In this document: positions 1 through 64,000 of the stretch, piece after piece | Numbering within the stretch: the first letter of the stretch is position 1 | Layout of the letters: every line of letters starts with the position of its first letter | IMG/VR virus record: IMGVR_UViG_3300049020_000031 | Location: 32,001-96,000 of that record | Length of the DNA: 64,000 nt | Source of the DNA: a virus | Reading direction: 5' to 3' (one strand) | The notes under the pieces: generated by a model | Databases searched by the model: none | What the model saw: the letters and a program-made list of their open reading frames with translations, nothing else | Told to the model about the DNA's origin: nothing | Program-made: the position numbers and the translations under genes

Positions 1-19
1 AGTCAACACTCACCATCAA

Positions 20-679
20 TTAAGTTGGTGTGAAGTTGCTAGTTTGAGCAAAACCCTTGGTGATGGTCATCGGACCGTAATAGCCATTACCATTGAGGCT
101 TTGGCCTGTTCTCGCACCGATTTCCCAGCTACTTGCCGTATAGTTTCTGAAGTCTGGTCTGGCCGCTGAAGTGGCTACCACAGTACCGTTCTTGAACATT
201 CTAAAAATATTGGTTGTGACGTCATGTGACAAAGTCATGTTCACCCAAGTATTGAGCGTAGGCGTTTCAGTGTATGTAATAACATTGACTATCGCATCAC
301 CACAATTCCAAGTACCAAAAGAACCGTAATACTGCAATGGATAGAACACATCTGCTCCAAATACACCCAAAAGGTTGTTGAATGTATTGGTTGATGGATA
401 CAACCACCCACTTATGGTATATGAGTCAGTTCTGATGTTGAGAGATTTCGACAATGTGAAACGCAACCCGCCAGAAGAACCGACCATTCTCAACGAACCA
501 TCCTGCCCTGGTCTAGTGACCGTCGTAGATATGCTGGCGCCACCAGCAACCGTGAATGCACCCGCGGTTCCTGTTGAATCTACCGGTACTACCGAGGTCC
601 CGTTATTGGTAAACCCCAGAGAGAATATCACTTCTTGATTGGCTACCACTGTTGATTTCTTCTTACTAATGTATATCAT
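20..679 (-). CDS. LamG/concanavalin A-like beta-sandwich protein, possible virion decoration
   Basis: YTISGWLYP...LNTWVNMTL...FRMFKNG...IG...G...FTP pattern typical of LamG_3 domains; rich in T/S/G. Confidence 0.7.
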   Translation of the reverse strand: MIYISKKKSTVVANQEVIFSLGFTNNGTSVVPVDSTGTAGAFTVAGGASISTTVTRPGQDGSLRMVGSSGGLRFTLSKSLNIRTDSYTISGWLYPSTNTFNNLLGVFGADVFYPLQYYGSFGTWNCGDAIVNVITYTETPTLNTWVNMTLSHDVTTNIFRMFKNGTVVATSAARPDFRNYTASSWEIGARTGQSLNGNGYYGPMTITKGFAQTSNFTPT

Positions 680-861
680 AATTTCCTTCTTATGGCTAGA
701 TGTCTAACTCTTTCTAATTCAAAAATCTCAGTGTCAAGCTCGTGATCTTCTTGATGCTTCTTCAGGAAAACCACACATTCATCAACAAAGGCTTCTATAT
801 CCTGGATCGTAATCCGGGCGTCCTTACCCATATCTTCTATCAGTTTCAGTATCGAGCTCAT
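676..861 (-). CDS. small hypothetical protein
   Basis: 61 aa; stop overlaps the start of the downstream gene (ATGA). Confidence 0.4.
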   Translation of the reverse strand: MSSILKLIEDMGKDARITIQDIEAFVDECVVFLKKHQEDHELDTEIFELERVRHLAIRRKL

Positions 862-1330
862 TGCATTCCTGGAACGTGTATGGTTGCAACCTGCTTTTAA
901 TCTTCACAGGGGTGACCACCAGTCCGTAATCTCTGGCACTATTCACCAGCATGTGATATTTATGGTCGCAGTAACGCGCCAACATGGTGAAATATATGTG
1001 AACGAATATGCCACCATGCATCACATTGCCCCAAGGATCAATCAAACCGGATATGTTGTGCGCGAGTTCATGCGTAATCACCGTGATGTTTCTGCTCCAG
1101 CGGGGCATTGAAATGACCCCAGTTTCAGATCGAGCAGATATTGAACCCCGACCATCACGAACTCTTGGCGGCTCCAGGTTAATACCCAGGTCACCCCATA
1201 TTTCATTTACGTGTCTTTGGCATCCATCTAGAGTCAGGTAGGTTCTTTTGCAATCTGGGAGGACTGAATCTTCCCAGGAATAGAACGGAAATGTCTGATC
1301 CATCGATACCGATGATCTCATCACAGTCAT
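824..1330 (-). CDS. SprT-like zinc metalloprotease
   Basis: HELAH followed by HGGIF; TAAATA box upstream. Confidence 0.6.
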   Translation of the reverse strand: MTVMRSSVSMDQTFPFYSWEDSVLPDCKRTYLTLDGCQRHVNEIWGDLGINLEPPRVRDGRGSISARSETGVISMPRWSRNITVITHELAHNISGLIDPWGNVMHGGIFVHIYFTMLARYCDHKYHMLVNSARDYGLVVTPVKIKSRLQPYTFQECNELDTETDRRYG

Positions 1331-1428
1331 GACGAAGCCTCCCCTATACCCAACACTTTACTGGATATTTAAGGGGAGGCCAGGGACCTATAACAACCAC
1401 GTTTGTGTGGTTGTTGAGTTGCAGGAGC

Positions 1429-1869
1429 TTAGGCTGCTGACGGCTCTTGGCTTGCGTCGCCGGATACTTCCTTGACGATCACATCGTTGGTTTTGGTGAT
1501 TTCATGAGTGTCAGATGCTTGTGGGGCTTGGTACTCGGAGACCGTGAACGTTTCTTCGGTCTGATCTTCGGCTTCCAAGGCTTTGACTGTAAACCAGCCA
1601 TAGCCAACGTCCACCAGCTTGTAGGTGGTGCCAATCTCGAGAGCCGGTGCACCTGCAGCGGCCACATCAGCATCGTCGATTTGAACTTCAGATGTTCCAC
1701 CATCACGGAGAGCCACCATCACCTTGGTGTTCTTGCCGCTGACTCGATAGCTGGGGCGCAGAGCCAAGTAGGCTTGGCCACCACGAGTCAGGCTCTTGAG
1801 GCGGAGTCGGGTATTGGAACCCAGGAGTGAAGTTGCTTGTTTGTTGAGAGTAAGAGCTAGCACGGTCAT
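1429..1869 (-). CDS. hypothetical protein
   Basis: ORF; start refined to MTVLAL after an AAGGGA RBS. Confidence 0.65.
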   Translation of the reverse strand: MTVLALTLNKQATSLLGSNTRLRLKSLTRGGQAYLALRPSYRVSGKNTKVMVALRDGGTSEVQIDDADVAAAGAPALEIGTTYKLVDVGYGWFTVKALEAEDQTEETFTVSEYQAPQASDTHEITKTNDVIVKEVSGDASQEPSAA

Positions 1870-2045
1870 CGGAGGGATCCCTTCTGAAGTAAAACGAATG
1901 AAAAGTATGACTAATGAAATATCATCAGCCGCAATTGAATTTAACACAGTTCATTCATTTGTCAAAGCATTTTCAGCGCTAATTGAACATTTTTCAAGTA
2001 AGCAAAACTTTACATTACCTTGGTAGAAAATCGAGGATTCAATCA

Positions 2046-2053
2046 CATAAATA
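2046..2053 (+). promoter_or_regulatory. T4-like late promoter (CATAAATA)
   Basis: TAAATA box ~25 nt upstream of the 2079 ATG, with an AGGAGG RBS. Confidence 0.6.
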
Positions 2054-2078
2054 GAAACATTAAAGGAGGCTTTTTGCC

Positions 2079-2789
2079 ATGAACTTTCTCACTAAACTGT
2101 TTCAGAAAATTACCGCTCTGCTTCTGGGTAAGAAGCGTGAACCAGACTTGACCGAAGCCATCAAGGTCAAGTATCCAGATGCTCTTTATATCAAGGACAT
2201 TTTCCCTGCATCCACTTTGAACATCGAATTCGTAGTTCTCCCAAGTGTAGCAGATGGTGGCCTTCCTGATGATCTCAAGGAAGTCATTCAACGTAAGGAC
2301 GGATATGTCACCGTGGTATTCACTGGTGAAACTGCCGTGGCAGTTGCTGCCCTGAAGGATGACCCAGCAAGCGTTGCTGAAATCCTGACTGACAAGCTGT
2401 TGTCTATGACAACCATTGACGAAACGATCGTCAAGGTTCTGGATCAACTGACAGAAGCATACAACAAGATTATCCCAGGCAAGAAGCTGGCCGAAGACGC
2501 TCTGATGAAGAAGCTGTTGGGTATGGCTGCTGCTCTGATGAAGCGTAGCGAGACTTTTGCCTCAGCGAAAGAACTGTATGCCGCTCTGTTGTCAACTGTG
2601 CTGGTAAACGGCCACGTTCAAATCGAATTGCCAGAAAAGCTGGAAGGCAAGTTGGCTAAGTTGGGTCTGGCTAAGCTGGCTGAAAAGAATGAAACCGCTG
2701 CTTTGGCAGTTAAGATGTTGGAAGGTCAAATCAACAACATCCTGGAAGCTGTTCTGAAGAACCTGAAGGGTGACGTAGTAGTCGTCTAA
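2079..2789 (+). CDS. hypothetical late protein with amphipathic N-terminus
   Basis: 236 aa, strong RBS, terminator downstream. Confidence 0.75.
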   Translation: MNFLTKLFQKITALLLGKKREPDLTEAIKVKYPDALYIKDIFPASTLNIEFVVLPSVADGGLPDDLKEVIQRKDGYVTVVFTGETAVAVAALKDDPASVAEILTDKLLSMTTIDETIVKVLDQLTEAYNKIIPGKKLAEDALMKKLLGMAAALMKRSETFASAKELYAALLSTVLVNGHVQIELPEKLEGKLAKLGLAKLAEKNETAALAVKMLEGQINNILEAVLKNLKGDVVVV

Positions 2790-2803
2790 GGTTTTACCAA
2801 AAT

Positions 2804-2830
2804 AAAAGATCCCACATCGTGGGATCTTTT
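2804..2830. terminator. bidirectional intrinsic terminator
   Basis: AAAAGATCCCAC-ATC-GTGGGATCTTTT between convergent genes. Confidence 0.75.
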
Positions 2831-3079
2831 TCATGGAAGAAATTTGTATGAAGTCATCGCCATTCTGAATCCATACACATCAGCCTCGTCGTACAAATAT
2901 ACTAGACTGAATGACATCCGCGCGAGTTGATGGTAAGAACCATCAGGAAGCCCATTCAAATATTCCGTGACTTCAGTTCCTGGGAACTGAATCATGAATA
3001 CCCCCGCTGGTTCCCTTTCATCCCCAGGAAACCGGTCTAATGGTTTCTTGGGTTTTATCAGGGCGAAATGGATCATCAA
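2831..3079 (-). CDS. small protein of the 'FKL-motif' paralog family
   Basis: C-terminal YLYDEADVYGFRMAM. Confidence 0.55.
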   Translation of the reverse strand: MMIHFALIKPKKPLDRFPGDEREPAGVFMIQFPGTEVTEYLNGLPDGSYHQLARMSFSLVYLYDEADVYGFRMAMTSYKFLP

Positions 3080-3465
3080 ATCTTCGAGATATCACCCAGA
3101 AGAGCTGGCAGTTCCTTTTCACCAAAGAAACTATGCAGAACTTCACTCATCTTGATGACCTTCTGAACAACCAGATAGGGCTCTTGACCCAGGATGTCTG
3201 GGATCTGGGTGGAATCAAGGAACGTGGCCAGTGGCATTTCAACATTGTACTTGTTGAGGGCACCGTTATTGTGTGAACCAGTAGCAGTCGATTTGGTAAC
3301 CGTACCAAACGAAAGTTTCACCAACGAACCAGTGACAATCATTTCGATTTCACGGTACACCTTGGCCGATGGATTCAGTGCCAGTTCTTTATCAGCACCG
3401 GGGGTTTTCACATACTTGACGAACTTGATTTCTGCGACGTTCAGGAGTTCTTCTACTTGGGACAT
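3076..3465 (-). CDS. hypothetical protein
   Basis: start refined to MSQVEE after an AAGGA RBS. Confidence 0.7.
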   Translation of the reverse strand: MSQVEELLNVAEIKFVKYVKTPGADKELALNPSAKVYREIEMIVTGSLVKLSFGTVTKSTATGSHNNGALNKYNVEMPLATFLDSTQIPDILGQEPYLVVQKVIKMSEVLHSFFGEKELPALLGDISKI

Positions 3466-3524
3466 CGTGGTTTCCTTAAAAGGGTTGTTGCGTTGACTCA
3501 ACTATAACACCAAATGAATAGAGA

Positions 3525-4862
3525 TCAACGTTTTTTCATTTGCTGTTCTGCCACACCGAACGCCGTATAGTCAAACTTTAGATCGACAGCTTGTTTTGAA
3601 TCAAGAGCATTTGTGACATCATAGATGAATCTAGATCTCATGGTGAGCATCAGGGAGTTGAGTTCGATTTCTTTAAATTCTGGCTCATGGGTCATCACAA
3701 CCAACAGATCACTATCGACCACACTGTCGTAAGGGTCGAAATATTCGATGCCACGACTATGGGTCATTTGAGCACCATTGGGATCGTAGTATCGAACTTC
3801 AAAATTTCTAGATGAAAACCATTGAGCAACTTTCATTGATGGTGACTCTCTGGTATCGGCAGAACCAGCTTTGAATCCCATCCCCCAGAAGGTAATGGTT
3901 TTGCCCTTGTTTCCGTTCTTCTCCAGAATCCGTTTCACTTCACTAATTATGTGATGTGCGGCATTGTTGTTGCTTGAAACTATTTGATTCACCATACTCT
4001 CATGCATTGCATTGTTGGCGATTTGTGACCCAAGGGCATGTACATCCTTGGGTAGACAATAACCACCAAAACCAGGACCATGTTTCAAATATTGATCTCC
4101 GATTCGTGGATCAATGGAAATTCCAGTCACGACATCACGAATGTCAGCATCGTAGTTTTCACACAGTTGTGCCAACTCATTCACCATAGCGATACGAGCT
4201 GCTAAAAAGGTGTTCGCAGCCAGCTTGGTTATGACAGCGGAATTGAAACTCATGGGGATGATTGGTGCCCCATTTGCCAGCACCTCGATGACATCGACTA
4301 CATGGGGTTCAAGTGAGTCAAGGGTGCTGGTGGTGGTCCCTACCACCAGCCTATGGGGATGGTTAGCATCATGTAGTGCCTTACCTTCCTGAAAGAATTC
4401 CGGGAGTACCACTAGGCTGGCGAATGTTTTCTCAGGCTCCTTTAGGATATTCTGAATCGTATCCACGGCCATGGTAGAACGAACGAATACATAATGTGGG
4501 GAAATTTCTGTTTCCTTGAGGCCATACCTACAGCTATTGAATACGGATGAGATGGCATAAGAATCAAGATGTGTGCGGACTGACTGTGGTGTACCAACAC
4601 AGATGAACACCAACATACTCTCGTCCATTTCTTCAGGCCAGAAATTATTTTTGTGATCTCTACAGATCTCCAGAGACCCGTCAGAGATAAGTTCTGAAAC
4701 CGCCTCCTTGACTCCAGGCTCATCGATGTGGCAGTCACCATTCAAGAGTTTGCTGATGACCGTTTTGTTCGTGTCAAACCCGATGACTTTGTATCCAGAT
4801 TTGGCGAGGGTGATAGCGGTCGCCAATCCTGAATAACCCAGACCAAACACAGCCGCTCTCAT
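3525..4862 (-). CDS. ugd: UDP-glucose/GDP-mannose 6-dehydrogenase
   Basis: GLGYSG Rossmann motif, ICVGTP, PEFFQEG, KLAANTFLA, catalytic GGYCLPKD, DTRESP. Confidence 0.9.
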   Translation of the reverse strand: MRAAVFGLGYSGLATAITLAKSGYKVIGFDTNKTVISKLLNGDCHIDEPGVKEAVSELISDGSLEICRDHKNNFWPEEMDESMLVFICVGTPQSVRTHLDSYAISSVFNSCRYGLKETEISPHYVFVRSTMAVDTIQNILKEPEKTFASLVVLPEFFQEGKALHDANHPHRLVVGTTTSTLDSLEPHVVDVIEVLANGAPIIPMSFNSAVITKLAANTFLAARIAMVNELAQLCENYDADIRDVVTGISIDPRIGDQYLKHGPGFGGYCLPKDVHALGSQIANNAMHESMVNQIVSSNNNAAHHIISEVKRILEKNGNKGKTITFWGMGFKAGSADTRESPSMKVAQWFSSRNFEVRYYDPNGAQMTHSRGIEYFDPYDSVVDSDLLVVMTHEPEFKEIELNSLMLTMRSRFIYDVTNALDSKQAVDLKFDYTAFGVAEQQMKKR

Positions 4863-5812
4863 TTATGATAGTCCTTATACCATTCCACGAAATTTTTCAA
4901 ACCTTCCGCCATCGAAGTTGTCTTGCAATAGCCGATTCTGGATTGTAACTTATCAACAGACGATCTGGTGATGGAAGATTCATATACTGGCAAATCTATT
5001 TCAATAATTTCTGGTTTCTTTCCCAGTATTTCACCAATCGTCATGATCATCGACTCGACGGAAATAGATCTGCCAGATCCCAGATTGTAGATTTCGTGCG
5101 TACCGGGAACTGCCTTATCCAAGATACCAACTACCATATCAACCAGATCATCCACATATGTGAAGTCCCGTCTAGTCATTATACCACGGAGTAGAACTGG
5201 CTTGTCTTCCATGATAGCCTTGGTGAATAGCCAATATGCCATATCAGGTCGCCCCCATGGTCCGTATGCTGTGAAAAACCGCATACCTACCATAGTCCCA
5301 CCATAACTTTGGTGATGCATGTCGGCCTGTTGTTCGTTCGTGAGTTTACTCAAAGCGTAATTGCTACTGGGGAAAGTTTGATCATGTTCTTTTACTGAGC
5401 TGGTACCCGCACCGTAAACACTTGAGCTACTGGCGTAGAAGATTCTTTCTACGCCATATTTCTGGCAGGCGTCAAGTACCGCTGCCGTCCCCACGACGTT
5501 TGTTTTATACGTTCTGGCTGGATCAACCATTGATGCCGTAACTCCAGGTTGAGCGGCTAGGTGAATTACGGTCTTGATATCGTTTTCCGAAAACAACCTA
5601 TTGAGGTAATCCTGATTCGTGATGTCAGCGTAGAAGAATTTTACCTTACCACCGGTCATCAAAGAATTGAGACGATCTCGTTTTAGCTGCGGTGCGTAAT
5701 AGTTGTTCAAACTATCGACAAGAACCAGGTCCTCACCCATTGCTAGAAGTCGCTCCGAGACTGCTCTACCGATGAAACCTGCCGCCCCAGTGATTAGAAT
5801 TTTACCGTTCAT
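4859..5812 (-). CDS. NAD-dependent epimerase, UDP-glucuronate 4-epimerase-like
   Basis: TGAAGFIG, HLAAQ, YASSSSVYG, YxxxK, RFFTAYGPWGRPDMA, RDFTYVDD. Confidence 0.88.
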   Translation of the reverse strand: MNGKILITGAAGFIGRAVSERLLAMGEDLVLVDSLNNYYAPQLKRDRLNSLMTGGKVKFFYADITNQDYLNRLFSENDIKTVIHLAAQPGVTASMVDPARTYKTNVVGTAAVLDACQKYGVERIFYASSSSVYGAGTSSVKEHDQTFPSSNYALSKLTNEQQADMHHQSYGGTMVGMRFFTAYGPWGRPDMAYWLFTKAIMEDKPVLLRGIMTRRDFTYVDDLVDMVVGILDKAVPGTHEIYNLGSGRSISVESMIMTIGEILGKKPEIIEIDLPVYESSITRSSVDKLQSRIGYCKTTSMAEGLKNFVEWYKDYHK

Positions 5813-5933
5813 TTTTATGCCATTAGTTACCTGGAATTGTACGTTTGGCGTCAATAAATCACAATAAACATCAGATATACCGGTTTAATCTTCGAGGAAA
5901 CTCCCGTAAATAAAGGAAACTTCATCGGGGATT

Positions 5934-6602
5934 ATGATGGCAACTTATTCAACATGGTGGTATTCCAGATGGGAAAAGCTCACCACCCTTGTTTCCAGTA
6001 TCGAATGGACCAAGTTCAGATCGATAGTTCGTGGCGGCAAGAACGGCTACGACCTCACGGAAGCTGATCACGAACTCATCAAACAAAGATTGGCATCCGG
6101 TTACTACATTATCCTCACCAAGAGAGAAACCCATCTTACTACCTACTTCATCTCTCTGATGAGTTTGGTTAAGACTGGAAAGCCATCTGAATACACTCAT
6201 GCCTTGATGAATCTGGACTTGGTCGAGAATCCAGATTCTTTCGAGAAGTTCAAGCTGATGGAAGCAACCAGCAAGGGTGTGCATCTTTCATCTTTCCTGA
6301 ATGTCTTTGATTGCGATTCAGTATGTCTGCTTCAACCTAAGAATGTTAAGGAAGATCACTGGGATGAGATCATGGCCGGGTTGGCTCAGCAAATGGGAAA
6401 GAAGTACGACAACTTGTTCAATATCAACGACGACACATATGTGAGCTGCGTTGAGATGGTTCTAGATGCACTTCGTTTCAGTCCTCAGTATTGGGATGCG
6501 TTTCCACATTTGGAGGAAATGATTAAGAATGTGGGCAACTTGACTCCACAAATGTATCGAGACTGTTCTGATTTTTCAGTAGTGTTGGAAATCAAGAGAT
6601 AA
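5934..6602 (+). CDS. permuted papain-like NlpC/P60 (YiiX/YaeF-like) amidase
   Basis: His (YTHAL) precedes Cys (YVSCVEM); EATSKGV and GKKYD motifs; TAAATA at 5907-5912. Confidence 0.7.
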   Translation: MMATYSTWWYSRWEKLTTLVSSIEWTKFRSIVRGGKNGYDLTEADHELIKQRLASGYYIILTKRETHLTTYFISLMSLVKTGKPSEYTHALMNLDLVENPDSFEKFKLMEATSKGVHLSSFLNVFDCDSVCLLQPKNVKEDHWDEIMAGLAQQMGKKYDNLFNINDDTYVSCVEMVLDALRFSPQYWDAFPHLEEMIKNVGNLTPQMYRDCSDFSVVLEIKR

Positions 6603-6606
6603 AGAA

Positions 6607-6630
6607 ATAGGGGAGCAAACGCTCCCCTAT
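6607..6630. terminator. GGGGAGC-N4-GCTCCCC hairpin, copy 1 of 6
   Basis: inverted repeat between convergent genes. Confidence 0.75.
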
Positions 6631-6923
6631 CCCAATTTGGTCCCATAACCATCCCACCTTAGATAGAACGTCGTCGCATCTTCCTTGTGGTCGAAATAAA
6701 CGGTGTGGCTTGTGATTACATCATCATTGAACCAATAATTTGATGGCTTTTCAAAATCCCTACAAAGAACCGTGTCTAGATTATCTGATAAGAATTGTTC
6801 CAATTCTTTGCGATCTTCTTCGGTTGTTGGGACGGGGATGATGACGAGGAATTTGTCGTCAAGATGCTTATTTCGTGGTTGATATGAATAGCTGTTAGCC
6901 ACGATGCTCTTCCAGATTGCCAC
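6627..6923 (-). CDS. FKL-motif family protein
   Basis: YFDHKEDATTFYLRW. Confidence 0.65.
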   Translation of the reverse strand: MAIWKSIVANSYSYQPRNKHLDDKFLVIIPVPTTEEDRKELEQFLSDNLDTVLCRDFEKPSNYWFNDDVITSHTVYFDHKEDATTFYLRWDGYGTKLG

Positions 6924-6924
6924 T

Positions 6925-7230
6925 TCAAATATCCAGTGATAGTTTGAATCTCACTAGAGATTCAGCCCACATAAAATAGAAATCCGTGTAGCCTGCTGCG
7001 TTCTTGATCATTCTATAGGGTTTACACGTATCAAGGATTTCTTTGATTTCTGGCTTCAATACTGCCAATGAAGATGAGTAATGGGGGTTTATACTAGTGT
7101 GCAGACCCCAGATGTAGCCAAGTTCTGGTTCGAACAACCGATCGCGCTTTGGTTCATCAACTCGGATGTGAAACCCATCCCGGAAATTTCTCCGAAACTT
7201 CTTCTCTTGAAAATAGTGGCTAGTGGTCAT
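6925..7230 (-). CDS. FKL-motif family protein, probably leaderless
   Basis: FYFMWAESLVRFKLSL; TG-T-TACACT-6nt-ATG upstream. Confidence 0.65.
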   Translation of the reverse strand: MTTSHYFQEKKFRRNFRDGFHIRVDEPKRDRLFEPELGYIWGLHTSINPHYSSSLAVLKPEIKEILDTCKPYRMIKNAAGYTDFYFMWAESLVRFKLSLDI

Positions 7231-7245
7231 CTTGCCAGTGTAACA

Positions 7246-7605
7246 TCAATCTAATGATCCATTACCACCAAACATCAACTTAAACTTGATGGCATCTGAG
7301 GAATCCAGAAACCATATAGTCTTCGTCACATCAAGTCGAGTATTGGTGGTGTGGGAGTACCATCTGATGATTTTGAATGGTTGACATTCACTTAGGAAAA
7401 CTAACACGTCCTCGGAAAAATCAATGATCATCATCAATTCTTTCAACGAATAAGTTCGTATCCAGGTGATAGTTTTTGGAGGGAGTTCACTCCAATCACC
7501 GTTGAAATTGAACTTGTTCTCTTCAGTGATGTGAACGCATGATGCGCCAACCAGTTGTGGGCGAATAAGGAAAAGAACTTCTTTGCAGATACGAATAATA
7601 TTCAT
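7246..7605 (-). CDS. FKL-motif family protein, probably leaderless
   Basis: WFLDSSDAIKFKLMF; TG-C-TATCAT-6nt-ATG. Confidence 0.65.
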   Translation of the reverse strand: MNIIRICKEVLFLIRPQLVGASCVHITEENKFNFNGDWSELPPKTITWIRTYSLKELMMIIDFSEDVLVFLSECQPFKIIRWYSHTTNTRLDVTKTIWFLDSSDAIKFKLMFGGNGSLD

Positions 7606-7635
7606 ATGTGCATGATAGCACCATTCCAAATAGGA

Positions 7636-7790
7636 GAGCCCCTAATGGCGTTAGGGGCTCAACGTAGCCTTCACAAAAGAGGGGGTAGCTGTCCCTCTTT
7701 GTCTCGCGTGCTACCGCGAGTTTGACACCTGCATCGCTATAACATAACGGTCCTAAGGTGAAACTTTTTGGTTATTGCTAACCTTCAATC
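7636..7790 (-). ncRNA. candidate structured small RNA (three hairpins, possible kissing loop, terminal hairpin)
   Basis: no listed ORF; TAAATA at 7791-7796 on the minus strand; stems 7726-7760, 7703-7720, 7673-7702 and 7636-7660. Confidence 0.6.
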
Positions 7791-7796
7791 TATTTA

Positions 7797-8213
7797 TTAT
7801 CCAATGTAGGTAATCTTGTCATAAACCGGCCCCTTGTCGTCACCACTGAATGCCAATTTGAAACAGATCAGATCATGCATTGAGATGAAATACAATGGAT
7901 AGACAATTGCGAAGCAATCCCTTGCGTGGCCGGATATCTTAATTTCTTCAGAGGACGAAGGCTTGACATCATACTGTTTTCCCATCTCATATCCCTGACA
8001 AGACTCAAGGAAATCATGTATTTCTGGTTTCCATCCATACTCCAATCCATATTCCAAATTCATACCGTTATGATATGAATTGAAAACTCGGTTGCCATTC
8101 TGATAATTGATGTAGTCGTGTTGATAGATGGGATAAAGATGACCAAACACTCTGGGAAGAAGGCGAAACAACCGTAGATGAATAGCTGCCTTGATCTCTA
8201 GGAATGTTTTCAT
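7797..8213 (-). CDS. FKL-motif family protein, probably leaderless
   Basis: YFISMHDLICFKLAF; TG-C-TATCAT-7nt-ATG. Confidence 0.65.
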   Translation of the reverse strand: MKTFLEIKAAIHLRLFRLLPRVFGHLYPIYQHDYINYQNGNRVFNSYHNGMNLEYGLEYGWKPEIHDFLESCQGYEMGKQYDVKPSSSEEIKISGHARDCFAIVYPLYFISMHDLICFKLAFSGDDKGPVYDKITYIG

Positions 8214-8278
8214 GTTTGGTATGATAGCATCATCGTGAAAAAGCCACTATTTTGTAGTGGCTTTTGTGGGGAACTTAT

Positions 8279-8665
8279 TTAATAAGGATCGTATGAATCA
8301 CGATCATCATATTGATCAGACTTGGAATCTGCATCTTCCCAAGCCTTCTCACCCAATTGATTCATCACCGCTGGGGGAACTGCATCCGTGATGTCTTCAC
8401 CAGTGGAAAGACGGAAGACTGAAAGGCTTTCCAGTTCCGGATATTCCGCTGGGTGACTGTCACCCGGATCTGCGGTAATCTTTGCTGGGCGATACTTTCC
8501 AGATATGGAATAGTTGATGCCCACATCAAACTCTTCCTCATAATCAGGATCATTGCCCGGATCTTTGAATGGGTTATCGATTGTCCAGTTAAAGTCGTAA
8601 CGTGCTGGAGCTTCAGAAAGACCTTGAATAAGGTCCATGCTTTCTCTTAGGGAAATTCTTTTCAT
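8279..8665 (-). CDS. acidic hypothetical protein, possible capsid-internal protein
   Basis: N-terminus MKRISLRES...LSEA; last gene of a late operon. Confidence 0.6.
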   Translation of the reverse strand: MKRISLRESMDLIQGLSEAPARYDFNWTIDNPFKDPGNDPDYEEEFDVGINYSISGKYRPAKITADPGDSHPAEYPELESLSVFRLSTGEDITDAVPPAVMNQLGEKAWEDADSKSDQYDDRDSYDPY

Positions 8666-9387
8666 TATGATACCGCAATGTTGAGGCCTGGTTCGCCCAT
8701 ACTAACACGTTCGCTCTTGTCGCCCACGATGCTATCGAAGACCAGTTTGAATGTGAGATGACCGTAATCACGATCATGGCTCAGATAATCCAAAGTGTAG
8801 CGACCGTTAGGTTGGAGACCCAAGTCTTGGATTTGTTTCCCCGTCAGAGAGGAACTATAGAGAGTGGTGGCCTTACCATCTTCACCTTCAGTGCTTCCAC
8901 CCATTCTGCGATGGAGCTTGGTGAATTGATCGGGACCAGTGCCGTAAACTTCGCCACCGAATGCATCCAAGTATTCAGCACCACAAAGAATCAACACTAC
9001 TTCACCACCCCTGCGAGTGATACGAACACCAGTCACACCGTGACTGAATTCGCTGTTGTCCTTGATGATCTGATTAGTGAATGCTGCATTGTAGTCGATA
9101 GTGGCCTTGCTTGCGCCTAGGGCTCTTTTATCGTGCTCCATGTGCTTATCAATCTGCGTTTGCACATTCCTAACTGCTTCATCAGCAGTTGTGCCCTGGC
9201 CAATTGGTGCATTGGGGTTACGGGGATGTGAACCCATAGCCTTGAATGTCTTCCCATCAACCTCTGGCTTCAGCTTTGCTTTGATGGTCCAAGCGCCGTA
9301 CTTTACTTCCTTGATTGGAATTTCAGGCTTTTTCTTTGGGGCTTCTTTGATTGCTCTAGGAGCATCAAACAATTCAAATAGTTTCAT
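8665..9387 (-). CDS. hypothetical protein, possible capsid-internal protein
   Basis: N-terminus MKLFELFDA...IKEA. Confidence 0.65.
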   Translation of the reverse strand: MKLFELFDAPRAIKEAPKKKPEIPIKEVKYGAWTIKAKLKPEVDGKTFKAMGSHPRNPNAPIGQGTTADEAVRNVQTQIDKHMEHDKRALGASKATIDYNAAFTNQIIKDNSEFSHGVTGVRITRRGGEVVLILCGAEYLDAFGGEVYGTGPDQFTKLHRRMGGSTEGEDGKATTLYSSSLTGKQIQDLGLQPNGRYTLDYLSHDRDYGHLTFKLVFDSIVGDKSERVSMGEPGLNIAVS

Positions 9388-9402
9388 TATCCCGGCTCCT
9401 TA

Positions 9403-10803
9403 TTAGACTTGCCATTCTCTGGAGCGGGCTTCGTCTTCCAATTCTTGACCGAATTGCATCAAAGCCATTGTTTCCGGACTTGATGAGTCACGGATATGGT
9501 TCTTAGCAATCTTCCAGTGGTTCAAGTATTGTTCCAATTCTGCGTCATCCAATGTGGCAGCAACAGGATACATGCTTTCCGCTGCATCTTCATATTCGGT
9601 AAGACCCTGATTGTCGTCACCCATTTCCAAATCTTCGTCTTCCAGGCTGAGTTCTTTCTGGTTTGCAACTTGCTGGTATTCATAGTCGCTCTTCAACATG
9701 GCAACCGCGTCACTGTAATTCTTGGGTTCACGATGCCATTGCAACTTCTTACCAGCACTATTAACCATGGAGATGGTTTCACGACCATCTTGAACGGCAC
9801 GCCAGATGTAAACTTTTGATCCTTCATGGGTTTGCCATGTGGAGATCAATGCTGGCTCATCCATGGACTTTTGCGTACCATGATTCTGAGCTATACCTTG
9901 GTCATATGGCGTCTTCTTGGTTTGGAAATCACGACCAACCTTGTCATATGCACTGGAGCCGTATTCGTCAACCAATTGTTCTTCCAAGGACTTTTCACCG
10001 TCTTTCTTATCGCCGCACTTGTCACAAACATGATAGTCGTCGCTATCGATTTTTGCACCACATTCCGTGCATTCGTTGCGATCGTCTTGTTTGGCTTCAG
10101 CAAATGCTTGCCAAGGGGACTTGCTTTCTGGAGCTGCCCAACGCATGTCAACGTTTGATTCCAAGGCAGTGATGGATTCGCCCAGAGCAGCTTGCGCCTT
10201 CAGGGAGTCCAGCTTGGAGTCATATTTTCCAGCCCAGTTGCTAACCGCAGCGGCGAATTTGGCAAACTTTGCCTTCAACTCATCCCAGAATCCTTCGTTG
10301 AGTGATTCTTCTGTGGCTACTGGCTTGATGGACAGAGCGGGTTCTTTATTAGTGACGGATTTGTATTTTTCCTTCAGAGATTCCATGACCTTGATCAGCT
10401 CAGGAGTCAGGCTGGATTCAAGTTCACCAAGAATCTTAGCATACGAATATGTTTCTGTGGCTTTGGGATTCTTGGTCAATGTGAAGATGAAACTGCAAGT
10501 TTCCACGATACGGGTTCTAACCACGTCGTCAGCTGAAAACAAATCAGCAACCTTTTCTCTGCCCAATTGCTTTACTTCTTCTTTGAGCGCCTTGGCTTCT
10601 TTTTCCAATTCGGAAATACGTTCAATCTTCTGTGCCAATTTGGTGTATGACTGGCTGTCATAGCTCTTGAGTGTGGCAACCACTTTGTCTGGTGTCGACA
10701 CATATTGAATGTCTGGTGAAGCAGCGCGACCATCATCACCTCTAGGCAGAGCAGGAGCGGTGTCTTCCATCAAATTCATGAACTTGCGGATATCGTTTGT
10801 CAT
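9403..10803 (-). CDS. multi-segment putative virion-internal protein with CxxC...CxxC zinc ribbon
   Basis: start refined to MTNDIRKFMNLMED; coiled coils; CTECG...CDKCG; TATAAATA promoter. Confidence 0.7.
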   Translation of the reverse strand: MTNDIRKFMNLMEDTAPALPRGDDGRAASPDIQYVSTPDKVVATLKSYDSQSYTKLAQKIERISELEKEAKALKEEVKQLGREKVADLFSADDVVRTRIVETCSFIFTLTKNPKATETYSYAKILGELESSLTPELIKVMESLKEKYKSVTNKEPALSIKPVATEESLNEGFWDELKAKFAKFAAAVSNWAGKYDSKLDSLKAQAALGESITALESNVDMRWAAPESKSPWQAFAEAKQDDRNECTECGAKIDSDDYHVCDKCGDKKDGEKSLEEQLVDEYGSSAYDKVGRDFQTKKTPYDQGIAQNHGTQKSMDEPALISTWQTHEGSKVYIWRAVQDGRETISMVNSAGKKLQWHREPKNYSDAVAMLKSDYEYQQVANQKELSLEDEDLEMGDDNQGLTEYEDAAESMYPVAATLDDAELEQYLNHWKIAKNHIRDSSSPETMALMQFGQELEDEARSREWQV

Positions 10804-10853
10804 ATAGGATCCTTGAAATTTCGACTGGCAAAACACTTCCAGTTAACTCGTGT

Positions 10854-10861
10854 TATTTATA
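10854..10861 (-). promoter_or_regulatory. T4-type late promoter TATAAATA
   Basis: exact T4 late consensus ~50 nt upstream of 10803. Confidence 0.75.
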
Positions 10862-10881
10862 CGCAGACGAAAGTTCGTGGC

Positions 10882-12441
10882 TCAGGAACGATGCACGTAT
10901 CGTTTCCCCATATGGTTATATCCCTCTGCCGTGATTCCTCGATGTTTCTCGATTCGATGAATCAAATCTGCGAATTTCTTTTGTCTGTCTAGTTGCGAAT
11001 GTATGGCAATCGTTCGTATTTCGCAAAATAATTGGCCAAAATTTACATAGACGTCGGTCTGGCCCGTAAACGACAATTCACTATCTGAGTGTATGACCGT
11101 GACCTCCATTCTGGCGTATTTGTCTAGGGCCCGTTTGAATTCCAGCTCCCCACCAAACTCCTTGATGGTATTCTCCCAGAGAACCCTCCGAACATTCTCA
11201 TCAAGACCAATTCGATATTGCGCCATCAATGAATCCACAAATTCATGATGCCTGTCATATCCAGTACGAAGCTGTTGGCAATTTTCCCTAGCGGGGTTGT
11301 TTCTCAGATAGATCACTTTCGTACCATCATTAGTGCGATTGTAGTGAAGGAGCTTGATGGTATCAATGATTGGCAGTGTGGAATAAAATACGCCTATATC
11401 AATCTGCCGCCTATTTTTCAAAATCGAAGATCGAAAGCCATAACTCATCAAGTTGCCAGCAGTTTGCTTTCCTGGTTTATGGTTTGTATCGGATGCTACC
11501 AACCATTCTGCCCAATTGGATGATTCCAAATCATTATCGGAAAGTGATGCCAGTTTCAAATCAACTTTGTTGTTGATTGAGTGGAAGGCATTGTGGTAAT
11601 AGACTCGATTGGTATCTAACCAAACTTGAAGAATAGTAGAATTGATACTCCCTTGATTTGGTAAACCAGTAGATACCCCGGGTTGATCTCGATTCAACAA
11701 GTCTCGGATCATGACGGGTTCGTGTTGACCCCAGGTAGCGTCAGGACCGGTATAGGTTTTACTGTTCCAGAGTGCGTAATAATCACCGTTCAGGAGGCTG
11801 GGATTGCTGCCATCAAATGCCGCTTCTCTATTTCCATAGAAGGGTTCAGAGCAATTATCTGCCAACATGATAAGTCTGAACCATTGTTGATCAGCTGATA
11901 GATTATTATTCTGGTGTACATCAGTTCCATCATTTTTGAACTTGTTCACAAAATAAATTGGCATGTTCAAATAGTTGTTGAAGCTACTTCCTCCAAGATA
12001 TTGAAACTTGATATCTCTGAGAAAGATCGAAGCAACCAGAGAATTCATATCCTTGGCGACACCTACCGAGAAGAGGACATTTTCTGATGGATCGTACCAA
12101 GTGTTCGTCTTTGAAACAAAGTAAGCACTCGGTGTATCATCAGGTTCCGTGTTATCGCCGTCACTGCGATACACTGCACCATGTGGGTAGGTGGTTGCAC
12201 AAAACAATTGTTTCAGATCCACATTGGGTTTCATCAAGATGCCAGTTTCAACTGCTATCAACCGTTTGTTCGGTGAACGCTCGAACCCCTTCATCATTGA
12301 ACCAAAGTCATCAAAAAAGTGAATCGTTTGGGCGCCAACTTTATACAAACTTGATGCGGTGAGATCTTCCACTCGCTCTTGGATAAAGGAATCCAAATGA
12401 CGAGTCTTTATGACAGCAAAGAATACGTCTCCGTACATCAT
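10882..12441 (-). CDS. large hypothetical protein
   Basis: 519-aa ORF with no recognised motif. Confidence 0.7.
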   Translation of the reverse strand: MMYGDVFFAVIKTRHLDSFIQERVEDLTASSLYKVGAQTIHFFDDFGSMMKGFERSPNKRLIAVETGILMKPNVDLKQLFCATTYPHGAVYRSDGDNTEPDDTPSAYFVSKTNTWYDPSENVLFSVGVAKDMNSLVASIFLRDIKFQYLGGSSFNNYLNMPIYFVNKFKNDGTDVHQNNNLSADQQWFRLIMLADNCSEPFYGNREAAFDGSNPSLLNGDYYALWNSKTYTGPDATWGQHEPVMIRDLLNRDQPGVSTGLPNQGSINSTILQVWLDTNRVYYHNAFHSINNKVDLKLASLSDNDLESSNWAEWLVASDTNHKPGKQTAGNLMSYGFRSSILKNRRQIDIGVFYSTLPIIDTIKLLHYNRTNDGTKVIYLRNNPARENCQQLRTGYDRHHEFVDSLMAQYRIGLDENVRRVLWENTIKEFGGELEFKRALDKYARMEVTVIHSDSELSFTGQTDVYVNFGQLFCEIRTIAIHSQLDRQKKFADLIHRIEKHRGITAEGYNHMGKRYVHRS

Positions 12442-12663
12442 TTGATATCAAGAAAATGCAAGAGCCAGAATTATGATAGCCAACAGAAAGATTACTCCGG
12501 TGAGAAACGGAATCAGAGTGGCGTCCTTGGTGTGGTTGTTATTTTTCATATAAAGAATCCATCAGTGGGGGATTGGGGAAAGTTGAAATCGTCAAGGGTG
12601 AAGTCGGCAGATTCTTTGGTGATCCAGGCCCAATTCACATATGCGATTACCAACAGAATGATC

Positions 12664-13158
12664 TCAAAGGTCATGAGCTATACCACTATTGAACATGACC
12701 GGCGTTACGATTGATCCTGACCAAAATCTAAGACTCACACCACAATCAGCCATCATCTCCTTGGCATAATTGATAGACTCTGACCACCTGGAGTCCACGT
12801 TATTCTTGGGGTGTTCGGCGTGTAGGATGATTTCCGTGAGACCGCTTTGGATGATGCCTCGAGCACAATCGGAACAGGGACACCAGGGAGAATAAATCTT
12901 GCAGCCCTTTATGCTCACACCCATTCTGGCTGCGTTATAAATGGCATTTCGTTCCGCGTGTTCAAAGAAGGCGTATTTCTTTGGACGCTCATGAATATCT
13001 TCACGATTGTCATCAATGCCTCGTACTGGGCTGTTATATCCAGTCGATCTGATTTCATTGTCAGGACCGACGATAATAGCACCAACTTTGGTGCTTCTGT
13101 CCTTGCTTTTCATCGAAGCCAGATACGCCTGGCTCATAAAATATTGGTCCCAATCCAT
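12664..13158 (-). CDS. dCMP deaminase
   Basis: SKDRSTKVGA, TGYN, HAERNA, PCSDCARGIIQSG. Confidence 0.9.
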   Translation of the reverse strand: MDWDQYFMSQAYLASMKSKDRSTKVGAIIVGPDNEIRSTGYNSPVRGIDDNREDIHERPKKYAFFEHAERNAIYNAARMGVSIKGCKIYSPWCPCSDCARGIIQSGLTEIILHAEHPKNNVDSRWSESINYAKEMMADCGVSLRFWSGSIVTPVMFNSGIAHDL

Positions 13159-13224
13159 TGTTCTGCCGTAAAAAGAGCGGAGTTATTTCCGCTCTTATTG
13201 TGGCAGTGGTATCAACTTACCGCA

Positions 13225-13491
13225 TTATTTTTCCATGTTCTTTTTCAACTTGTCAAACAGTTCCCAGAAATCACTAAGATCGCCCAAACTAAGATCACGG
13301 ATGCGAAGGGCTCGCATGTTCGTCTGGTCACATGGAGCTGGAATAGGCTCGCCTACATACAAACGACCATCACCGTATTCTTCAATAGTGCGGCAGTACA
13401 GGTGGATTCGTTCGATATCAAAATTGGTAACACCGTTACCACCTTGAGAGAAATGTTCTAGATGTTTGGTTTGACGAGAGACTCCGGACAT
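13225..13491 (-). CDS. hypothetical protein
   Basis: ORF within the minus-strand operon. Confidence 0.55.
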   Translation of the reverse strand: MSGVSRQTKHLEHFSQGGNGVTNFDIERIHLYCRTIEEYGDGRLYVGEPIPAPCDQTNMRALRIRDLSLGDLSDFWELFDKLKKNMEK

Positions 13492-13493
13492 GT

Positions 13494-13697
13494 TTAATCC
13501 TCTGTACGTTTATGGTTACCAAATAAGATATCAAGCAACAAGGTCACGATGACAATTGGCGCAACAATTGTCAGAATAATGATAATCAACTCCGAAGTCA
13601 AGGCAGGAATTTCTTTTGGCACCGGATTCATCTTTCGGATGACAATCGAACCAAGGATAAGGTAGACCAAAGCCAGGATGAGAAAAGTTATGTCCAT
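13494..13697 (-). CDS. small membrane protein with two TM segments
   Basis: two hydrophobic stretches. Confidence 0.6.
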   Translation of the reverse strand: MDITFLILALVYLILGSIVIRKMNPVPKEIPALTSELIIIILTIVAPIVIVTLLLDILFGNHKRTED

Positions 13698-13698
13698 A

Positions 13699-14409
13699 TC
13701 AGGTATTTCTAAGAGCGTTTCTGATCCGCTCCTCTGTTGTTTTATATAAGGTTTCCGTTATTGGACATTGCACGATGAACTTCCAAATTCTGGCTCTGGG
13801 TTGGTATGTGATGATCTGCAATTTTCCAAACTTAGGGCTCTGATAAAATTTACCCAGCCATTCATGTTCGTGTCTGATCGATATCTTGGCAACCGGGGCA
13901 CCCAGCGCTTCTTTGTCAACAAGCGTATTTACAAATTCATCCCTGAATTGAACGTAGATGTTCTTGAAAAAATCTCCATGATCACCGGACCAATTACCCA
14001 ATCCCTGAAATGCGTTAGGGGAAGCCAACGCAAGTTTGTTGGATCTACCATTGAGAGAAAACTGCACGACGTGGCTGTATTCATGAGCCATTAAAGTAGT
14101 GACATAGACTCGCCAGTCACTTGATGCCACATTCCCAATCCTCTTGTGTTTCGAGTATCGAGCGTATTCAGGGAAACCATGGGGGCGGTATTTTTGAAGC
14201 ACACCCAGATACAAAGTCATTGAGGGGCGATTCATGGAATCCACCCCACCGAAAGAACGACCCGTAGTATCTTTGAAATCAAGTTTAATTTGTGGTACCC
14301 AGTCATCCGGGAGATCAAACTGTTCTCTGGAAAATACGTTCATCATATACGCATTTTCATATACGAGGGTCGTCAACTCTTGTTGTGACGGGAATGAATC
14401 TTCGTTCAT
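13699..14409 (-). CDS. SprT-like zinc metalloprotease-domain protein
   Basis: AHEYSH...HGDFFK. Confidence 0.6.
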   Translation of the reverse strand: MNEDSFPSQQELTTLVYENAYMMNVFSREQFDLPDDWVPQIKLDFKDTTGRSFGGVDSMNRPSMTLYLGVLQKYRPHGFPEYARYSKHKRIGNVASSDWRVYVTTLMAHEYSHVVQFSLNGRSNKLALASPNAFQGLGNWSGDHGDFFKNIYVQFRDEFVNTLVDKEALGAPVAKISIRHEHEWLGKFYQSPKFGKLQIITYQPRARIWKFIVQCPITETLYKTTEERIRNALRNT

Positions 14410-14472
14410 GTTTGCTTGCAAAAGAATACTGCTGTAAGTAAGCTAAACGTTCCAAAATCAATGGAGCGCTTT

Positions 14473-15207
14473 ATGATTACCAGGATACGATGGAATCAAG
14501 AGGAAAATGTTTTAGTGGCAAAAAAATGGATAGAAATTTGCACCTATCAGTTTCAAAATCCTCTGAGTCCCGGAAGTCTAGTTGAGACTGCTATGGCAGC
14601 ACAAAATGTTCTTCCGGAAACAAGACGGCGACCAAGATCATCGCTACAGGGGAAACAGGGAATGTCTACCCTGTTTCGGACCATCGAACAAATTATCAAC
14701 GAACCGAAAGTTAAGCAAGAACAAGCTATTCCTATTAAGGAAGACAAGGTCGAAACTATCGATTCAATCATTAGGGATTTGAACCTGGATTCAGTAGCTG
14801 GTGAATTAGGTAAACGAATCGGAGCTGTAATAGTCCGAGAAGCCATGGCTGCTTTGACCACTGAATTCAATACACGACTACCAGAGTTACAAAAGAAAGC
14901 AACCATGATATCAAGGAAGCTGCCTAAAGTGCTAGTCATTGGGCCTTTGAACGGACAACAGGAAATCTTGGAAAAAGCTGTTGACGGCATGCTGGATCTC
15001 AGATTTGTGTCCAGTGCCGAGGGGGCTCAACTAATCGACCTTAGGGGAAAGCATTGTGATGCGTGTTTCCTATGGACCGATTATATGAATCATTCACATC
15101 AGAGCGTGGCAAAGAGAACATTCACCAGCGAGCAAATAACATTCATCAACGGTGGTGTTGACAAGTTAAAGAACCATCTTGAAGAATTTGCGATATCAGT
15201 CATGTAG
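14473..15207 (+). CDS. hypothetical protein, C-terminus resembling DUF2325
   Basis: GGAG RBS before MITRIRW; KVLVIG...TDYMNHSH...GG pattern. Confidence 0.55.
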   Translation: MITRIRWNQEENVLVAKKWIEICTYQFQNPLSPGSLVETAMAAQNVLPETRRRPRSSLQGKQGMSTLFRTIEQIINEPKVKQEQAIPIKEDKVETIDSIIRDLNLDSVAGELGKRIGAVIVREAMAALTTEFNTRLPELQKKATMISRKLPKVLVIGPLNGQQEILEKAVDGMLDLRFVSSAEGAQLIDLRGKHCDACFLWTDYMNHSHQSVAKRTFTSEQITFINGGVDKLKNHLEEFAISVM

Positions 15208-15294
15208 ATAAACCAGGTTGGTGGCTCAGTTTACTCTGAGCCACCTTTCGAGTTGCCAATATAGCATAAATATTCCAAATCTTTGGAATATGGC

Positions 15295-16446
15295 ATGTCT
15301 TATTATCTCGATGACGCAATTGTTTTTCACAACACCCTAAACCCCAAGCTGTGGGATAGAAATGGAGCAATGCATTCCAATATTTTGCAGGGTTTGCGGA
15401 ATATGGCGGCTGAATTCCAGGACTTCTTGGGTCTAGAAGAATTGGATGTTCTGGATATAACCATATCTGGGTCAAACGCGGCATACACGTACACACCACA
15501 TTCTGACATCGATCTGCACTTGGTTGTGAAAGTTCCAGAGGATGCCAAAACTCTGTACAAGGAGTTGTTCGATGCCAAGAAGAACCTCTACAACTTGGTG
15601 CATGATCAGAAGATCAAAGGATTTGACGTAGAATTCTACGTGCAGAATGACAGCGATCCTGTCCAATCAATGGGTATTTTCTCAGTGATGCGCAATCGTT
15701 GGATCAGTGTGCCAAAGAAAATAAAAGCCACGATTGACGATCAAAGTGTGAAGAGTAAGGTAGCCGATTTCAAGAGTAGAATCCAAGAAGCCTTGAACTC
15801 AGATGATTACTTGATGGCTCAGAAAGCATGGGACGACTTTAAGAACATGCGACGTAGTGGATTGGAACGTGGTGGTGAGTTCTCTCCTGAAAATCTGGCT
15901 TTCAAGATCTTGCGAACACAGGGTTACCAGGACTCACTATATGATCACATCAAGAGTTTGAAAGACAGAGAACTAAGTGTTGAAAGCCTGCAGGAAACAC
16001 CTACCACTCCCTCAATTTCATATCAAGAACTTGATGGTTCCACGTTCTATTATCAGTACATTGGTGGTGATGATACTGCCAGAAAGAGACTGAAGTACCT
16101 GAGCCAGGGATATGATCTTCAACATGAAACCAATCTGATTGCTCTTCAGGGCGATAAGGTCATTGGTGCCGTGGGCCTTCAGAAATCACCATACGAGGAA
16201 AATGTTCTATGGATGCTTTTCGTATCAGTAGATCCAGAATTCCAAGGCAAGGGCGTGGCTAAGAATTTGGTTCAAATGATCTTTGAATACGCGAAGAAGA
16301 ACGATCTCCGTCTTAGAATCAGTTCATACTCAGATATGGGTGAGAAATATTTGAAGAAAGTATTCGATCACTACCAGGAAGTCTATAGTGATGTGCAGGT
16401 CAAGGACTCCACCGACCATCACCAATTCGATCAAGATATCAAATAA
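15295..16446 (+). CDS. Pol-beta-type nucleotidyltransferase fused to a GNAT acetyltransferase
   Basis: GSNAAYTYTPHSDIDLH and VEFYVQ; C-terminal VSVDPEFQGKGVA acetyl-CoA motif; CATAAATA at 15265-15272. Confidence 0.75.
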   Translation: MSYYLDDAIVFHNTLNPKLWDRNGAMHSNILQGLRNMAAEFQDFLGLEELDVLDITISGSNAAYTYTPHSDIDLHLVVKVPEDAKTLYKELFDAKKNLYNLVHDQKIKGFDVEFYVQNDSDPVQSMGIFSVMRNRWISVPKKIKATIDDQSVKSKVADFKSRIQEALNSDDYLMAQKAWDDFKNMRRSGLERGGEFSPENLAFKILRTQGYQDSLYDHIKSLKDRELSVESLQETPTTPSISYQELDGSTFYYQYIGGDDTARKRLKYLSQGYDLQHETNLIALQGDKVIGAVGLQKSPYEENVLWMLFVSVDPEFQGKGVAKNLVQMIFEYAKKNDLRLRISSYSDMGEKYLKKVFDHYQEVYSDVQVKDSTDHHQFDQDIK

Positions 16447-16450
16447 TCGC

Positions 16451-16478
16451 TTGACTCATTTACCAAATGAACTATAAT
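16451..16478 (+). promoter_or_regulatory. sigma70-type promoter with CAAATGAAC spacer motif
   Basis: TTGACT-16nt-TATAAT. Confidence 0.75.
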
Positions 16479-16511
16479 CATCCTTAACGCAAACAAACGA
16501 GGATGATGAAA

Positions 16512-16747
16512 ATGGACTTCAGCAAGTACGAAAACAAGGTTCCCTATCCCAGCCGCGATGAAGCGTACACGACGAAGAACGTCGAATCATGGACCAGTTC
16601 TACACCGATGTCAAGGACGATCTGGGCATCACCAATAACCCCAAGGCCGACAAGCTCATGAGCAAGGCTTGGGAACGAGGTCACAGCAGTGGTTACCAGG
16701 AAGTCTACAACTGCGCTTGTGACCTCGTGGAACTGATTGAAGACTAA
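16512..16747 (+). pseudogene. frameshifted small phage gene (or sequencing error)
   Basis: MDFSKYENKVPYP... in frame 0 continues as DEERRIMDQF...KAWERGHSSGYQEVY... in the -1 frame; span 236 nt. Confidence 0.55.
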
Positions 16748-17298
16748 CCCTGGGTGGTCAATGGGTCGTTCATAACCAACGTCCCATTCTTTCGTTTCAT
16801 GATGTTGTCTGGGTGAAGATCAAAATTACACCCTCCCTTGGAGCTCTTGATTAATTCAAGGGCTTCAGCTATTTCTGGTTCTTCCACATCCAACATGTTG
16901 GCGAGCTTCGTGATCTGGCCTGGTGAATACTTGCCCAGATAGACATCCCGCGGTGTTTTCCAGTTGGCGTTCACAACCAACCATGCCGCGATCTTTTGAT
17001 ACAACGGCGACTTGAAGAAGTTCTCTGGAACATCATAGAGTCGTTCTATCTTAGCCAGATAATGGTTACCCATGATTTCAATGTCTTCAATTTGCGGAAG
17101 ATGTTTGTTGCCAGAACCTTTGGCATTCTTGGCAAAAGCCAACCAACAGTCCTTGGTTGGTCCAATCTTTATCACAGTAGCACCGTCACTGAGTACTAAG
17201 GCAGACGCACCACGAGCTACAATCTTGAAACCCTTGGCAGCATAGTCTCTAGCTGCCTGTCTTATTGGTGATATCTGTTCAAATTCATAAAGCCGCAT
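16744..17298 (-). CDS. minimal protein-kinase-like enzyme
   Basis: ARGASALV, VIKIG, DLHPDNIM, MNDP; start refined to MRLYEF; CATAAATA at 17323-17330. Confidence 0.7.
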   Translation of the reverse strand: MRLYEFEQISPIRQAARDYAAKGFKIVARGASALVLSDGATVIKIGPTKDCWLAFAKNAKGSGNKHLPQIEDIEIMGNHYLAKIERLYDVPENFFKSPLYQKIAAWLVVNANWKTPRDVYLGKYSPGQITKLANMLDVEEPEIAEALELIKSSKGGCNFDLHPDNIMKRKNGTLVMNDPLTTQG

Positions 17299-17345
17299 GG
17301 CAAAATACTCCACAAAGTGGAGTATTTATGAGTTAGAGTTGAAAC

Positions 17346-17678
17346 TTAGAAGCCGAACAAGATCGAGAATTCACCACTTACTGTGATCTGCTTGATTGGA
17401 CGGCCCATCAGTTCTTCCAACTTGGTGAGATCACCAGGGGTGAAGGAATGGATATCTGGCATCAGGACTTCAATTTCCCGTTCACTCCAGTAGAAGTTGT
17501 ATGAGTGTTGTTCACCACGGAACACGTCAATCCCGTTCATTGCTTGTTTGAGCTTGATACCAAACGCACGCTCTTTTGCGACTTGTTGATCCAGTAGGCG
17601 CTCATCTTCTGGCCGGTCGTCAACTGGTGCTTCGTTCAGTCCCGCGAGTTCACGAATTCTATTCATATTGATTGGCAT
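17346..17678 (-). CDS. hypothetical late protein, possibly capsid-internal
   Basis: MPINMNRIRELAGLNEA; CATAAATA at 17696-17703; GGAG RBS. Confidence 0.65.
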   Translation of the reverse strand: MPINMNRIRELAGLNEAPVDDRPEDERLLDQQVAKERAFGIKLKQAMNGIDVFRGEQHSYNFYWSEREIEVLMPDIHSFTPGDLTKLEELMGRPIKQITVSGEFSILFGF

Positions 17679-17706
17679 ATCATGCTCCTTTGGAATATTT
17701 ATGCAA

Positions 17707-17949
17707 TCAAACCAACTTACTAAGAAGGTACCAGGAAACGGCCATCCAGGTAAGCAAACTAACTCCCAGACCAAAATTGGTGAACTTGCCTCGATGCTCA
17801 CGCGGAACTTTCCTCTCGAAACGCATGATGAAAAGAAATACAACTAGGGCGATGCACGCACCCAAAATAATGGGAAAGAATTCTCCACTGGAAAGACCCT
17901 GCCAGATAGCAGCTTCCAGCGGGCTGCGATACACAATAATTTCCTGCAT
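17707..17949 (-). CDS. small membrane protein
   Basis: two TM segments. Confidence 0.6.
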   Translation of the reverse strand: MQEIIVYRSPLEAAIWQGLSSGEFFPIILGACIALVVFLFIMRFERKVPREHRGKFTNFGLGVSLLTWMAVSWYLLSKLV

Positions 17950-18143
17950 CAGGCACCTTTCGTGAGTTCCAAGCCGATCAGAAAAGACAGGGCTTGGTTA
18001 GCTCGAACACTGGTTTCCACCGCACTCCAGAGATTTACCGCGTCATCAGAAACGGTCACATCTGGACGGCCAACCAGATGAGCAATACCACCGGTGCCAC
18101 CGATAGCAAGCAATTTGAGAAGTTTTTCAAGAGTGATGTGCAT
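17949..18143 (-). CDS. hypothetical protein
   Basis: operon ORF with RBS. Confidence 0.5.
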   Translation of the reverse strand: MHITLEKLLKLLAIGGTGGIAHLVGRPDVTVSDDAVNLWSAVETSVRANQALSFLIGLELTKGA

Positions 18144-18153
18144 GATTTTTCCT

Positions 18154-18495
18154 TCAGACGGTTACTTTGATTTCCAGGGTCTTCTTCAGAGGAACTGCTC
18201 GGGCCACATTCAGATTGTGATCCCAGGCATCCACCATTTCAATAACGATGGTGTGCTCTCCAGTCCGACCTTCGCGTTCGATGACTTGACGAACACAGGC
18301 TTGTACCAACTTCTTCAGGCTTTTCACCTTGAAGTGATCAACTCGCCCGATGCGCACTCCATCGGGCAGGATAGTGCTGCATTCACGTGTCTTCCAGAAC
18401 TCAGTCAGACCTGTCATCGTCTCCCAGGAATTGGTGAGATCGTTGAAAGTTTGGAAAGAGTTGATCGTTGCGTCAGAAAACTTTTGAACTTGCAT
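18154..18495 (-). CDS. hypothetical early protein
   Basis: GAGGA RBS; own promoter at 18524-18551. Confidence 0.7.
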   Translation of the reverse strand: MQVQKFSDATINSFQTFNDLTNSWETMTGLTEFWKTRECSTILPDGVRIGRVDHFKVKSLKKLVQACVRQVIEREGRTGEHTIVIEMVDAWDHNLNVARAVPLKKTLEIKVTV

Positions 18496-18523
18496 TTGGT
18501 TATCCTCTAAAGTTGATAACTCA

Positions 18524-18551
18524 ATTATAGTTCATTTGGTGAGCCAGTCAA
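18524..18551 (-). promoter_or_regulatory. sigma70-type promoter with CAAATGAAC motif
   Basis: TTGACT-GGCTCACCAAATGAAC-TATAAT. Confidence 0.75.
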
Positions 18552-18558
18552 GTGAATT

Positions 18559-18726
18559 TCACTTATTTTGTTCCAGTGCTGCCTTGATTCGCTCAGCCAG
18601 AAGTTCTCGATTCTTAGAACGAGTCGTGACGTATCCTGCACGAATGCAATCATCCGCGTAATCGTCGGCCGTGCGAACCAAATAGTCGATGATTTGGTCC
18701 TGAGTCATATCGGAAAAGTCTTCCAT
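18559..18726 (-). CDS. small hypothetical protein
   Basis: start refined to MEDFSD after GAGGGA. Confidence 0.5.
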   Translation of the reverse strand: MEDFSDMTQDQIIDYLVRTADDYADDCIRAGYVTTRSKNRELLAERIKAALEQNK

Positions 18727-18774
18727 GATTGTTCCCTCAATGAATGAGACCCCGAAGGGTCTCATGTTTGCTAA

Positions 18775-19302
18775 TTACCAGCCCTTGCCGTTGGTGCGGC
18801 TTACTTCCAGACCGTCAACACGGATAGTCTGGATGCTGTCGCACTTGAATGTACGGATGATCACCTTGTTTTCCAGACCACCTTGCGATTCTTCCTTGAC
18901 AGCAGCTGGTTCCAGACCTTCGATTTCAGCAGCATCAACTTCCTTGCCGTCCAGCAGGAATACGGTTTCCTTGGGAGCCTTCAGGAAGATCACTTCCAGA
19001 TACGTTTCGCCCTTGTGCTCGATGAACGGAGTTCCGGTAATACGGGTACCCCAAGCACGTTCACCAAGGGTAAAGGAAGCTGGATCCTTACCTTCAGCCT
19101 TCAGACGACGCTCAACCATGTTTTCGTAAGCGTTGCTATTCTTGTTTTGGAACACCATAACACTTGCACCCTTGCTGATCTTGGTCACTCGACCTTGATG
19201 TGGGTTCTTCTTGCCACCCTTCAGGACTGGCACAGTTTCCGTGTCGATGGAGATGAACGATGCGCCGTTGACGTCAGCCAGGAGTTTTTGCAGCTTGTTC
19301 AT
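18775..19302 (-). CDS. hypothetical early protein
   Basis: strong RBS and promoter; strongly biased codon usage. Confidence 0.8.
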   Translation of the reverse strand: MNKLQKLLADVNGASFISIDTETVPVLKGGKKNPHQGRVTKISKGASVMVFQNKNSNAYENMVERRLKAEGKDPASFTLGERAWGTRITGTPFIEHKGETYLEVIFLKAPKETVFLLDGKEVDAAEIEGLEPAAVKEESQGGLENKVIIRTFKCDSIQTIRVDGLEVSRTNGKGW

Positions 19303-19336
19303 TTTGTTTCCTTCAGTTGTTTGTTGCGATGTATGT

Positions 19337-19364
19337 ATTATAGTTCATTTGGCTAAAATGTCAA
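19337..19364 (-). promoter_or_regulatory. sigma70-type promoter with CAAATGAAC motif
   Basis: TTGACA-TTTTAGCCAAATGAAC-TATAAT. Confidence 0.8.
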
Positions 19365-19760
19365 CTGTTCCTTGGATTCATCTTGTGACGGATAGCGGGC
19401 ATATCCAAGGTTGCATTCATCCCAAGTCAACTTGGACAACGCGATGTCTTGATTTCGTTTGAAGAGGATCGAACACCCATCCGACCAACCAAGATAAACG
19501 AGCATCTGAATATCGTTCAGAAACACCCACTCTAGGTATTCCTCCCCAGGCATGAGAAGATTATGAATCTCACTCAGTGTTAATGTGATGCCGTATTCTT
19601 TCAACCTCTTGTGAAATTTCGGATTGTTGGGGATGGGTTGGCACAGGTTAGGTCTCATGAAACATCCCCAACTCCCTGGATAACTTTGCGGATCGCCTTT
19701 GGTAAACAGGATATCCGGATCGTCTATTACCATCTGGGTGTAGGGCCCAATTACAGTCAT
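19353..19760 (-). CDS. FKL-motif family protein
   Basis: LFKRNQDIALSKLTW. Confidence 0.55.
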   Translation of the reverse strand: MTVIGPYTQMVIDDPDILFTKGDPQSYPGSWGCFMRPNLCQPIPNNPKFHKRLKEYGITLTLSEIHNLLMPGEEYLEWVFLNDIQMLVYLGWSDGCSILFKRNQDIALSKLTWDECNLGYARYPSQDESKEQLTF

Positions 19761-19978
19761 GTCCAAGTTCTCGCGATGTCGACCAATCGATCTTCTTCCC
19801 CTAGGTAGAACTTACCATAGAAGTGAGGTTCTCCACCATATTGAGGAACTTCGTAGAGTTCGTAACCATCAGATATTCGATGAACTTCTCCACCGCCTTC
19901 TTCTGACCAGAAAACAGTCGTGGTTTCACCAAACAACAAATCCTTGACTGCTTGGATATCTTGATCTCGAGTTCTCAC
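19757..19978 (-). CDS. hypothetical protein
   Basis: GTG start with AAGGA RBS. Confidence 0.6.
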   Translation of the reverse strand: MRTRDQDIQAVKDLLFGETTTVFWSEEGGGEVHRISDGYELYEVPQYGGEPHFYGKFYLGEEDRLVDIARTWT

Positions 19979-19986
19979 GGTAGTCC

Positions 19987-20373
19987 TTAGATTACGATAA
20001 ATTTCTTGCGGTTCTTGATTTGTTTGTGCATTTCAAGAAGTTGCAAGTGAGATTCAACGGCCTTCTTATAGGCCAGATAGAGATCACCACCCAATTCATT
20101 CTTTTCAGAATCACTGAGTTGGTTCCAGTGGTGATGGAAGTTCACCACATAGTCATTGGTGTTCTCCAGATGCTTCTCATAGTCTACCAAGTTTTCGTCA
20201 GTAACTTCTTGGAGAACCCCGTTGACCATTGCGAGATTCTTCACCACTGGTTTGGCTGTGGACGGGATGATGGTAAACACGCCATCGATTTCTCGAGCCA
20301 TGTTGACGCCTGGATTCTCTTCATGGAGCTCCATGATAGAATGGGCATATTGTTGACCTTGAATGAATGGCAT
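19987..20373 (-). CDS. hypothetical protein
   Basis: follows the promoter at 20401-20428. Confidence 0.6.
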   Translation of the reverse strand: MPFIQGQQYAHSIMELHEENPGVNMAREIDGVFTIIPSTAKPVVKNLAMVNGVLQEVTDENLVDYEKHLENTNDYVVNFHHHWNQLSDSEKNELGGDLYLAYKKAVESHLQLLEMHKQIKNRKKFIVI

Positions 20374-20400
20374 GTGGTATCCGTTATCGTTGTTGATGCC

Positions 20401-20428
20401 AGTCTAGTTCATTTGACGATAAAGTCAA
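20401..20428 (-). promoter_or_regulatory. sigma70-type promoter with CAAATGAAC motif
   Basis: TTGACT-TTATCGTCAAATGAAC-TAGACT. Confidence 0.65.
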
Positions 20429-20973
20429 GGTCTCCAGTTCATCTTGGCAACTTTTCTAAAATCTGGTTGGTCTTTTATCGCAACCAAGAAGTCTGCGAGG
20501 TTCAAAAGCTCGTCATCATCCAAATCACCCAACCATTCCGTGATGGGGATATAGTTGTTGATGATGTTCTGGTAGTTCTGCTGGTAGTCATCCACTGCCA
20601 TGATTCTTGACATTGGATATTTGGCACCATATTGTGATGCCTCGATAAGTCTGCCCTCTTTGATTCTTCTCACGGATGAGCTGAATGCATACGGCGTACT
20701 ATCTACAGTTTCGGTCGTGTGGGAACGGTCCCACAGGAAGACCAATTTAGACCTGAGGTCCAGGTCGATCTCACGCTTAATCGTTGCCAAACCCTCTTCT
20801 GCCCAATCCAGGGTAGCTGCCGTCCATACCGCAAGATCGTACCATGGGCTGACCGTATCAATGAAATGCCGAAGATGAGGACGAAGATAGAATACGTTGG
20901 AATAATTGTCATCAGAGACAATGCCATACCACAACGTTTCGTCCAGATCCAAAATCAGAAGAGGCTTGTTCAT
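20425..20973 (-). CDS. HAD-family phosphatase, FCP1/NIF-like
   Basis: LILDLDETL, LRPHL, VWTAA, AVDD. Confidence 0.85.
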   Translation of the reverse strand: MNKPLLILDLDETLWYGIVSDDNYSNVFYLRPHLRHFIDTVSPWYDLAVWTAATLDWAEEGLATIKREIDLDLRSKLVFLWDRSHTTETVDSTPYAFSSSVRRIKEGRLIEASQYGAKYPMSRIMAVDDYQQNYQNIINNYIPITEWLGDLDDDELLNLADFLVAIKDQPDFRKVAKMNWRP

Positions 20974-21279
20974 TTAAGGTTCAACAGCGATGCATTTTCC
21001 ATAGATTGAATTTAAACCTGTCCAGCCGTTTGTCCCACCTCGATTGTTACCAATGAGAAAACGGTTATCTTGCTTGGCTTGAATCAAATGCAAATATTGA
21101 TTACCACGAACCTTGCAAAGGACGATGTCACCTGGTTCCAGTGTAACGTCTTCTGTGATTGGTACGACGGTGCAGAGATCGCCAGATTCTACCCGTCCTT
21201 TCATGGAACTTCCACGTGGTCGAAACTTTACTGTCTGACCAGCCAGTAGATCCCTGATGTAGTAAGTAGCCCAACTCAT
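20974..21279 (-). CDS. peptidase S24/S26-like protein
   Basis: RGSSMKG...GDIVLCKV...YLHLI. Confidence 0.6.
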   Translation of the reverse strand: MSWATYYIRDLLAGQTVKFRPRGSSMKGRVESGDLCTVVPITEDVTLEPGDIVLCKVRGNQYLHLIQAKQDNRFLIGNNRGGTNGWTGLNSIYGKCIAVEP

Positions 21280-22109
21280 GGGTTTGCTTCCTCGAGTGCC
21301 ATTACCAACTTCTGAAGGTCTGCGGCGTAGAAACCAGAACTATTGATGGTGTTGACCTCTACGATCTTCCAACCCTCTGAGGTTTCACAAACATCTAGAC
21401 AGAATGCATCGTGGGGGACCCATACATCTTTGATGATTGACCATGCGAAATTTCTAGCCCTATCACCCAACAACCCATCCATGTTTTCATAGACGACGCG
21501 ATTGCCTCGTTTGTACAAAGACATGGTGATCAATTCGCGACTAACAACCCAGCAACGGTATTCCGTGTAAATTTCCTTGGGCTTGGCGATTTGAATCAAG
21601 GTTTCTGGTGTCAAACTGTTGCCGTAGTCAAGACCAAGAACACAAACGTTCGTTTGCCATTCCTTGAATTCGCCAGCATCAATCAACTTACCAGCAAAAT
21701 ATTTGGAGTCGTTCGTGGGGCGAATAAATCTCTCACCGCCACTCCATTGTGCATCTCGAAATGACATCACAACAGAGTCAGCATTCAGCATCAGGTTTCC
21801 CCAATGTTTGAAGCAGTTGTCAAAGTCGCCAACCTCCATGAGGTCATAGACGCCAGGAGTCCAATCATATTTCTTAGCGGAATGGCGCATGGAATATGAA
21901 CCCATACATATCACCGGACCAGCCAACTCCTTGAACATTGGGTTCTCGTAGTTCTCCACGTCATCAATCACTTCACCAACTGGCAGAAGATTTCCGATAA
22001 ACGGGACTACCTTGTGTTCGCTGTGAGGGATATCAAAACGGCGCAAGACTGCAAGCAAATTTTCAAATGCCTGCTCCTTGAAAATATTGTTCTGTAGAAT
22101 CCAGTGCAT
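21276..22109 (-). CDS. ATP-grasp domain protein (DUF4343/R2K-like)
   Basis: FIRP...KYFAG, EYRCWV, FCLDV, IVEVNTINSSGFY. Confidence 0.8.
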   Translation of the reverse strand: MHWILQNNIFKEQAFENLLAVLRRFDIPHSEHKVVPFIGNLLPVGEVIDDVENYENPMFKELAGPVICMGSYSMRHSAKKYDWTPGVYDLMEVGDFDNCFKHWGNLMLNADSVVMSFRDAQWSGGERFIRPTNDSKYFAGKLIDAGEFKEWQTNVCVLGLDYGNSLTPETLIQIAKPKEIYTEYRCWVVSRELITMSLYKRGNRVVYENMDGLLGDRARNFAWSIIKDVWVPHDAFCLDVCETSEGWKIVEVNTINSSGFYAADLQKLVMALEEANP

Positions 22110-22110
22110 A

Positions 22111-22335
22111 TCAGTACCAAGCCACGCAGCGCACGTCACCAGGCTTCACCGTATCCTGATATACAACTTGAGTGGAGCCATCAGTGTACTTAATGATGGC
22201 ATTTCGATATTCAACAGACAATATCGAAACAACCGTCTTCTCTAGAGCACACTTTTTGGCCGGCATCGTCCCGACGACAAAAAATACCATAAGGGACAAT
22301 AACAATGGTACACCAAGAGCAATCCACAATCTCAT
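22111..22335 (-). CDS. small membrane-anchored protein
   Basis: N-terminal TM segment. Confidence 0.55.
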   Translation of the reverse strand: MRLWIALGVPLLLSLMVFFVVGTMPAKKCALEKTVVSILSVEYRNAIIKYTDGSTQVVYQDTVKPGDVRCVAWY

Positions 22336-22682
22336 TGGAAAATTTCCTTCCTAATATCGGGCCACAGTTCATCAGCTTGTTTCAGATATTCCTCGTAGAC
22401 CAATCCGTGAACTGCGGCAGTCATAGTCTCAAAGGACAGTTTGTAGACAGGCAAATTATCAACAGTCACTTGGGTTTTTGTGAGCTTGATCATTTGCAGA
22501 TCATCAAGTTGTGAACCCAAGATCATTTGATCAATGCCCAAATCTGGGAAGCGGGAATCGTCATCCCATTCAAATACCTTGCCAGAATGGCTTACTTGAC
22601 CATTGACAATTGGCAACAACGCATATGCGAACTTTCGATCCACTGGATTAATCCGGATGACGGCTACATTGATGACTTGCAT
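22332..22682 (-). CDS. hypothetical protein
   Basis: GAGGA RBS. Confidence 0.6.
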   Translation of the reverse strand: MQVINVAVIRINPVDRKFAYALLPIVNGQVSHSGKVFEWDDDSRFPDLGIDQMILGSQLDDLQMIKLTKTQVTVDNLPVYKLSFETMTAAVHGLVYEEYLKQADELWPDIRKEIFQ

Positions 22683-22712
22683 TTTATTCCTCTTTTATTC
22701 TTGATATGGAAA

Positions 22713-23747
22713 TCAGACGTCGCTGACCTTCAATTTATTTACCGTCATGGGGCCGCGCTGCCAATGATGGGCTGATGGTTGAACGTGATCTTTTCTCACA
22801 AACTTGGCAACACTTCCGCGAAATTGAGAATAAGCAAATTCATCAGCCAATCGAACCACATAACCTTCACAAGTTTTGGAACTCTTGGTTTTCCACAGTG
22901 CTCTGATTGCCTTTTCATCCCAGATACCATCGTACCACACGGGCACTTGTTCAATATCAAGAAGTTGGAAGAATTGAACAGTGGTATCCCAATCCAAGCA
23001 AACGTTCCGTTCATTCCAAATGCTGTAGCCCATAACGTATGAATTCAGGGAATCATACTCAATGGAATGTTTGGCGTACAGGTTTTCCAAACAGATTCGC
23101 CAATATTCCGGAATATCACCACATCGTTTCGCCCACTCGGCCTTCATCCAGTTTCTGGAGGGGTGATTCTTGCTGTCAACGCTTCGGGCATGGCAATAGT
23201 CCTGATACCATGTGGTATTTTCACCATCCATCTTCTCGGTGACTATGACTCTTCGACCTTCGAACTGACTCACGGATTCAATCATACGATCATCCGATGT
23301 CATGTTTTCCGACCATGGGAGATGGTAAGTTCTTGGATATTTGACGTGATGGGTGAAGTCTTTCAGGAATCCACCAGAATTCAGAATCTTCTGAACCGAC
23401 TCATCAAAGAACAGATCACCCTTGAGCCTTTGACCATTTGGCATGACTGGGTTTCCCCACTTGTCATATTCTTGGTCTGGGTATAGGTGTGGGGGAATTG
23501 GAAACTTGGTGATGCCACAGGCGTCACGAACTTGACTCAACGAAATCGTGGTCTGTTCACAGAGGATGTGATGTTCTTCACAAACTGATGCACCGTTCTC
23601 CAGATAGTAACCACCGTCTGGCCACAGTTTTCGTTCCATTATGTGATGGGCATCCTTTGCGTCTTTGTCACAGAAGACGCATTTGTGATTGTCGCGAGAG
23701 AAAACACCTTCTCTGAAGTCGTCGCGTGATAAGAGTTTGAATGCCAT
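22713..23747 (-). CDS. HNH domain fused to an ATP-dependent RNA ligase
   Basis: N-terminal CVFC...DAHHI...NGASVC...HH; ligase KYPRTYHLP, TEKMDGEN, EGYVVR, AKFVR. Confidence 0.85.
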   Translation of the reverse strand: MAFKLLSRDDFREGVFSRDNHKCVFCDKDAKDAHHIMERKLWPDGGYYLENGASVCEEHHILCEQTTISLSQVRDACGITKFPIPPHLYPDQEYDKWGNPVMPNGQRLKGDLFFDESVQKILNSGGFLKDFTHHVKYPRTYHLPWSENMTSDDRMIESVSQFEGRRVIVTEKMDGENTTWYQDYCHARSVDSKNHPSRNWMKAEWAKRCGDIPEYWRICLENLYAKHSIEYDSLNSYVMGYSIWNERNVCLDWDTTVQFFQLLDIEQVPVWYDGIWDEKAIRALWKTKSSKTCEGYVVRLADEFAYSQFRGSVAKFVRKDHVQPSAHHWQRGPMTVNKLKVSDV

Positions 23748-23808
23748 AATATCGCGAGTATACGCTATATGGCATATTACTCAAGTGACTTTTCTCTCCC
23801 AGATACCG

Positions 23809-24021
23809 TCAGTCTCTCGCAGCTGGTATGACGTCACCCAACGCTTGCCTGGCTTGCAACCATGGGCAATCATGATCGTGATCTGTCAGGTACCGATAGG
23901 CGTTTGAATATCGCCTACCGGGTTCCCCACCACCACACCATACACACCCACCTTGTTCGTCCTGATTGATGGGTGAATACGGTGCGAGTGCTTCCAGAAG
24001 AAGCCGGGTTTCTTCATTCAT
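23809..24021 (-). CDS. small Zn-binding protein
   Basis: CVWC...HxxxC. Confidence 0.5.
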   Translation of the reverse strand: MNEETRLLLEALAPYSPINQDEQGGCVWCGGGEPGRRYSNAYRYLTDHDHDCPWLQARQALGDVIPAARD

Positions 24022-24890
24022 GGTGCTGATTGCAATTGTTGATCATCAGCTACTGCACCATCGTCGAATGGAATTGCCGAATAGATGTTGGTGATCATGT
24101 CGTTGAACAGAATATTGCTCTTCTGTGAGCCATCATCAGTAATTACCTGACCGGAGAAGGTCACGACGTCACCGTAGATCTTGTCGACCCAGATTTCGTC
24201 CACCGAATCACGTGAACCGTAAAGCGTGGTGCCTTTCCACTGAACAGCAACAACAATCTTCTTGCCGTTGATATCCAGAGTCAGCATGGCGTTTGGAACG
24301 TAGTTTGCTTCCAGATCATCCTTGTTCGCCAAGATGTTATCAATGGTCTGCGAACCATCCTGATATGTCTTCACGCGCACGTCAGTGACTGCCATGCCGT
24401 CTTCACCCACTTCTTTGCGTGGGCTAAAGGAGTCTTCGCTGACTTCACCCTTCTTGCGCAGCTCGTCCATCATCTTCTTGATTTCAAGATCCTTGGCTTT
24501 TTCTTCGTCAGTACGCTTGTCGTACTTGTCGTCATCACCCAAGTTGTAAATCTCGGCGATGGTTCTCATGTCGTTGATGTCATATGGATCTGGGGTGTCC
24601 CAGTTCACCATGTCAGTGTGGCGATCTGCTGCGCGGCTGTAAGTGCCAACCAGGAGATCGTGCTTCTTGACAAATGCTTCTTGATCCGCCGCGGTGGCGT
24701 GATCAAAAACATACACGGTGGTTTTGAACAGTTCGAAGTCTGGGTCACACAGGTGATCCATGATTTCTGTTTCACGCGAAGATGTGAAATGTTCAGTACC
24801 CACATTCAGATACCATGATTCGAACGTTGCTCGATTCTGGGCTGCGGCAACCACAGTTACCAGTGGGGATGGAAGGTGAGCGTAAATCAT
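24018..24890 (-). CDS. hypothetical protein
   Basis: start refined to MIYAHL after GGAG. Confidence 0.7.
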   Translation of the reverse strand: MIYAHLPSPLVTVVAAAQNRATFESWYLNVGTEHFTSSRETEIMDHLCDPDFELFKTTVYVFDHATAADQEAFVKKHDLLVGTYSRAADRHTDMVNWDTPDPYDINDMRTIAEIYNLGDDDKYDKRTDEEKAKDLEIKKMMDELRKKGEVSEDSFSPRKEVGEDGMAVTDVRVKTYQDGSQTIDNILANKDDLEANYVPNAMLTLDINGKKIVVAVQWKGTTLYGSRDSVDEIWVDKIYGDVVTFSGQVITDDGSQKSNILFNDMITNIYSAIPFDDGAVADDQQLQSAP

Positions 24891-24941
24891 TGAAACTCCA
24901 GTTGAACAGATTGTGCCATTATACACAATCGTGCCAAAGTT

Positions 24942-25202
24942 TCACGACCTCGTTTGAGACAATTGACGGAAGACTTCAGCATCAATGCTGTCGCTCATTT
25001 CTTTGTGAAACTTGTTCATGGTCTCCTGAAGCATCTTATCACGCTGCTCCTTGTCATAGGCCTTGATAGCATTAGACAAGATCAAATACGCTTTTTCATT
25101 TTCAGGATTGTTATCAAGTGATGTTCGGAGATCTGTAGACAACTGACGAACTTGTTTACTAACGTCATCTGTCCAATATTTAATTTGAGGAATCTTAATC
25201 AT
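24942..25202 (-). CDS. hypothetical protein
   Basis: overlapping operon ORF. Confidence 0.5.
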   Translation of the reverse strand: MIKIPQIKYWTDDVSKQVRQLSTDLRTSLDNNPENEKAYLILSNAIKAYDKEQRDKMLQETMNKFHKEMSDSIDAEVFRQLSQTRS

Positions 25203-25602
25203 CTAATGGGCCTACCTGGGTGGAAATATAGAACGGGTTTGGTGAATTCACCATATTCAAAACGTTCATATAGTAACTTCCAGGTTGAGCATCTATCAAA
25301 TAGCTCTTCGTCATTGGATTCAATATGGGTTCAGTCGTCGATGCAATCACGATTTCAAAGGTCGCGACTCGATTCAAATGCCAATATGATTCAACGGGTT
25401 CCAGGGTGATACTTTCACCACCAGGATACTTACTGATCCAACACCGCAGACTGAAATCTTGAGTGGGGTTCATTCGGACCATCCTGAATCGAATGGTCTC
25501 ATCTTCAGGTAAAACAAATTGCCCACAAGCAAGGCAACCCTCCAGAAGAGGGTTGTTTCCTTCAATCAGGGGGTTGAAATAGGAGATAGGATATGCAGCC
25601 AT
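25195..25602 (-). CDS. hypothetical protein
   Basis: operon ORF downstream of the hydrolase. Confidence 0.6.
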   Translation of the reverse strand: MAAYPISYFNPLIEGNNPLLEGCLACGQFVLPEDETIRFRMVRMNPTQDFSLRCWISKYPGGESITLEPVESYWHLNRVATFEIVIASTTEPILNPMTKSYLIDAQPGSYYMNVLNMVNSPNPFYISTQVGPLDD

Positions 25603-25609
25603 CAGCTAC

Positions 25610-26224
25610 TTATCTTCTCAGCTTGAGAAAGGTGTGATTGCCTACCTTTGATATATGAATCATCGTTCCGTTGTTAGACCACGCAGGTGTGACCTGACGA
25701 TGACTATAAAAGTGAGTCGCGCCCTTGGCAACTCCGGAGAAGTTGTTGTGATAAACGATGATTGCCGCCATGATACTCTGATACCATTCCACGTGATTGG
25801 CGGTACCTTCCTTGACCTTGGGGGCTTGTACTCCGCGGGTGCACACCCAAGAGAATTGACACACCTTGGTACCAGAACGAACTGACGACTGTTTGACAAC
25901 TTCACATGGTGTGTTGGGATAAGCTGGGTGTGACGAACGATTCACAACCACTTCACTTACTGCAATCTTACCCTGAAGGCCTTCTCCCCTGGCTTCATAG
26001 TAGTTGTTGACTGCTAGACACAGCAAGTCTTGATTTGTTGCTTTCATATTTTCAACAAATTCTTCATCTAATTGAATCTCATTTACCAATTGAGCAATTT
26101 GTTCTTTAGTTGATAATGGTTTCCCATTTTCAACTTCCTGGGCATACACGCCAGTTCCTAGAAAGATCATAGCAACCATAAGAAATGGTGTTATCATCTT
26201 CAACAATATGTTGTATTGTTTCAT
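25610..26224 (-). CDS. SleB-like cell wall hydrolase (Hydrolase_2) with signal peptide
   Basis: CLAVNNYYEARGE...AVSEVVVNR...YP...C.VV.Q...CQFSW...GATHFY...W...GNHTF. Confidence 0.9.
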   Translation of the reverse strand: MKQYNILLKMITPFLMVAMIFLGTGVYAQEVENGKPLSTKEQIAQLVNEIQLDEEFVENMKATNQDLLCLAVNNYYEARGEGLQGKIAVSEVVVNRSSHPAYPNTPCEVVKQSSVRSGTKVCQFSWVCTRGVQAPKVKEGTANHVEWYQSIMAAIIVYHNNFSGVAKGATHFYSHRQVTPAWSNNGTMIHISKVGNHTFLKLRR

Positions 26225-26360
26225 GTTTTCGATCCTCAAAAAAATATGATCTGCTCACCTCAACGAAGTGGCAGATCGAACGTTTATTTAAGAGGGTTAG
26301 ATGAACAGTAAAACCGCTCTTTAACCACGATAAATATTCGAATAACCATTTTAACACCAT

Positions 26361-26939
26361 ATGCCAAAGATCAAAACTTTCAGTAATCTTTTCAAGATCG
26401 CATTTATTACGGCAGCATTATCTGCTTCTTTCGCCCACGCAAATACATTCAAGGCATCTGGATCTTGTGAAGTATATTTCAGCCCCAAGGGAGGCGCTAC
26501 TCAAGCAACAGTTGGCCACATCAACAGAGCAAAGAGTGAAATCAAGGTATTGGCTTTTTACTTCACGTCAAAACCAATTGCACAAGCGATTGAATACGCC
26601 CGCTCCAAGGGAGTAAATGTTCGCATCGTATTGGATCGTAGTCAACCAACTGCTAAGGGTAATCGCATCAAGGAACTACAGGATAGTGGTGCGGAAGTAC
26701 GCATCGATTCCACTCATCCAATCATGCACAACAAAGTCATCATCATTGATAACGAAATTGTGATTACCGGATCATTCAACTTCTCAGCTACTGCTGAAAC
26801 CAGAAACGCAGAAAACCTGCTCATCTGTAAGAACAAAGAGCAGGCAGCATTGTACAGTGAGAACTGGAATTACCTATGGGGTATCGCTCGTGATCCCAAG
26901 GATGCACCTGCTCCATTGAAGCGAACGAGCAGTGAATAA
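26361..26939 (+). CDS. phospholipase D-family (Nuc-like) nuclease with signal peptide
   Basis: VYFSP, MHNKVIIID, ITGSFNFS, NAEN; AHA signal cleavage site. Confidence 0.88.
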   Translation: MPKIKTFSNLFKIAFITAALSASFAHANTFKASGSCEVYFSPKGGATQATVGHINRAKSEIKVLAFYFTSKPIAQAIEYARSKGVNVRIVLDRSQPTAKGNRIKELQDSGAEVRIDSTHPIMHNKVIIIDNEIVITGSFNFSATAETRNAENLLICKNKEQAALYSENWNYLWGIARDPKDAPAPLKRTSSE

Positions 26940-26965
26940 AAAGGGGAGCAGTTGCTCCCCTTTTT
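26938..26965. terminator. GGGGAGC hairpin, copy 2
   Basis: AAAAAGGGGAGC-AGTT-GCTCCCCTTTTT. Confidence 0.8.
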
Positions 26966-26970
26966 CAATG

Positions 26971-27600
26971 TCAACAACTTCTACTGATTGATGCTGGTAT
27001 CAATGAGTGAAAACGTTTCAACATGCTAATCATCTGATCTTTATCCCACACGTGAACGTAGTAATATGGACCAAATTCTGGTTCGTCATCACTTGACTGT
27101 GAGAAACCCTTGGTATCATCAACATCAGTGAAATGCGCGGAGAGATCACCAGCACGGTGAAGGCGTAACTCCCACACACGCTTTCGTCTACCGATCACCA
27201 ACCGATATCCTGAATCAGAACGGGCAGCATCATTCAACATAATTGTGATGCGCTGCCAAGGGGTACTGTGTGGATATCTCGGTGGAACCTCTTCCATTTT
27301 GAATAGGAAGCCAGCTTCAATACAAGCATTGCTGATGTCTCGGTATGCGTTCATCTTCATGACGCCTTCGTGACACGACCGATGCATGACTCGATCATCA
27401 ACATGGGTTTGATTTAGCAATTCATCTGTGGTGTTTCCCCAGCCCTTACCACAGATGTAACACTCACAGGATCGTACATCCGCAATCATCCTCATGGTAG
27501 TGTAGCCATGAGGATCAGGTAGGGTAACTGACATCAATTGATTATAGGTGTCAAACCCCGTTCGGCCATCAGGGGTGATGGGCTTAACGATTTGATTCAT
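26971..27600 (-). CDS. hypothetical protein with CxxC...HxxC
   Basis: CYICG...HRSC. Confidence 0.6.
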   Translation of the reverse strand: MNQIVKPITPDGRTGFDTYNQLMSVTLPDPHGYTTMRMIADVRSCECYICGKGWGNTTDELLNQTHVDDRVMHRSCHEGVMKMNAYRDISNACIEAGFLFKMEEVPPRYPHSTPWQRITIMLNDAARSDSGYRLVIGRRKRVWELRLHRAGDLSAHFTDVDDTKGFSQSSDDEPEFGPYYYVHVWDKDQMISMLKRFHSLIPASISRSC

Positions 27601-27612
27601 TGATTCTCCCAG

Positions 27613-27885
27613 TTAGTGATAGACGCGGGGGATGCCCATCGCCTCTTGTAGAATCAAAGTGTCCCAGTATTTCTGGTGGGGATCAGTTTCTTCTTCTGAA
27701 CTCATACGCATCATCAATGCAGTAAGTTCCGGGTCGTCCACAATATCAAGATCATCCCACTCCAGATTGGGGTCTTGATATTGCTTCCGGATGTGGTCCA
27801 AGAGGACTGCCTGATTTTCCTCAGTCACCGATGACATTCCACCACTGATGACAACTTTGAGTTTTTCGGATTTTTGATCAGGCAT
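27613..27885 (-). CDS. hypothetical protein
   Basis: ORF with RBS. Confidence 0.55.
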   Translation of the reverse strand: MPDQKSEKLKVVISGGMSSVTEENQAVLLDHIRKQYQDPNLEWDDLDIVDDPELTALMMRMSSEEETDPHQKYWDTLILQEAMGIPRVYH

Positions 27886-27895
27886 TACCAGTCCT

Positions 27896-28072
27896 TTAGT
27901 TCTTTTCGTTGCGGTCGCCGCGTTCCTTGCGAGCAGGAGCTTCGCTGCCTTGCAGCTCTGCTTGAATCATGGCGCGACGGAATTCACCACGGGCGTGAGC
28001 GTCCACGATGGTGGCGCACAGGCGCTTGGCTTGCTTGCTCAGACGAAAAGATTTGGTAGTTTTGCGATCCAT
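27896..28072 (-). CDS. small basic protein, 58 aa (absent from the ORF track)
   Basis: GGAG RBS; MDRKTTKSFRLSKQAKRLCATIVDAHARGEFRRAMIQAEL... Confidence 0.7.
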   Translation of the reverse strand: MDRKTTKSFRLSKQAKRLCATIVDAHARGEFRRAMIQAELQGSEAPARKERGDRNEKN

Positions 28073-28133
28073 TAAGTTCTCCGGTTAAAAAATGCATTGT
28101 AGCATGGCAAATCATCATGATGAATGAAGTTCA

Positions 28134-28745
28134 TCATTTTGTCAACATGTCACCCCATCTGAGCTTAAACAACACGAGATCATCAGGGTCTTGACACATC
28201 ATGTGAACCAAGCATGGGTTTGAATTGTGAACCCTGGTTCTGAACTTGCCAGCAAAATTGTCAGTACACCACCGATTGATTTCTTCTTCAAATTTCCTAG
28301 GATCATCGTTCTCAGAAACTTTCACGAATGGAAACGGACGTTGCCCTCTCTTTTGAATCCAGTCCTGAAACATCTGCCAATCCGTTGAATTCAGAAACGA
28401 CATACTCCAATCTTCACCACCAGTTCGTCTTGCGAAACAAAGGTCTTCACAGTTGTCTTCGATCCATTGACTGATCTCTCTTTGATGCCAGAAGCAATTG
28501 TGAATCAACCAACTATGCACCTGTGAGGTGTATAAGGGGGAGTTGGAATTTGCATACCAGGAAACATAGGTAGTCAATGGATCATATATCAGTTCGCTAT
28601 TGAATCTAGTTTGCTCAACTGAAATGTGACCAGCGTCTTGGGTAGTATAAACACCCGGTCGGGTGAATTCTGCCACCGCTCCGCCTGACCTAATACACGA
28701 GCCGGAGAAGTAGATTGTCTCTGGCACTAGGATGAATTTATTCAT
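28134..28745 (-). CDS. FKL-motif family protein with two domain copies
   Basis: SFLNSTDWQMFQDW and CQDPDDLVLFKLRWG. Confidence 0.7.
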   Translation of the reverse strand: MNKFILVPETIYFSGSCIRSGGAVAEFTRPGVYTTQDAGHISVEQTRFNSELIYDPLTTYVSWYANSNSPLYTSQVHSWLIHNCFWHQREISQWIEDNCEDLCFARRTGGEDWSMSFLNSTDWQMFQDWIQKRGQRPFPFVKVSENDDPRKFEEEINRWCTDNFAGKFRTRVHNSNPCLVHMMCQDPDDLVLFKLRWGDMLTK

Positions 28746-29317
28746 TTCTTGAATGTGAAATTCTTCACAAGGTTTACTGTTTCATTAGACAACAATACTT
28801 CAAAGTGATTGAGTGGTATCGCTACCTTTTCACCATATTGCAAAGCTGTCTGACTCTTGAGTGACACCACACCATCATTTTTCTCAAACATCATGGGGTT
28901 GTTGCCAACTGTCGTGATGATACTCTTTAGATCACATTCAAGAGGTTTCCTAGATATCGCAGTCAATATAGGATTGTTTGAAGCCAGACTGCGATATAGT
29001 TCATGCGTGTTGAACCATCTAAGAGTATTGGCCAACCGGCTTCCACCAAAAGGTGTACTCATAGTCAGGACAGATTTCACTCGATCGTTGATGTGCGCCA
29101 CGCCAACACCCACAATGCCGCCAAGACTGTGAGATACGATGTGAACATCGCTATCAAGTTCTATGATAAGATCGTTGACTGCATCAATGATGTCTCCGAG
29201 TGATTGCTTGACATCATATTGTGGGGTGATCATTTCGTGTTTGGGTAAGGCTTCCATAATTCTCTGGAAGCTGACTCCCGAACTGAACGCCCCATGGATG
29301 TAAACAACTTTCTTCAT
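28742..29317 (-). CDS. alpha/beta hydrolase
   Basis: YIHG, SHSLGG nucleophile elbow, STPFGGS, NDGVV, LNH. Confidence 0.85.
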   Translation of the reverse strand: MKKVVYIHGAFSSGVSFQRIMEALPKHEMITPQYDVKQSLGDIIDAVNDLIIELDSDVHIVSHSLGGIVGVGVAHINDRVKSVLTMSTPFGGSRLANTLRWFNTHELYRSLASNNPILTAISRKPLECDLKSIITTVGNNPMMFEKNDGVVSLKSQTALQYGEKVAIPLNHFEVLLSNETVNLVKNFTFKK

Positions 29318-30552
29318 AGGTCCTTCTTGATAATTACGCCATTCTTGGTGGTCAGTTCAAATTCCAATTTGAAAAAGTGGTCAGTATCTGATGAGTCAAC
29401 GCATACTCCATATCGATGTGCGGTTGGAATTTCTCTCACGATTCCCTGACTCAACAAGCTGTCCTCAATTGGCGTCATAGACAGATCTTTGCTGGTCACA
29501 TAACCTCGATTATGAATATATCGACTAGTGCCATTTATGGAATAGCTGAAATTAGCCAAACTAACATGATGCGCCTGGTTTGCCAGTGGCGCGGGATCTA
29601 GATGATTGGTTTTGATTGGAGCTGGGCTTCTGTAGAGAATTTGATGATGCGTTTCACTCCAGATATTCTTACCATTGATGTCATTCTTCAAGTCATCGTA
29701 ATCAAGAGCTATTTCCGCCACTTTGGTGGTCACTTCTTCAGAAGCAATAAAAGCCAGAACTCGTTCACGATAATTTCGCATCCCCTGCAGACGACATTTG
29801 TCAGTAGAGGTTGAGATCAACAATTCAACATCTCGCAGAGTCATCTTCTCTGTGGTTGGTTCCAGGATATCAGATACTTTGAAACTCGAAATACCCTGGA
29901 AAAATGTTTCACCATTATCACTGGTGATTTTCAATACATGGACTTTCTTCTCAACTACTCTGGGTTGCCAGGAGTTACTACTAGAAGACAGACTGGTAGA
30001 GAAGATTACGGGGTGGAGATACCCCATATAGATACCAACTAGAGCTTTATCGGTTTGAACCTTATCACCAATATTAAGGGTTCTAGTGGATACCTTGGTG
30101 GTAACGCGGCGTGTGTTTTCTTTCGCTTCCTTGTATGGTTCGCTGTTTACTGGCAACAACACATTGAACGAACCATCTCGAGCCCAAACACATTCTTGGA
30201 GAATCTCACCATTTTGGATTAGCGCGTTATCGGTCAACATTACCAAATTGGTCATCGTGATTTCGATTTCGAATCCACGAGGATCTTCCATCATAATCGA
30301 GGTAATTACGTTCTTCCAACCAGCGTGTCGCTGGGCTCTGCTTACCTTGAAACCAGAGATGGGCTTGTTCTCCAGAATCACCCGGCTCTTTTCTCTTCCC
30401 CAATGATCAACATTGGCCATTCTTTTCCTACCTGCGGCATTATCTTCATACGGAATCATATACCCATGAGCCACACTACCTTTACGTGACTGCACACCCA
30501 GGTACAACTTATCAAAGATTCGAATTGAGAGATTATCTTGTTTGGTAGTCAT
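29314..30552 (-). CDS. 'EDPRGFE' paralog 1, function unknown
   Basis: shares its N-terminal ~150 aa with 33581-34750 and 35589-36872. Confidence 0.8.
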   Translation of the reverse strand: MTTKQDNLSIRIFDKLYLGVQSRKGSVAHGYMIPYEDNAAGRKRMANVDHWGREKSRVILENKPISGFKVSRAQRHAGWKNVITSIMMEDPRGFEIEITMTNLVMLTDNALIQNGEILQECVWARDGSFNVLLPVNSEPYKEAKENTRRVTTKVSTRTLNIGDKVQTDKALVGIYMGYLHPVIFSTSLSSSSNSWQPRVVEKKVHVLKITSDNGETFFQGISSFKVSDILEPTTEKMTLRDVELLISTSTDKCRLQGMRNYRERVLAFIASEEVTTKVAEIALDYDDLKNDINGKNIWSETHHQILYRSPAPIKTNHLDPAPLANQAHHVSLANFSYSINGTSRYIHNRGYVTSKDLSMTPIEDSLLSQGIVREIPTAHRYGVCVDSSDTDHFFKLEFELTTKNGVIIKKDL

Positions 30553-30558
30553 GATGTA

Positions 30559-30804
30559 TTAGCTGATTAGTGAGAGGAGCATTGAATATGCGGCTTCTTG
30601 TTCTGCGAGTTCTTCTTTGTATTTTTCATCAATTGCAATACAAGCTGCCACCTTCTCGGCGTTGATCTTGGCTCTGATGTCACTCATATCGTTGAATGCT
30701 TCTGCAAATTCTTCTCTCGTGGAGATCAATTCTGGTTCGGAAAGGTCGGATGAACTAATGGCACCAGCAGTTCGAGCAGACTTCAGATAATTCTTTTCAC
30801 TCAT
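30559..30804 (-). CDS. small coiled-coil partner, paralog A
   Basis: similar to 34760-34996. Confidence 0.7.
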   Translation of the reverse strand: MSEKNYLKSARTAGAISSSDLSEPELISTREEFAEAFNDMSDIRAKINAEKVAACIAIDEKYKEELAEQEAAYSMLLSLIS

Positions 30805-30930
30805 TGTTGTTCTTATAAAATGGAATGGCAATATGGAAGTCATGATACTAATGGCAAAACATATTTGCAAAATAGGTTTACTTTTTATTCAAATGAACAT
30901 ATAATGGAGTTAATGAAACACGGAGCTAAC

Positions 30931-32097
30931 ATGCACACTACGATTCTCAATCAGGACCTCATGACGTTGCGACAAGCCTTTCTGGATGCTGGTCGGGACA
31001 TCCGTTTGGTTGGTGGTGTAGTTCGTGACCTTATCATGGGGCAAACACCCAAGGACATCGACCTTTGCACTGATGCAACTCCAGACGAACAGCATGCGAT
31101 CTACATGAATGCTGGTTTGCAGTACGTTGACACTGGCATTGATCACGGCACTATCACGGTGGTGATGAATGGTGAAGGTTACGAAATCACCAGCTTGCGC
31201 ACTGAAAGCCAACATGATGGCCGTCATGCTGTGGTGGCGTTTACTCGTGATTGGACGGAAGACTTGAGTCGTCGTGACCTCACAATCAATGCAATTTCAA
31301 TGACGTTTGATGGTGAAATCCATGATCCTTTTGGTGGTGTCCAGGATATCGAGAACAATGTTGTTCGATTCGTGGGTAATCCACAGGAACGTATGACCGA
31401 AGACTACTTGCGCATCATGCGTTACTTCCGATTCCTTGGTCGTATGGCCGGTGAACGTGATGAAGACTATGACCGCTATCTTGATATCAAGATCGATCCA
31501 GTGACTGTTAATGCAATCTACCAGTGTGTTGATGGATTGGCCGGAGTCAGTGCTGAGCGTATCTGGGTGGAATTGAAGAAGATCGTTGCTCACCCATCAG
31601 CATTTGTTGTTTTGACACACATGAAGCGTTTGGGAGTGTTTTCTCCTGCTCGTATCCCATACAGCTTGGACCCCGATGAAGTTCATGATGCTGGTGTGGG
31701 TGTTGGCATCAACGACCCAATCGTGATCTTGGCTTCATGCTTGGATAAGAGCGCGGTACGTAAAATCAGCACGGACTTGAAGTGGAGTTCCGAAGAAGTG
31801 AAGTGGGCTTTGGAATTCCAACGCATGCGGGAACACACTGCGGAAGACTTGTTCCGCGAAGTCATCCTGAATGGTACTCGGACGGATCATGCTTCGAAGG
31901 TGGCTCGCTTGAATGGATACCACTATGTCGCGACGTTGTTGACACAACCATTGCCCGTATGCCCGGTCAATGGGGCGACGTTGGCAGCTCGTGGTATGAA
32001 GCCTGGTCCAGAGATGGGCAAGGCCTTGCGAGATGTCAAGGTTCGTTGGTATGAATCAGGATGCTCGATGACTGCTGAGGACTTGATGAATGGTTGA
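30931..32097 (+). CDS. cca: class II tRNA nucleotidyltransferase (CCA-adding enzyme)
   Basis: LVGGVVRD, DIDL, DLSRRDLTINA, DPFGG, EDYLRIMRYFRF, ERIWVEL. Confidence 0.9.
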   Translation: MHTTILNQDLMTLRQAFLDAGRDIRLVGGVVRDLIMGQTPKDIDLCTDATPDEQHAIYMNAGLQYVDTGIDHGTITVVMNGEGYEITSLRTESQHDGRHAVVAFTRDWTEDLSRRDLTINAISMTFDGEIHDPFGGVQDIENNVVRFVGNPQERMTEDYLRIMRYFRFLGRMAGERDEDYDRYLDIKIDPVTVNAIYQCVDGLAGVSAERIWVELKKIVAHPSAFVVLTHMKRLGVFSPARIPYSLDPDEVHDAGVGVGINDPIVILASCLDKSAVRKISTDLKWSSEEVKWALEFQRMREHTAEDLFREVILNGTRTDHASKVARLNGYHYVATLLTQPLPVCPVNGATLAARGMKPGPEMGKALRDVKVRWYESGCSMTAEDLMNG

Positions 32098-32404
32098 ATT
32101 CAGCACCGCAATAAAAAGCAGGCTATGGAACTATCTACATACCAAACAGGACATAAAAATCCTGTTTGGTATTCTGAAAGAACCGGCACTCATGATGCGC
32201 GGATCAGAGACCAACATTGATGTATACAATGCTGCTTTCTTGGATTTGATCAACGCCGCAGTGGAAATGGTTTATCAAGACTTCAATATACGACTTGAAG
32301 TCATGCCATTGGACTTCAAATGGAAACCGTTTGATGTCGCGGCCGCTTCAGAAGAAGACATGGTAACCCTTATTTTGATATTTTCTGGGCGGGATTATGA
32401 ATGA
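32090..32404 (+). CDS. hypothetical protein, divergent FKL-like
   Basis: AASEEDMVTLILIF. Confidence 0.5.
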   Translation: MVEFSTAIKSRLWNYLHTKQDIKILFGILKEPALMMRGSETNIDVYNAAFLDLINAAVEMVYQDFNIRLEVMPLDFKWKPFDVAAASEEDMVTLILIFSGRDYE

Positions 32405-32690
32405 AAACACCGAGCCCGTTTGTCCGTTGTGCGGAAGAGTATTAGGTGACGTCAACATCGATCGTCACCACCTTATCCCGAAGTCCCAGAAGGGAAAGGA
32501 TCAATATCCGATTCATAAGATATGTCATCGGAAGATTCATGCCACCTTCAGTGAGAAGGTATTGGCTAGGAATCTAAACACCTGGGAGGCTCTTAGGGCT
32601 GAGCCAGAGATTCAAGTATTTGTGAATTGGGTCCAGAGAAAGGATCCTGGGTATTACATCAGCACATCAAATAGCAATAGGAAACGGTAA
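32397..32690 (+). CDS. small HNH-family protein
   Basis: CPLCGR...HHLIPK...HKICHRKIH. Confidence 0.8.
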   Translation: MNENTEPVCPLCGRVLGDVNIDRHHLIPKSQKGKDQYPIHKICHRKIHATFSEKVLARNLNTWEALRAEPEIQVFVNWVQRKDPGYYISTSNSNRKR

Positions 32691-32990
32691 GTCGTTGACT
32701 ATCCCAATGTCATCACATTTCTGAAACCAAACAGGCACCTTGAGGGGGTGCCAGATGAACGTTACATCTTCCAGCAGTAGACGAAGATGCGAATGCATTC
32801 CTTCATCCTCTGATCGCAACTTCAGAGTTGACTCACCGTATATGTCATGAGTGTGATCAATATAATGCTCCCAGTATGCCGGGAGTTGAATCAGAATCGA
32901 TTCAGCCCAGTTTTCAAAGGAGCGTCTATGATAACCAAAACTCCGGAGCGCACTTGGATTAGGAGTGATGGTTGCATAGAACTTTTTCAT
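32667..32990 (-). CDS. hypothetical protein
   Basis: operon ORF. Confidence 0.5.
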   Translation of the reverse strand: MKKFYATITPNPSALRSFGYHRRSFENWAESILIQLPAYWEHYIDHTHDIYGESTLKLRSEDEGMHSHLRLLLEDVTFIWHPLKVPVWFQKCDDIGIVNDLPFPIAI

Positions 32991-33241
32991 CAGAATTGAA
33001 CCCTACCGTCCGTGTACTCAATCGTTTCGGTAATCTTGATTGAATCCACTTTGGCAATGATCGCTTCGGTCTTCGTGTATTTGAAGTAGATGATGAATTC
33101 ACCAGGGTTGCTTGGACTACGTTGGACTGTGCAGGCTTTGCCCGCCTTGTAATCGACCGTGGTGCCCTTACCAACCACCTTGGCGGTGATTGCAATCAGG
33201 GTCTTTGCCTTGCGTGGGAGTTCGTAGCTCATAGTAATCAA
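32990..33241 (-). CDS. hypothetical protein
   Basis: operon ORF. Confidence 0.55.
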   Translation of the reverse strand: MITMSYELPRKAKTLIAITAKVVGKGTTVDYKAGKACTVQRSPSNPGEFIIYFKYTKTEAIIAKVDSIKITETIEYTDGRVQF

Positions 33242-33510
33242 CCGATAAAGCGATCAAATGCGAGGATTTCCAGGTCAGTTACTGGATTCGTTTTCTTGAA
33301 AACATCAAAGAATTTGCGCATCGCAGCACGTTGTACGTCGTTGATGTTTTTCAGATAAGCTTCTGCCTTGGCCGGGGCTGTGTTGTATTCAATTGCAGCA
33401 AAAATCGCAGTCTTGGCAACAATGCGAGCTTCCTGTTCAGTCAGACTAGCACACACTGCTTCATGACGCTTGATGAATTGTTCTACAGTGAGGATTTGAT
33501 AAGTTGCCAT
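33238..33510 (-). CDS. hypothetical early protein
   Basis: AAGGAG RBS; promoter at ~33537-33567. Confidence 0.65.
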   Translation of the reverse strand: MATYQILTVEQFIKRHEAVCASLTEQEARIVAKTAIFAAIEYNTAPAKAEAYLKNINDVQRAAMRKFFDVFKKTNPVTDLEILAFDRFIG

Positions 33511-33580
33511 GTTCTACTCCTTGCTACGATGCATCAAGTATAACATCATTTGGTGAAATGTAGGCAACTTTCTCAAATAT

Positions 33581-34750
33581 TTAAATCACCAAGGTGAACT
33601 CAACTCCGGTATGACTCGTGAATTTTTCTTTCTCGATGCGGAAAAAGTCAACATCTTCTGGTTTTGCCAATCCAACGTCAGAGTGAGTATATGTCCGAAT
33701 ATCATATTTCTGCGTGATTGCGATGGCTCCGGGTGGATTTTGGGTATAATTTCTAACCGCATCGTAATGATACGCGCGGTCAGCAAACTGGGTTCGACCA
33801 GTATAACCAGTCACACCTTTGAGAGTTGCCTCGATGAGGAAGTCTCGATAATGATCTGAATCCTGTGATTGTTCAATCAAGGCTTTCAAATCCGAGACTG
33901 TAATGTTTTCCCGGTTTTTGCCACCCCATACAATCTTCTTGCTGGAGGACACCAAGGAAACAGAACACCCAAAATCGTAAGATGAATAGTGGCTACAGCA
34001 GAACGGATCCAAGAGCAGATCCCTTGCTACCATCTCGTCGAGTTCAAGATCCGTTAGATCTTGAGCCACCTTATCGATGACTTTTACCACCTTTGCATTC
34101 GAGAATATCTCGTATCTGATTTTGTCTTTTTCTTCAATCCGAACCACTTGTTTGCGCGGACCAACAGTAGCCACTCTATCTTTATACATGATGGGCGCCA
34201 TAGTTCCCAGCCAGATACCGTATTGACCGGATGCCAGTCGGACGCGGTCACCCTTCTTCAGGGTTTTCATGTCGACCTTCTCGTCGTCATCTGGCATCTC
34301 CACCGCATTGGCGAAAGGTTCACTGTTCGTTGGGATTAGAATGTTCCTCTGACCTTCACGACCCCAAACACATTCCTGCATAATTTCACCACGTTCGATG
34401 ATACAGATGCTGGATATCATCACGAGATTTTCTACCGTGATTTCAAGTTCAAATCCACGTGGATCTTCAATCCGGAAATAAGTTGCACCGCTTCCATTCC
34501 ATCCGGAACTTCTTTGTACCGATCGACCGATCTTGAAACCAATCATGGGCTTGTTGTCAATGGTAACCGAGTTGAAGGTTTTGGAATTCCCGTAATGGTT
34601 CCTAGCCCAATTATCAACAGTGGCGCGTCGTTTTACCCCGGCGTCATCTTCACCATAAGGAGTCATGAAACCAAGGGGAACTTCGTCTTCAGTACGACGA
34701 CCTTGAAAGCCCACATAGACTTTCTTCGAGATTTTGATTGCGTCTGCCAT
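33581..34750 (-). CDS. 'EDPRGFE' paralog 2
   Basis: VYVGFQGRR..DEVPLGFMTPY...IEDPRGFELEI...QECVWGREG. Confidence 0.8.
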   Translation of the reverse strand: MADAIKISKKVYVGFQGRRTEDEVPLGFMTPYGEDDAGVKRRATVDNWARNHYGNSKTFNSVTIDNKPMIGFKIGRSVQRSSGWNGSGATYFRIEDPRGFELEITVENLVMISSICIIERGEIMQECVWGREGQRNILIPTNSEPFANAVEMPDDDEKVDMKTLKKGDRVRLASGQYGIWLGTMAPIMYKDRVATVGPRKQVVRIEEKDKIRYEIFSNAKVVKVIDKVAQDLTDLELDEMVARDLLLDPFCCSHYSSYDFGCSVSLVSSSKKIVWGGKNRENITVSDLKALIEQSQDSDHYRDFLIEATLKGVTGYTGRTQFADRAYHYDAVRNYTQNPPGAIAITQKYDIRTYTHSDVGLAKPEDVDFFRIEKEKFTSHTGVEFTLVI

Positions 34751-34759
34751 GATTTCCCC

Positions 34760-34996
34760 TTATCGGCTCATGTGCATAACGAGCGCGTATGCATCTTCTG
34801 CGCTCTTCAACTCTTCCGCAAACTCAGCATCCACTTTGGCGGATGCTTCTTGCTTGGCAATAGCAATACGCTTCTTCAACGCTTGAATCTCCTCCCAGGA
34901 TTCACGGATGCCTGGTTGAGTTGCGTGGAGTTCTGCTTCACTGACATTGGAGTCATCAGTAAGGCTCTTCTCACGTGAGTTTTGCAAATAGCTCAT
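34760..34996 (-). CDS. small coiled-coil partner, paralog B
   Basis: MSYLQNSRE...EELKSAEDAYAL. Confidence 0.7.
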   Translation of the reverse strand: MSYLQNSREKSLTDDSNVSEAELHATQPGIRESWEEIQALKKRIAIAKQEASAKVDAEFAEELKSAEDAYALVMHMSR

Positions 34997-35007
34997 TGGG
35001 TAACTTT

Positions 35008-35544
35008 CTATTGGTTGGTTGAAGATTGTAGCAGACGCCACGCCAGAATTTCACAGGTAACATTTCCATCCAGATCGCGAAGGTATCCCACAGGGGCAAC
35101 GGTGGAATCAAAGCGCTCTGCGTTTACACATGCCAGATAACGATTGACTAGAGTCACATCCATTTCCTCAACTAGTTTGGCCGCAGCGATGAAGCGACGC
35201 GCCATGTTGTTGAACATGAAATATTCAGTATTGAACTGATTCTTTCCTTGATGAAAAGTAGCCATCGTCACAGGCCCAAACTCCAGATTGGTTCTCGCAG
35301 AAGCAAACCTGGATGCGGTAACGGCCGATATTTTGGATTCAGTTTCCCTAGCGTGCTGATAACGCTCGTTCCGTTGTTTGATCCAGAACTTCAGAACATG
35401 ATGCATGCCCCAGAGCTTCTTGATGCGTTCACGATGCAGTTCACGATTCTGCTTGATCTCCTTCGCCATGGAAACCACCACCTCTGGGTAATGATTTTCA
35501 TTAGCGAGTACCTTAGCTGCGATGATGCTGGCTTGATGTGGCAT
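35008..35544 (-). CDS. hypothetical protein
   Basis: AGGAG RBS; TATAAT upstream. Confidence 0.65.
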   Translation of the reverse strand: MPHQASIIAAKVLANENHYPEVVVSMAKEIKQNRELHRERIKKLWGMHHVLKFWIKQRNERYQHARETESKISAVTASRFASARTNLEFGPVTMATFHQGKNQFNTEYFMFNNMARRFIAAAKLVEEMDVTLVNRYLACVNAERFDSTVAPVGYLRDLDGNVTCEILAWRLLQSSTNQ

Positions 35545-35588
35545 GTTTTCTCCTGTTGAAGTTCATTATACAGAAGATTCACCTACCA

Positions 35589-36872
35589 TCAAGCTGGAAC
35601 TGTGAATTGATATCCATTGCCCAGTTTGACAATCATGTTGATCTTGAAGAATTCAACATTCTCATCAGGGAAGTGAGTTAGTTCGTTGGTAAATGTCAGT
35701 GGAAACTTATCAACGGTAGCTTTGGCACGACCCACAAAACCATCGGTATAGGTGTAAGGCTGGTTGTAATAGTGATATCCGCTGCCTCGATTACTTCCAA
35801 TGTAGCTTCTCTTTCCTTTATGGGTCGGACTTGTATTCCGACCTGAGCTACCAAAATTATAATCACCCACCGAAACCATCTCAACACCATCACGAATCAT
35901 CAAGATGAATGAACGATGACGCAGCTCGCAGGCATAATTGTAACTCGACCACGCCGCTTGTAGTTCAGTCAAAGTTACTGGAATTCGCTCCAGACTCTTG
36001 TCAATTGTCATCTTGGGATCGTACACCCAAGTAAAGATGTTCCCAACACCACCAGTTGAATGCATGGTGGTGAACTTACTAGACTTCTTATCGTCGTCAA
36101 TCATCTTGTAGACTTCGCCCTGCGTCAAGGGCTTTGCGGCTTTTTTCACAATCCGTTCGATCCGGATCGATGCTTCACCCATATAACTAATCGACTGGCC
36201 TTCTTCGTATCGGACGACGTATCGCTTTTTGTTAACAATCTGAATATCAATTTCAGCGGGGCAGTTGCTGACTGAATAATCATGCTCACTGGTTCTGGTT
36301 GCGAAATGCATACCACCCAGATACATACCTTCCTTACCTCCAAGGATTTTCACGACATCACCGATTTGCACATCCTTGAGGCTCACCTTGTTATTGATGA
36401 GTTCTTGAGTTTGCAGATATTCCTTATATGGTTCACTGTTGATTGGCAACAGGATGTTCCTTGCACCTTCACGACCCCACAAGCATTCTTGCATGAGCTC
36501 ACAATCTTCCATGATGTTGGCATTTAGCAACATCACCAAATTCTCCACCCCGATCTCCAGCTCAAAGCCTCGTGGGTCTTCAATTCGTACAACAGTCGAA
36601 GTTCCACCAAAACTACTTGACCGGCGAATGGCACGGCCAATCTTAAATCCCACCATTGGTTTGTTATCAATGATGATGGAATTGAACGCCTTGACATCGG
36701 TTTGATAATGGCTTGGTTTCGCCCAGTCATCCACGGTGGCTTGGCGTTTTTTACCAGCAGCCGTATCCTCATAAGGAGTCATGAAGCCGAGGGGAACTTC
36801 GTCTACTGTTCTTCGGCCCTGGAAGCCCACATAGACTTGCTGTGGAATCTTGATCGTAGAAAGCGTACTCAT
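35589..36872 (-). CDS. 'EDPRGFE' paralog 3
   Basis: VYVGFQGRRTVDEVPLGFMTPYED...IEDPRGFELEI. Confidence 0.8.
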   Translation of the reverse strand: MSTLSTIKIPQQVYVGFQGRRTVDEVPLGFMTPYEDTAAGKKRQATVDDWAKPSHYQTDVKAFNSIIIDNKPMVGFKIGRAIRRSSSFGGTSTVVRIEDPRGFELEIGVENLVMLLNANIMEDCELMQECLWGREGARNILLPINSEPYKEYLQTQELINNKVSLKDVQIGDVVKILGGKEGMYLGGMHFATRTSEHDYSVSNCPAEIDIQIVNKKRYVVRYEEGQSISYMGEASIRIERIVKKAAKPLTQGEVYKMIDDDKKSSKFTTMHSTGGVGNIFTWVYDPKMTIDKSLERIPVTLTELQAAWSSYNYACELRHRSFILMIRDGVEMVSVGDYNFGSSGRNTSPTHKGKRSYIGSNRGSGYHYYNQPYTYTDGFVGRAKATVDKFPLTFTNELTHFPDENVEFFKINMIVKLGNGYQFTVPA

Positions 36873-36916
36873 ACCAATCCTTGTAAAGTTCAGTGAATTA
36901 TAGCTTCTTTTGGTTG

Positions 36917-37258
36917 CTATTCGATCAGAACTTCTGGTTCTTTCTTACGAGCATAAGCCATAACATGGATGTAAACATGATTGGTATGAATGGAATGAGA
37001 CAATGAAATGTAAACATGATTGGCCTCATACTGTATATGATACTGATTTTCCTGTTTGGGATAGTATTCGGCTTCCTCGAGTTTCTTAGTGATATCTAAA
37101 CAGACGGTCTTGGTATCCTTTTGATTTACTTCGACCCGAATCCCATATCGATTCACTGAGTACTGTCGACCCAAGGGGTCGATACTCAGTTTTGCGTTTT
37201 TGCCATACAGTTGGTTGATGATGCAATACAGCCAGTAAACAGTTGCTTTGGGTTTCAT
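36917..37258 (-). CDS. hypothetical protein
   Basis: ATGA overlap with the upstream gene. Confidence 0.5.
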   Translation of the reverse strand: MKPKATVYWLYCIINQLYGKNAKLSIDPLGRQYSVNRYGIRVEVNQKDTKTVCLDITKKLEEAEYYPKQENQYHIQYEANHVYISLSHSIHTNHVYIHVMAYARKKEPEVLIE

Positions 37259-37503
37259 TCCACGACTCCAGAAAGTATTACCTGCATGATACACGCATCT
37301 GGCATATTGGTGCAGAATGATATGCCAAAGTTCATATCAACCATGAAATCATATATTTGGTATCCGGTTTTCTCCTTATACCAAGCCTCCAGGCTGGCGT
37401 TTCTGGGTCCATGATATTCTGGGTCTATGACCAGCAAGTTCTTACGATCCTCCCAATATTGATCGTATACCAATCTACAGAAATCATATGGAGCTCTCAC
37501 CAA
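37255..37503 (-). CDS. hypothetical protein
   Basis: operon ORF. Confidence 0.45.
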   Translation of the reverse strand: MVRAPYDFCRLVYDQYWEDRKNLLVIDPEYHGPRNASLEAWYKEKTGYQIYDFMVDMNFGISFCTNMPDACIMQVILSGVVE

Positions 37504-38369
37504 TATATCCTTTGATTCAGAAACAAGTCCTTTGATTTCACTTCCGGATACATGATCCAGAGATCCTGCAATTCCTTGAATATGATTTCCTTTATGAGGT
37601 TATAGGCTTCATTCACCAGATCTGATTTTAGTGGATGATGGTATGGTGCATTCTTTATGATACCCAACGCGGTCGGAACATTATTGGCGTCTTCTATTGA
37701 AGACGAGTGTTCCGAATCCATCATCTTTCTGAGGGATGCTTGATCTCTAGTTGGATACATTGCGGATGAAAAGATCCAACTCCGATATTTGGTAACTTCA
37801 CTCACCCATTCATATTCGATTTGATTTGTGGTATAACGTGTTGGTTTCAAATATTTTTCAGATATGGAATTATGGTACTCATGATTTGATGCTCCCAATA
37901 TATCTCCATGAGTGAATGTATGTTGTGAAGCCATGATGTTTAAAAAAGTTGTAATTTCTCTGATAACAAATATAGACCCACCAAATTTGGATGATTGCTC
38001 AATCCTCATTCCTAGAGAACTCAATGGATATGTCATCATGAATTGCTTAATGATCTTACTTGATGGCTCGGTAAGGATAGATCGATATGCTTCGATTCTT
38101 TCAATCTTGTGTTTGGTAAAATCCTCAGCAAACAAACCTTCTTGATTTAACTCAGACCAAGCCTGCTCATACGCCGCCCATGAATTGAATGAATGACAGT
38201 CGAATCTTGAGCAAAAAATTGAAATAAAATATTCCAATTTGGTAGGACGTGTGGACAGTTCCTCCACACAAACTCCAAATTTCTTGATGTTTCTAGCTAG
38301 AAACGAATGTGGATTCAGACTCAACCATTCTTTGGTTGATTTCAAATCTACGGCTTCATATAGTTTCAT
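37497..38369 (-). CDS. hypothetical protein
   Basis: 290 aa; MKLYEA start. Confidence 0.6.
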   Translation of the reverse strand: MKLYEAVDLKSTKEWLSLNPHSFLARNIKKFGVCVEELSTRPTKLEYFISIFCSRFDCHSFNSWAAYEQAWSELNQEGLFAEDFTKHKIERIEAYRSILTEPSSKIIKQFMMTYPLSSLGMRIEQSSKFGGSIFVIREITTFLNIMASQHTFTHGDILGASNHEYHNSISEKYLKPTRYTTNQIEYEWVSEVTKYRSWIFSSAMYPTRDQASLRKMMDSEHSSSIEDANNVPTALGIIKNAPYHHPLKSDLVNEAYNLIKEIIFKELQDLWIMYPEVKSKDLFLNQRIYW

Positions 38370-38628
38370 ATTCAGGTAACCAGTCAAGATTCATATCACG
38401 TCGACTAACTTTTTCAAAATACTCCGAGAATGCAAACCTAACCAAAAGCAAATCCGTGTCTGTGATAACCTGGTCTGAACCCAATAGCATGACCTTGTTT
38501 CCAGCTATTCCTATCACGGTCAAAGCGGGGAATTGTTCTCTCAATATTTTAAAAACTTTGAGATGAAAGCCTCCAGACGGCATGATCTGCTGCGTTTCGT
38601 TCTTCAGGAGGATCGAGTCGACAATCAT
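38356..38628 (-). CDS. hypothetical protein, divergent FKL-like
   Basis: ITDTDLLLVRFAF. Confidence 0.5.
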   Translation of the reverse strand: MIVDSILLKNETQQIMPSGGFHLKVFKILREQFPALTVIGIAGNKVMLLGSDQVITDTDLLLVRFAFSEYFEKVSRRDMNLDWLPEYETI

Positions 38629-38837
38629 CCCAGTTCAAAATTGGCGTTGTTGAGGAATTCCAAAAATGCATCTTGGGCGGCCACCAATTGCTCTGCCAAC
38701 TCGACCATTTCCCGAGCATCTGTGGAATGCGGGTCATCCGGATCCAAATGTTGAATAACCGTCTGTGCCATTTCCTCGACACTGATAGGAGAGCCCTCAA
38801 ACTGATCTCTGAATTCCTCTAAGGTAATTTTACTCAT
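38625..38837 (-). CDS. small acidic protein
   Basis: GAGGA RBS; MSKITL start. Confidence 0.6.
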   Translation of the reverse strand: MSKITLEEFRDQFEGSPISVEEMAQTVIQHLDPDDPHSTDAREMVELAEQLVAAQDAFLEFLNNANFELG

Positions 38838-38925
38838 AACGATCCTCAAAATACCATGATGTGATGGCATCATCTTTTAGTCAAATAAATGGCGGATCCA
38901 TACCAAATGAATGTATAATGATGTG

Positions 38926-39198
38926 ATGATAACAATCCTGAAGTCACAAACATTCCAAGAATTCATGGAAGAATACCGGGGCACGCAAGTTGCCTGGAGG
39001 TGGTCAACCATTGATGACTTCGACAAACGTGACCCAGAGTTTGTCCTCATGCTATCTGATGACAAGTTTGATTACAATTATCCCCATGTGGACTATTCAG
39101 GGAAAGTGATTGATATGCACTACACCGCTTCCACTTGGTTTTGCATATTCGAATTTGAATCCGACGCAGTCATGTTCACCCTGTTACTTGATCGATAA
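38926..39198 (+). CDS. FKL-motif family protein, probably leaderless
   Basis: IFEFESDAVMFTLLL; TATAAT-6nt-ATG. Confidence 0.65.
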   Translation: MITILKSQTFQEFMEEYRGTQVAWRWSTIDDFDKRDPEFVLMLSDDKFDYNYPHVDYSGKVIDMHYTASTWFCIFEFESDAVMFTLLLDR

Positions 39199-39208
39199 GG
39201 AGCCAGTC

Positions 39209-39679
39209 ATGCGCGAAACTTCTCTTACTGACGACGAATTCAAGAAAATCCACAATGCCTTTTGCGCATTTGCCGGTGTGAAGCAACGCCTCGAAGGCGT
39301 AGTGCATCCAGACATCATCAAACAGTTGTCCGATGCGTGTGACGAGCTGTTGGCAGGGATCCAACGACCACTAGATGTCATGGATGCAGAGGATGACGAA
39401 AATGCAGCCAGGGCTCGAGCTTACGGTAAAGCAATCAAGGTCAAGTCTGTTTGGTCCATGGATGTTCCCGCATCGTTTGACGATATCGCGTTTCGTGGTG
39501 TTAGTCGACTGCATTATCGAAATCAAACTATTTCCCTCCCAACCGATGTTTCGTGGAAAATCCTGTGGATCGCATCTGATCTGTTGATCTTTGAAGGTGA
39601 ACCCACAGATCATATCTTCATTGAGGGTTTTGATCTTTCTCTAGATGGTACATACTTGACTTTGCGCACTGGAAGTTGA
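39209..39679 (+). CDS. hypothetical protein
   Basis: AAGGAG RBS; C-terminal DHIFIEGF...LRTGS. Confidence 0.7.
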   Translation: MRETSLTDDEFKKIHNAFCAFAGVKQRLEGVVHPDIIKQLSDACDELLAGIQRPLDVMDAEDDENAARARAYGKAIKVKSVWSMDVPASFDDIAFRGVSRLHYRNQTISLPTDVSWKILWIASDLLIFEGEPTDHIFIEGFDLSLDGTYLTLRTGS

Positions 39680-39841
39680 AATCAGGAATTCAAGTGTGTT
39701 ACTGAATGTAACAGTTTGAATATTTGTTCATTTAAACGTTGACTTGAATTTCACTTGAACTTATAGTTGATACATGGCGCAGGTGAAGACGAAGAAAGTC
39801 CAAAGCTGCAAATGGTAAGTTAACTTTTTAGGAGATCACAA

Positions 39842-40258
39842 ATGGCTGCTACTGTACAAATTCTGAAGGTTGGTCACGCTCTGGTGCAAGGTGCACGTGG
39901 TGAAAAGGGCGGCGCCCCAAGCAAGGACAGCCTGTTTGGTGTTGCTCAAATCACGCAAGGTGTGGTGAGCTCGCTGGTTACTTTCGGTGGTCGTCGTGGT
40001 GGCTTCCTGCGCTTCAAGACCTACCCCAAGGCTTCCGCTGATGCAGTGATGGCCAAGTTTGACGCAAAGCTGGTGAAGGCACAAGGTGGCTTCAACTACA
40101 CGGACGTGACAGCAAACGCTGCTGAACTCCTGGGTGCAGACTTCGCTGACAAGCTGCTGGTGAACTTCCGCGCTGCAAGCAATGCCAAGAAGGTCAACAC
40201 TCGCGCAACGGCCAAGAAGGCAAAGGTCGGCACGACCCGCGCAAACACTGGTCTGTGA
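39842..40258 (+). CDS. basic, Ala/Lys-rich early protein
   Basis: TTGACT-17nt-TATAGT promoter, AGGAG RBS, strongly biased codons. Confidence 0.75.
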   Translation: MAATVQILKVGHALVQGARGEKGGAPSKDSLFGVAQITQGVVSSLVTFGGRRGGFLRFKTYPKASADAVMAKFDAKLVKAQGGFNYTDVTANAAELLGADFADKLLVNFRAASNAKKVNTRATAKKAKVGTTRANTGL

Positions 40259-40264
40259 TCTGAA

Positions 40265-40467
40265 TGTGTGGTGAGGTTCTAGTGGAACCTCTTAAGAACT
40301 GTTAGGAGACAGTCGCCACCCACAAAGGCCCTGGGCGAATATGAAAGTCCAGGAATGTTACTCGGCAAACTGGAAGGAGTATGTAATGATTCGATTCCGA
40401 TGTTGACGCTCTGATCGTAGATAAACTTAAGAGTATACCATGAAAGGCCATCACGTGATGGCCTTTC
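40265..40467 (+). ncRNA. candidate structured intergenic RNA
   Basis: multiple nested stems plus long-range CTCTTAAG/CTTAAGAG complementarity; ends in a 26-bp palindrome. Confidence 0.4.
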
Positions 40468-40500
40468 GCACCTATAATGAAAGCCTCATAAGGAGAAAAC

Positions 40501-40869
40501 ATGTTCGAAAATTTCGCAAAACTTTTCGGTATTGCTAGTGGCGGTTCAGTCACAATCAATGGCAAAACCTATCATGGCACCAATGTCACAGTTGTCAATG
40601 GTGTGGTGACTATTGACGGTAAGGTTCAAGGTGGTGCCATTCATGGGCCCATCTCCATATCGGTTCAGGGCAACGTGGGTTCTATCGAGACTTCTGCTGG
40701 CGACATCAACGTCAAGGGTGACTGTTCTGGTGATATCGAGACCTCTGCTGGTGACATCGACGTTGAGGGTAATTGTTCTGGTGATATCAAGACTATTTCC
40801 GGAGACGTATCAGTCACCGGATCTGTTGGTGGGAAAATCAACACCGTTTCTGGTGACATCAATAGATGA
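40501..40869 (+). CDS. beta-solenoid repeat protein (DUF4097-like)
   Basis: repeated IxTxxGDIxV units. Confidence 0.7.
   Translation: MFENFAKLFGIASGGSVTINGKTYHGTNVTVVNGVVTIDGKVQGGAIHGPISISVQGNVGSIETSAGDINVKGDCSGDIETSAGDIDVEGNCSGDIKTISGDVSVTGSVGGKINTVSGDINR
40684..40785 (+). repeat. two 51-bp tandem coding repeats
   Basis: IETSAGDINVKGDCSGD / IETSAGDIDVEGNCSGD. Confidence 0.85.
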
Positions 40870-41132
40870 GATCCAGGTATCTGTTCTCCAGAACAGATCG
40901 AAATATAAAGCCAAGAGTAATTCGAAATATTGCTGGCTACCGATACACGGAATGCGATATTGACGCACAAACGTTATATCAGATCATAAAGTCTCACGAC
41001 TGTGATGCCACTATGATAACCAAATGGGGTCATTGGCAATACACTTACGAGGTTGACGATGATGCCATAGTTGCTATAGCATTGTCAGTGAGTGCTTGCA
41101 ATTATCAAGTTGATAACACCAAAGCAGATTGA
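40866..41132 (+). CDS. hypothetical protein
   Basis: ATGA overlap. Confidence 0.5.
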   Translation: MRSRYLFSRTDRNIKPRVIRNIAGYRYTECDIDAQTLYQIIKSHDCDATMITKWGHWQYTYEVDDDAIVAIALSVSACNYQVDNTKAD

Positions 41133-41161
41133 AAATGATGGGCCCCTGGGGCCCATCATTT

Positions 41162-41467
41162 TCACAAGTTTGCGGTTTCTACAATCCAATGAACTTGATC
41201 TGAAAACAACAACTTGAATTCTATCATCGCATATTCGTCATGAAAATCTACCTGCATATAGAATTTCGACCATTCAGAATACATTAGGTTTGATTTGATA
41301 ATCGCTTTTCTCAAGAGATCCTCGGTATCACCCAACGCCCATTCCTGCATCGCCTGTTTGGCTTCTGCGATGGAAATGTGTGTTTTGAGTCTGACGGTGG
41401 TTTTGATCATATAACTGAAGGGGGCCAAGGCCCCCTCATTCCGGTAATAGTTGATTACTTCAACCAC
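41162..41467 (-). CDS. FKL-motif family protein
   Basis: DFHDEYAMIEFKLLF. Confidence 0.6.
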   Translation of the reverse strand: MVEVINYYRNEGALAPFSYMIKTTVRLKTHISIAEAKQAMQEWALGDTEDLLRKAIIKSNLMYSEWSKFYMQVDFHDEYAMIEFKLLFSDQVHWIVETANL

Positions 41468-41976
41468 TCATCCATCACATATGCTTCCCATGGGGTAAAG
41501 GTTCCGGCCGTCTTGAAGTCTTCGGCCTTCACACACCACACGCCACCATTTTCAGTATTACCGTAGTCACTATGGAGTTTCAGAGTTGTGTAAGCACCAA
41601 TCTTGTCCATGCGTGGGAAACGTGTTCCGATCAGGATGACGAACAACTTACCGAATGGGCCCTGGGGGTCTGGGCAGCGGGCCACAAACTCATCAGTCAA
41701 TTGGTCTGGGCGGATTTCCAGAGTAACGCGAGTGCCTTCACCCATCAGCTTGTTGGCCAGATCGAAAGCCTTGTCCAGGTCGATATCAAGGGGATTACCC
41801 GCTGGGTCATACATGTACCCCAGGAGAATGTGTGAACATTCCGCATGAGTGTTCAGCATCTCCGTGCATTCATCGTATGAATATTGACCGGGGGCGATCA
41901 TTGTTGGCAGCAGGAAGTGGTTGGTGGCTTCAATTTCCAAGCCCTTGAAGAATTTTACTGGTTTTGTGCGGTCCAT
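41455..41976 (-). CDS. hypothetical protein near the TGT-like gene
   Basis: VKFFKGLEIE...N.GVWC; AAGGA RBS. Confidence 0.7.
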   Translation of the reverse strand: MDRTKPVKFFKGLEIEATNHFLLPTMIAPGQYSYDECTEMLNTHAECSHILLGYMYDPAGNPLDIDLDKAFDLANKLMGEGTRVTLEIRPDQLTDEFVARCPDPQGPFGKLFVILIGTRFPRMDKIGAYTTLKLHSDYGNTENGGVWCVKAEDFKTAGTFTPWEAYVMDEWLK

Positions 41977-42126
41977 TTGTGGTATCCTTGTTTTGTGTTA
42001 TTTGTTGATTATACCGTTGCGAGATGGCATTCGCAATTTGTTTTGTCAAGAGTTCGTTTGGTAACATCTTGATGCTATACTGGCACGATATTTCAGGAGC
42101 CCAGTATGCAACATGCCAAGCATTAT

Positions 42127-42480
42127 ATGAAGACCATCGCGGGTGCATCATTTGTATGGATAACCGCCATGGTGTTTGCCAGTATGGTATTCCTCATCCT
42201 AGATGAAGCCAGTGGCAAGACAACCAAGGTCATCCGCCAAGTTAAAGTGATTTCAGCAACAGTTGACTCCAAATCAAACAAGGTGAAGATGCAACTGGAG
42301 AACACCGTCGGTGAAAAGTGGTGGCATGTATCCGATATTGCATTTAGTGATTGTCCCTTCATGGAATATCACAAATTCAAGAACGTGTACATCACCACCA
42401 ACGTCACCTACTTCTTACGGTATCAAAGGTACGGTGTGGAAGGGGTGGTTACTTTTTGCCACAAGGCAAAACACTCTTGA
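42127..42480 (+). CDS. membrane-anchored hypothetical protein
   Basis: N-terminal TM; start uncertain (42106 or 42127). Confidence 0.5.
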   Translation: MKTIAGASFVWITAMVFASMVFLILDEASGKTTKVIRQVKVISATVDSKSNKVKMQLENTVGEKWWHVSDIAFSDCPFMEYHKFKNVYITTNVTYFLRYQRYGVEGVVTFCHKAKHS

Positions 42481-42724
42481 ACTGAGCTGATGCACTATTG
42501 ATTACAATGCTTCTGGTGAGGGAAGGCCAGAGCATTTTGAACATGACCATCGCTGAATCATTGGGGGCGATGAAAATAATACCCATTTGAATTCTGGCGC
42601 AACAGTCACTATACCCTGATAGTGTTGCCCATTCCATAACCTCTGAGTACTTGTCAGGGGGTATGAAATAGGCCACATATGTGGTTTGATTGTTATCCGA
42701 AGATGCCAATTTGATTCCATTCAA
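42449..42724 (-). CDS. FKL-motif family protein
   Basis: APNDSAMVMFKMLW. Confidence 0.55.
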   Translation of the reverse strand: MNGIKLASSDNNQTTYVAYFIPPDKYSEVMEWATLSGYSDCCARIQMGIIFIAPNDSAMVMFKMLWPSLTRSIVINSASAQFKSVLPCGKK

Positions 42725-44315
42725 CTGGAGTTGGGTCTACCTTGATTTCCTTGGGAATCTTCTTTCTTGAGCGAGCATCCAGGATATCACTCAGATCTTC
42801 CAGGGAAATCGTGGGCTTCTCGAAGAATTCAAAGAACATTGATTCACCCGGACGTTCTCCTGAAATCAGATCGCTGTACTTTGATGCTTCTTGTTCAACC
42901 AGCTTCAAAGACTTTGCCGTGTAATCATCCTTCTCGGCATCACTCAGTGAGTCCCAAGCCTTACCGTCAGTGTAGAACAGACGGTTCACAAAGTCCTTGA
43001 ATTCCAGGAAAATAGAGGGAATGTGATCGGCGGCATCTGGGGCGAACAACTTGTCGCACACGTATTCAACCGCATGGGCTTGCATCTCAACGTTATGCGC
43101 CATGATGTAGTAATAGGACGCGGTATCCATTCTGTACGCCTTCTTGGTTTTACCCTCGATAGGAGCCAGGATGAAGTCACTCATCTTCAACTTTGCGCTG
43201 ACATTACTCTTCTTGTGGTTTGGATCAGCCATTCTCTCAGAGCTCACACCATTGTAAAGGAAGGGCAGTGCACCGTGGGCTACTTGATTGCCATTCTCAT
43301 CCTCGGTCAACACACCGTCAATATACCGAGCGTCCATGGGAAATTCTGCGCTGATGAGGTTCAGACCTTTGGGACTCACCGCGTAGTCGGTCACATAGTT
43401 GCCATTGACTGCATAGAGGAACGCACTCGAGGCATCGTATGAAATCTGAATGCCGTCATTGAGGTTTCTGCTCAATGATTCGTTCAGGGCTGCCAAGTAT
43501 GCTGCGGTACTAAGACGTGAGCGACCCAAAACGTGGATCCAACGGTCTGGACCACTCAAGTAACCATCACGTCGTAGACGCACCAGAAGACGCATGGTTA
43601 GACTTGGATCACCACCTGTAGCGCCGCCTAATGCCCAACCCTCAAAGGCTCTTTCGCCGTGGATATCAGTGTTGCTGAAAGGAGTCACAGCATCATACCA
43701 TTCATCCGCTTCTTTGTCTGAGCGACCTTGCAGAACATTCAGGAATTTGGTTTTGCCTGGAGTTCTGTTGTTGATAAAGAAGTGATTGTTCCAAACTGTA
43801 CCCTTAAGACAGTTCTGGAACTCATCAGTACTTGGAGTCAGGGGATCAGTAGTTGGATCGAAATGCATCAGCGTGGCTGGAAGCCTGCCAGTGTCGATAG
43901 CCCAAGCTGGCCAATCAAGTACCATGCTGTAATCAGCGGTATGTTCCAACCATCTCATCAATTCAAGTCGTTGATTAATCGACTTCTCGCTGAGCGGATT
44001 CTTCCAGTCAAAGTCCAGGACACCAGTAGCTGCCTGGAACCCACCAGAGTCACCAATAAGCACCGAGTTTGATCTGTTTCTACCCTGAATCATTGGTTCA
44101 CGTTCGTCGCTCTTTTGTGGATCCAGGTGGGCATGGCCTGCTGAATACAGGTTGGCAGGCCACGTGAAGTGATTCTTGTTCACATCGTCCATGAAATTCA
44201 GTAGGTCAAAATCTACTGGTTGACGTGGCCACTTCTTTGCGTGGGCCAACACGAACATTTGACTCACCGAAGGGGTAAAAAAAGCGTATCGTTTGGGGTG
44301 TAAAATCTGTGCCAT
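42693..44315 (-). CDS. tRNA-guanine transglycosylase (TGT)/DpdA-like TIM-barrel enzyme
   Basis: GDSGGFQ, MVLDWP, LNVLQG, GWALGG, IHVLG, ISYDASS, AHN. Confidence 0.75.
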   Translation of the reverse strand: MAQILHPKRYAFFTPSVSQMFVLAHAKKWPRQPVDFDLLNFMDDVNKNHFTWPANLYSAGHAHLDPQKSDEREPMIQGRNRSNSVLIGDSGGFQAATGVLDFDWKNPLSEKSINQRLELMRWLEHTADYSMVLDWPAWAIDTGRLPATLMHFDPTTDPLTPSTDEFQNCLKGTVWNNHFFINNRTPGKTKFLNVLQGRSDKEADEWYDAVTPFSNTDIHGERAFEGWALGGATGGDPSLTMRLLVRLRRDGYLSGPDRWIHVLGRSRLSTAAYLAALNESLSRNLNDGIQISYDASSAFLYAVNGNYVTDYAVSPKGLNLISAEFPMDARYIDGVLTEDENGNQVAHGALPFLYNGVSSERMADPNHKKSNVSAKLKMSDFILAPIEGKTKKAYRMDTASYYYIMAHNVEMQAHAVEYVCDKLFAPDAADHIPSIFLEFKDFVNRLFYTDGKAWDSLSDAEKDDYTAKSLKLVEQEASKYSDLISGERPGESMFFEFFEKPTISLEDLSDILDARSRKKIPKEIKVDPTPVEWNQIGIFG

Positions 44316-44316
44316 A

Positions 44317-44997
44317 TTATTCTTTTTCTTTTTCTGTTGATTGTAAATGGGCAAGCTTCTTGAGCTCCCAAGTTCTCTTTCTAGATTCAGCTATTTTAGC
44401 TCTAGTTTCAGGAGATTGCGATTTTCCCAGCATTCCACTTGGCTTTCCTCTGTTGGCTTCCGCCCCCTTAGGGTTTGGTTTCCCTCTGCGAGTCGCAGCA
44501 CTTTTTTCCACGGCTTCTCTAGACATGGGAACTCCGACCCTTCTTGCCGCCGCTGCGTGATTGGAAGCCAAAGCTTCAGGAGAAAGTTTCCTTCCTTTCA
44601 TCCGAGCAGATTTTGCAGCAACCACTTCTGGCGATTGTTTCTTTCCTTTGTGAGGGCTAGGGTTTCCCTTCATACGAATAGAAGCTTCACGCGCAACTTC
44701 TCTTCTTATCCATCCAAACATTTTCAATTTTGATGCTCTTCGCCCCACTGAACTATTTAGGTTAGACATGGCGGCACACGCCATCACCAATCTATGGTAA
44801 TACTGGGTACCTTTATGTATTTTTACCAACAATTGGTGACACAAATAATGTTCCTCGGGGGTGAGTCGAACTAAATTTTCAATGTCATCAGTGCCACCCA
44901 TACATCTTGGAATTATGTGATGCTTCTCGGAATAGCTATCCAGAAGTCGAGATTTTGCTCGATGAATAATTCGATCGTATATTTCTTGATAGTTCAC
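44317..44997 (-). mobile_element. free-standing HNH homing endonuclease with NUMOD3 repeats
   Basis: EKHHIIPRCMGG...NLVRLT.EEHYLCHQLL; repeated KGKKQSPE, KGRKLSPE, GKSQSPETRAKI. Confidence 0.85.
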
Positions 44998-45081
44998 AGA
45001 AGTTGATTATACGCCACATCAGGTTTTTACTCAAAATAAAAGCCCATCACCGTGGGCTTTTATTTAGGATCAGTGGAAACT

Positions 45082-45384
45082 TTATGCCATCGGCTCTGCA
45101 ATGATCATCAATGGATGGCCGTGGCTGCGAGCATCATCGGATGCTTGTTGGGCTTTCTGTTCCGCAACTTCACGCGAGTATTGTGCCACGATGCCACGCC
45201 CGGACGTATGAATTGCCATCGTGATAGCATATGCAGCCTCACCTGTTTTTCCGAAACGAAGTTCCAGGAGATCCATAACGAAATCCATTGGAGTGAAATC
45301 GTCATTGAGGAAGATGACGTTCCACATCTTAATGGGAGCCAGCTTGGTCTTGGACTTGGTTTCAGAGATTGTTGAGGTGCTCAT
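45082..45384 (-). CDS. clpS: ATP-dependent Clp protease adaptor ClpS
   Basis: VIFLNDDFTPMDFV...IHTSG.G...AEQK...HPL. Confidence 0.92.
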   Translation of the reverse strand: MSTSTISETKSKTKLAPIKMWNVIFLNDDFTPMDFVMDLLELRFGKTGEAAYAITMAIHTSGRGIVAQYSREVAEQKAQQASDDARSHGHPLMIIAEPMA

Positions 45385-45691
45385 TTCGCTTCACTTTCAA
45401 ATAGTTGGACAGATAGGATTGGATGTTGGCTGCTCCGGCAACATTCTGGCTATGGACATAGAACGTGAATTCACTATTCAGATCGATCTTGCCGTCAAGA
45501 TCCATTTCAACCAAAACCTTTGCGATGTCCATTCCTGTTGGAATGTTTTCACCAAGGTCATGATCGAATGAGATGAAATGCGGGGCACCCAACTCCATGA
45601 TGGTTGCCATGACTTCATCAAGATTTCGACAGATGACAAAGCTGTTGTCAACCGGGAATCGCTCGTCATCAATGAATAACTTATACGTCAT
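45362..45691 (-). CDS. cyclic-phosphate-processing receiver-like domain protein
   Basis: LFIDDER...ISFDHDLG...TGMD...VHSQN. Confidence 0.7.
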   Translation of the reverse strand: MTYKLFIDDERFPVDNSFVICRNLDEVMATIMELGAPHFISFDHDLGENIPTGMDIAKVLVEMDLDGKIDLNSEFTFYVHSQNVAGAANIQSYLSNYLKVKRNEHLNNL

Positions 45692-45731
45692 TCAACCAGT
45701 ATAACGCCATTCTTCAACTGGCGTTACGCCC

Positions 45732-46310
45732 TTATGAAATAATCTGCATCACACGATCACAACGCTCATCAATTGGACCATCAAGGACATGAACGTTGTC
45801 AACTCGGTGAATGGCGGTGAAGATCAAACTCATGTGATTTTCCAGAGTTTGAATCTGTTCTGGAGTTTGGTATCTGGTTCCGTCAGAAAGCATGTTGGGA
45901 TTGCTCGCATATGTTTCAGCCATCGGAATGAAGAACACATGGGTGTAACGTTTCAGGAACAAATCATTGATGAGGAAACGATACATGTCAGCCAACACAA
46001 TTCTCTGACGAGCGTCAGTGTTGTCAGCATACAGGCTGGCGTAGAAGTATGGGGTCAGGACTCCTGAGTCAGTCACCATGTATTCCACGTTCTTGGGGAT
46101 AACATTTTCCAACTGTTCCTGATTGGAACGAGTGCGGTACTGCTCCCAGATGTTGGACATAGGTCCGTTGATTTGAATGTCAGAGCGAACGAACTCGGTA
46201 ACGAGTTCTGCATTCTTATGCTGCTTCTTCAAACGAACATACACTTCTGCGCTCAGAGTCGACTTACCCGAACCCGCATTGCCGATAAAACAGATCTTGT
46301 TGGTTTGCAT
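45732..46310 (-). CDS. P-loop NTPase/kinase (AAA_28/NadR-like)
   Basis: GNAGSGKST, ELVTEFVR, VTDS, DGTRYQ. Confidence 0.75.
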   Translation of the reverse strand: MQTNKICFIGNAGSGKSTLSAEVYVRLKKQHKNAELVTEFVRSDIQINGPMSNIWEQYRTRSNQEQLENVIPKNVEYMVTDSGVLTPYFYASLYADNTDARQRIVLADMYRFLINDLFLKRYTHVFFIPMAETYASNPNMLSDGTRYQTPEQIQTLENHMSLIFTAIHRVDNVHVLDGPIDERCDRVMQIIS

Positions 46311-46362
46311 GATTTCCCCTATTGGTCCCAATTATAGTGGAAGCAAATCTGCCAATCAATAG

Positions 46363-46388
46363 AAAGGGGAGCAATCTGCTCCCCTTTT
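46363..46388. terminator. GGGGAGC hairpin, copy 3
   Basis: AAAGGGGAGCA-ATC-TGCTCCCCTTTT. Confidence 0.75.
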
Positions 46389-46405
46389 CGTTATGTCAAG
46401 ACTCT

Positions 46406-46834
46406 TTACAGAATGTCGTGAACCTTTGTTTTCTTTGTTTCAGGCTTGTTGATCTTCAGCTTGATGATCAGCAGTCCGTCCTCAAGAGAAACCTTGTCGA
46501 CTTCCATGTGATCTTCCAGCTTCCACTTTCTAGTGAAATCACGGAATGAAATTCCTTGATGAATCATCTTGGCGCCTTCGGGCATTTCTACATTACCCTT
46601 CACTCCACTGATAGTCAGTGAATCATTTTCTACTTCCACCTTGAGTTCGTTCTTGGCAAAGCCTGCGACCGCAAGAGTCAGAACGTAATTGGACTCATCC
46701 AGTGAAAGGATGCTGTGTGGTGGGTATTTTTCCGCCAAGTGCATGTCGAAGTTTCGTTCGATATTGGCGAGGGTTCCGATTGCGTTGCGGCGCAACCAAT
46801 CAGAAAGGTTGATGGTATCAATTCGCATAGTCAT
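46406..46834 (-). CDS. small heat shock protein Hsp20/IbpA-like
   Basis: YPPH, LAVAGF, HQGISFRDFTR, LEDGLLII; TATAAATA at 46909-46916. Confidence 0.9.
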   Translation of the reverse strand: MTMRIDTINLSDWLRRNAIGTLANIERNFDMHLAEKYPPHSILSLDESNYVLTLAVAGFAKNELKVEVENDSLTISGVKGNVEMPEGAKMIHQGISFRDFTRKWKLEDHMEVDKVSLEDGLLIIKLKINKPETKKTKVHDIL

Positions 46835-46945
46835 AGTTTTCTCCTTATTAAGCGAGTTATTTTGGGACCACAAGGGCTCCCAGGTATGGCCTTAAAAGCG
46901 CCATACCGTATTTATACTGAATTGAACTGACTATCGCAATATTTT

Positions 46946-47650
46946 CTATAATTTCGTCAGATTGTTTGGATTACCCAATTCCACCCAGGTCTTAATCGCT
47001 TCCCTGGCTTCGTCACCAGTAATCCGTTGCTCTCTGGCTTTCACATAATTGAATAGAGCGTTGTAATATCTACCCCAACCAATATGTGGAATTCCACTCT
47101 TGAATTCATATCCATTGGTGATAAAGTTTCCCAAGCTGATGCTTCTCTCAACCGTGGTCTTTCCGGATTCCATCAGAGTCTTCTGAACTTGCTCACCAGT
47201 CATCATAAAGCCCGTGATATAACAATTGTGTTGCTTACTCATCAACACGTAGGCAGTTTCTTGTTTGTGATGTTCGTTCTGGGTTGTGGCGTAAACTCGA
47301 TACTTGGCGTTGTAGGCCTGATTCAAACTGGTGTCGCTCGCACCATAAAGCAAAGCGGTTCCACTGGTCCCGAAGTGTATCTGTGAAGCATCCATGAATG
47401 CCAGTTTGAGCTCATGGTAATTGCCCTTGGTGTCAACACAATCGTCACCACTGCCCTGATCTAAAGCAACTGAATGCATGTAGGCAGCGGCAATCCAATC
47501 GTTACCACGACGGAACATTTCCGGATTCTGCACCAGTTTGTTCTTGGTGGTATTGTAGAGTCGAACTCTACTGTAGTCATAGCTCAGCAACCAGTCCTGC
47601 ATAAACTCAGTTTGTTGAGCAACATATGATTTGATCGAATTGAAATCCAT
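46946..47650 (-). CDS. hypothetical protein, possible PD-(D/E)XK nuclease
   Basis: GDDCVDTKGNYHELK. Confidence 0.45.
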   Translation of the reverse strand: MDFNSIKSYVAQQTEFMQDWLLSYDYSRVRLYNTTKNKLVQNPEMFRRGNDWIAAAYMHSVALDQGSGDDCVDTKGNYHELKLAFMDASQIHFGTSGTALLYGASDTSLNQAYNAKYRVYATTQNEHHKQETAYVLMSKQHNCYITGFMMTGEQVQKTLMESGKTTVERSISLGNFITNGYEFKSGIPHIGWGRYYNALFNYVKAREQRITGDEAREAIKTWVELGNPNNLTKL

Positions 47651-48210
47651 TACAGGTTACCAAACTTGCAGGCGAAATACAATCTGTGTTGTTCTCTGAT
47701 AAGATCATCCACCTTCTCATCCAATGCAACACCCCAATCGGAATCTGGCTTGAAACCATATTCAATCTTGTCTTCGCGAGTTTCGATAGTCTTAGTGACG
47801 CCCAGGGGTTTTGGTTTCAAGAACTCCTCCAGATCGAAATCAAAAGTCATCACATTACCATCAACACTCATGAGAGCATCGTATTTTATCGCTTTGATTT
47901 GATCATCCACTGGTACTTGGATTACCTGGGTGTTTAGGAACAGCTGAACTCTTCCTTTTTGTGATGCCGGAACGGGGTTTGACATTGCATTTCTGGAGTT
48001 AAGAAATGTCAATGTGTAGAGCGTTCCTTTCTTCTTTACCATCACATGTCGGGGCTTTTCCAATCCCAAGTGGTCGACTACTGACTGAGTCATATTGATG
48101 CAAATCTTCTTTTCAGAACCTGATCCTTGGGTTCGATAGCTTATCGAAATCACTGCCGGGATTGTTATTGGGGACGCGGGTGCGATTGAAGTTGCCTGTA
48201 ATGCTTGCAT
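47650..48210 (-). CDS. hypothetical protein
   Basis: AAGGTG RBS; coupled to the downstream gene. Confidence 0.6.
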   Translation of the reverse strand: MQALQATSIAPASPITIPAVISISYRTQGSGSEKKICINMTQSVVDHLGLEKPRHVMVKKKGTLYTLTFLNSRNAMSNPVPASQKGRVQLFLNTQVIQVPVDDQIKAIKYDALMSVDGNVMTFDFDLEEFLKPKPLGVTKTIETREDKIEYGFKPDSDWGVALDEKVDDLIREQHRLYFACKFGNL

Positions 48211-48308
48211 AATTCACCTTTTCTAATTGTTACTTATCAGTTACAATTTTGCAATATTGCAGACTTGATGCCTCGGTAACTAGAATGGCAACCAGTAAGG
48301 GGAAAATT

Positions 48309-48779
48309 ATGCAAGACAAAACACCAGCGACTCCATCAAATATCAAATCGCTTTCCGAACAATACAAGGAAATGTGTCAAGATGATATGAAACGAATGGC
48401 TCAGATCAGAGATCCATATACTCTTGGCACTATTATTGGCAATGGTTCACATAATAAGTTGCCAACCCAGAGCGGGATGTCCAATTCTTCTATTGGAACC
48501 AACGTCACGTCTGGTTCCCCTAAGCTTCAGGGAACTATCAAATCATACACAAATAGTCAGAATGGAATTTCGTGGTCTGATAGCGGCACATATCTTTCTG
48601 AATCAGAACTCACCCAAGTGAAAAAGGATCTGGCTGCAATCAAGAAAAGACTGATGATTCTTGAACCCAATCTACAGAAGATGGAAAAGTTCCAAGCCCT
48701 CAAGGATGCATACGAGCATTATCTATGCATGGAGAAGCTGTGTGATGAGGATATGCCAGGCGCACAAGGTGGCACCTGA
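48309..48779 (+). CDS. hypothetical protein with C-terminal coiled coil
   Basis: AAGGGG RBS before MQDKTP. Confidence 0.6.
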   Translation: MQDKTPATPSNIKSLSEQYKEMCQDDMKRMAQIRDPYTLGTIIGNGSHNKLPTQSGMSNSSIGTNVTSGSPKLQGTIKSYTNSQNGISWSDSGTYLSESELTQVKKDLAAIKKRLMILEPNLQKMEKFQALKDAYEHYLCMEKLCDEDMPGAQGGT

Positions 48780-48788
48780 TATCAGAAT

Positions 48789-49154
48789 TTATTTGAGCTT
48801 CTGATTAGAATTGGTTCCTTGGACCGCTGATAACCCTGCGGCACAGATCGCGGCAGGAAGTGTGTTGCCATAACTGGCCAGGTATGAACGGCCATCATCT
48901 CTGGAGAAACTGGCTACCCATTGATATTCCCCATTCACTTGTTTATTTCTTGCGGCAAGTGAAAATCCATGTTTTTTCAACATCTCGACTATGAGTTGAG
49001 CCGTTTCCGTATCAGTACTGTATTGTGGTACTGGTAGGGGTTTTCTGTCCAAACCCATAATGTAGCTTTCATTCAGCTGGGTGTCTATGATAACCACATA
49101 TCCAAAGATATTCCTAGCTACCCTACTATCAAGTTCTGAACCTGCTATTTCCAT
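48789..49154 (-). CDS. phage ABA-sandwich (BC1872-like) protein
   Basis: ELDSRVA...PQYSTD...A..IVE...PAAICAAGL. Confidence 0.65.
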   Translation of the reverse strand: MEIAGSELDSRVARNIFGYVVIIDTQLNESYIMGLDRKPLPVPQYSTDTETAQLIVEMLKKHGFSLAARNKQVNGEYQWVASFSRDDGRSYLASYGNTLPAAICAAGLSAVQGTNSNQKLK

Positions 49155-49232
49155 AAACTATCCTCGGTTTTTGCAGGTAGAAAACCCGCAGCCCTTTATT
49201 TAAGGTGCTGCGGGTGTGAATAACAATTCTGT

Positions 49233-49610
49233 TTAGTACGCGATGTATCGGAAGAGGTCGATTGCGTAACCGAAAGCGTGGAATGGAAGGAACAACAGGA
49301 ACAGAATGAAGTCTGTCAGATGCGAGGCACCGTTGTGAAACTTTTCAGCAACCCACGTACCAGGGAAAATCCACTGTGGGAGACCAAACACCAGCAGATA
49401 TACCAGGCCTAGCACCATGGGAACAATGCCACCGCTTGCGGTGGTCACTGATACGATCAGGCCCCACCAGGCAAATCCCACGAAAAACATACAGAAGAAG
49501 CAAACAAATGCGACGCCAAATGCGGCAATGAAAAGCAAAATAGCTAAAAACATTTCGTCCTCCCGTTGTTTCAATACACCAAGTATATATTCACTTGGTG
49601 ATTGAGTCAA
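49233..49610 (-). CDS. membrane protein
   Basis: several TM segments. Confidence 0.65.
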   Translation of the reverse strand: MTQSPSEYILGVLKQREDEMFLAILLFIAAFGVAFVCFFCMFFVGFAWWGLIVSVTTASGGIVPMVLGLVYLLVFGLPQWIFPGTWVAEKFHNGASHLTDFILFLLFLPFHAFGYAIDLFRYIAY

Positions 49611-49963
49611 GAGGTAGGTGATATTTTGTTTCTATTCTTCCAGGCAACGATTTTGTCTTTCAATCTGAGTACTCGAATTGTGGCAGAATTGAGATTCTTC
49701 ACCACAACCCAGGTAATCAAAAAAAGCATGGGTACTGAAAATGCACCATATAGAGCCATGATCGTATTTTCAACCCAATTATCGTAAGGGAGAAACACCA
49801 TCAGGGCGATAGCACCCATGAAGATAATGATGGCTGCAATAAAGATTCCAATGTTGGCATACAAGGGGCTGAACCTTCTCGCCCGTGCCCTAGGATCGTC
49901 TTCTGGGTACGTTGCCAATATTGTTTCCAATACTGTGGCTGCTAGCTTCCTTGTATCCGCCAT
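49607..49963 (-). CDS. membrane protein
   Basis: two TM segments. Confidence 0.65.
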   Translation of the reverse strand: MADTRKLAATVLETILATYPEDDPRARARRFSPLYANIGIFIAAIIIFMGAIALMVFLPYDNWVENTIMALYGAFSVPMLFLITWVVVKNLNSATIRVLRLKDKIVAWKNRNKISPTS

Positions 49964-49964
49964 A

Positions 49965-50492
49965 TCACACCTTGACTGGTTTTGGAGCGGCCGGTGCGAT
50001 CAGTAGGGTAATTTCCCTACCGCCGTCACTGGCTGGTTTTTCCATTTTGATATCACCGAGTTCGGCAATGAAATCACGGATTACTACATGACCCAACTCT
50101 TTATTCGCCACTTCACGACCTCGGAAGCGCAGAACAACCTTGACCTTGTCACCTTCAGCTAGGAATTCCTTCGCTTTTCGCGCCTTGATCTTGAGATCGT
50201 TTGTATCGATACTCACGCGAAGCTGGACTTCTTTGATGACGACCATGGCTTCGCGTTGTTTCTTTTCTGCCGCCTTTTGTTGCTTTTTCTGTTCGTAGAA
50301 GAACTTATTAGCATCCACCACCCGGCAAACTGGTGGATTCGCATCCGCGATCTTAACCAGATCAAGATCCAAATTCTTGGCATACGCCAAAGCAGATCTG
50401 AGATCCATGATTCCCTTTTGTTCATTGTTCTCATCGAGAACTCTGACGTTATATGCACGAATGCGTTCGTTTACTTCCGACTTAAAAGTCAC
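49965..50492 (-). CDS. infC: translation initiation factor IF-3
   Basis: NERIR...DLDLV...PPVCR...KEVQLR...FL..GDKVKV.LRFRGRE; GTG start after AAGGA. Confidence 0.92.
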   Translation of the reverse strand: MTFKSEVNERIRAYNVRVLDENNEQKGIMDLRSALAYAKNLDLDLVKIADANPPVCRVVDANKFFYEQKKQQKAAEKKQREAMVVIKEVQLRVSIDTNDLKIKARKAKEFLAEGDKVKVVLRFRGREVANKELGHVVIRDFIAELGDIKMEKPASDGGREITLLIAPAAPKPVKV

Positions 50493-50503
50493 AAAGACTA
50501 TCC

Positions 50504-51760
50504 TTAAAGAGCGATTGTTTTAATTGCATCGCCATAGATGACTGTTGGCTCTTCATCATTGGCAAATGTTTCCTTGGTCACGATAACCTTCGTTGCACCG
50601 GCTTCACGGTAGTCAATAAGGTTGAACTGCGTTTTGATCAATTTGTTTTCGATCACGCTACGAAGTCCCCGAGCGCCTGTTTTACGGTCTTTGGCGATTC
50701 TTGCGACTTCTTCCAAGGCGCCATCTTCAAATACCAGTTCCACTCCTTCAATTGAGAAGAGCTTCACGAATTGCTTTATAACTGCATTCTTTGGTTCTGT
50801 CAACACACGCACTAGTTGAGCTGCTGTAAGTTCTTCCAATGGTGCAGATACGGGCAAACGACCAATAAGTTCCGGGATGATACCAAATTGGATCAAGTGT
50901 TCAGGTTTGGCATGACGAAGCAAATCATCAATCGGCTTTGACTTGTCCATGACCTTGGAATTGAATCCCAAGCCCGCGTCTTTATTCAAACTCTTCTCAA
51001 CAACTTTGTCGAGGCCCACGAATGCACCACCAACGATGAACAGAATATTACGAGTATTGATTTTCACCAGATCAGCCTGTGGGCTCTTTTTCCCGCCAGC
51101 TGATGGAACCATGATGTCCGAGCCTTCGAGAATTTTCAACAGAGCTTGTTGAACGCCTTCACCAGACACGTCCTTGTTACCACCGCCACCCTCTTTCTTC
51201 TGCTTCTTGTCGATTTCATCCAGATAGATGATACCGCGTTCTGCCTTGGAAACATCACCACCAGCATTTTGGAGCAGTTTTGATACGATGCTTTCAACGT
51301 CATCGCCAACATATCCAGCTTCAGTCAATGAAGTGGCATCAGCAATTACGAATGGAACATCCAGATATCTGGCGATCGTTTGGGCGATGAGAGTTTTGCC
51401 ACTACCCGTGGGGCCGAAAATCAGAATGTTACTCTTCTCGATTTCAACTCCATCTACAACTGGATGGGCCAGTCTCTTGTAGTGATTGCTTACTGCGACG
51501 CTGACTACCATCTTGGTATAGTCTTGGCCGATAATGTATTGGTCTAGAAATTCTTTGATTTTTGTAGGATTGGGAATTGCTTCGTGTTCTTGAGGTTCTT
51601 CTTGTGGCTTATCCAAAGGAGATTCTGTGGACAAGATTGAGTGACACAAGCCCACACACTCATCACAAATGTAGACATTTGGACCAGCGATGAGCTTCTT
51701 AACTTCATTTGCACTTTTGCTGCAAAAGGAGCAATAAAGTTTCTTTTCTGTTTCTGACAT
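50504..51760 (-). CDS. clpX: ClpX AAA+ unfoldase
   Basis: CSFC...CDEC zinc domain, GPTGSGKT, TEAGYVG, DEIDK, DVSGEGVQQALLK, GARGLR. Confidence 0.95.
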   Translation of the reverse strand: MSETEKKLYCSFCSKSANEVKKLIAGPNVYICDECVGLCHSILSTESPLDKPQEEPQEHEAIPNPTKIKEFLDQYIIGQDYTKMVVSVAVSNHYKRLAHPVVDGVEIEKSNILIFGPTGSGKTLIAQTIARYLDVPFVIADATSLTEAGYVGDDVESIVSKLLQNAGGDVSKAERGIIYLDEIDKKQKKEGGGGNKDVSGEGVQQALLKILEGSDIMVPSAGGKKSPQADLVKINTRNILFIVGGAFVGLDKVVEKSLNKDAGLGFNSKVMDKSKPIDDLLRHAKPEHLIQFGIIPELIGRLPVSAPLEELTAAQLVRVLTEPKNAVIKQFVKLFSIEGVELVFEDGALEEVARIAKDRKTGARGLRSVIENKLIKTQFNLIDYREAGATKVIVTKETFANDEEPTVIYGDAIKTIAL

Positions 51761-51796
51761 GTAAGCTCCTTGTACCTATCAACTAACGCTTGATAT

Positions 51797-53080
51797 TTAT
51801 TTGGTTCGATCACTCTTAGCGTTAGCTAACCAAGTATTGGCTGAGCGGATGTTTGACTCAATTTGTTCTTGCGGAACGTTGGAAATAAGCGAATCAGCAT
51901 TTCGTTCTTTACCATCCGCTTCAATCATTTCACTGATTGGTAGAACCATCTTCTTCTTGGAGTCATCCATCACTACATCGATCACATCATTCAACAGGTC
52001 TGGGCGCCTCTCCAGAATCTCAACAAGCTCTTTGGCGTCTTGATTGATGGGAGTTTTGCCGTCTTCTTGGTACAGAGCTGCTACTTTCTGCAATTCCTTC
52101 TGATAGGGATTCTTCCGCTTATATTGTCTCTTTGGCTTCGTGGGCGTGGGTTCTTCAACCGGTGGCTCTTCGACTACAGGTTCGACAACTTCTTCAGGTT
52201 GGGTTTCGACCTCAGGCTCAACAATCAGTTCCTCCTGAATAACTGGTTCAGCCAGAGGTTCAGCAATCGGAGCGGTGATTGGTTCGATGATAGGCTCAAC
52301 AACTGGTGGTGTTGGCTCCTGATTCTTTTTGCGACTGTCCCTCCAATCCGAGAGGGTGATGAAACCACTCAACATCATAATCACGGCCAGCGGGTCGAAT
52401 GAAAACATAATCATGAGAATCAGCATTCTCACTGCGGCGCCAGTGTCCTGCCATCCAAACAGTTCTGCGACAAACTTGATTGGGCCCAACTTGGCAGTCA
52501 CATCGCTTGACTTCATCTTCAAAGGCAAAAGTTCAGAATTCAATGAATTGATCTTCTCATTGTTGGCCTTCATTTCCTTTTCGATATCACGACGTTCTGC
52601 CTGTTGTGTTCTTCTAACTTGGTTGGCTCGGTCAGCTTTGTCACCCTTGAGGAAGGAGTTGATATTGGCATCCAGTTGATCTAATCTGGATTGGAGTCTC
52701 GTATTGTCATTGCTAACTTGTGCAATGGATTGCTCTTTCTGAGCGACTTGAAGGGCTATACCCTCTATCGGGGCAGCATGCTCCAGATGGCTTTTTGCCA
52801 AGAAACCGTAGATACCAAAGGCAGTCACGATCATGAGTACCACAACTGCGGTAATCATGTATGCCTTATGAGCTATTGATACTTTCTTGTTGGTCCAGTT
52901 ACTCTTGAGCCATTGAGCTGCTACCAATTTACCAACTTCCAAGGTGGTAAACAGAATGTAACCGATGATGGGAGATGCTGCGAAAATTGCAACCATACCG
53001 TCAACCGAGACGTAGGCTGCGACTGCTGAAATTGCGAAAGCTGTGAGTAGAACTATGATGCCAGATATTAGTTGTGTCAT
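51797..53080 (-). CDS. multi-pass membrane protein with coiled coil and Pro/Glu-rich tail
   Basis: three N-terminal TMs, GIYGFLAKSH, GPIKFVAE, FDPLAV. Confidence 0.75.
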   Translation of the reverse strand: MTQLISGIIVLLTAFAISAVAAYVSVDGMVAIFAASPIIGYILFTTLEVGKLVAAQWLKSNWTNKKVSIAHKAYMITAVVVLMIVTAFGIYGFLAKSHLEHAAPIEGIALQVAQKEQSIAQVSNDNTRLQSRLDQLDANINSFLKGDKADRANQVRRTQQAERRDIEKEMKANNEKINSLNSELLPLKMKSSDVTAKLGPIKFVAELFGWQDTGAAVRMLILMIMFSFDPLAVIMMLSGFITLSDWRDSRKKNQEPTPPVVEPIIEPITAPIAEPLAEPVIQEELIVEPEVETQPEEVVEPVVEEPPVEEPTPTKPKRQYKRKNPYQKELQKVAALYQEDGKTPINQDAKELVEILERRPDLLNDVIDVVMDDSKKKMVLPISEMIEADGKERNADSLISNVPQEQIESNIRSANTWLANAKSDRTK

Positions 53081-53149
53081 GATGTTTGTATTTGATGGTA
53101 CGAATCCACCCGATTAGCCAGTTTACTGGCTAGGCGGGTTGAATTCAAA

Positions 53150-53632
53150 TTAGAGTTCAGTTATGGTGATGAGTGATTCGGCGGCGTCCGCATCTGCTGC
53201 CAAAGGAGCAATCGTCAGAAGAGCAACAGAAGCCAATTTGGTTGCATGATAATAATCAACGGTGGCTTCTCTGGGTGCGGAGATGGCCTCGGCGATAAGA
53301 CGTTTCAAAGCGTCAACACCTTCCAGACGTTCCTCATCCCTGATGATCGCTAGTGATTCTTCGCTCACAAAGGTCATATTCATGTTGAATTCCGACCCTT
53401 CGTCAGCCTCAGATGCACCATCCGCAACGATATTATCAACAGTGGGATTGGATACTAGACCAACACCCATGATGATGGCGTTGTATCTGATGTTGGCTCT
53501 CTTCTTCGCGATGGCCTGATCGACTGTTATTTCTTCTGGTGTGTATTGTTCAATTCGCTTGTTATCAATAAATCCATTGGCATTTCCGGTAAGACCGGGG
53601 TTTGAGATTGATACTGAGTATGATTTTGTCAT
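53150..53632 (-). CDS. late hypothetical, possibly virion protein
   Basis: CATAAATA at 53655-53662; AGGAG RBS. Confidence 0.7.
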   Translation of the reverse strand: MTKSYSVSISNPGLTGNANGFIDNKRIEQYTPEEITVDQAIAKKRANIRYNAIIMGVGLVSNPTVDNIVADGASEADEGSEFNMNMTFVSEESLAIIRDEERLEGVDALKRLIAEAISAPREATVDYYHATKLASVALLTIAPLAADADAAESLITITEL

Positions 53633-53783
53633 AGGTGACTCCTGTTATTCGTGATATTTATGAAGATAAGGTACCAGTTAATAAATCCTCTGTGACTTGA
53701 TTTGCTACAAACTTTCATGACACTTATAATCAAACCAAGTTCGTCTACTAATCATATCGAACAAACATAACCATTCAATACAA

Positions 53784-55643
53784 ATGAGCGAAGAAATCAT
53801 CAAACTGTCAGACTGGCAACACACAAGGTTGCGTCTAGAAATGTATTACGGGTCACGAGACCCCCACACTCAGATCGTTCTGACTTACCCCGAAGGTTCA
53901 CCAGAACCACAAGAAGTAACTTGGGTTCCTGCCGTATTCACTGCATTCCGGGAAATCCTGGACAATGCTCTGGATGAAGTTGCCGGACATGGCCACGGTG
54001 ATCGTATCGATGTCACCTATGACCCCGACACTATGACATTCAGCGTGCAGGACAATGGTCGTGGTATCCCAATCACCTTCTCAAAGGAACACAACACTTA
54101 CATGGCTACTATGGCTCTGAGTCAAGCTCGAGCTGGTCGTAACTTCAAGGAACGTGGTCAAGTAGCTGGTACCAATGGTATCGGGGCTTCGGGTGTGAAC
54201 TTCTGTTCTGAATACTTCAACCTGGAAGTGGAACGTGATGGTCAATACTTTCTGCAAAAGTTCCGTGAAGGAACGGATTCTCTGATCATCGAAGATGCAA
54301 TTCTCAAGAAGAAAGCCGCGGCAAAGAATGGTACCAAGGTAACATTTAAGCTGTCACCCAAAGTGTTCCGTGATATGACGTTGCCATTGGACTTCTTGAA
54401 GTCCCGCATTTATGAAGTAGCGTTGTGCAACCCCAAGCTGAAGCTGTTTTTTAATGGTGAAAAGATCACAGCAAAGTCCGTGGAGAAAAGCCTGTTTGCT
54501 GGCATGAAGCCAATTCATGTTCAAGTTCAGGAAGGTACGTTCAATTCCAACTTTTGGATGCTACCAGGATTCTTTGATTCCGGTGAACATCAACACTCGA
54601 TGGTAAACAACATCCCGGCATTTGACGGCGGTGTTCACATGGATGCATTCAAGCGTCACTTCTTTGGTGGCATGCTGGTTGCCCTGGAGCGTGAGAACAA
54701 GAAGCGCAAGTTGGTTCCTAATCGTTCCGACCTTGCGGAAGGCATCATGATCTTCAATATAACGACCATGGAGGCTCCGAACTTCAATAGTCAGAGCAAG
54801 ACACGCCTCAACAACGAAGAGACTGCCAAACACATCAAGGCTACGTTGGAGGATCCCGAATTCTTCAAGAACATTATCAAGAAGTATCCGGAATGGATTG
54901 AAGCTATCTATGAACGTTGTGCTGCCCGTACATTCAAGAAAGACGCAAGCGAAGCTGATAAAGAAGCCAAGAAAATGCTGCGTGAGAAGGTTCCAGGTCT
55001 CATGGACGCAACCGGCAAGGATCGCTCAAAGTGCATTCTGTTCCTAGCTGAAGGGCTTTCCGCTATCTCGGGTATGGCGTCTGTTCGTGATCCAGAAGTC
55101 CATGGTGGCTTGGGTCTGGGCGGTAAGGTGATGAACGTTCACGGCGCGTCGATCAAGGACGTCCTGGAAGACGGTGCATTGCGGGACATCATGAACAGTA
55201 TCGGCATTTCACCCACTAAGAAACTTGATCGCAAAGACATGCGATATGGTCAGATCTACATCGCCCATGACATGGATCCGGACGGATTGAACATTGGTGC
55301 GTTGCTGAATAACTTCTTCTACACGTATTGGCCAGAAATGTACGATCCGAATGAGGAGCCAATCGTTCACGTATTCATGACGCCATTCATTATCGCAGAG
55401 AAGGGCAAGCAAAGGAAGTATTGGTACTCTGATGACTATCAGGAATTCAATCCAGAGGATTACAAGGGTTGGAGTATCACTAGAGCCAAGGGTCTGGGAA
55501 CACTCACCAAGGAAGATTGGCAACATTCGATCGATCAACCCAAGCTGATGGCGCTTACTGATGATGGTAAGATGGAAGAAGCTCTTGATCTAATCTTCAA
55601 TGGTAAGAGGGCAGACGACCGTAAGCAGTGGATCGGTTTGTGA
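53784..55643 (+). CDS. type II DNA topoisomerase, ATPase/TOPRIM subunit (T4 gp39+60-like)
   Basis: EILDNALDE, DNGRGIP, GTNGIG, AEGLSA, DMDPDG, KGLG, RADDRKQW. Confidence 0.93.
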   Translation: MSEEIIKLSDWQHTRLRLEMYYGSRDPHTQIVLTYPEGSPEPQEVTWVPAVFTAFREILDNALDEVAGHGHGDRIDVTYDPDTMTFSVQDNGRGIPITFSKEHNTYMATMALSQARAGRNFKERGQVAGTNGIGASGVNFCSEYFNLEVERDGQYFLQKFREGTDSLIIEDAILKKKAAAKNGTKVTFKLSPKVFRDMTLPLDFLKSRIYEVALCNPKLKLFFNGEKITAKSVEKSLFAGMKPIHVQVQEGTFNSNFWMLPGFFDSGEHQHSMVNNIPAFDGGVHMDAFKRHFFGGMLVALERENKKRKLVPNRSDLAEGIMIFNITTMEAPNFNSQSKTRLNNEETAKHIKATLEDPEFFKNIIKKYPEWIEAIYERCAARTFKKDASEADKEAKKMLREKVPGLMDATGKDRSKCILFLAEGLSAISGMASVRDPEVHGGLGLGGKVMNVHGASIKDVLEDGALRDIMNSIGISPTKKLDRKDMRYGQIYIAHDMDPDGLNIGALLNNFFYTYWPEMYDPNEEPIVHVFMTPFIIAEKGKQRKYWYSDDYQEFNPEDYKGWSITRAKGLGTLTKEDWQHSIDQPKLMALTDDGKMEEALDLIFNGKRADDRKQWIGL

Positions 55644-55948
55644 TCACAAACCCATACGATCACGTTCATAAACTTTATAACGTGGTCCGTTCCAAGGAAT
55701 TCATGGAATCCCAGATAGGAGAGTTCGTGTGTTCCTTGGATCGATCCAAGGAAAGTCTGTATGCATCATCTAAAAATTCTACGATTTTGTTTATTCAACA
55801 ATTGCAGAGTTTTACCATTATGATGGCATCAAACAATCTGAACTTGAAGGATGCGGTCATTCGCATCGACCCCTTCAGTGGAAATCTGGAGGCTTATCGA
55901 GTAACCGATGATGAGATGGTTACTCTACGTCTTTTAGGAATCTTATGA
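55640..55948 (+). CDS. hypothetical protein, divergent FKL-like
   Basis: VTDDEMVTLRLLG; GTGA overlap. Confidence 0.5.
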   Translation: MITNPYDHVHKLYNVVRSKEFMESQIGEFVCSLDRSKESLYASSKNSTILFIQQLQSFTIMMASNNLNLKDAVIRIDPFSGNLEAYRVTDDEMVTLRLLGIL

Positions 55949-56379
55949 AGGTCACCGTCAATGAAGGCCACGAACAAGCAATAGAGCAAGCTCAGAAGAC
56001 TCTAGCCATCAATATGGCCAATGGGCATCATCCCTTTCAAATGTTGGAACAATTCAATATCAAGAATAGAGGACGAGCGTCAGTCTATGCATATCAGTTC
56101 CTAATCGCAACCGTAAGGATTCATATGCTGCAAAATCAAAGAGATTACGACGCATGTCAACTTGATATATTGGAGAATGCCAAACCCATGTGGGATTTCG
56201 CGGAGGCGAATCTCTCTGGGAGGTTCTTCATAACCATGGATATCGAACGGAAACTAAGTAGCTTTGGCTATAACTTGGGTCTCACTTTGAGGTTGGAAAA
56301 CCAGGATGACGCTGATCAAATTGGAGTCATGATGAAACTTGGTGGCGTGAGTGACAGAATCGATCTTAAATACCAGTAA
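55945..56379 (+). CDS. hypothetical protein, divergent FKL-like
   Basis: RLENQDDADQIGVMMKL. Confidence 0.5.
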   Translation: MKVTVNEGHEQAIEQAQKTLAINMANGHHPFQMLEQFNIKNRGRASVYAYQFLIATVRIHMLQNQRDYDACQLDILENAKPMWDFAEANLSGRFFITMDIERKLSSFGYNLGLTLRLENQDDADQIGVMMKLGGVSDRIDLKYQ

Positions 56380-56431
56380 TTGATAGACCACATCAATCAA
56401 CTATAATGAACCATTCAACAACAATAAGAAA

Positions 56432-57793
56432 ATGGCAAAATCAAAAAAGCAACCACTAACCAGTGACTATATCAAGGATTCGTCCAGAGAGTACAGCATT
56501 TATGTCTGCGAAAACCGGGCGATCCCCAAAGTAGCAGATGGCATGAAAGATGGTCCACGTAAAGCAATGTGGCTCATGAAATCTCGAGCAGACAAGATCA
56601 AGACTGTATCACTTGCGGGTGAAATGATTTCCAGCGGCTTGTATCTGCACGGTGATCAATCTGCTGGTGACAGCATCTCCATGTTGGCAGCACCATATGT
56701 TAACAACGTTCCTCTTCTAGAGGGTATCGGTTCTTTTGGAACTCGAGTTGCACCTGTGGAAGGTATTGGTGCCCCGCGTTACACATACGTGAAAAAGGGC
56801 AGAGCGGCGGAACTTCTGTTGTTCCAAGATCTCGATATCGTACCACTCAAGGATAATTATGACGGATCAAACAAGGAACCAATTCACTTCCTGCCACTGG
56901 TTCCATTGGTTCTCCTGAATGGTATCTCGGGAATCGCAGTTGGTTGGTCTACTTCTATTCTCCCCAGAAACCTGAAGAAGATCATCACTGCTACTCAGCA
57001 AGTTCTTGCTGGCGAAGAGCCGAAGGGTTTGGAGCCATCATTCGATTACCTGAACGTCAAGGTAAAGAAGCTCGAGGAAAATAGTTGGGAATTCCGTGGT
57101 AGATGCGAAATCCTGGACACCAGTACGGTAAAGATTACCGAATTGCCACCAGGAACCAATTTGCAATCTATGAAGAAGAGATTGAACAAGATGGAAGAAG
57201 ATGGCTTGATTCAAACTTACACGGATCGAAGCACTGACACCATCGCCATCACGGTGAAATTCAAGCGCGGTGAAGTCTCGGGATGGACAGAAGACAAAGC
57301 GATTGATTTTTTCAAGTTGAAGGAAAAGTCAAACGAGCGTATCGTAGTTGTTGACTGGAACAGTTCAAGCATTCGTCAATACGGTAGCCCGGAAGAAGTC
57401 GTAAAGGACTTCGTTCAATGGCGTCTGGGTTGGTATACTCTTCGCTTCCAAAAGAAGCTCGACGATGACAGCTATGAACTCAAGTATTGGCAAGGTATCA
57501 AGGCTTGCTTTGATGACAAGCTTCCAGAGCGCTTGGGTAAGAAGGCAGACAAGGCTGATGTGGAGTCCGAAGTAGCTAACATCACGTCAGCCGTGGGGCT
57601 GGATCAAAGCCAAATCGACAAGATTGTCAGCTTGCCAACATACCGTTGGGCAAAGGACTTTCTTGCTACTGTGAAAGAAAACATCGCCAGATTGCAAGCC
57701 AATATCAAGGATCACAAAGCAATGTTGAAGAGCCCTAGTGCAATCAAGGACGTCTACATGACAGAGTTGGAAGAGTTGAAGAAGCTCAAGTGA
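56432..57793 (+). CDS. type II DNA topoisomerase, cleavage subunit (T4 gp52-like)
   Basis: RAIP...DGMK, YLHGD, catalytic APRY, NG..GIAVGWST, ITELP; own promoter TTGATA-16-TATAAT. Confidence 0.93.
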   Translation: MAKSKKQPLTSDYIKDSSREYSIYVCENRAIPKVADGMKDGPRKAMWLMKSRADKIKTVSLAGEMISSGLYLHGDQSAGDSISMLAAPYVNNVPLLEGIGSFGTRVAPVEGIGAPRYTYVKKGRAAELLLFQDLDIVPLKDNYDGSNKEPIHFLPLVPLVLLNGISGIAVGWSTSILPRNLKKIITATQQVLAGEEPKGLEPSFDYLNVKVKKLEENSWEFRGRCEILDTSTVKITELPPGTNLQSMKKRLNKMEEDGLIQTYTDRSTDTIAITVKFKRGEVSGWTEDKAIDFFKLKEKSNERIVVVDWNSSSIRQYGSPEEVVKDFVQWRLGWYTLRFQKKLDDDSYELKYWQGIKACFDDKLPERLGKKADKADVESEVANITSAVGLDQSQIDKIVSLPTYRWAKDFLATVKENIARLQANIKDHKAMLKSPSAIKDVYMTELEELKKLK

Positions 57794-57819
57794 ATTTAAA
57801 TTCACCCTCTAGATGTTAA

Positions 57820-57851
57820 AATGAAAGCAGGTGAATTCACCTGCTTTCATT
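57820..57851. terminator. 32-bp perfect palindrome, probable terminator
   Basis: AATGAAAGCAGGTGAATTCACCTGCTTTCATT. Confidence 0.6.
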
Positions 57852-57871
57852 ATTTTCTAAAGGATTTCCAT

Positions 57872-58078
57872 ATGAGCAAATATGTTCAAGGAGTTATTTT
57901 CAGTTTCGATACTGAAGAAAAGCTGGCCCACTTTAAATCCGGGGATGAAGTTTTCGTTGTAGGGCCATTCAGTAATTTCGCAGAAGGATCATCTTTTAAG
58001 AAACTTCAAGTCGGTTCCAATATCAAAGCCGAAATTACTAGAGCTCCTACGAAATTAGTGAGTATTGAAATCACATAG
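57872..58078 (+). CDS. small hypothetical protein
   Basis: AAGGA RBS. Confidence 0.55.
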   Translation: MSKYVQGVIFSFDTEEKLAHFKSGDEVFVVGPFSNFAEGSSFKKLQVGSNIKAEITRAPTKLVSIEIT

Positions 58079-58079
58079 G

Positions 58080-58105
58080 AAAAGGGGAGCAACAGCTCCC
58101 CTTTT
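58080..58105. terminator. GGGGAGC hairpin, copy 4
   Basis: AAAAGGGGAGC-AACA-GCTCCCCTTTT. Confidence 0.8.
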
Positions 58106-58395
58106 CACCAAATCTTTGCAACGTCACCGTGTTGGAACACTTGCACGGTCGTTCCACGATCCACGAAATAACGCCAGTTGGATTCCGATTCCGCGGCTTC
58201 TAGGTTGCGATCCCACACTGCCTTGGCGACAACATCATACATGTCCAATGGGGCTACGGCAATTACTTCTGCTTGATCAATGTGTTGACCAGCTTGCCTG
58301 CGGAAGACCTTAACTGAAGCATTGAACATTAGTGTTTCCTTGTTAATGTGTGCATCAAGTATAACACAAGATTCATCTGTGGATGAACTTTTCAA
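58105..58395 (-). CDS. hypothetical protein (true start may be ~58329)
   Basis: AAGGA RBS before MFNASV. Confidence 0.5.
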   Translation of the reverse strand: MKSSSTDESCVILDAHINKETLMFNASVKVFRRQAGQHIDQAEVIAVAPLDMYDVVAKAVWDRNLEAAESESNWRYFVDRGTTVQVFQHGDVAKIW

Positions 58396-58637
58396 TCCGT
58401 CAGCAGAAATTCTTTTATATTATTTTCAGCCATATAAGCAAGAAACACTTCGCACACTTCTGGGCTCCAACCATAAGCTGAATCTGGTCGTTCGCATGAA
58501 CCGCGATCAACCTCAACATGGTGACTTTCGTAGAACGGAATGATGCGATCTTTTTGCAGTTTGTCGATGAATGAGTTGTAATCACCACCGCGCGATGCTG
58601 CAAAGACTGCAATCGAGCTATATGAAATGTGCGTCAT
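58392..58637 (-). CDS. hypothetical protein
   Basis: ORF. Confidence 0.5.
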   Translation of the reverse strand: MTHISYSSIAVFAASRGGDYNSFIDKLQKDRIIPFYESHHVEVDRGSCERPDSAYGWSPEVCEVFLAYMAENNIKEFLLTD

Positions 58638-58711
58638 GAAATGAATGAATCTAGTTGTAGGTCATGCCATTCTAACGCCTTGTTGTAAATACTGTACGGG
58701 GAGGACATGCC

Positions 58712-59023
58712 GTGCATAATTTCTTCATAGCTCGATTTGGTATCGTGATTAGACAAGACATCGATTACATGTTCTATCAGGAATTGGTTGATGATCCACC
58801 CAAAGCACTGATGAAAGAGATGGAACCAGATGTCTATTCATGGCTTCTGGAGACGCAACCATCCACACAATTTGGAGTATCTGCCATACTCCTTGATCCC
58901 TACAGCATACTGACGCTGTCCTTTAGTGACGAAACAGATCTCGCGATGTACAGATTAACATTCGCCGACGTGTTTGTGAATCCTAGCAGAATCCCCAAGA
59001 ACATAATTGATCGGTACTTCTAA
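58712..59023 (+). CDS. FKL-motif family protein
   Basis: SFSDETDLAMYRLTF. Confidence 0.65.
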   Translation: MHNFFIARFGIVIRQDIDYMFYQELVDDPPKALMKEMEPDVYSWLLETQPSTQFGVSAILLDPYSILTLSFSDETDLAMYRLTFADVFVNPSRIPKNIIDRYF

Positions 59024-59053
59024 TTCACCTAGAGTTCATGCTAGAATGAACTT

Positions 59054-59449
59054 ATGGCAACCACACGACTTTTAATTGATGACGCTCTGATAGTCGTCAT
59101 CTTCCCGGAAACCCCGGCGTTTAATCAATGGATGATGCCCAATTACCAAAGCCTAGTACGAACTTGGACGTATGGAATTGAGGGCAAACCGTGGGTTAAT
59201 GAACAAGGGTATCGGAACCCAGTCACCATATTGGTGAATTGGGCTGATGGGGCGGATCGTTTGAATCTTCATGTTGCCAGCTATCCATATGGAGATACCA
59301 AGAACTTCGTTCATTCTAGTGAATTTGAATTTTTGAAATCCTCTTTTGACGGTGTGACAATGCGTGGGCGTGATCATGTGATCTTCAATGATCCCCAGGA
59401 TGTAATTATGTTCCGTCTTCGATACGGCGATTCCATTAAGGCAATATGA
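59054..59449 (+). CDS. FKL-motif family protein, probably leaderless
   Basis: IFNDPQDVIMFRLRY; TG-C-TAGAAT-6nt-ATG. Confidence 0.7.
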   Translation: MATTRLLIDDALIVVIFPETPAFNQWMMPNYQSLVRTWTYGIEGKPWVNEQGYRNPVTILVNWADGADRLNLHVASYPYGDTKNFVHSSEFEFLKSSFDGVTMRGRDHVIFNDPQDVIMFRLRYGDSIKAI

Positions 59450-59688
59450 AGAACGAAATCTTAGTGAGTTTGATTCATCCATCGGTGGCGGTAGCGGTAG
59501 CACCAAACCCTGACCCAACTCCGAACTCACTAGTGGTTCTGGTTGCCAATCCAACCTCGGCGTTTACCAAATGGGCTTCTGAAAGAAGCATCACCAGATA
59601 TAAATTCAAGATGGCCAATTGGCAAGAAGTCTCGATAGAATTCCTTGATGTCGAAGATCTAATTCAATTCAAGTTATTTTGGTCGTGA
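59446..59688 (+). CDS. FKL-motif family protein
   Basis: EFLDVEDLIQFKLFWS. Confidence 0.7.
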   Translation: MKNEILVSLIHPSVAVAVAPNPDPTPNSLVVLVANPTSAFTKWASERSITRYKFKMANWQEVSIEFLDVEDLIQFKLFWS

Positions 59689-59717
59689 AAAAAGGGGAGC
59701 AACAGCTCCCCTTTTTT
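59688..59717. terminator. GGGGAGC hairpin, copy 5
   Basis: core identical to copy 4. Confidence 0.8.
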
Positions 59718-59735
59718 CATCTGTCTACCTACCAA

Positions 59736-60038
59736 TTACGCGGGGGCCACAGTGGACCAGTACACCACACCAGCGTAGTTGTCACTGGCAATACGGATGT
59801 AGATATCCTTGTTCAACACGTCCTTGGTGTAGCGGCGAATGCGGCCGCCCAGATCGATGTTTTGTGCAGACGTGAGTCGCACTTGCTGCAGAGGAGCCCC
59901 GAAATCCACCACAACCACGGCGGTTGGATGCTCGCGTCCGTTAACATGAATGGTTGCCTTATTGGGCAGATTCAGGGAGTCCAGAAAGTCTTCCAGATCA
60001 ATACGGGATGCGGGCACGTTTGTGTTGGTCTTTGCCAT
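59736..60038 (-). CDS. hypothetical protein
   Basis: start refined to MAKTNT; biased codons. Confidence 0.65.
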   Translation of the reverse strand: MAKTNTNVPASRIDLEDFLDSLNLPNKATIHVNGREHPTAVVVVDFGAPLQQVRLTSAQNIDLGGRIRRYTKDVLNKDIYIRIASDNYAGVVYWSTVAPA

Positions 60039-60222
60039 TTTATTTTCTTTTTCTAACCACCGTCTTAATGAATCCGGGGATAACAAAGACGGGAATGTTA
60101 TCACTGGAGTAAGCAAGCTATCTTGCCACACCGCTATGATACATAATGGCAACAGGTAGGCAATAACTTTGTGGAAATATTTCACGCATTGACGATAATT
60201 TTCTTTTTCATATAATGAACCT

Positions 60223-60783
60223 ATGGAATACACATGGAAGAAACGAACTCTAATCGCTATTCGTTCATTACTGGATGAAGACGACATGACTCGTGCCAAT
60301 GTGGTGAAGCGGGCTCTTTATTTCAACAAGTACAGGATTGCCGTACACCTATCAGCAACGCCTCAATCATGGCCGGACTTCTCAGATATCGTCCGTGATC
60401 TGGAACACGCCTTGGTGGGGCTGGATTGCAAGCTGGTGAGTGTTTTACCAGCAATGTATACCAACCTCTACTGTAGTGATCCCAAGATATTGGATGAAAT
60501 TACCAATATGGAGCACCTGTTGGATATTCACAGCATTGATGTCGTGAGACCTGAGTGTTGGGGTCTTTCACCCAAACCCAGGAACAAGGGAAAGTTCTAT
60601 CACCAATATGGTTACAGAATCAAGATAGATGGTATGGGTTGGGATCATCCATTCCGTGATCTGATGGTTGGTACCTGGTATCAACATGGTTCATTCCTCT
60701 ACTGTACGGATAGTCGAGATGTGGTTATGATTCGACTACTCTACGGCGGAAAGATTCAACAAATCACCGAGAGACAATTATGA
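60223..60783 (+). CDS. FKL-motif family protein, probably leaderless
   Basis: LYCTDSRDVVMIRLLY; TATAAT-6nt-ATG. Confidence 0.65.
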   Translation: MEYTWKKRTLIAIRSLLDEDDMTRANVVKRALYFNKYRIAVHLSATPQSWPDFSDIVRDLEHALVGLDCKLVSVLPAMYTNLYCSDPKILDEITNMEHLLDIHSIDVVRPECWGLSPKPRNKGKFYHQYGYRIKIDGMGWDHPFRDLMVGTWYQHGSFLYCTDSRDVVMIRLLYGGKIQQITERQL

Positions 60784-61049
60784 ATTGGGCTAAGGAATTC
60801 CCTCATGGTTGCTGCTTTCGGATTCCCGCAAGTTCTGATCCCGCTGAAGCATATCATTATGTGAATGACTTGTTGATTACTCGCTATGGCGAAACTGTCA
60901 ATGGTGATAACAATCCGGATTGCAGGTGGTTGATGACCGCTTCAAGTATTTCACTTGATTATATTGCACATTTGAGATTCAAGCATTTGGAAGATGCAAT
61001 TGACTTTAGGCTGACATGCCAATATAGCGTCGATAATCCGTATCAGTGA
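60780..61049 (+). CDS. FKL-motif family protein
   Basis: RFKHLEDAIDFRLT. Confidence 0.7.
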   Translation: MNWAKEFPHGCCFRIPASSDPAEAYHYVNDLLITRYGETVNGDNNPDCRWLMTASSISLDYIAHLRFKHLEDAIDFRLTCQYSVDNPYQ

Positions 61050-61056
61050 GATGGTG

Positions 61057-61082
61057 AAAAGGGGAGCAATTGCTCCCCTTTT
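61057..61082. terminator. GGGGAGC hairpin, copy 6
   Basis: AAAAGGGGAGC-AATT-GCTCCCCTTTT. Confidence 0.8.
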
Positions 61083-61094
61083 CCTTTTCTCCAA

Positions 61095-61466
61095 TTACTT
61101 GCGAATTGATAGCTTGGCCATCAGATCAATGGAATCAACATCACGATATCCGGGAATATCGTCAATGTATCTGCCTGCCATCCACACTTTGATGGTCTTC
61201 AGATAATAGTCCCATTTGACATGACTGGTCTGTAGTTCCCTGGCACTCATCTGTTCTAAATCACTCAACAGTTCGTATTTCCGATTCCCCAGATTGGATT
61301 CATGGAAATATACGAATGCCGTACCCTTCGTAGTCATGAAACCATTAGAATCACGATGAGAAACATTGGTGACCTTCTGAACGTGGACCAACTTCCAGTC
61401 TTCTGGGTTCACCGTTATTTCGTGACCCAGAATCCAACTAGCGAGTCGCAGTCGGATTTTGTTCAT
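61095..61466 (-). CDS. hypothetical protein
   Basis: starts 1 nt after the BI-1 stop. Confidence 0.55.
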   Translation of the reverse strand: MNKIRLRLASWILGHEITVNPEDWKLVHVQKVTNVSHRDSNGFMTTKGTAFVYFHESNLGNRKYELLSDLEQMSARELQTSHVKWDYYLKTIKVWMAGRYIDDIPGYRDVDSIDLMAKLSIRK

Positions 61467-61467
61467 A

Positions 61468-62160
61468 TCAGTCTGTCTTTGGTGCCAGGCCAAAGAGGCG
61501 CAGGATGAACAGGAACAAGTTCAGGAAGTCTAGGTACAGAGACAGAGCACCCATGATGATGGCTTTGCGGTTGTCTTCTTCCATCCACAGAGTGTCCTTG
61601 ATATTTTGAACGTCATAGGCGGTCAGCGCCATGAACAAAAGAATACCCGCACAGCTGATTACAATTTCCAGGATGGTTGAACCAAGGAACATATTCAGAA
61701 TCATGACGCCCAGAAGGACAATCAGACCCACAAACAAAATGCTACCCCAAGAACTCAAGTCCTTCTTTGTAAGGTAGCCATAAGCTGCCATACCTAGGAA
61801 CAATGCACTGGCACTCAGGAAGCTCAGAACCAAGGCACTGGCTGAATACATGAGGACAATCACACTAAGGGAAAGTCCATTCAATACTGCAAATGCTAGG
61901 AACAACGCCATCAGGGATTGGCGACTGAGCTTCTGGTAGCCAAAGCTCATGATCAGAACCATCACCAGAGGTGCAAACAGAATCACCCACTTCAGTGCAG
62001 TACCGGTGAACACGGCCATGAAAGCAGTTGAGGATGCGGCAAACATGGCCGTGATAGCAGTCAAGGCCAACCCACCACCCATAATGGTGAATACCTTCAT
62101 CAACGCATCGTTCAACCATCCGGCAGGATTGGTATCACGATTCAAAACAGTAGATGTCAT
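61468..62160 (-). CDS. Bax inhibitor-1/YccA family membrane protein
   Basis: seven TMs, TKKDLS, AYDVQNIK, ALSLYLDFLNLFLFILRL. Confidence 0.92.
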   Translation of the reverse strand: MTSTVLNRDTNPAGWLNDALMKVFTIMGGGLALTAITAMFAASSTAFMAVFTGTALKWVILFAPLVMVLIMSFGYQKLSRQSLMALFLAFAVLNGLSLSVIVLMYSASALVLSFLSASALFLGMAAYGYLTKKDLSSWGSILFVGLIVLLGVMILNMFLGSTILEIVISCAGILLFMALTAYDVQNIKDTLWMEEDNRKAIIMGALSLYLDFLNLFLFILRLFGLAPKTD

Positions 62161-62207
62161 TAAAAATCTCCAAAGATTAAGAACTCAGATGGTAGCATGA
62201 CTATCAC

Positions 62208-62696
62208 CTAAAAAACAAAATGATATTTGAATCTGGAGTCTATGGTCACGGATATAGTGTTCAAAACACTAAAGACCAATCGTTGATTGTCAACTTTCCT
62301 TTCCGATTCTAGCTTCGCACATACTATTTGATAAGTTCGAGCGATTCTCATGAGAGAGACAGATGGCACCATTCTGATTCGTTCTGCATTTTTCAATGTG
62401 CCATCACTCAGATCGAACTGGCATACGTGAGTGTCGTCAAACATGTACTGATGTAGTTTGGTGAGTTCTTTAGTGAAGAACTTTATGTCTTGGTTGAACA
62501 GGTACGGGGTGTCACCAGCAATCTGTCGAAACCTAAGTGAGCACTCTATGGTATGAGTGGCAATACTTCCATCCCCTTTATGAAGATGGAAGGTATGGGT
62601 GGGTAGCTCAATGATTCTCTCAAAGGTGTTCCTTACTTGGAGTGGTCCAGATAAGATGCCAAGTATTGATGATGGTATGGTATCACTCATGGGCAT
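62208..62696 (-). CDS. hypothetical protein
   Basis: ORF. Confidence 0.55.
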   Translation of the reverse strand: MPMSDTIPSSILGILSGPLQVRNTFERIIELPTHTFHLHKGDGSIATHTIECSLRFRQIAGDTPYLFNQDIKFFTKELTKLHQYMFDDTHVCQFDLSDGTLKNAERIRMVPSVSLMRIARTYQIVCAKLESERKVDNQRLVFSVLNTISVTIDSRFKYHFVF

Positions 62697-62789
62697 TCAC
62701 GAAGCTACCAGCAACGTTCCACATATTCAATGAGATTGTCGCGTTCCACTCCAGGAATCTCCAGGTAGATTTTGAGGAACTTGATGTAA

Positions 62790-63254
62790 TCACAGATTGT
62801 TGATGAAGAACACCGTGAGATCTGGATGCTGATGCAGATAACCCACTCCACCAGATGAAGACCAGGAATCAATGTTCCTCTTGTGGTCATCAAACAGAAT
62901 ATCACCCTTACTTCTCATGTGTAGGGCTTTGTCTTTTGACAGGCAGGTGATGACATCAACATCTGTTCCGAAGTTGGTTGCCCACCATTCTCTCTTGGCT
63001 TTTTCCGCATCGTCATAACCACTAGATGGGCATCCAGTAAGAATGGACAATTCCCTACCTTCGAGAGCACGCCATATTTCCTCCGCTCCTTTGAGGATGG
63101 GAAGTTTGGCATAGAAGTCAGGATTTTTACGAATCAGACTCCAAGCCTTTGAAGCATTGGTGCTGTGAAATTCTAATCCGAATTGTTCCTTGAAACCACC
63201 CTCGAAGTCGGCCATCACACCATCGCTGTCTAGGAAAATCTTAGGTGCGTTCAT
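62790..63254 (-). CDS. HAD-family 5'(3')-deoxyribonucleotidase-like protein
   Basis: IFLDSDGVMADF, ILTG, K..W, ILFDD...NI..W...GG. Confidence 0.85.
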   Translation of the reverse strand: MNAPKIFLDSDGVMADFEGGFKEQFGLEFHSTNASKAWSLIRKNPDFYAKLPILKGAEEIWRALEGRELSILTGCPSSGYDDAEKAKREWWATNFGTDVDVITCLSKDKALHMRSKGDILFDDHKRNIDSWSSSGGVGYLHQHPDLTVFFINNL

Positions 63255-63448
63255 TTGATGATCTTGCCATCACTAGCCAGGGACATTCCTGCGATCGTCC
63301 CGACATATTGATCACGTTGCCACATCAGGGTGGCCTTCAGATCTGCCGCGGTGAAATAAATCACCAACATTTGATCCGTTTTACTAACCAGGTTGGCTTC
63401 GACGGGAGCTGTATTCTTTCCATCAATCGCCACTTTTACTTTTTCCAT
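63251..63448 (-). CDS. small hypothetical protein
   Basis: coupled ORF. Confidence 0.55.
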   Translation of the reverse strand: MEKVKVAIDGKNTAPVEANLVSKTDQMLVIYFTAADLKATLMWQRDQYVGTIAGMSLASDGKIIK

Positions 63449-64000
63449 TATGGTTTCCTTAACTTTTTAAGATTCATACTCATGTAAGTGTGAATCACTG
63501 TTGCCGCTGCCAGTGCAGTTATTTCTGAGTGATCATAGGCTGGTGATACTTCTACCGCATCCATACCAACCCAATTTAGAGTCTCCAGTCCTCGTAGCAA
63601 TCGCAATACCCAAGCCGTGGATAAACCGCCAACTTCTGGGGTTCCTGTTCCTGGTGCGAAAGCTGGATCCAAACCATCCACATCAAAGGTGAAATACGTT
63701 GGCTTTTGATCCATTGCCAGAGATATCTGAAGGGCCAAAGCATCTGGATCCATGAACACGGCATCATGTCCATAGACTGTGGTGCCACCATGATCTTTCA
63801 GGAAAGTGTTTCCGCTGATTGAGGTCGGGGCTCTGACTCCAATACTGTACATCATATTGGGATCAACCAAACCTTCCTCGATGGCAAGTTTAGCCCAAGT
63901 ACCATGTCCGATTGCATCACCGAAATTAGATGGCGAACAATCACTATGGGCGTCAATGTGGACGATATTGATAGGGCCATGGATTTCATGTAACGCCCGC
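63448..64000 (-). CDS. agmatinase/arginase-family ureohydrolase (5' end outside the window)
   Basis: VHIDAHSD, GHGTW, TFDVDGLDPAFAPGTGTPEVGG, DAVEVSP.YD. Confidence 0.9.
   Translation of the reverse strand, partial: RALHEIHGPINIVHIDAHSDCSPSNFGDAIGHGTWAKLAIEEGLVDPNMMYSIGVRAPTSISGNTFLKDHGGTTVYGHDAVFMDPDALALQISLAMDQKPTYFTFDVDGLDPAFAPGTGTPEVGGLSTAWVLRLLRGLETLNWVGMDAVEVSPAYDHSEITALAAATVIHTYMSMNLKKLRKP

Follow-up and report, generated by a model that had tools for sequence, protein, structure and literature searches.

Among described systems, the one nearest in kind is the lineage-specific small-protein expansion of Bacillus phage G, which encodes ~35 zinc-ribbon copies (Iyer et al. 2021, PMC7824862). 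The domain analyzed here likewise reaches dozens of highly divergent copies in a genome, frequently arrayed head to tail, and thereby shows the pattern of a jumbo-phage expansion, that is, many divergent copies of one domain with tandem runs. It differs from the zinc ribbons in both fold and sequence family. The closest structural comparisons are with the RRM (Pes4 RRM4, 6exx; UPF3 RRM, 1uw4) and with PII-like and ACT domains (SbtB, 8zor; TyrA ACT, 5v0s), and proteins of phages Atu_ph07, Phosso and PA5oct (A0A2L0UZT1; EST35_0247, 0274, 0275) are true members of the family.

The window, by which we mean the entire 64,000-nucleotide stretch of DNA analyzed, is part of a partial jumbo-phage genome whose kin are Agrobacterium phage Atu_ph07 and Sinorhizobium phage Phosso. 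The underlying record spans 141.5 kb, with an IMG/VR completeness estimate of 33%, and holds at least 23 domain copies in ~7 clusters plus singles; about one in ten genes of the phage fragment encodes the domain. Within the window there are 11 sure genes and 3–4 possible ones. As originally described, the copies lie on both strands, form tandem clusters, close otherwise unrelated operons and vary at their N-termini; their surroundings are metabolic and replication genes outside the structural module.

The original prediction was of a shared C-terminal motif, F.D..D...F[KR]L.[WF], and this motif proved real. Its strict form occurs twice in the six-frame translation and never in 100 codon shuffles, while a loosened form occurs eight times against a shuffle mean of 0.04. 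A 24-residue motif HMM built from 15 seeds detected six additional ORFs in the same genome at 11.0–17.3 bits, with control maxima of 7.1 (reversed sequences) and 10.6 (5x-shuffled sequences). Leave-one-out analysis recovered 12 of the 15 seeds at 6.1–23.4 bits, the failures being ORFs 6925, 19353 and 2831. An external-only HMM, trained on 207 sequences taken from other phages and from metagenomes with none from the present genome, detected 22 ORFs in the present genome, all scoring at least 11.3 bits, whereas the control maximum, the top score among 5,210 shuffled ORFs, was 8.1 bits. Judged by these sequence comparisons, the copies constitute one genuine paralogous family.

Each C-terminal peptide first quoted is found where stated, at the end of its ORF; the ORFs had been designated by their lower coordinates (the "38926" of that list is ORF 38911-39198 on the plus strand). 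Of the 15 ORFs then considered clear, 11 are robust with the external-only HMM (11.8–46.9 bits), ORFs 6925, 60223 and 19353 are probable or borderline, and ORF 2831 is doubtful. None of the five matches described as weaker (ORFs 32090, 32667, 38356, 55628 and 55945) is supported by the external-only HMM. The window members are as follows, with bit scores from the external-only HMM unless indicated.

2831..3079 (-), doubtful candidate, 82 aa; no HMM score, the sole support being a pairwise z of 6.3 to genome member g31107.
6627..6923 (-), robust family member, 98 aa; 35.8 bits, leave-one-out 10.3; closes the tandem run 8213 to 6627 and is followed by a terminator-like hairpin (6633-6604).
6925..7230 (-), probable divergent member, 101 aa; 5.8 bits, leave-one-out failed; sits in the tandem run with a member on each side; its helix-1 region (KPEIxxxLxxCxxYxMxK) matches ORF 7797 with a Smith-Waterman z of 5.4, a score reached by 0 of 200 shuffles.
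7246..7629 (-), robust family member, 127 aa, or 119 aa with the internal ATG start of P0010; 24.9 bits, leave-one-out 14.6.
7797..8213 (-), robust family member, 138 aa; 13.2 bits, E 5.9e-6 with profile A2; opens the tandem run 8213 to 6627.
19353..19766 (-), borderline candidate, 137 aa; 8.9 bits against the control maximum of 8.1, leave-one-out failed.
28134..28745 (-), robust two-domain member, 203 aa; 47.4 and 11.7 bits for its domains in another HMM search; final gene of the operon 30552 to 28134.
38911..39198 (+), robust family member, 95 aa; 14.2 bits, and 16.3 bits in another HMM search.
41162..41467 (-), robust family member, 101 aa; 13.8 bits, E 4.5e-8 with profile A2.
42449..42724 (-), robust family member, 91 aa; 11.8 bits, E 7.2e-7 with profile A2; comes after a 553-aa ORF (42693-44354), and its domain ends 23 residues ahead of the stop.
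58712..59023 (+), robust family member, 103 aa, called at 84 aa in the database (P0005); 17.8 bits.
59054..59449 (+), robust family member, 131 aa; 20.4 bits, leave-one-out 23.4, the top of the seeds.
59446..59688 (+), robust family member, 80 aa; 24.7 bits; its domain reaches the final residue.
60223..60783 (+), probable divergent member, 186 aa; 3.3 bits, leave-one-out 9.8; its last 19 residues align with ORF 59054 at a z of 5.4.
60780..61049 (+), robust family member, 89 aa; 12.0 bits, and 16.2 bits in another HMM search; followed by a terminator (61056-61083).

Inspection of the predicted structure indicates that the motif is not the separate docking element first proposed. Rather, within a ~55-residue domain, it is modeled as the last part of strand 3, a turn whose Asp caps the next helix, and helix 2 itself; the same domain also has an aromatic strand and, upstream, a helix (W-C/L-x-x-N). 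AlphaFold2 (pLDDT 84) places strands at residues 2–6, 24–30 and 35–41 and helices at 7–20 and 45–55. The predicted topology is β1-α1-β2-β3-α2, ferredoxin/RRM-like minus the fourth strand, in agreement with the strand-helix of this type that had been foreseen. ORF 28134, said to contain the domain twice, does so: residues 80–203 are modeled as two such β-α-β-β-α units (pLDDT 72), and the protein can be aligned to eight external tandem-domain proteins. Across 207 proteins the family consensus is EIxxWCxxNCxGxY...FxFxNExDAvxFKLRWG. Conservation is concentrated at core-type positions: W (99%), the aromatic (98%), F (99%), D (94%), A (88%), F (99%), L (96%) and W/F (96%). The invariant F, A, F, L and W alternate in the manner of a hydrophobic core. 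No catalytic signature was found in the family.

The structural neighbors of the model are RRM, ACT, PII-like and EF-G domains at Z 5.5–7.5, where values below 8 are typical background; the fold is very common and therefore carries no functional information. PII-like and ACT domains are the top Foldseek and VIA-align neighbors (query-normalized TM 0.74, Z 6.8), with Foldseek E values of 0.23–1.3 and Z of 5.6–6.8 across these matches. In contrast to them, the present domain has no T-loop or ligand-binding motif, spans 55 rather than 70–110 residues and shows no sequence relationship.

The family is without a model in any curated library: no match was found in Pfam, PHROGs or NCBIfam, and it is not described in the literature searched, which included the review of Iyer et al. 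2021 (PMC7824862) and the Atu_ph07 and AP-J-162 genome papers. Profile A1 collected 207 proteins at E<=1e-3 from a 1.84-billion-protein library. Copy numbers differ widely among phages, with 56 in Phosso, 7 in Atu_ph07, 5 in PA5oct and 5 in Cassandra, and no copies in T4, P-SSM2, RaK2, CcrColossus or phiM12; the members in the cultured jumbo phages Phosso, Atu_ph07 and PA5oct are all annotated "hypothetical". In IMG/VR, 68 of 80 loci hold at least two copies, to a maximum of 18 in 8.5 kb. Eleven copies are packed into 20 kb of a 549-kb contig. Every context inspected is phage-like, and viral sequences make up 94–100% of the nearest ESM Atlas clusters; as far as sampled, the distribution is phage-only. 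For most members, the regions of Phosso and Atu_ph07 that were compared contain no close orthologue. Two present-genome members do have clear orthologues there (1e-20 and 4e-46). Definition of the family supplies a name, boundaries and a fold for a sizeable share of jumbo-phage "dark matter", and the function of the family becomes testable using cultured phage-host pairs.

What the proteins do is most likely to serve as diversified small intracellular binding proteins. The invariant residues would build the core, leaving surfaces and N-terminal extensions free to vary, and it is this combination that makes non-enzymatic binders the most likely reading. The full proposal, to which we give about an even chance, is of a self-folding C-terminal domain of ~55 residues, multiplied in a jumbo phage, whose members are such binders. 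Within the infected cell these may contribute to host take-over or counter-defence, or serve as decoys; a counter-defence or adaptor role is a reasonable one to propose. The domain itself may provide a stable scaffold and perhaps self-associate, since tandem two-domain forms recur (10 of 135 external proteins, plus ORF 28134). Should they prove to be host-directed binders or decoys, the copies would amount to a large and so far unexploited collection of small modulators acting on bacterial proteins. Helix 2 is hydrophobic round almost its whole circumference, and its only conserved charged residues are K (80%) and R (56%); against a set of independent binders, these features could mark a common interface.

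Such an interface bears on an unlikely alternative, in which all copies dock, through their constant C-terminal domain, on the same phage or host partner, for example the phage ClpX, while variable N-termini bring different cargo or baits to it. The ClpX gene lies at 50504-51760 of the window, and Atu_ph07 and Phosso also encode ClpX. The domain is strictly C-terminal, with 93% of 344 IMG/VR domains ending five or fewer residues before the stop codon, and the helix-2 surface would suit docking. A known interaction peptide also precedes the constant domain in some members: in five members from uncultured phages (P0052 and ORFs of L033, L054, L067 and L094), a segment resembling gp23 89-119 and carrying GVQPM lies N-terminal to it, a segment that in T4 is presumably the Gol region. 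That region of T4 is an EF-Tu binder and activates the Lit defence. Against an adaptor library, most of the conserved positions look core-type, and several present-genome members continue 10–23 residues past the domain, with variable residues after the final W, unlike a terminal degron. The variable specificity regions originally postulated hold up only in part, as the N-terminal parts do vary but in ~42% of IMG/VR members the domain is preceded by at most 10 residues; many members therefore have no such region.

The capsid-segment fusions also fit the main proposal of diversified binders, through a peptide-presenting or decoy use. It is rather improbable, though, that the domain is a general "handle" presenting variable peptides, including copies of the most conserved segment of the phage's own capsid protein, with the arrays forming decoy or inhibitor libraries against host sensors of phage proteins.

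More doubtful still is a set of RRM-like nucleic-acid-binding regulators, the copies recognizing different RNAs or different sites in DNA in the manner of T4 RegA-type proteins. The fold class and the β-α-β-β-α order are those of the RRM, the strand-3/helix-2 sequence type (h-F-x-F-x-x-x-E-D-A-x-x-F) resembles the RNP1-helix 2 junction, and the best PDB sequence match, non-significant at E 0.17, is β3-α2 of the UPF3 RRM. Pes4 RRM4 is a neighbor at Z 7.2 (rmsd 1.8, 58 aligned), although this ties with ACT, V-ATPase and EF-G domains, and the RRM likeness is within the range expected of common folds. In addition, one conserved member, encoded beyond the window (genome 29272-29772), ends in a tail rich in Lys, Arg and Pro that its Atu_ph07 orthologue shares. 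However, members are acidic (median pI 5.3 in the present genome and 5.2 externally, versus 6.15 for other small ORFs), and the fourth strand is missing from the model; because 93% of domains end within five residues of helix 2, there is no room for one. The RNP1/RNP2 aromatic surface is also lacking, the solvent-facing strand-3 position, deduced from strand alternation rather than coordinates, being variable (Y 26%, W 12%, E 11%). No RRM or other Pfam match was found in ~150 members scanned, with zero RRM matches in 10 window, 10 external and 28 full-length genome members and 103 A2 sequences.

Fusions of several uncultured-phage members to fragments of a gp23-type capsid protein, two of which exceed the Pfam cut-off (29.3 and 30.1 bits versus 24.4), might instead identify capsid-assembly accessory proteins that contact the major capsid protein. 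This is the least probable of the functional readings: the fusion is absent from all ORFs of the 141.5-kb record, the copies avoid the structural module, and PA5oct members have no virion mass-spectrometry note, whereas neighboring genes have one. Finally, that there is no family at all, only a short hydrophobic strand-helix pattern arising by chance or convergence, accords with member-versus-member BLASTP matches that are marginal and limited to ~20 residues, but is refuted, to the point of being nearly negligible, by the reversed and shuffled controls, the conservation of the upstream helix and strand, the confident fold prediction using paralogues alone and the external-only HMM.

With regard to expression, sigma-70-like sites are no commoner than in shuffles; a near-consensus one lies at 60189-60216, at ORF 60223. 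The PA5oct members are located outside that phage's early terminal-repeat block. Comparison of one member with its counterpart in a sister contig revealed 31 synonymous and 14 non-synonymous codon changes, and this orthologue is under purifying selection.

The peptides quoted in the original prediction are all present and C-terminal in the named ORFs, which are designated here by their lower window coordinate. A strict regular expression for the motif, F-x-D-x-x-D-x-x-x-F-[KR]-L-x-[WF], returns 2 occurrences compared with 0 in 100 shuffles, and a loosened version returns 8 against a shuffle mean of 0.04. As anticipated, a profile also recovers members above shuffled controls. A 24-column HMM built from 15 seeds identified six non-seed ORFs elsewhere in the genome at 11.0-17.3 bits, where reversed ORFs reached a maximum of 7.1 bits and five shuffles of every ORF a maximum of 10.6; every match is C-terminal in its ORF. 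Leave-one-out HMMs recovered 12 seeds at 6.1-23.4 bits, with 6925, 19353 and 2831 failing. An HMM built solely from 144 metagenomic-protein domains detected 21 genome ORFs at ≥11.4 bits (control maximum 7.9), and a larger external HMM, combining metagenomic domains with sequences from the phages Phosso and Atu_ph07 and two metagenomic loci (207 sequences in all), detected 22 at ≥11.3 bits (control maximum 8.1). An independent tool, searching the entire record in six frames with a profile, gave 23 matches. Together, the five controls show that the pattern exceeds chance.

Scoring with an HMM built without sequences from this genome (external-only HMM) grades the window ORFs as follows.

6627, 7246, 7797, 28134, 38911, 41162, 42449, 58712, 59054, 59446, 60780: robust members, 11.8-46.9 bits
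6925: probable member, 5.8 bits; z 5.4 to its neighbour 7797 in the upstream helix
60223: probable member, 3.3 bits; leave-one-out score 9.8; z 5.4 to its neighbour 59054
19353: borderline, 8.9 bits
2831: doubtful, unscored by the HMM; z 6.3 to a single member

The five weaker matches originally proposed (32090, 32667, 38356, 55628 and 55945) are unsupported, at ≤3.9 bits with the external-only HMM. In Phosso, members make up three of the four small ORFs between its two topoisomerase genes, a position equivalent to that of 55628 and 55945, so these two may be extremely diverged copies. Further members lie outside the window, three of them starting within about 1 kb beyond its right end. One of these outside members is a 263-aa protein (G000:C1 denotes the whole record in its own numbering).

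G000:C1:97022-97813 (window coordinates 65022-65813), minus strand: 263-aa member with the domain C-terminal; DUF7695 matches its middle weakly (E 0.0055)

This single DUF7695 hit falls in the N-terminal part of the protein, outside the domain, and DUF7695 was rejected as the domain's identity; Pfam, PHROGs and NCBIfam hold no model for the domain. The metagenomic locus L007 carries a strong DUF7695 gene within its family array.

Alignment of 58-residue C-terminal segments reveals conservation extending beyond the motif. The shared elements comprise an amphipathic helix lying upstream, whose Trp is near-invariant (consensus E-I-x-x-W-C/L-x-x-N), one strand carrying an invariant aromatic residue, another with a Phe at its end, and the element D-A-h-h-F-K-L-R/T-W. 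AlphaFold2, given 24 same-genome paralogues only, predicts a compact domain (mean pLDDT 84, every residue ≥70) with elements E2-6, H7-20, E24-30, E35-41 and H45-55. That is to say, the predicted fold is beta-alpha-beta-beta-alpha, in which the motif would run from the end of strand 3 through the turn and helix 2. Across 144 external domains, W is conserved in 99%, C/L in 89%, N in 72%, the aromatic residue in 98%, F in 99% and D in 94%, followed by A (88%), F (99%), K (80%), L (96%) and W/F (96%). Judged by spacing and not by coordinates, most of these positions are probably core residues, with a helix cap in addition. The domain does occur twice in 28134, as first proposed (47.4 and 11.7 bits); this protein aligns lengthwise with eight external two-domain proteins, its model contains two beta-alpha-beta-beta-alpha units (pLDDT 72), and the tandem two-domain form is found in 10 of 135 external proteins.

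Comparison with known structures yielded nothing at E≤1e-3 for the domain model by Foldseek against PDB and BFVD, and no Z≥8 by VIA-align for single or tandem models; no solved structure spanning both domains of the 28134 tandem model was matched by VIA-align. At Z 5.5-7.5, VIA-align returned RRM, ACT, PII-like, EF-G, KH, secretin N-domains and designed ferredoxins, including Pes4 RRM4 (Z 7.2, rmsd 1.8, 58 aligned). For the predicted model, these neighbours amount to a common ferredoxin-like arrangement, with scores inside the tool's own background range. The best hit of a PDB profile search, strand 3 and helix 2 of the UPF3 RRM, was non-significant at E 0.17, with nothing lower. The initial likening to an RRM/ferredoxin strand-helix is apt for shape; membership of the RRM family is not supported by the tests run, in which no RRM profile matched, the model lacked a fourth strand and the RNP surface was not conserved.

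The expectation of tandem clusters on both strands holds, with one run on each strand.

8213->6627, minus strand: tandem run with a 161-nt gap inside, ended by a strong hairpin-T tract at 6633-6604
58712-59688 and 60223-61049, plus strand: tandem run ended by a hairpin-T tract at 61056-61083
59736-60038, minus strand: plausible gene of ~100 aa, dividing the plus-strand cluster into two transcription units

No RNA family was found by Rfam in window 57500-61500. A sigma-70-like site (TTGACG-16-TATAAT, 60189-60216, 11/12 consensus), of a kind whose overall frequency is not above shuffles, ends 6 nt 5' of the 60223 ATG; this distance is too short to accommodate a ribosome-binding site, and a leaderless mRNA may result. 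Copies are also appended to unrelated operons, 28134 and 42449 each being the last gene of one.

The source record, of which the window covers bases 32001-96000, is a 141.5-kb single contig, linear per IMG/VR, with a CheckV completeness estimate of 33%. The topoisomerase II large subunit shares 60% identity with its counterpart in Sinorhizobium phage Phosso (469 kb) and 55% with the one in Agrobacterium phage Atu_ph07 (490 kb). In all three, ClpX, small ORFs, the topoisomerase large subunit, further small ORFs and topoisomerase IV subunit A come in the same order. This identity and gene order place the window in a jumbo phage belonging to that group. Among cultured phages, the family profile A2 (103 sequences) has 56 matches in Phosso, 7 in Atu_ph07 and 5 each in PA5oct and Cassandra, and 0 in T4, P-SSM2, RaK2, CcrColossus and phiM12; a presence of the motif in cyanophages is thus not upheld for P-SSM2.

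Among 1.84 billion cluster representatives, the paralogue profile matched 207 proteins at E≤1e-3, nearly all of which measure 57-150 aa and carry the domain at the extreme end; the ten looked up are all nameless and metagenomic. In the two metagenomic contexts inspected, small genes lacking annotation form long rows, one on a 549-kb contig (11 copies within 20 kb) and the other with 9 genes (10 domains) within 12.8 kb. Sampling IMG/VR by the back-translated pattern E-x-D-A-x-x-F-K-L-R-W gave 101 stretches, from which 80 loci were examined. The HMM confirmed 78 of the 80, with 344 domains over 713 kb; the domain ends ≤5 residues from the stop codon in 93% of the 344, 68 loci hold at least two copies, one holds 18 in 8.5 kb, and at least a dozen carrier contigs exceed 250 kb. 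Single members found no matches by megablast and tblastn in 50,697 phage records; a 42-residue consensus picked up no phages beyond Phosso, Atu_ph07 and those of PA5oct type (E 0.07-0.7). A word-indexed protein search gave 35 candidates only, and the closest clusters in the ESM Atlas consist of viral proteins without a name. The family is not mentioned in a jumbo-phage comparative review or the Atu_ph07 and AP-J-162 genome papers, and FKLRW occurs in literature full text only in unrelated papers.

Orthologues could be traced for members outside the window. Genome ORF 113831-114103 has orthologues in Phosso (1e-20) and Atu_ph07 (7e-17), and a sister metagenomic contig (DNA 73% identical) retains it; 31 of the codon changes there are synonymous and 14 non-synonymous, and the C-terminal half is unaltered, which argues for purifying selection. 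A second such member is distinguished by its tail.

G000:C1:29272-29772, minus strand: member whose domain is followed by a 70-residue tail rich in Lys/Arg/Pro/Ala

Its Atu_ph07 orthologue (51% identity, 4e-46) also ends in a basic tail. Window members matched the fetched parts of Phosso and Atu_ph07 no better than E ~1e-5, a comparison that covers Phosso only partly and may miss orthologues.

No catalytic signature is found in the domain. Members are acidic: their median pI is 5.3 for this genome and 5.2 for external proteins, versus 6.15 for other small ORFs. Those of PA5oct lack the virion mass-spectrometry note that neighbouring genes carry, and none maps to the terminal-repeat block, described as early in the PA5oct study. 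We regard the copies as a putative diversified set of small intracellular binders on a stable scaffold, a role for which our confidence is evenly balanced. The strict C-terminal placement of the domain and its conserved K/R would also suit the adaptor model of the original prediction, in which a constant module docks on one common partner, but with ~42% of IMG/VR members essentially domain-only (17% have ≥40 extra N-terminal residues) we consider that model unlikely. Fusions to a capsid segment count in its favour: in five proteins from different contigs, the domain is preceded by a segment like T4 gp23 residues 89-119 (...RRxIPxxIAxxIxGVQPM...), which we take to be the Gol region, the part responsible for EF-Tu binding and for activation of the Lit protease. 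These proteins, from uncultured phages, carry the GVQPM motif; a further ORF has a different gp23 fragment.

L067:3271-3837, minus strand: capsid-segment fusion
L033:3153-3629, plus strand: capsid-segment fusion
L054:5348-5713, minus strand: capsid-segment fusion
L094:11977-12372, minus strand: capsid-segment fusion
Protein P0052: capsid-segment fusion
L060:3105-3593, plus strand: C-terminal gp23 fragment

Pfam Gp23 scores above cut-off in two of the eight longest forms. No capsid-segment fusion occurs in the 141.5-kb record. Its sole gp23-type capsid gene, outside the window at G000:C1:115128-116249 (plus strand, 373 aa), lacks the GVQPM segment, and its Pfam Gp23 match begins only at profile position 129.

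Otherwise, the window encodes accessory and nucleic-acid-metabolism genes, among them UDP-glucose dehydrogenase, an epimerase and a GNAT acetyltransferase; RNA ligase, a CCA/poly(A) polymerase-type enzyme and topoisomerase II; and an R2K ATP-grasp protein, ClpX and an arginase-family protein.

50504-51760, minus strand: phage ClpX (zinc finger and AAA+ domain), adjoining the topoisomerase genes, as also in Atu_ph07 and Phosso
29314-30552, 33581-34750 and 35589-36872, minus strand: three paralogues of 390-430 aa (mutual BLASTP 1e-45 to 7e-73)

No ClpP was seen in the window. The two paralogues scanned of the three, 29314 and 33581, have no Pfam match. Window 39842-40258 and G000:C1:8607-8966, both on the plus strand and not of the C-terminal domain family, are 71% identical over ~100 residues, a recent duplication.

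Follow-up and report, generated by a model that had tools for sequence, protein, structure and literature searches.

Genomic context of the RNA locus

The 64-kb stretch of DNA analyzed here (the window) comes from an IMG/VR virus record of 141.5 kb with an estimated completeness of 33% (CheckV), and the sole sequencing run found to contain it is a soil metagenome (DNA). Among the genes in the window are those for T4-type topoisomerase II subunits and for a tRNA nucleotidyltransferase (CCA-adding enzyme; 30820-32097, plus strand), yet no tRNA or tmRNA gene was detected in the 64 kb by ARAGORN; in the preliminary description, the RNA locus could not be matched to tRNA or tmRNA by eye. The large topoisomerase subunit is most similar to those of Sinorhizobium phage Phosso (469 kb; 60% identity) and Agrobacterium phage Atu_ph07 (490 kb; 55% identity), followed by RaK2-like jumbo phages, so the host is probably a soil bacterium, perhaps a member of the Rhizobiales.

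The RNA locus (7636-7796, minus strand) lies between two ORFs that are encoded on the same strand as the RNA. The two flanking proteins had no IMG/VR relatives in a pattern search and belonged to no PHROG or Pfam family. Adjacent genes for a UDP-glucose dehydrogenase and an NAD-dependent nucleotide-sugar epimerase (sugar-nucleotide metabolism) are located nearby (3525-5854, minus strand). The gap had been described as having no listed ORF; the minus strand has no ORF of ≥30 amino acids between 7630 and 7796, and on the plus strand a 56-amino-acid ORF (7555-7725) overlaps the RNA region. The features of the locus are listed below.

7791-7796, minus strand: TAAATA box, a candidate T4-type late promoter element (from sequence), abutting the TAA stop codon (7799-7797) of the ORF at 7797-8213
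7770-7783, minus strand: small 5′ hairpin GGUUA-GCAA-UAACC (RNAfold minimum free energy and centroid structures), outside the family consensus and missing in relatives
7726-7760, minus strand: P1 helix formed by CACCU (7760-7756) and AGGUG (7730-7726), surrounding E1 and P2 (RNAfold)
7744-7759, minus strand: E1, ACCUUAGGACCGUUAU, containing the family-invariant core CCUUAGGACC; 16/16 Watson-Crick complement of Escherichia coli 23S rRNA 1916-1931 (rrlH)
7735-7749, minus strand: P2 hairpin CGUUAU-GUU-AUAGCG, nested in P1 (sequence and RNAfold)
7703-7720, minus strand: P3 hairpin CUCGCG-GUAGCA-CGCGAG (RNAfold), whose loop GUAGC (7714-7710) is a pseudoknot strand
7673-7702, minus strand: P4 hairpin ACAAAGAGGG-ACAGCUACC-CCCUCUUUUGU, whose loop holds E3, GCUACC (7689-7684) (sequence and RNAfold)
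7664-7668, minus strand: tail GCUAC, pairing with the P3 loop in the pseudoknot (family alignment)
7636-7660, minus strand: terminal 10-bp hairpin GAGCCCCUAA-CGCCA-UUAGGGGCUC, followed by UCCUAUUUGG (terminator scan and fold), outside the family consensus

Predicted fold and transcript ends

All of the hairpins, the TAAATA box, the second GCUAC, and the terminal stem named in the preliminary description are present on the minus strand at 7636-7796. This strand folds at -54.7 kcal/mol (RNAfold), compared with -40.5 ± 4.0 kcal/mol for 200 dinucleotide shuffles (z = -3.6), none of which was as stable. The RNAfold structure consists of the four hairpins noted previously plus the small one at 7783-7770. 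The first of the four (i.e., P1 with its contents) encloses UAGGAC together with the inner hairpin CGUUAU-GUU-AUAGCG (7749-7735); in this fold, UAGGAC is the only part of E1 that is unpaired.

The locus would specify a folded RNA of roughly 150 nt on the strand of its flanking genes, arising either by read-through from the upstream gene or by initiation at the TAAATA box. A simple terminator scan flagged the terminal hairpin (7660-7636), whose tail, UCCUAUUUGG, has a weak U tract. This hairpin is probably the 3′ end of the RNA, as judged from the prediction of termination; hairpins 1 to 3 failed the scan for rho-independent terminators on the minus strand.

The TAAATA box had been proposed to be a late promoter. 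In this genome, no motif is more enriched upstream of genes than TAAATA, which occurs 29 times within 70 nt upstream of predicted genes, where 2.8 occurrences are expected (i.e., an approximately 10-fold enrichment), and ATAAATA is the most enriched 7-mer upstream of genes. The sequence at 7798-7791, AATAAATA, was compared with the T4-type late promoter box TATAAATA. The enrichment suggests that T4-like late promoters are used in this Atu_ph07/Phosso-like jumbo phage, and it makes an RNA-specific promoter at the box plausible. The position of the box is unlike that of most others: of the 36 noncoding TAAATA boxes, 28 are located 5 to 70 nt before a same-strand start codon, whereas the box at the RNA is 161 nt from the next one, with the RNA in between. 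The genome-wide form of the box is often (G/C)(T/A)(A/G)TAAATA, with examples in the window at 2048, 5907, 10854, 15267, and 17323.

A family of phage-encoded RNAs

An 18-mer, CACCTTAGGACCGTTATG, was present in two unrelated IMG/VR contigs, and a 14-mer from the window copy, TTAGGACCGTTATG, was present in 82 IMG/VR loci. In approximately one-third of these 82 loci, a second element was located 25 to 45 nt downstream, namely, a hairpin with the loop (A/G)UUCGCUAC; the remaining loci were coding or chance matches. We defined a two-block family pattern on this basis (TTAGGACCG, a gap of 24 to 54 nt, and TTCGCTAC), which retrieved at least 120 IMG/VR loci, with 83 distinct sequences and no 23S rRNA genes among the matches listed. 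Fifty-one sequences including the window copy were aligned (alignment A1); a second alignment (A2) and a covariance model (R1) comprised the 50 sequences other than the window copy.

The model recovered the locus as its sole match, both in the 64-kb window (7685-7768, minus strand; 19.1 bits; E value of 0.0075) and in the whole 141.5-kb record (E value of 0.016), although these E values are rough; the element is single copy in the record. The model aligned well to the 5′ half of the window copy and poorly to its 3′ half because in the window copy the P3 loop differs from that of the family, the P4 stem is longer, and E3 is shortened (ACAGCUACC). Each architectural element of the family alignment could nonetheless be matched by eye. 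The core CCUUAGGACC is found in the window copy at 7758-7749 (minus strand), and its columns are invariant in 51/51 sequences of A1. In the P4 loop, ACAGCUACC, GCUACC (complementary to 23S 1929-1934) is retained and the UUCG part of the family loop, AUUCGCUAC(C), is substituted. By model and alignment, the window copy is a divergent member of the family, and the structured RNA recognized in the preliminary description is borne out by a fold that fits a covarying family and by a model that finds the locus without having included it.

Two sub-types were distinguished. The complex sub-type comprises the closing helix P1, P2 (which is optional), P3 with a GGCUGCU loop, P4 with a AUUCGCUAC loop, and the tail AAAGUGAGCA. 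The simple sub-type is found in AT-rich phages, and its P4 also serves as a terminator; a U run follows P4 in the AT-rich members. Four copies of the simple sub-type (L009, L023, L026, and L074) are in or beside phage tRNA clusters on the same strand. The L026 element directly follows a tRNA-Glu gene.

The family was not found in existing catalogs. BLAST searches of GenBank phages returned no match for the locus or for two relatives. In Rfam 15, nothing reached the gathering score in the window and nothing reached an E value of ≤10 on the RNA stretch; at the element in relatives, nothing was found at the gathering score (11 relatives) or at an E value of ≤1 (8 relatives). A literature search that included the motif sequences returned only rRNA primers and I-CeuI sites, with no description of the family. 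A two-block scan of 185,579 bacterial and archaeal species genomes matched almost exclusively true 23S rRNA genes in antisense orientation, in which TCGCTAC occurs by chance in the region of helix 68; the element therefore appears to be absent from bacterial chromosomes. The sole plausible true instance in prokaryotic genomes was on a 3.7-kb contig of a Verrucomicrobiia metagenome-assembled genome (MAG) (L121; 2908-2955, plus strand), which may be a misbinned phage fragment. A metagenome scan for variants resembling the window copy (CCTTAGGACCG...AGCTACC) yielded only chance or coding matches and 23S rRNA genes, and no close relative. Taken together, the RNA family is large, phage restricted, uncatalogued in Rfam, and pseudoknotted (see below).

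The copies are surrounded by varied phage genes, which contradicts an assembly or contamination artifact, and no neighboring gene shared across sub-families was found. The element was absent from Phosso, Atu_ph07, RaK2, BF17, and T4 (the sole pattern match, in Phosso, was inside a coding sequence). Since the nearest cultured relatives lack it, the element is not essential to this phage lineage.

Position and strand of the family copies

A same-strand ORF ends ≤60 nt upstream in 67/84 instances, compared with 7 instances of an opposite-strand ORF, and this bias indicates that the RNA strand is the one antisense to 23S rRNA. A stop codon is located 5 to 14 nt before UUAGGACC in 42/84 instances and never closer than 5 nt, with a family median of 12 nt. 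The preliminary description had taken the RNA to be stand-alone; because family copies usually start 5 to 14 nt past a same-strand stop codon, the element behaves as a 3′ untranslated region (3′ UTR) element and may not be stand-alone. In the window copy, the stop codon is 40 nt upstream, and the gap holds the TAAATA box and the small extra hairpin. In several relatives (e.g., L002, L155, L164, and L199), the RNA tail GAGCAUAAAUA overlaps such a box that belongs to the next gene.

Covariation and a conserved pseudoknot

When the proposed structure was evaluated on A2 (50 sequences), 88% of the cells were paired, compared with 66% for shuffled sequences and 26 to 44% when the partners were slid, and 213 cells carried changes on both sides of a pair. 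P3 was 100% paired, with many double changes, and P4 was 86 to 95% paired, with compensatory changes. The P2 stem covaries among the relatives, with a loop consensus of U-N-G-U-U. The equivalent of P1 is a closing helix of the form (A)CACC/GGUG(U) or CUC/GAG, for which only 56% of the cells were paired, its columns having been poorly aligned by MAFFT. RNAalifold agreed with the proposed family structure.

In 51/51 aligned sequences, an H-type pseudoknot is formed between the P3 loop and the tail that immediately follows P4. Five compensatory classes support it: GCU(G)C:GAGC (the commonest), GGU(G)C:GACC, GCCAC:GUGGC, GCUAC:GUAGC, and, in the window copy, GUAGC:GCUAC. The last of these joins GUAGC (7714-7710) to GCUAC (7668-7664) at the same aligned position as in the relatives, and in L157 and L229 the pair is strand swapped relative to the window copy (GCUAC:GUAGC). 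The preliminary description had proposed that the hairpin 2 loop (i.e., the P3 loop) takes part in a kissing loop or pseudoknot, and its GGUAGC is indeed exactly complementary both to GCUACC in the hairpin 3 loop (P4) and to the downstream GCUAC. Of these two partners, the downstream GCUAC is the one supported by the family alignment, since 50/50 aligned relatives pair there with compensatory changes; the kiss with the hairpin 3 loop drew no support from relatives. That GGUAGC/GCUACC interaction (6 bp) is possible in the window copy alone, where it would mask the P4 loop.

E3 is predicted to be mostly unpaired and E1 to be only partly open. Mean unpaired probabilities in the family were 0.72 for E3, 0.50 for E1, and 0.42 for the rest, and the values for the window copy were 0.99 for E3 and 0.56 for E1. 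No conserved alternative helix was seen in the family, whose structure consists of fixed helices plus the pseudoknot.

Several candidate functional classes were considered and rejected. A riboswitch or attenuator was set aside given the lack of an Rfam aptamer and of conserved mutually exclusive helices. Neither Rfam nor the order of the arms supported a mimic of the tRNA T loop or D loop, C/D or H/ACA guides, a hammerhead, or an RNase P guide, nor the preQ1-I, wcaG, and manA motifs. A mini-ORF, with UUAGGACCGUUAUG as a Shine-Dalgarno sequence followed by AUG, was rejected as well, because frames and peptides differ among relatives.

Complementarity to helices 69 and 70 of 23S rRNA

What appears decisive for the interpretation went unseen in the preliminary description: the conserved bases are antisense to helices 69 and 70 of 23S rRNA. 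The family-invariant CCUUAGGACC is the Watson-Crick complement of 23S 1921-1930 (E. coli rrlH), and the second family block, UUCGCUAC, is the complement of 23S 1930-1937, which abuts the first segment. In the window copy, ACCUUAGGACCGUUAU (7759-7744) complements 23S 1916-1931 at 16/16 positions. Because GUUA (7743-7740) further complements 1911-1914, the E1 match continues beyond this stretch, with U1915 skipped. The GCUACC of its P4 loop (7689-7684) complements 1929-1934, a match of 6 nt that is shorter than the AUUCGCUAC(C) of the family. GGUAGC in P3 (7715-7710; the closing stem G plus the loop) is identical to 23S 1929-1934 in the sense orientation. The 23S rRNA genes of Acidobacteriota, Chloroflexia, Cytophagales, Myxococcota, Bacilli, Shigella, and others all share an identical target sequence.

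The 16-mer match is not by itself significant on the genome scale, since shuffled genomes give matches of 14 to 17 nt to the rrn operon, and the case therefore rests on conservation in the family. RNAduplex comparisons of the RNA with whole 16S and 23S rRNAs were likewise uninformative: shuffled sequences scored equally, and long imperfect duplexes dominated. From (2 × 4566/4^10) × (7/4^8), we estimate a probability of approximately 10^-6 for two independently conserved blocks being complementary to abutting rRNA segments by chance.

These data bear on one alternative, namely, that the hairpins in this intergenic gap are ordinary ones stacked at the end of a transcript (terminators or 3′ stabilizers) and that the 23S match is coincidental. 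The terminator-like terminal hairpin, the U run after P4 in AT-rich members, and a 16-nt rrn operon match that is within chance for a 141-kb genome would all be accommodated by it. We consider it very improbable, given that over 80 distinct sequences, on contigs unrelated to one another, carry two separately invariant blocks whose 23S complements abut, and that terminators neither conserve their loop sequences nor form a covarying pseudoknot.

Extensions of the complementarity beyond the invariant blocks are lineage specific and differ in direction, yet they always follow the 23S sequence. In L015 and L078, the extension GUUACGGCC is the complement of 23S 1906-1914, and L048 carries near-complete complements of 23S 1906-1928. 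Other extensions are UAGUU (UNGUU) in P2 loops and ACC, UUAU, and GUUA in the window copy. Within the P2 loop motif, conservation is lowest at the base opposite position 1915 (A in 20, U in 8, and C in 5 of 33 sequences). In E. coli, 23S 1915 is an m3-pseudouridine, which is unable to form a Watson-Crick pair. Variability opposite this modified base would fit pairing with rRNA, but the argument is only suggestive, given the small sample of related sequences.

The 23S rRNA genes of four Acidobacteriota MAGs (L102, L104, L112, and L127) and of an Acidimicrobiales MAG (L143) break right after the equivalent of E. coli U1931, with the antisense reading ...aacc|TTAGGACC at the break. This looks like an intron or another insertion, at a known rDNA intron site beside the I-CeuI target.

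Possible modes of action

The phage RNA probably pairs with the large-subunit rRNA of the host. Such pairing, with 23S rRNA that is either nascent or part of a free 50S subunit, is in our assessment the most likely mode of action, and we hold it with modest confidence on the strength of the sequence comparisons described above. The scaffold of P1, P2, P3 (with its loop-tail pseudoknot), and P4 would display the invariant segments complementary to 23S 1911-1937, a target that runs from the helix 69 loop and the 3′ strand of that helix across the junction into helix 70, of which it covers the 5′ strand and the loop. A partner of the conserved blocks would bear GGUCCUAAGG...GUAGCGAA. First contact could be made through exposed loops, the P2 loop on the helix 69 loop and the P4 loop on 1929-1937, after which E1 would extend the duplex, in a kiss-then-extend manner as in plasmid antisense RNAs. 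Pairing would start at the solvent-exposed helix 69 loop of the free 50S subunit or on nascent rRNA.

This geometry has its difficulties. Most of 1920-1937 is base paired within helices 69 and 70 in the mature 50S subunit, so pairing would require either strand invasion or a target that is not folded. In the family, G1930 is claimed by E1 as well as by E3 (1929-1931 in the window copy); the two arms therefore cannot both pair fully on one target. Moreover, the arms are permuted in order relative to a simple antisense RNA.

We tentatively put forward a more specific scenario, which we consider quite possible: large phages encode a dedicated RNA that pairs with the helix 69-70 core, with rRNA as its direct target. 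Such an RNA could hold on to 50S subunits that are free or newly released, or it could prevent subunit joining or the late steps of 50S assembly, and the window copy may be self-masked by its target-mimicking GGUAGC loop.

The placement of many copies just past stop codons raises another reading, in which the element works exclusively in cis and its target is the ribosome terminating at the stop codon upstream of it. P1 would melt, and the freed E1 would capture or hold the just-released 50S subunit, affecting recycling or re-initiation on the next gene; this would be a bacterial analogue of the calicivirus termination upstream ribosome-binding site (TURBS) and a special case of rRNA pairing rather than the action of a diffusible small RNA. 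The stop codon spacing before UUAGGACC (42/84 within 5 to 14 nt, with a minimum of 5 nt) is in keeping with it, as are the same-strand ORFs that start ≤150 nt downstream in 61/84 instances and the location of the P1 5′ strand within the approximately 9 nt covered by a terminating ribosome. We nevertheless judge an exclusively cis-acting role to be unlikely. Tight spacing past stop codons is common in compact phage genomes, some copies (L023 and L026) are inside tRNA clusters far from ORFs, and in the window copy the stop codon is separated from the element by 40 nt, in which a promoter-like box and an additional hairpin are located. Pairing with helix 69 would also disable bridge B2a, which is needed for subunit joining, and a positive role in re-initiation is therefore hard to picture.

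The same geometric difficulties could instead point to a partner other than rRNA, such as the sense strand of host rDNA (as an R-loop or nuclease guide), a base-recognizing protein, or a tertiary or ligand pocket (riboswitch-like). Conserved unpaired bases in a pseudoknotted scaffold are typical of RNAs that bind ligands or proteins, and neither the permuted arms nor the overlap at G1930 fits easily with a plain duplex on a single rRNA strand. A partner of this kind seems improbable to us, inasmuch as no neighboring protein gene is conserved across sub-families and the lineage-specific extensions track the 23S sequence, which a protein or ligand pocket would not require. The rDNA variant is inseparable here from rRNA pairing because an RNA complementary to rRNA equally complements the sense strand of rDNA.

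Comparison with known systems

Pairing with rRNA, as we propose it, would give the phage RNA several parallels among characterized RNAs. Like CopA/CopT of plasmid R1, RNA I/RNA II of ColE1, and trans-acting or 3′-UTR-derived small RNAs, it has a short fold with complementary bases exposed in loops or single strands, often followed by a terminator hairpin and often originating from the 3′ end of a coding transcript. It differs from them in its presumed target, which is helix 69-70 of the functional core of rRNA rather than an mRNA or a replication primer, and in its permuted arms, the conserved pseudoknot of its scaffold, and its occurrence in many unrelated phages, a distribution that would follow from a universal target.

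The TURBS of caliciviruses and influenza B virus are also viral segments that are complementary to a conserved rRNA loop and are located by a stop codon between two cistrons. They are short linear motifs upstream of the stop codon that match 18S small-subunit rRNA, whereas the phage RNA is downstream of the stop codon, matches large-subunit rRNA, and is pseudoknotted, and some of its copies adjoin no ORF. The EBS1/EBS2-IBS1/IBS2 interactions of group II introns resemble the phage RNA in having two guides, one of them in a terminal loop, that address adjacent targets in the same permuted order (i.e., the 5′ guide on the 5′ part of the target). Unlike group II introns, the phage RNA has no intron architecture, catalytic domains, or ORF, is only approximately 100 to 150 nt long, and has longer arms (10 to 16 nt and 6 to 9 nt).

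The T4 RNAs rnaC and rnaD (species 1 and 2) are small RNAs without an assigned function that are encoded by tRNA genes, and one sub-type of the family is also found in tRNA clusters. The 5′ hairpin of rnaD, ACCGG-GUCGCUA-CCGGU, carries GUCGCUACC (UCGCUACC), the complement of 23S 1929-1936. T4 has neither CCUUAGGACC nor the combination UUAGGACC...GCUAC, and it gave no match to the family model; the resemblance, limited to one 8-nt loop, may be due to chance. In the T4 genome (L092), rnaD is located at 5054-5172 and rnaC at 4909-5047 (both on the minus strand), and rnaC contains GAGUAGCG twice, complementary to the rnaD loop.

Possible implications for phage-host interactions

Helix 69 forms a central intersubunit bridge and contacts tRNAs as well as release and recycling factors. 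To our knowledge, supported by a literature search, natural RNAs that base pair with helix 69 as their target have not been described for bacteria or bacterial viruses. The sequence comparisons would fit a trans-acting inhibitor of subunit joining or assembly, a cis-acting posttermination device, or an rDNA-directed role. The only invariant bases of the family complement helices 69 and 70, in many unrelated large phages, and this would point to a new viral action on translation. If this interpretation is true, the ribosome's own RNA would be the direct target of a viral noncoding RNA, which would offer a natural lead for the antisense inhibition of ribosomes. The family would also add to the catalog of phage noncoding RNAs a sizeable group with a covariation-supported pseudoknot.

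Follow-up and report, generated by a model that had tools for sequence, protein, structure and literature searches.

A phage intergenic locus predicted to encode a small RNA of a family with conserved complementarity to helices 69 and 70 of 23S rRNA

Base-pairing small RNAs act on mRNAs, and we know of no naturally occurring RNA, bacterial or phage, that is directed at a functional centre of the ribosome; a literature search gave no example, and full-text searching did not uncover any account of a phage RNA with complementarity to 23S rRNA. A cis-antisense RNA of Helicobacter pylori pairs with the 23S-5S precursor, forming a duplex that RNase III cleaves (Iost et al. 2019, PMC6582327). The H. 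volcanii RNA sR-h45 is described as a guide RNA for helix 69 modification (PMC7075261). A synthetic PNA directed against H69 is reported to stop both translation and growth of E. coli (Kulik 2017, cited in PMC12828698), which indicates that antisense oligomers can gain access to H69. Among phages, the gp139/gp140 gap of ICP1 gives rise to the most abundant transcript of that phage, a non-coding RNA of ~800 nt (Barth et al. 2020, PMC7567579; PMC9040626), and these two ICP1 papers make no mention of rRNA complementarity in this long non-coding RNA (lncRNA).

The stretch of DNA analysed here (the window, 64 kb) comprises bases 32001 to 96000 of a 141.5-kb IMG/VR virus record whose completeness was estimated by CheckV at ~33%. 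No rRNA gene was found in the 141.5-kb record and no tRNA gene in the 64-kb window. The sequencing run that carries most of the stretch, and is probably the source of the assembly, is labelled as a soil metagenome; the RNA locus was covered by contigs of this soil run only, and two runs with a small share of the stretch did not cover the RNA. The locus occupies a spacer (7630-7796) between two minus-strand open reading frames (ORFs), one upstream (7797-8213) and one downstream (7246-7629). Neither flanking ORF matched a family in Pfam or PHROGs, and no IMG/VR relatives were found for either protein, so that there was no close syntenic homolog to align. Megablast of the locus against phage records returned zero matches.

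The interval from 7626 to 7797 on the minus strand is best explained as an independent gene encoding a ~155-nt small RNA, which would run from a late promoter to an intrinsic terminator. T4-type late promoters follow the pattern TATAAATA, and a late-promoter box of this type, ATAAATA, lies at 7791-7797 (minus strand), its first base being the last stop-codon base of the upstream ORF. Among the 23 ATAAATA sites in the record, 18 fall inside the 12% of the sequence that is non-coding, and 17 precede the start of a gene on the same strand by at most 80 nt; a Shine-Dalgarno sequence and ATG usually come next. From this distribution, we take the box to be a real promoter type of the phage. At 7791-7797, the box is followed not by an ORF but by a folded RNA and a terminator.

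The predicted fold of the window RNA (159 nt; -54.7 kcal/mol, z = -3.3, with 0 of 200 shuffles as stable) consists of five hairpins in a row without a stable terminal stem, all on the minus strand. The first, a 5' hairpin of 5 bp with a GCAA loop (7770-7783), starts 7 nt after the late box and probably marks the 5' end of the RNA, the start-site spacing being assumed by analogy with T4 late promoters. Hairpin 1 (7726-7760), with the closing stem CACCU/AGGUG, carries the candidate antisense seed (7740-7759), and part of the seed is paired within this hairpin in the predicted fold, as the initial annotation had noted. Hairpin 2 (7703-7720) has 6 bp and a GUAGCA loop in the same sense as 23S 1930-1934, and hairpin 3 (7676-7700) has 8 bp and a 9-nt loop, ACAGCUACC, containing GCUACC, which is antisense to 23S 1929-1934. 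The loop of hairpin 2 is complementary to that of hairpin 3, and the two may engage in loop-loop pairing. A second GCUAC copy (7663-7669) lies in the linker ahead of a terminator-like hairpin (7626-7660; 10 bp, 6 of them G-C pairs), which has a U-containing, though U-poor, tail and probably forms the 3' end of the RNA.

On the plus strand, positions 7740-7759 read TAACATAACGGTCCTAAGGT. In the E. coli gene rrlH, TAACT occupies 23S positions 1911-1915, and ATAACGGTCCTAAGGT follows from position 1916. The match of TAAC plus a 16-mer claimed in the initial annotation is thus confirmed in rrlH numbering: it is contiguous over 16 of 16 positions (1916-1931) and extends to 20 of 21 over 1911-1931 if U1915 is skipped. 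In the RNA, 7744-7759 is therefore antisense to 23S 1916-1931, and GUUA (7740-7743) would pair with 1911-1914 when U1915 is skipped. The annotated complementarity of the GCUACC loop to 1929-1934, which reads GGTAGC in E. coli, was also reproduced, and this loop appears to be a degenerate copy of a loop motif conserved among relatives (see below). The predicted local duplex between the seed region and 23S 1906-1939 has an energy of -35 kcal/mol, to which the hairpin 3 loop would add GCUACC against 1929-1934; seed and loop motif overlap at 1929-1931 and so could not be used together at these bases. Unconstrained duplex prediction against the whole 23S rRNA yielded a meaningless long-range structure.

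The 16-mer is the longest rRNA match anywhere in the 141.5-kb record. The number of such rRNA matches expected by chance is ~0.30 per record and ~0.14 per window, close to the figure of roughly 1 in 10 per window given earlier. The single 16-mer is not significant by itself and becomes so only through conservation across the family. The designation of the RNA as antisense to H69-H71 can be kept in part. It applies to 1911-1937; beyond these positions, complementarity is not significant family-wide, and with motifs 1 and 2 masked there was no enrichment of complementarity to 23S 1932-1977 (median rank 0.43). Several extra pairings, GUGCAGG with 1961-1967 and AGGAA with 1939-1943 in L003-type loci and UGCAGGU with 1960-1966 in the window, were rejected for the same lack of enrichment.

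The target stretch lies in a functionally critical part of the ribosome. Helix 69, which makes contact with tRNAs, release factors, and the recycling factor, is also the element that forms bridge B2a. We take 23S 1916-1924 to be the 3' part of the helix 69 loop plus the 3' strand of its stem, 1916-1928 to be the 3' half of the loop, the 3' stem strand and the junction after the stem, and 1930-1937 to belong to helix 70. In the mature 70S ribosome, the target is base-paired (in the H69 stem) and hidden where the subunits meet, with U1915 present as m3-pseudouridine. The target is exposed in the free 50S subunit, where helix 69 protrudes, and is unfolded in late 50S assembly intermediates seen by cryo-EM, in which helices 68 to 71 are the last to dock. 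The sequence GCCGTAACTATAACGGTCCTAAGGTAGCGAAATTCC was identical in the 23S genes of many lineages caught by our scans, including Acidobacteriota, Bacilli, Myxococcota, Acidimicrobiales, Verrucomicrobiales, Shigella, and Pantoea; its identity across lineages fits the known use of this stretch as the I-CeuI site. As the target is also identical in E. coli, the window RNA is directly testable in a laboratory strain.

A sensitive BLAST search of the spacer gave a single meaningful match, to Vibrio phage ICP1, with 26 of 29 positions identical, followed by motif 2. This match is present in 82 Vibrio phage records, which are of the ICP1 type among those listed, and it falls within the ~1-kb ORF-free gp139/gp140 gap, ~25 nt downstream of the gp140 stop codon and on the gene strand; a minus-strand terminator closes the gap. 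Judged by sequence, the closest relative of the window RNA is the 5' end of this gap. Within its first ~100 nt on the gene strand, the gap shares with the window RNA UUCACCUUA-GACCGUUAUGUUA, a hairpin region, and (C)UCGCUACC, and both end with a minus-strand terminator. The two differ in length (~800 nt in ICP1 versus ~155 nt in the window) and in the seed, where ICP1 has C for G opposite C1925, leaving 9 + 6 contiguous pairs, whereas the window seed is unchanged there. ICP1 carries a second GCUACC, and the window has its second GCUAC copy at 7663-7669. The remainder of the ICP1 lncRNA contained 17 complementary runs of at least 9 nt against E. coli rRNAs, compared with 8.9 in shuffles, and the longest of these was ordinary; we count this part as having no clear rRNA complementarity above the level of shuffled sequence.

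We scanned IMG/VR with the pattern ATAACGGTCNTAAGG. Among the matches listed, the base at N was C in 53, A in 28, T in 13, and G in 9, and those with C represent ~41 distinct loci, of which 38 are intergenic. The ORFs flanking the loci with C lie nearly always on the strand opposite the 23S-sense motif. Metagenome contigs contributed additional loci with the motif, and overall more than 60 distinct loci, from phages and metagenomes, carried the 13-nt core UUAGGACCGUUAU (RNA strand) amid unrelated flanks, hairpins, and neighbour genes. Genes for an HNH endonuclease, a RuvC-like resolvase, ribonucleotide reductase, the large terminase, a virion structural protein, and an endolysin-like protein occur next to relatives, and no protein gene was a constant neighbour across the related loci. 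Three loci (L008, L025, and L265), whose contiguous 23S identity of 22 to 25 nt has the orientation of the adjacent tRNA genes, were treated as a separate class and left out of the family. In a scan of one bacterial or archaeal genome per species (185,579 species) for motif 2 followed by motif 1, we recovered almost only genuine 23S genes and assembly artefacts, plus one small Verrucomicrobiia contig with the element; the 23S genes were returned because helix 68 contains GTAGCGAA by chance. From these sequence scans, the two-motif element thus appears to be a feature of phages and not of bacterial chromosomes. BLAST of representatives of families A, B, and C against isolated phages gave a single, spurious match to a Klebsiella phage.

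The relatives fall into three families. In family A (the window, ICP1, L002/L003, L241, L322, and L333), motif 1, the seed element, lies within a hairpin and is followed by one or two middle hairpins and by motif 2 in a loop. In family B, a 17-mer is followed directly by a long terminator hairpin, which on the minus strand shows GNRA loops and G.U pairs. In the minimal family C, motif 1 is followed by a small hairpin, into which the 3' part of the seed is often drawn, and by a U-tailed terminator with UUCGCUAC in its loop. The core, antisense to 23S 1916-1928, is invariant in the aligned relatives and intact in the window (13 of 13 positions), and (U)UCGCUAC, antisense to 23S 1930-1937, is invariant in families A and C and absent in B. 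The closing stems of hairpin 1, in contrast, differ in sequence between the window and its relatives. The initial annotation had proposed examining conservation of the core in homologs, and the outcome favours its reading: homologs vary in hairpins, flanks, and neighbours and retain the 1916-1928 complement, often together with that of 1930-1937, the reverse of the refuting outcome that it had named (structure kept, complementarity lost).

Motif 2 (UUCGCUAC) always lies in a stem-closed loop; a count by script gave 26 distinct stems with 256 bp, including 18 G.U pairs on the RNA strand. RNAalifold on a MAFFT alignment of family C returned no structure, the stems being misaligned. When motif 1 alone was required, motif 2 with at most one mismatch was found within 110 nt in 9 of the ~41 IMG/VR loci listed, against a chance expectation that we calculate at ~4%. 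When only GTAGCGAA...ATAACGG was required, most family members continued with TCCTAA and a few with CCCTAA. The candidate window copy of motif 2 is degenerate, its loop sharing GCUAC(C) with the motif and replacing UUC, so that 5 to 6 of 8 positions agree. The complement of 1931-1937 is provided in some lineages by a continuation of motif 1 after a short bulge (L043 and L076 groups) and in others by the separate loop (families A and C), and several lineages extend the seed over the helix 69 loop to 1911. Opposite U1915, a base is skipped in the window, ICP1, and L241, whereas L061 has G and the L071 group has A. Different lineages thus reach the same target by different routes, which indicates that the target, not the fold, is the constant. 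The window RNA has the layout of the family, being intergenic, single copy, on the strand of the flanking genes, and followed by a terminator-like hairpin.

A chance 16-mer in an ordinary structured spacer would be compatible with the 0.14 to 0.30 matches expected per window or record, yet the same bases are conserved family-wide, and this explanation, refuted for practical purposes, retains a negligible probability. The conserved bases might instead bind a partner other than rRNA (a host or phage protein or another RNA), with the 23S complement incidental. The partly structured seed of several lineages would suit such a partner, but a conserved 13- to 15-mer would then match one of ~9,000 rRNA positions by accident, for which we estimate odds of ~1e-4 to 1e-5, the second conserved loop motif matches the adjoining 8 nt of the same rRNA, and no protein gene constantly adjoins the loci. 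We consider a non-rRNA partner distinctly unlikely.

Transcription of the minus strand, as originally annotated, is backed by the late box, the terminator, the co-orientation of genes in relatives, and folding, the RNA strand (antisense to 23S) being the better-folding one in 37 of 44 relatives by a mean of 9 kcal/mol. The GNRA and UUCG loops and the U-tailed terminators of relatives are likewise on the strand antisense to 23S. There is one counter-example on strand, a single A.C in the closing stem of ICP1 that becomes a G.U on the opposite strand. The initial annotation had also entertained an H69 decoy expressed from the plus strand. In such a reading, the plus strand would be a permuted H69-H70 mimic or decoy, for an rRNA-modifying enzyme or a ribotoxin, or the cargo domain of a Y RNA acting with Ro60. 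It would accommodate the L003 type, which on this strand reads GGUAGCGAA-UUCCU-hairpin-CCUGCAC and then the H69 3' strand, resembling a permuted 23S 1916-1967, and also L008, L025, and L265, with their longer 23S-identical stretches in the direction of tRNA genes. However, the evidence of gene orientation, the late box, the U-tailed terminators, the G.U pairs, and the GNRA and UUCG loops points to the minus strand; the plus strand at the locus showed no sigma-70-type promoter, and two separate loops could not imitate a continuous strand. Nor was a TROVE/Ro60 gene found in the 141.5-kb record, which represents ~33% of the genome, and the YrlA model gave only a distant sub-threshold site in the record and none at the locus. 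The Y RNA/Ro60 version was rejected given the lack of a TROVE gene, of a YrlA match at the locus, and of a terminal stem in the fold, and we regard a functional plus strand in general as highly improbable.

Equally improbable, in our view, is a function at the DNA level, in which the conserved sequence would be a homing-endonuclease or recombination target resembling the I-CeuI or L1931 intron site of 23S rDNA. This position of the rDNA is a hot spot for mobile elements, several of the scanned 23S genes are interrupted right after 1931 or 1933, and in family B an HNH endonuclease gene ends beside the motif, where 23S identity stops. Most lineages, however, have no endonuclease neighbour, the identity covers only 13 to 17 bp, and the adjacent stems covary in an RNA-like manner, with G.U pairs and tetraloops. 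Moreover, with one genome for each of the 185,579 species scanned, the two-motif element was found outside rRNA genes on only one small contig.

A further alternative is that the sequence acts in cis, as a 3'-UTR or intergenic element whose rRNA complementarity holds or stalls a terminating or recycled ribosome, comparable to the TURBS-18S tether of caliciviruses, and thereby might stabilise the 3' end of the mRNA or aid re-initiation. Such a role would fit the position of the motif, which begins 7 to 20 nt past the upstream stop codon in many relatives and in family B lies directly ahead of the terminator of the upstream gene; the recycling factor acts at helix 69. In the window, however, the RNA has a late box of its own in front of it and is separated from the next gene by a terminator; the terminators past the motif oppose re-initiation on the next gene, and some loci sit between divergent genes. 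The ICP1 RNA is, in addition, far more abundant than its neighbours (PMC7567579). A TURBS-type element in the window was rejected, the next ORF being more than 110 nt downstream and past the terminator. Overall, we consider a cis-acting element unlikely.

The reading that we favour, with modest confidence, is that the locus encodes a stand-alone phage small RNA that pairs with H69/H70 of 23S rRNA in free or immature 50S subunits. The RNA would pair directly with 23S 1911-1937 where this stretch is accessible, that is, in nascent or late-assembling 50S or in free 50S, and pairing would unfold or occlude helix 69/70. With helix 69 occluded, bridge B2a and the site of tRNAs, release factors, and the recycling factor would be affected. 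As possible outcomes, 50S maturation or subunit joining could be held back, the rRNA could be marked for a double-strand-specific nuclease (e.g., RNase III acting on a ~21-bp duplex), or helix 69/70 could be protected from a ribotoxin. The sequences show the match, its conservation, the strand, the promoter and terminator, and homology to the 5' end of the ICP1 lncRNA region; the partner (23S rRNA), the form of the ribosome bound, and the consequence of binding are our inference. We counted several points against pairing: a phage that blocks ribosomes would also harm its own translation, the target is buried in the mature 70S and carries m3-pseudouridine at 1915, the seed is partly paired in hairpin 1, motif 2 is degenerate in the window, ICP1 has the change opposite C1925, and complementarity outside the two motifs is not enriched.

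More broadly, and more tentatively, many lytic phages including ICP1 may produce an abundant RNA whose two modules clamp 23S 1911-1937 and thereby control free or maturing 50S subunits, a proposal to which we give somewhat less than an even chance. Such a clamp might serve to stop the formation of new host ribosomes, to regulate the joining of subunits, or to keep a host ribotoxin away from helix 69/70; in ICP1, ribosome binding would fall to the 5' domain of the lncRNA. Ribosomes are plentiful, and a stoichiometric partner of this kind would suit the high abundance of the ICP1 homolog. The window had no match at gathering score in Rfam 15 (4227 models, including GOLLD, ROOL, and YrlA), with only noise (E>7) at 7400-8000, and ICP1 together with 17 related loci matched only tRNAs. 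We regard the phage anti-23S (H69/H70) RNAs as a widespread undescribed family, for which we found no Rfam family or literature description.

If these RNAs do bind helix 69/70 of 23S rRNA, phages hold a direct RNA-level handle on the ribosomes of their hosts. This would open a new chapter of host takeover and reveal a naturally evolved antisense route to a site of proven relevance to antibiotics. If the clamp reading is true, it would represent the first natural trans-acting anti-rRNA regulator in the bacterial world. It also provides a first concrete, testable hypothesis for the function of the most abundant transcript of ICP1, which has been unexplained since 2020.

Compared with known systems, the window RNA resembles archaeal and eukaryotic H/ACA and C/D guides for helix 69 in its small size and in a complementarity to the H69 region of large-subunit rRNA that is split into two parts. 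When its sequence was read for guide features, no C/D boxes (RUGAUGA, CUGA), no ACA box, and no pseudouridylation pocket were found, and bacteria, to our knowledge, lack the partner proteins of both guide types. H69 PNA oligomers share the target helix with the phage RNA but are artificial, short, and externally applied. The antisense RNA of H. pylori is, like the phage RNA (presumably), a natural RNA that pairs with rRNA, and the cleavage of its duplex by RNase III is a possible fate of the phage duplex too; it differs in being host-encoded and cis-antisense and in pairing with a leader, whereas the phage seed is directed at the functional centre of the mature 23S. With RybB and OmrA/B, the phage RNA shares small size, its own promoter, a conserved antisense segment in the 5' part, and a 3' terminator hairpin, here with a U-poor tail; its seed is partly paired where that of an Hfq-type small RNA is single-stranded. 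Unlike these small RNAs, it has an rRNA rather than an mRNA as its presumed target, carries a second antisense segment in a hairpin loop, and has a seed of 13 to 20 nt that is near-invariant over phages with very different genomes and gene neighbourhoods. Its display of target-complementary bases in hairpin loops recalls CopA/CopT and RNA I/RNA II, which are cis-encoded and fully complementary, whereas the phage RNA is trans-encoded with two short blocks of complementarity. By analogy with CopA/CopT, such a loop display suggests that recognition may begin with a kissing interaction and proceed by extension of the helix.

Two further conserved elements were observed in eight loci (L002, L003, L026, L029, L090, L097, L322, and L333; for example, positions 2315-2398 on the minus strand of L003) that are relatives within family A, the subfamily that includes the small RNA of the window (7626-7797, minus strand) and ICP1. 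In the first, covarying stems close a hairpin whose 7-nt loop, GGCUGCU, is complementary either to 16S rRNA 520-526 in the 530 loop (9 to 11 nt when flanking positions are counted) or to 23S rRNA 1070-1076. The second, A(A/U)AGUGAGC, is a 3' motif complementary to 23S 1099-1105. As predicted pairings, these rRNA matches are, on their own, too short for significance, and neither element is present in the small RNA of the window.

The motif scans also recovered loci with an arrangement different from that of the small RNA family (L008 at 2624-2638 on the minus strand, L025, L265, and L075), each with 22 to 25 nt of contiguous identity to 23S 1913-1937. In L008 and L265, the 23S-identical segment is located within or next to a tRNA gene or cluster and runs in the direction of the tRNA genes; segments of this type would correspond to the sense strand of 23S, not to its antisense. 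Also picked up was a marine metagenome contig (L233) in which CCTAACGGT-like 9-mers are repeated in tandem at 3880-3990; these repeats are unrelated to the small RNA family.

In the 23S rRNA genes of six loci (L282 and the Acidobacteriota and Acidimicrobiales MAGs L351, L353, L360, L373, and L386), 23S identity ends directly after U1931 or G1933. Therefore, the same site is interrupted there by an insertion (an intron or intervening sequence), and the site is thus a hot spot for mobile elements.

About 1 kb from the small RNA, a 15-mer at 8772-8786 (plus strand), inside an ORF at 8665-9387 (minus strand), is identical to Escherichia coli 16S 15-29, in the conserved 5' end known as the "27F" primer region. 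The minus-strand mRNA of this ORF would be antisense to 16S 15-29, but the match may be due to chance, because ~1.2 rRNA-matching 15-mers are expected per record. A second such 15-mer, matching 16S 57-71, lies beyond the window at record position 139298 (minus strand).

In the sequencing run that best covers the locus, one Logan contig ends at 7758 and the next starts at 7776, so that the break falls exactly between the small RNA's seed and its 5' hairpin; the small inverted repeat probably caused this through its effect on the assembly graph. An auxiliary sugar-metabolism gene, 2 kb from the small RNA, encodes an NAD-dependent nucleotide-sugar epimerase/dehydratase (4859-5854, minus strand), with matches to Pfam Epimerase (E = 1e-56) and to the PHROG annotated as nucleotide-sugar epimerase.

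The minus strand carries 155 of the 218 gene proxies in the whole virus record (GC content, 45%). Another ATAAATA late box, at 46915 (minus strand), is followed by two hairpins, the first of 8 bp, and the 70 nt after the box contain no obvious Shine-Dalgarno sequence or ATG; this region may specify either a structured leader or another late small RNA. Across the record (window coordinates -32000 to +109500), (N)ATAAATA occurs 23 times, with 18 occurrences in noncoding DNA, and the phage uses T4-type late promoters.
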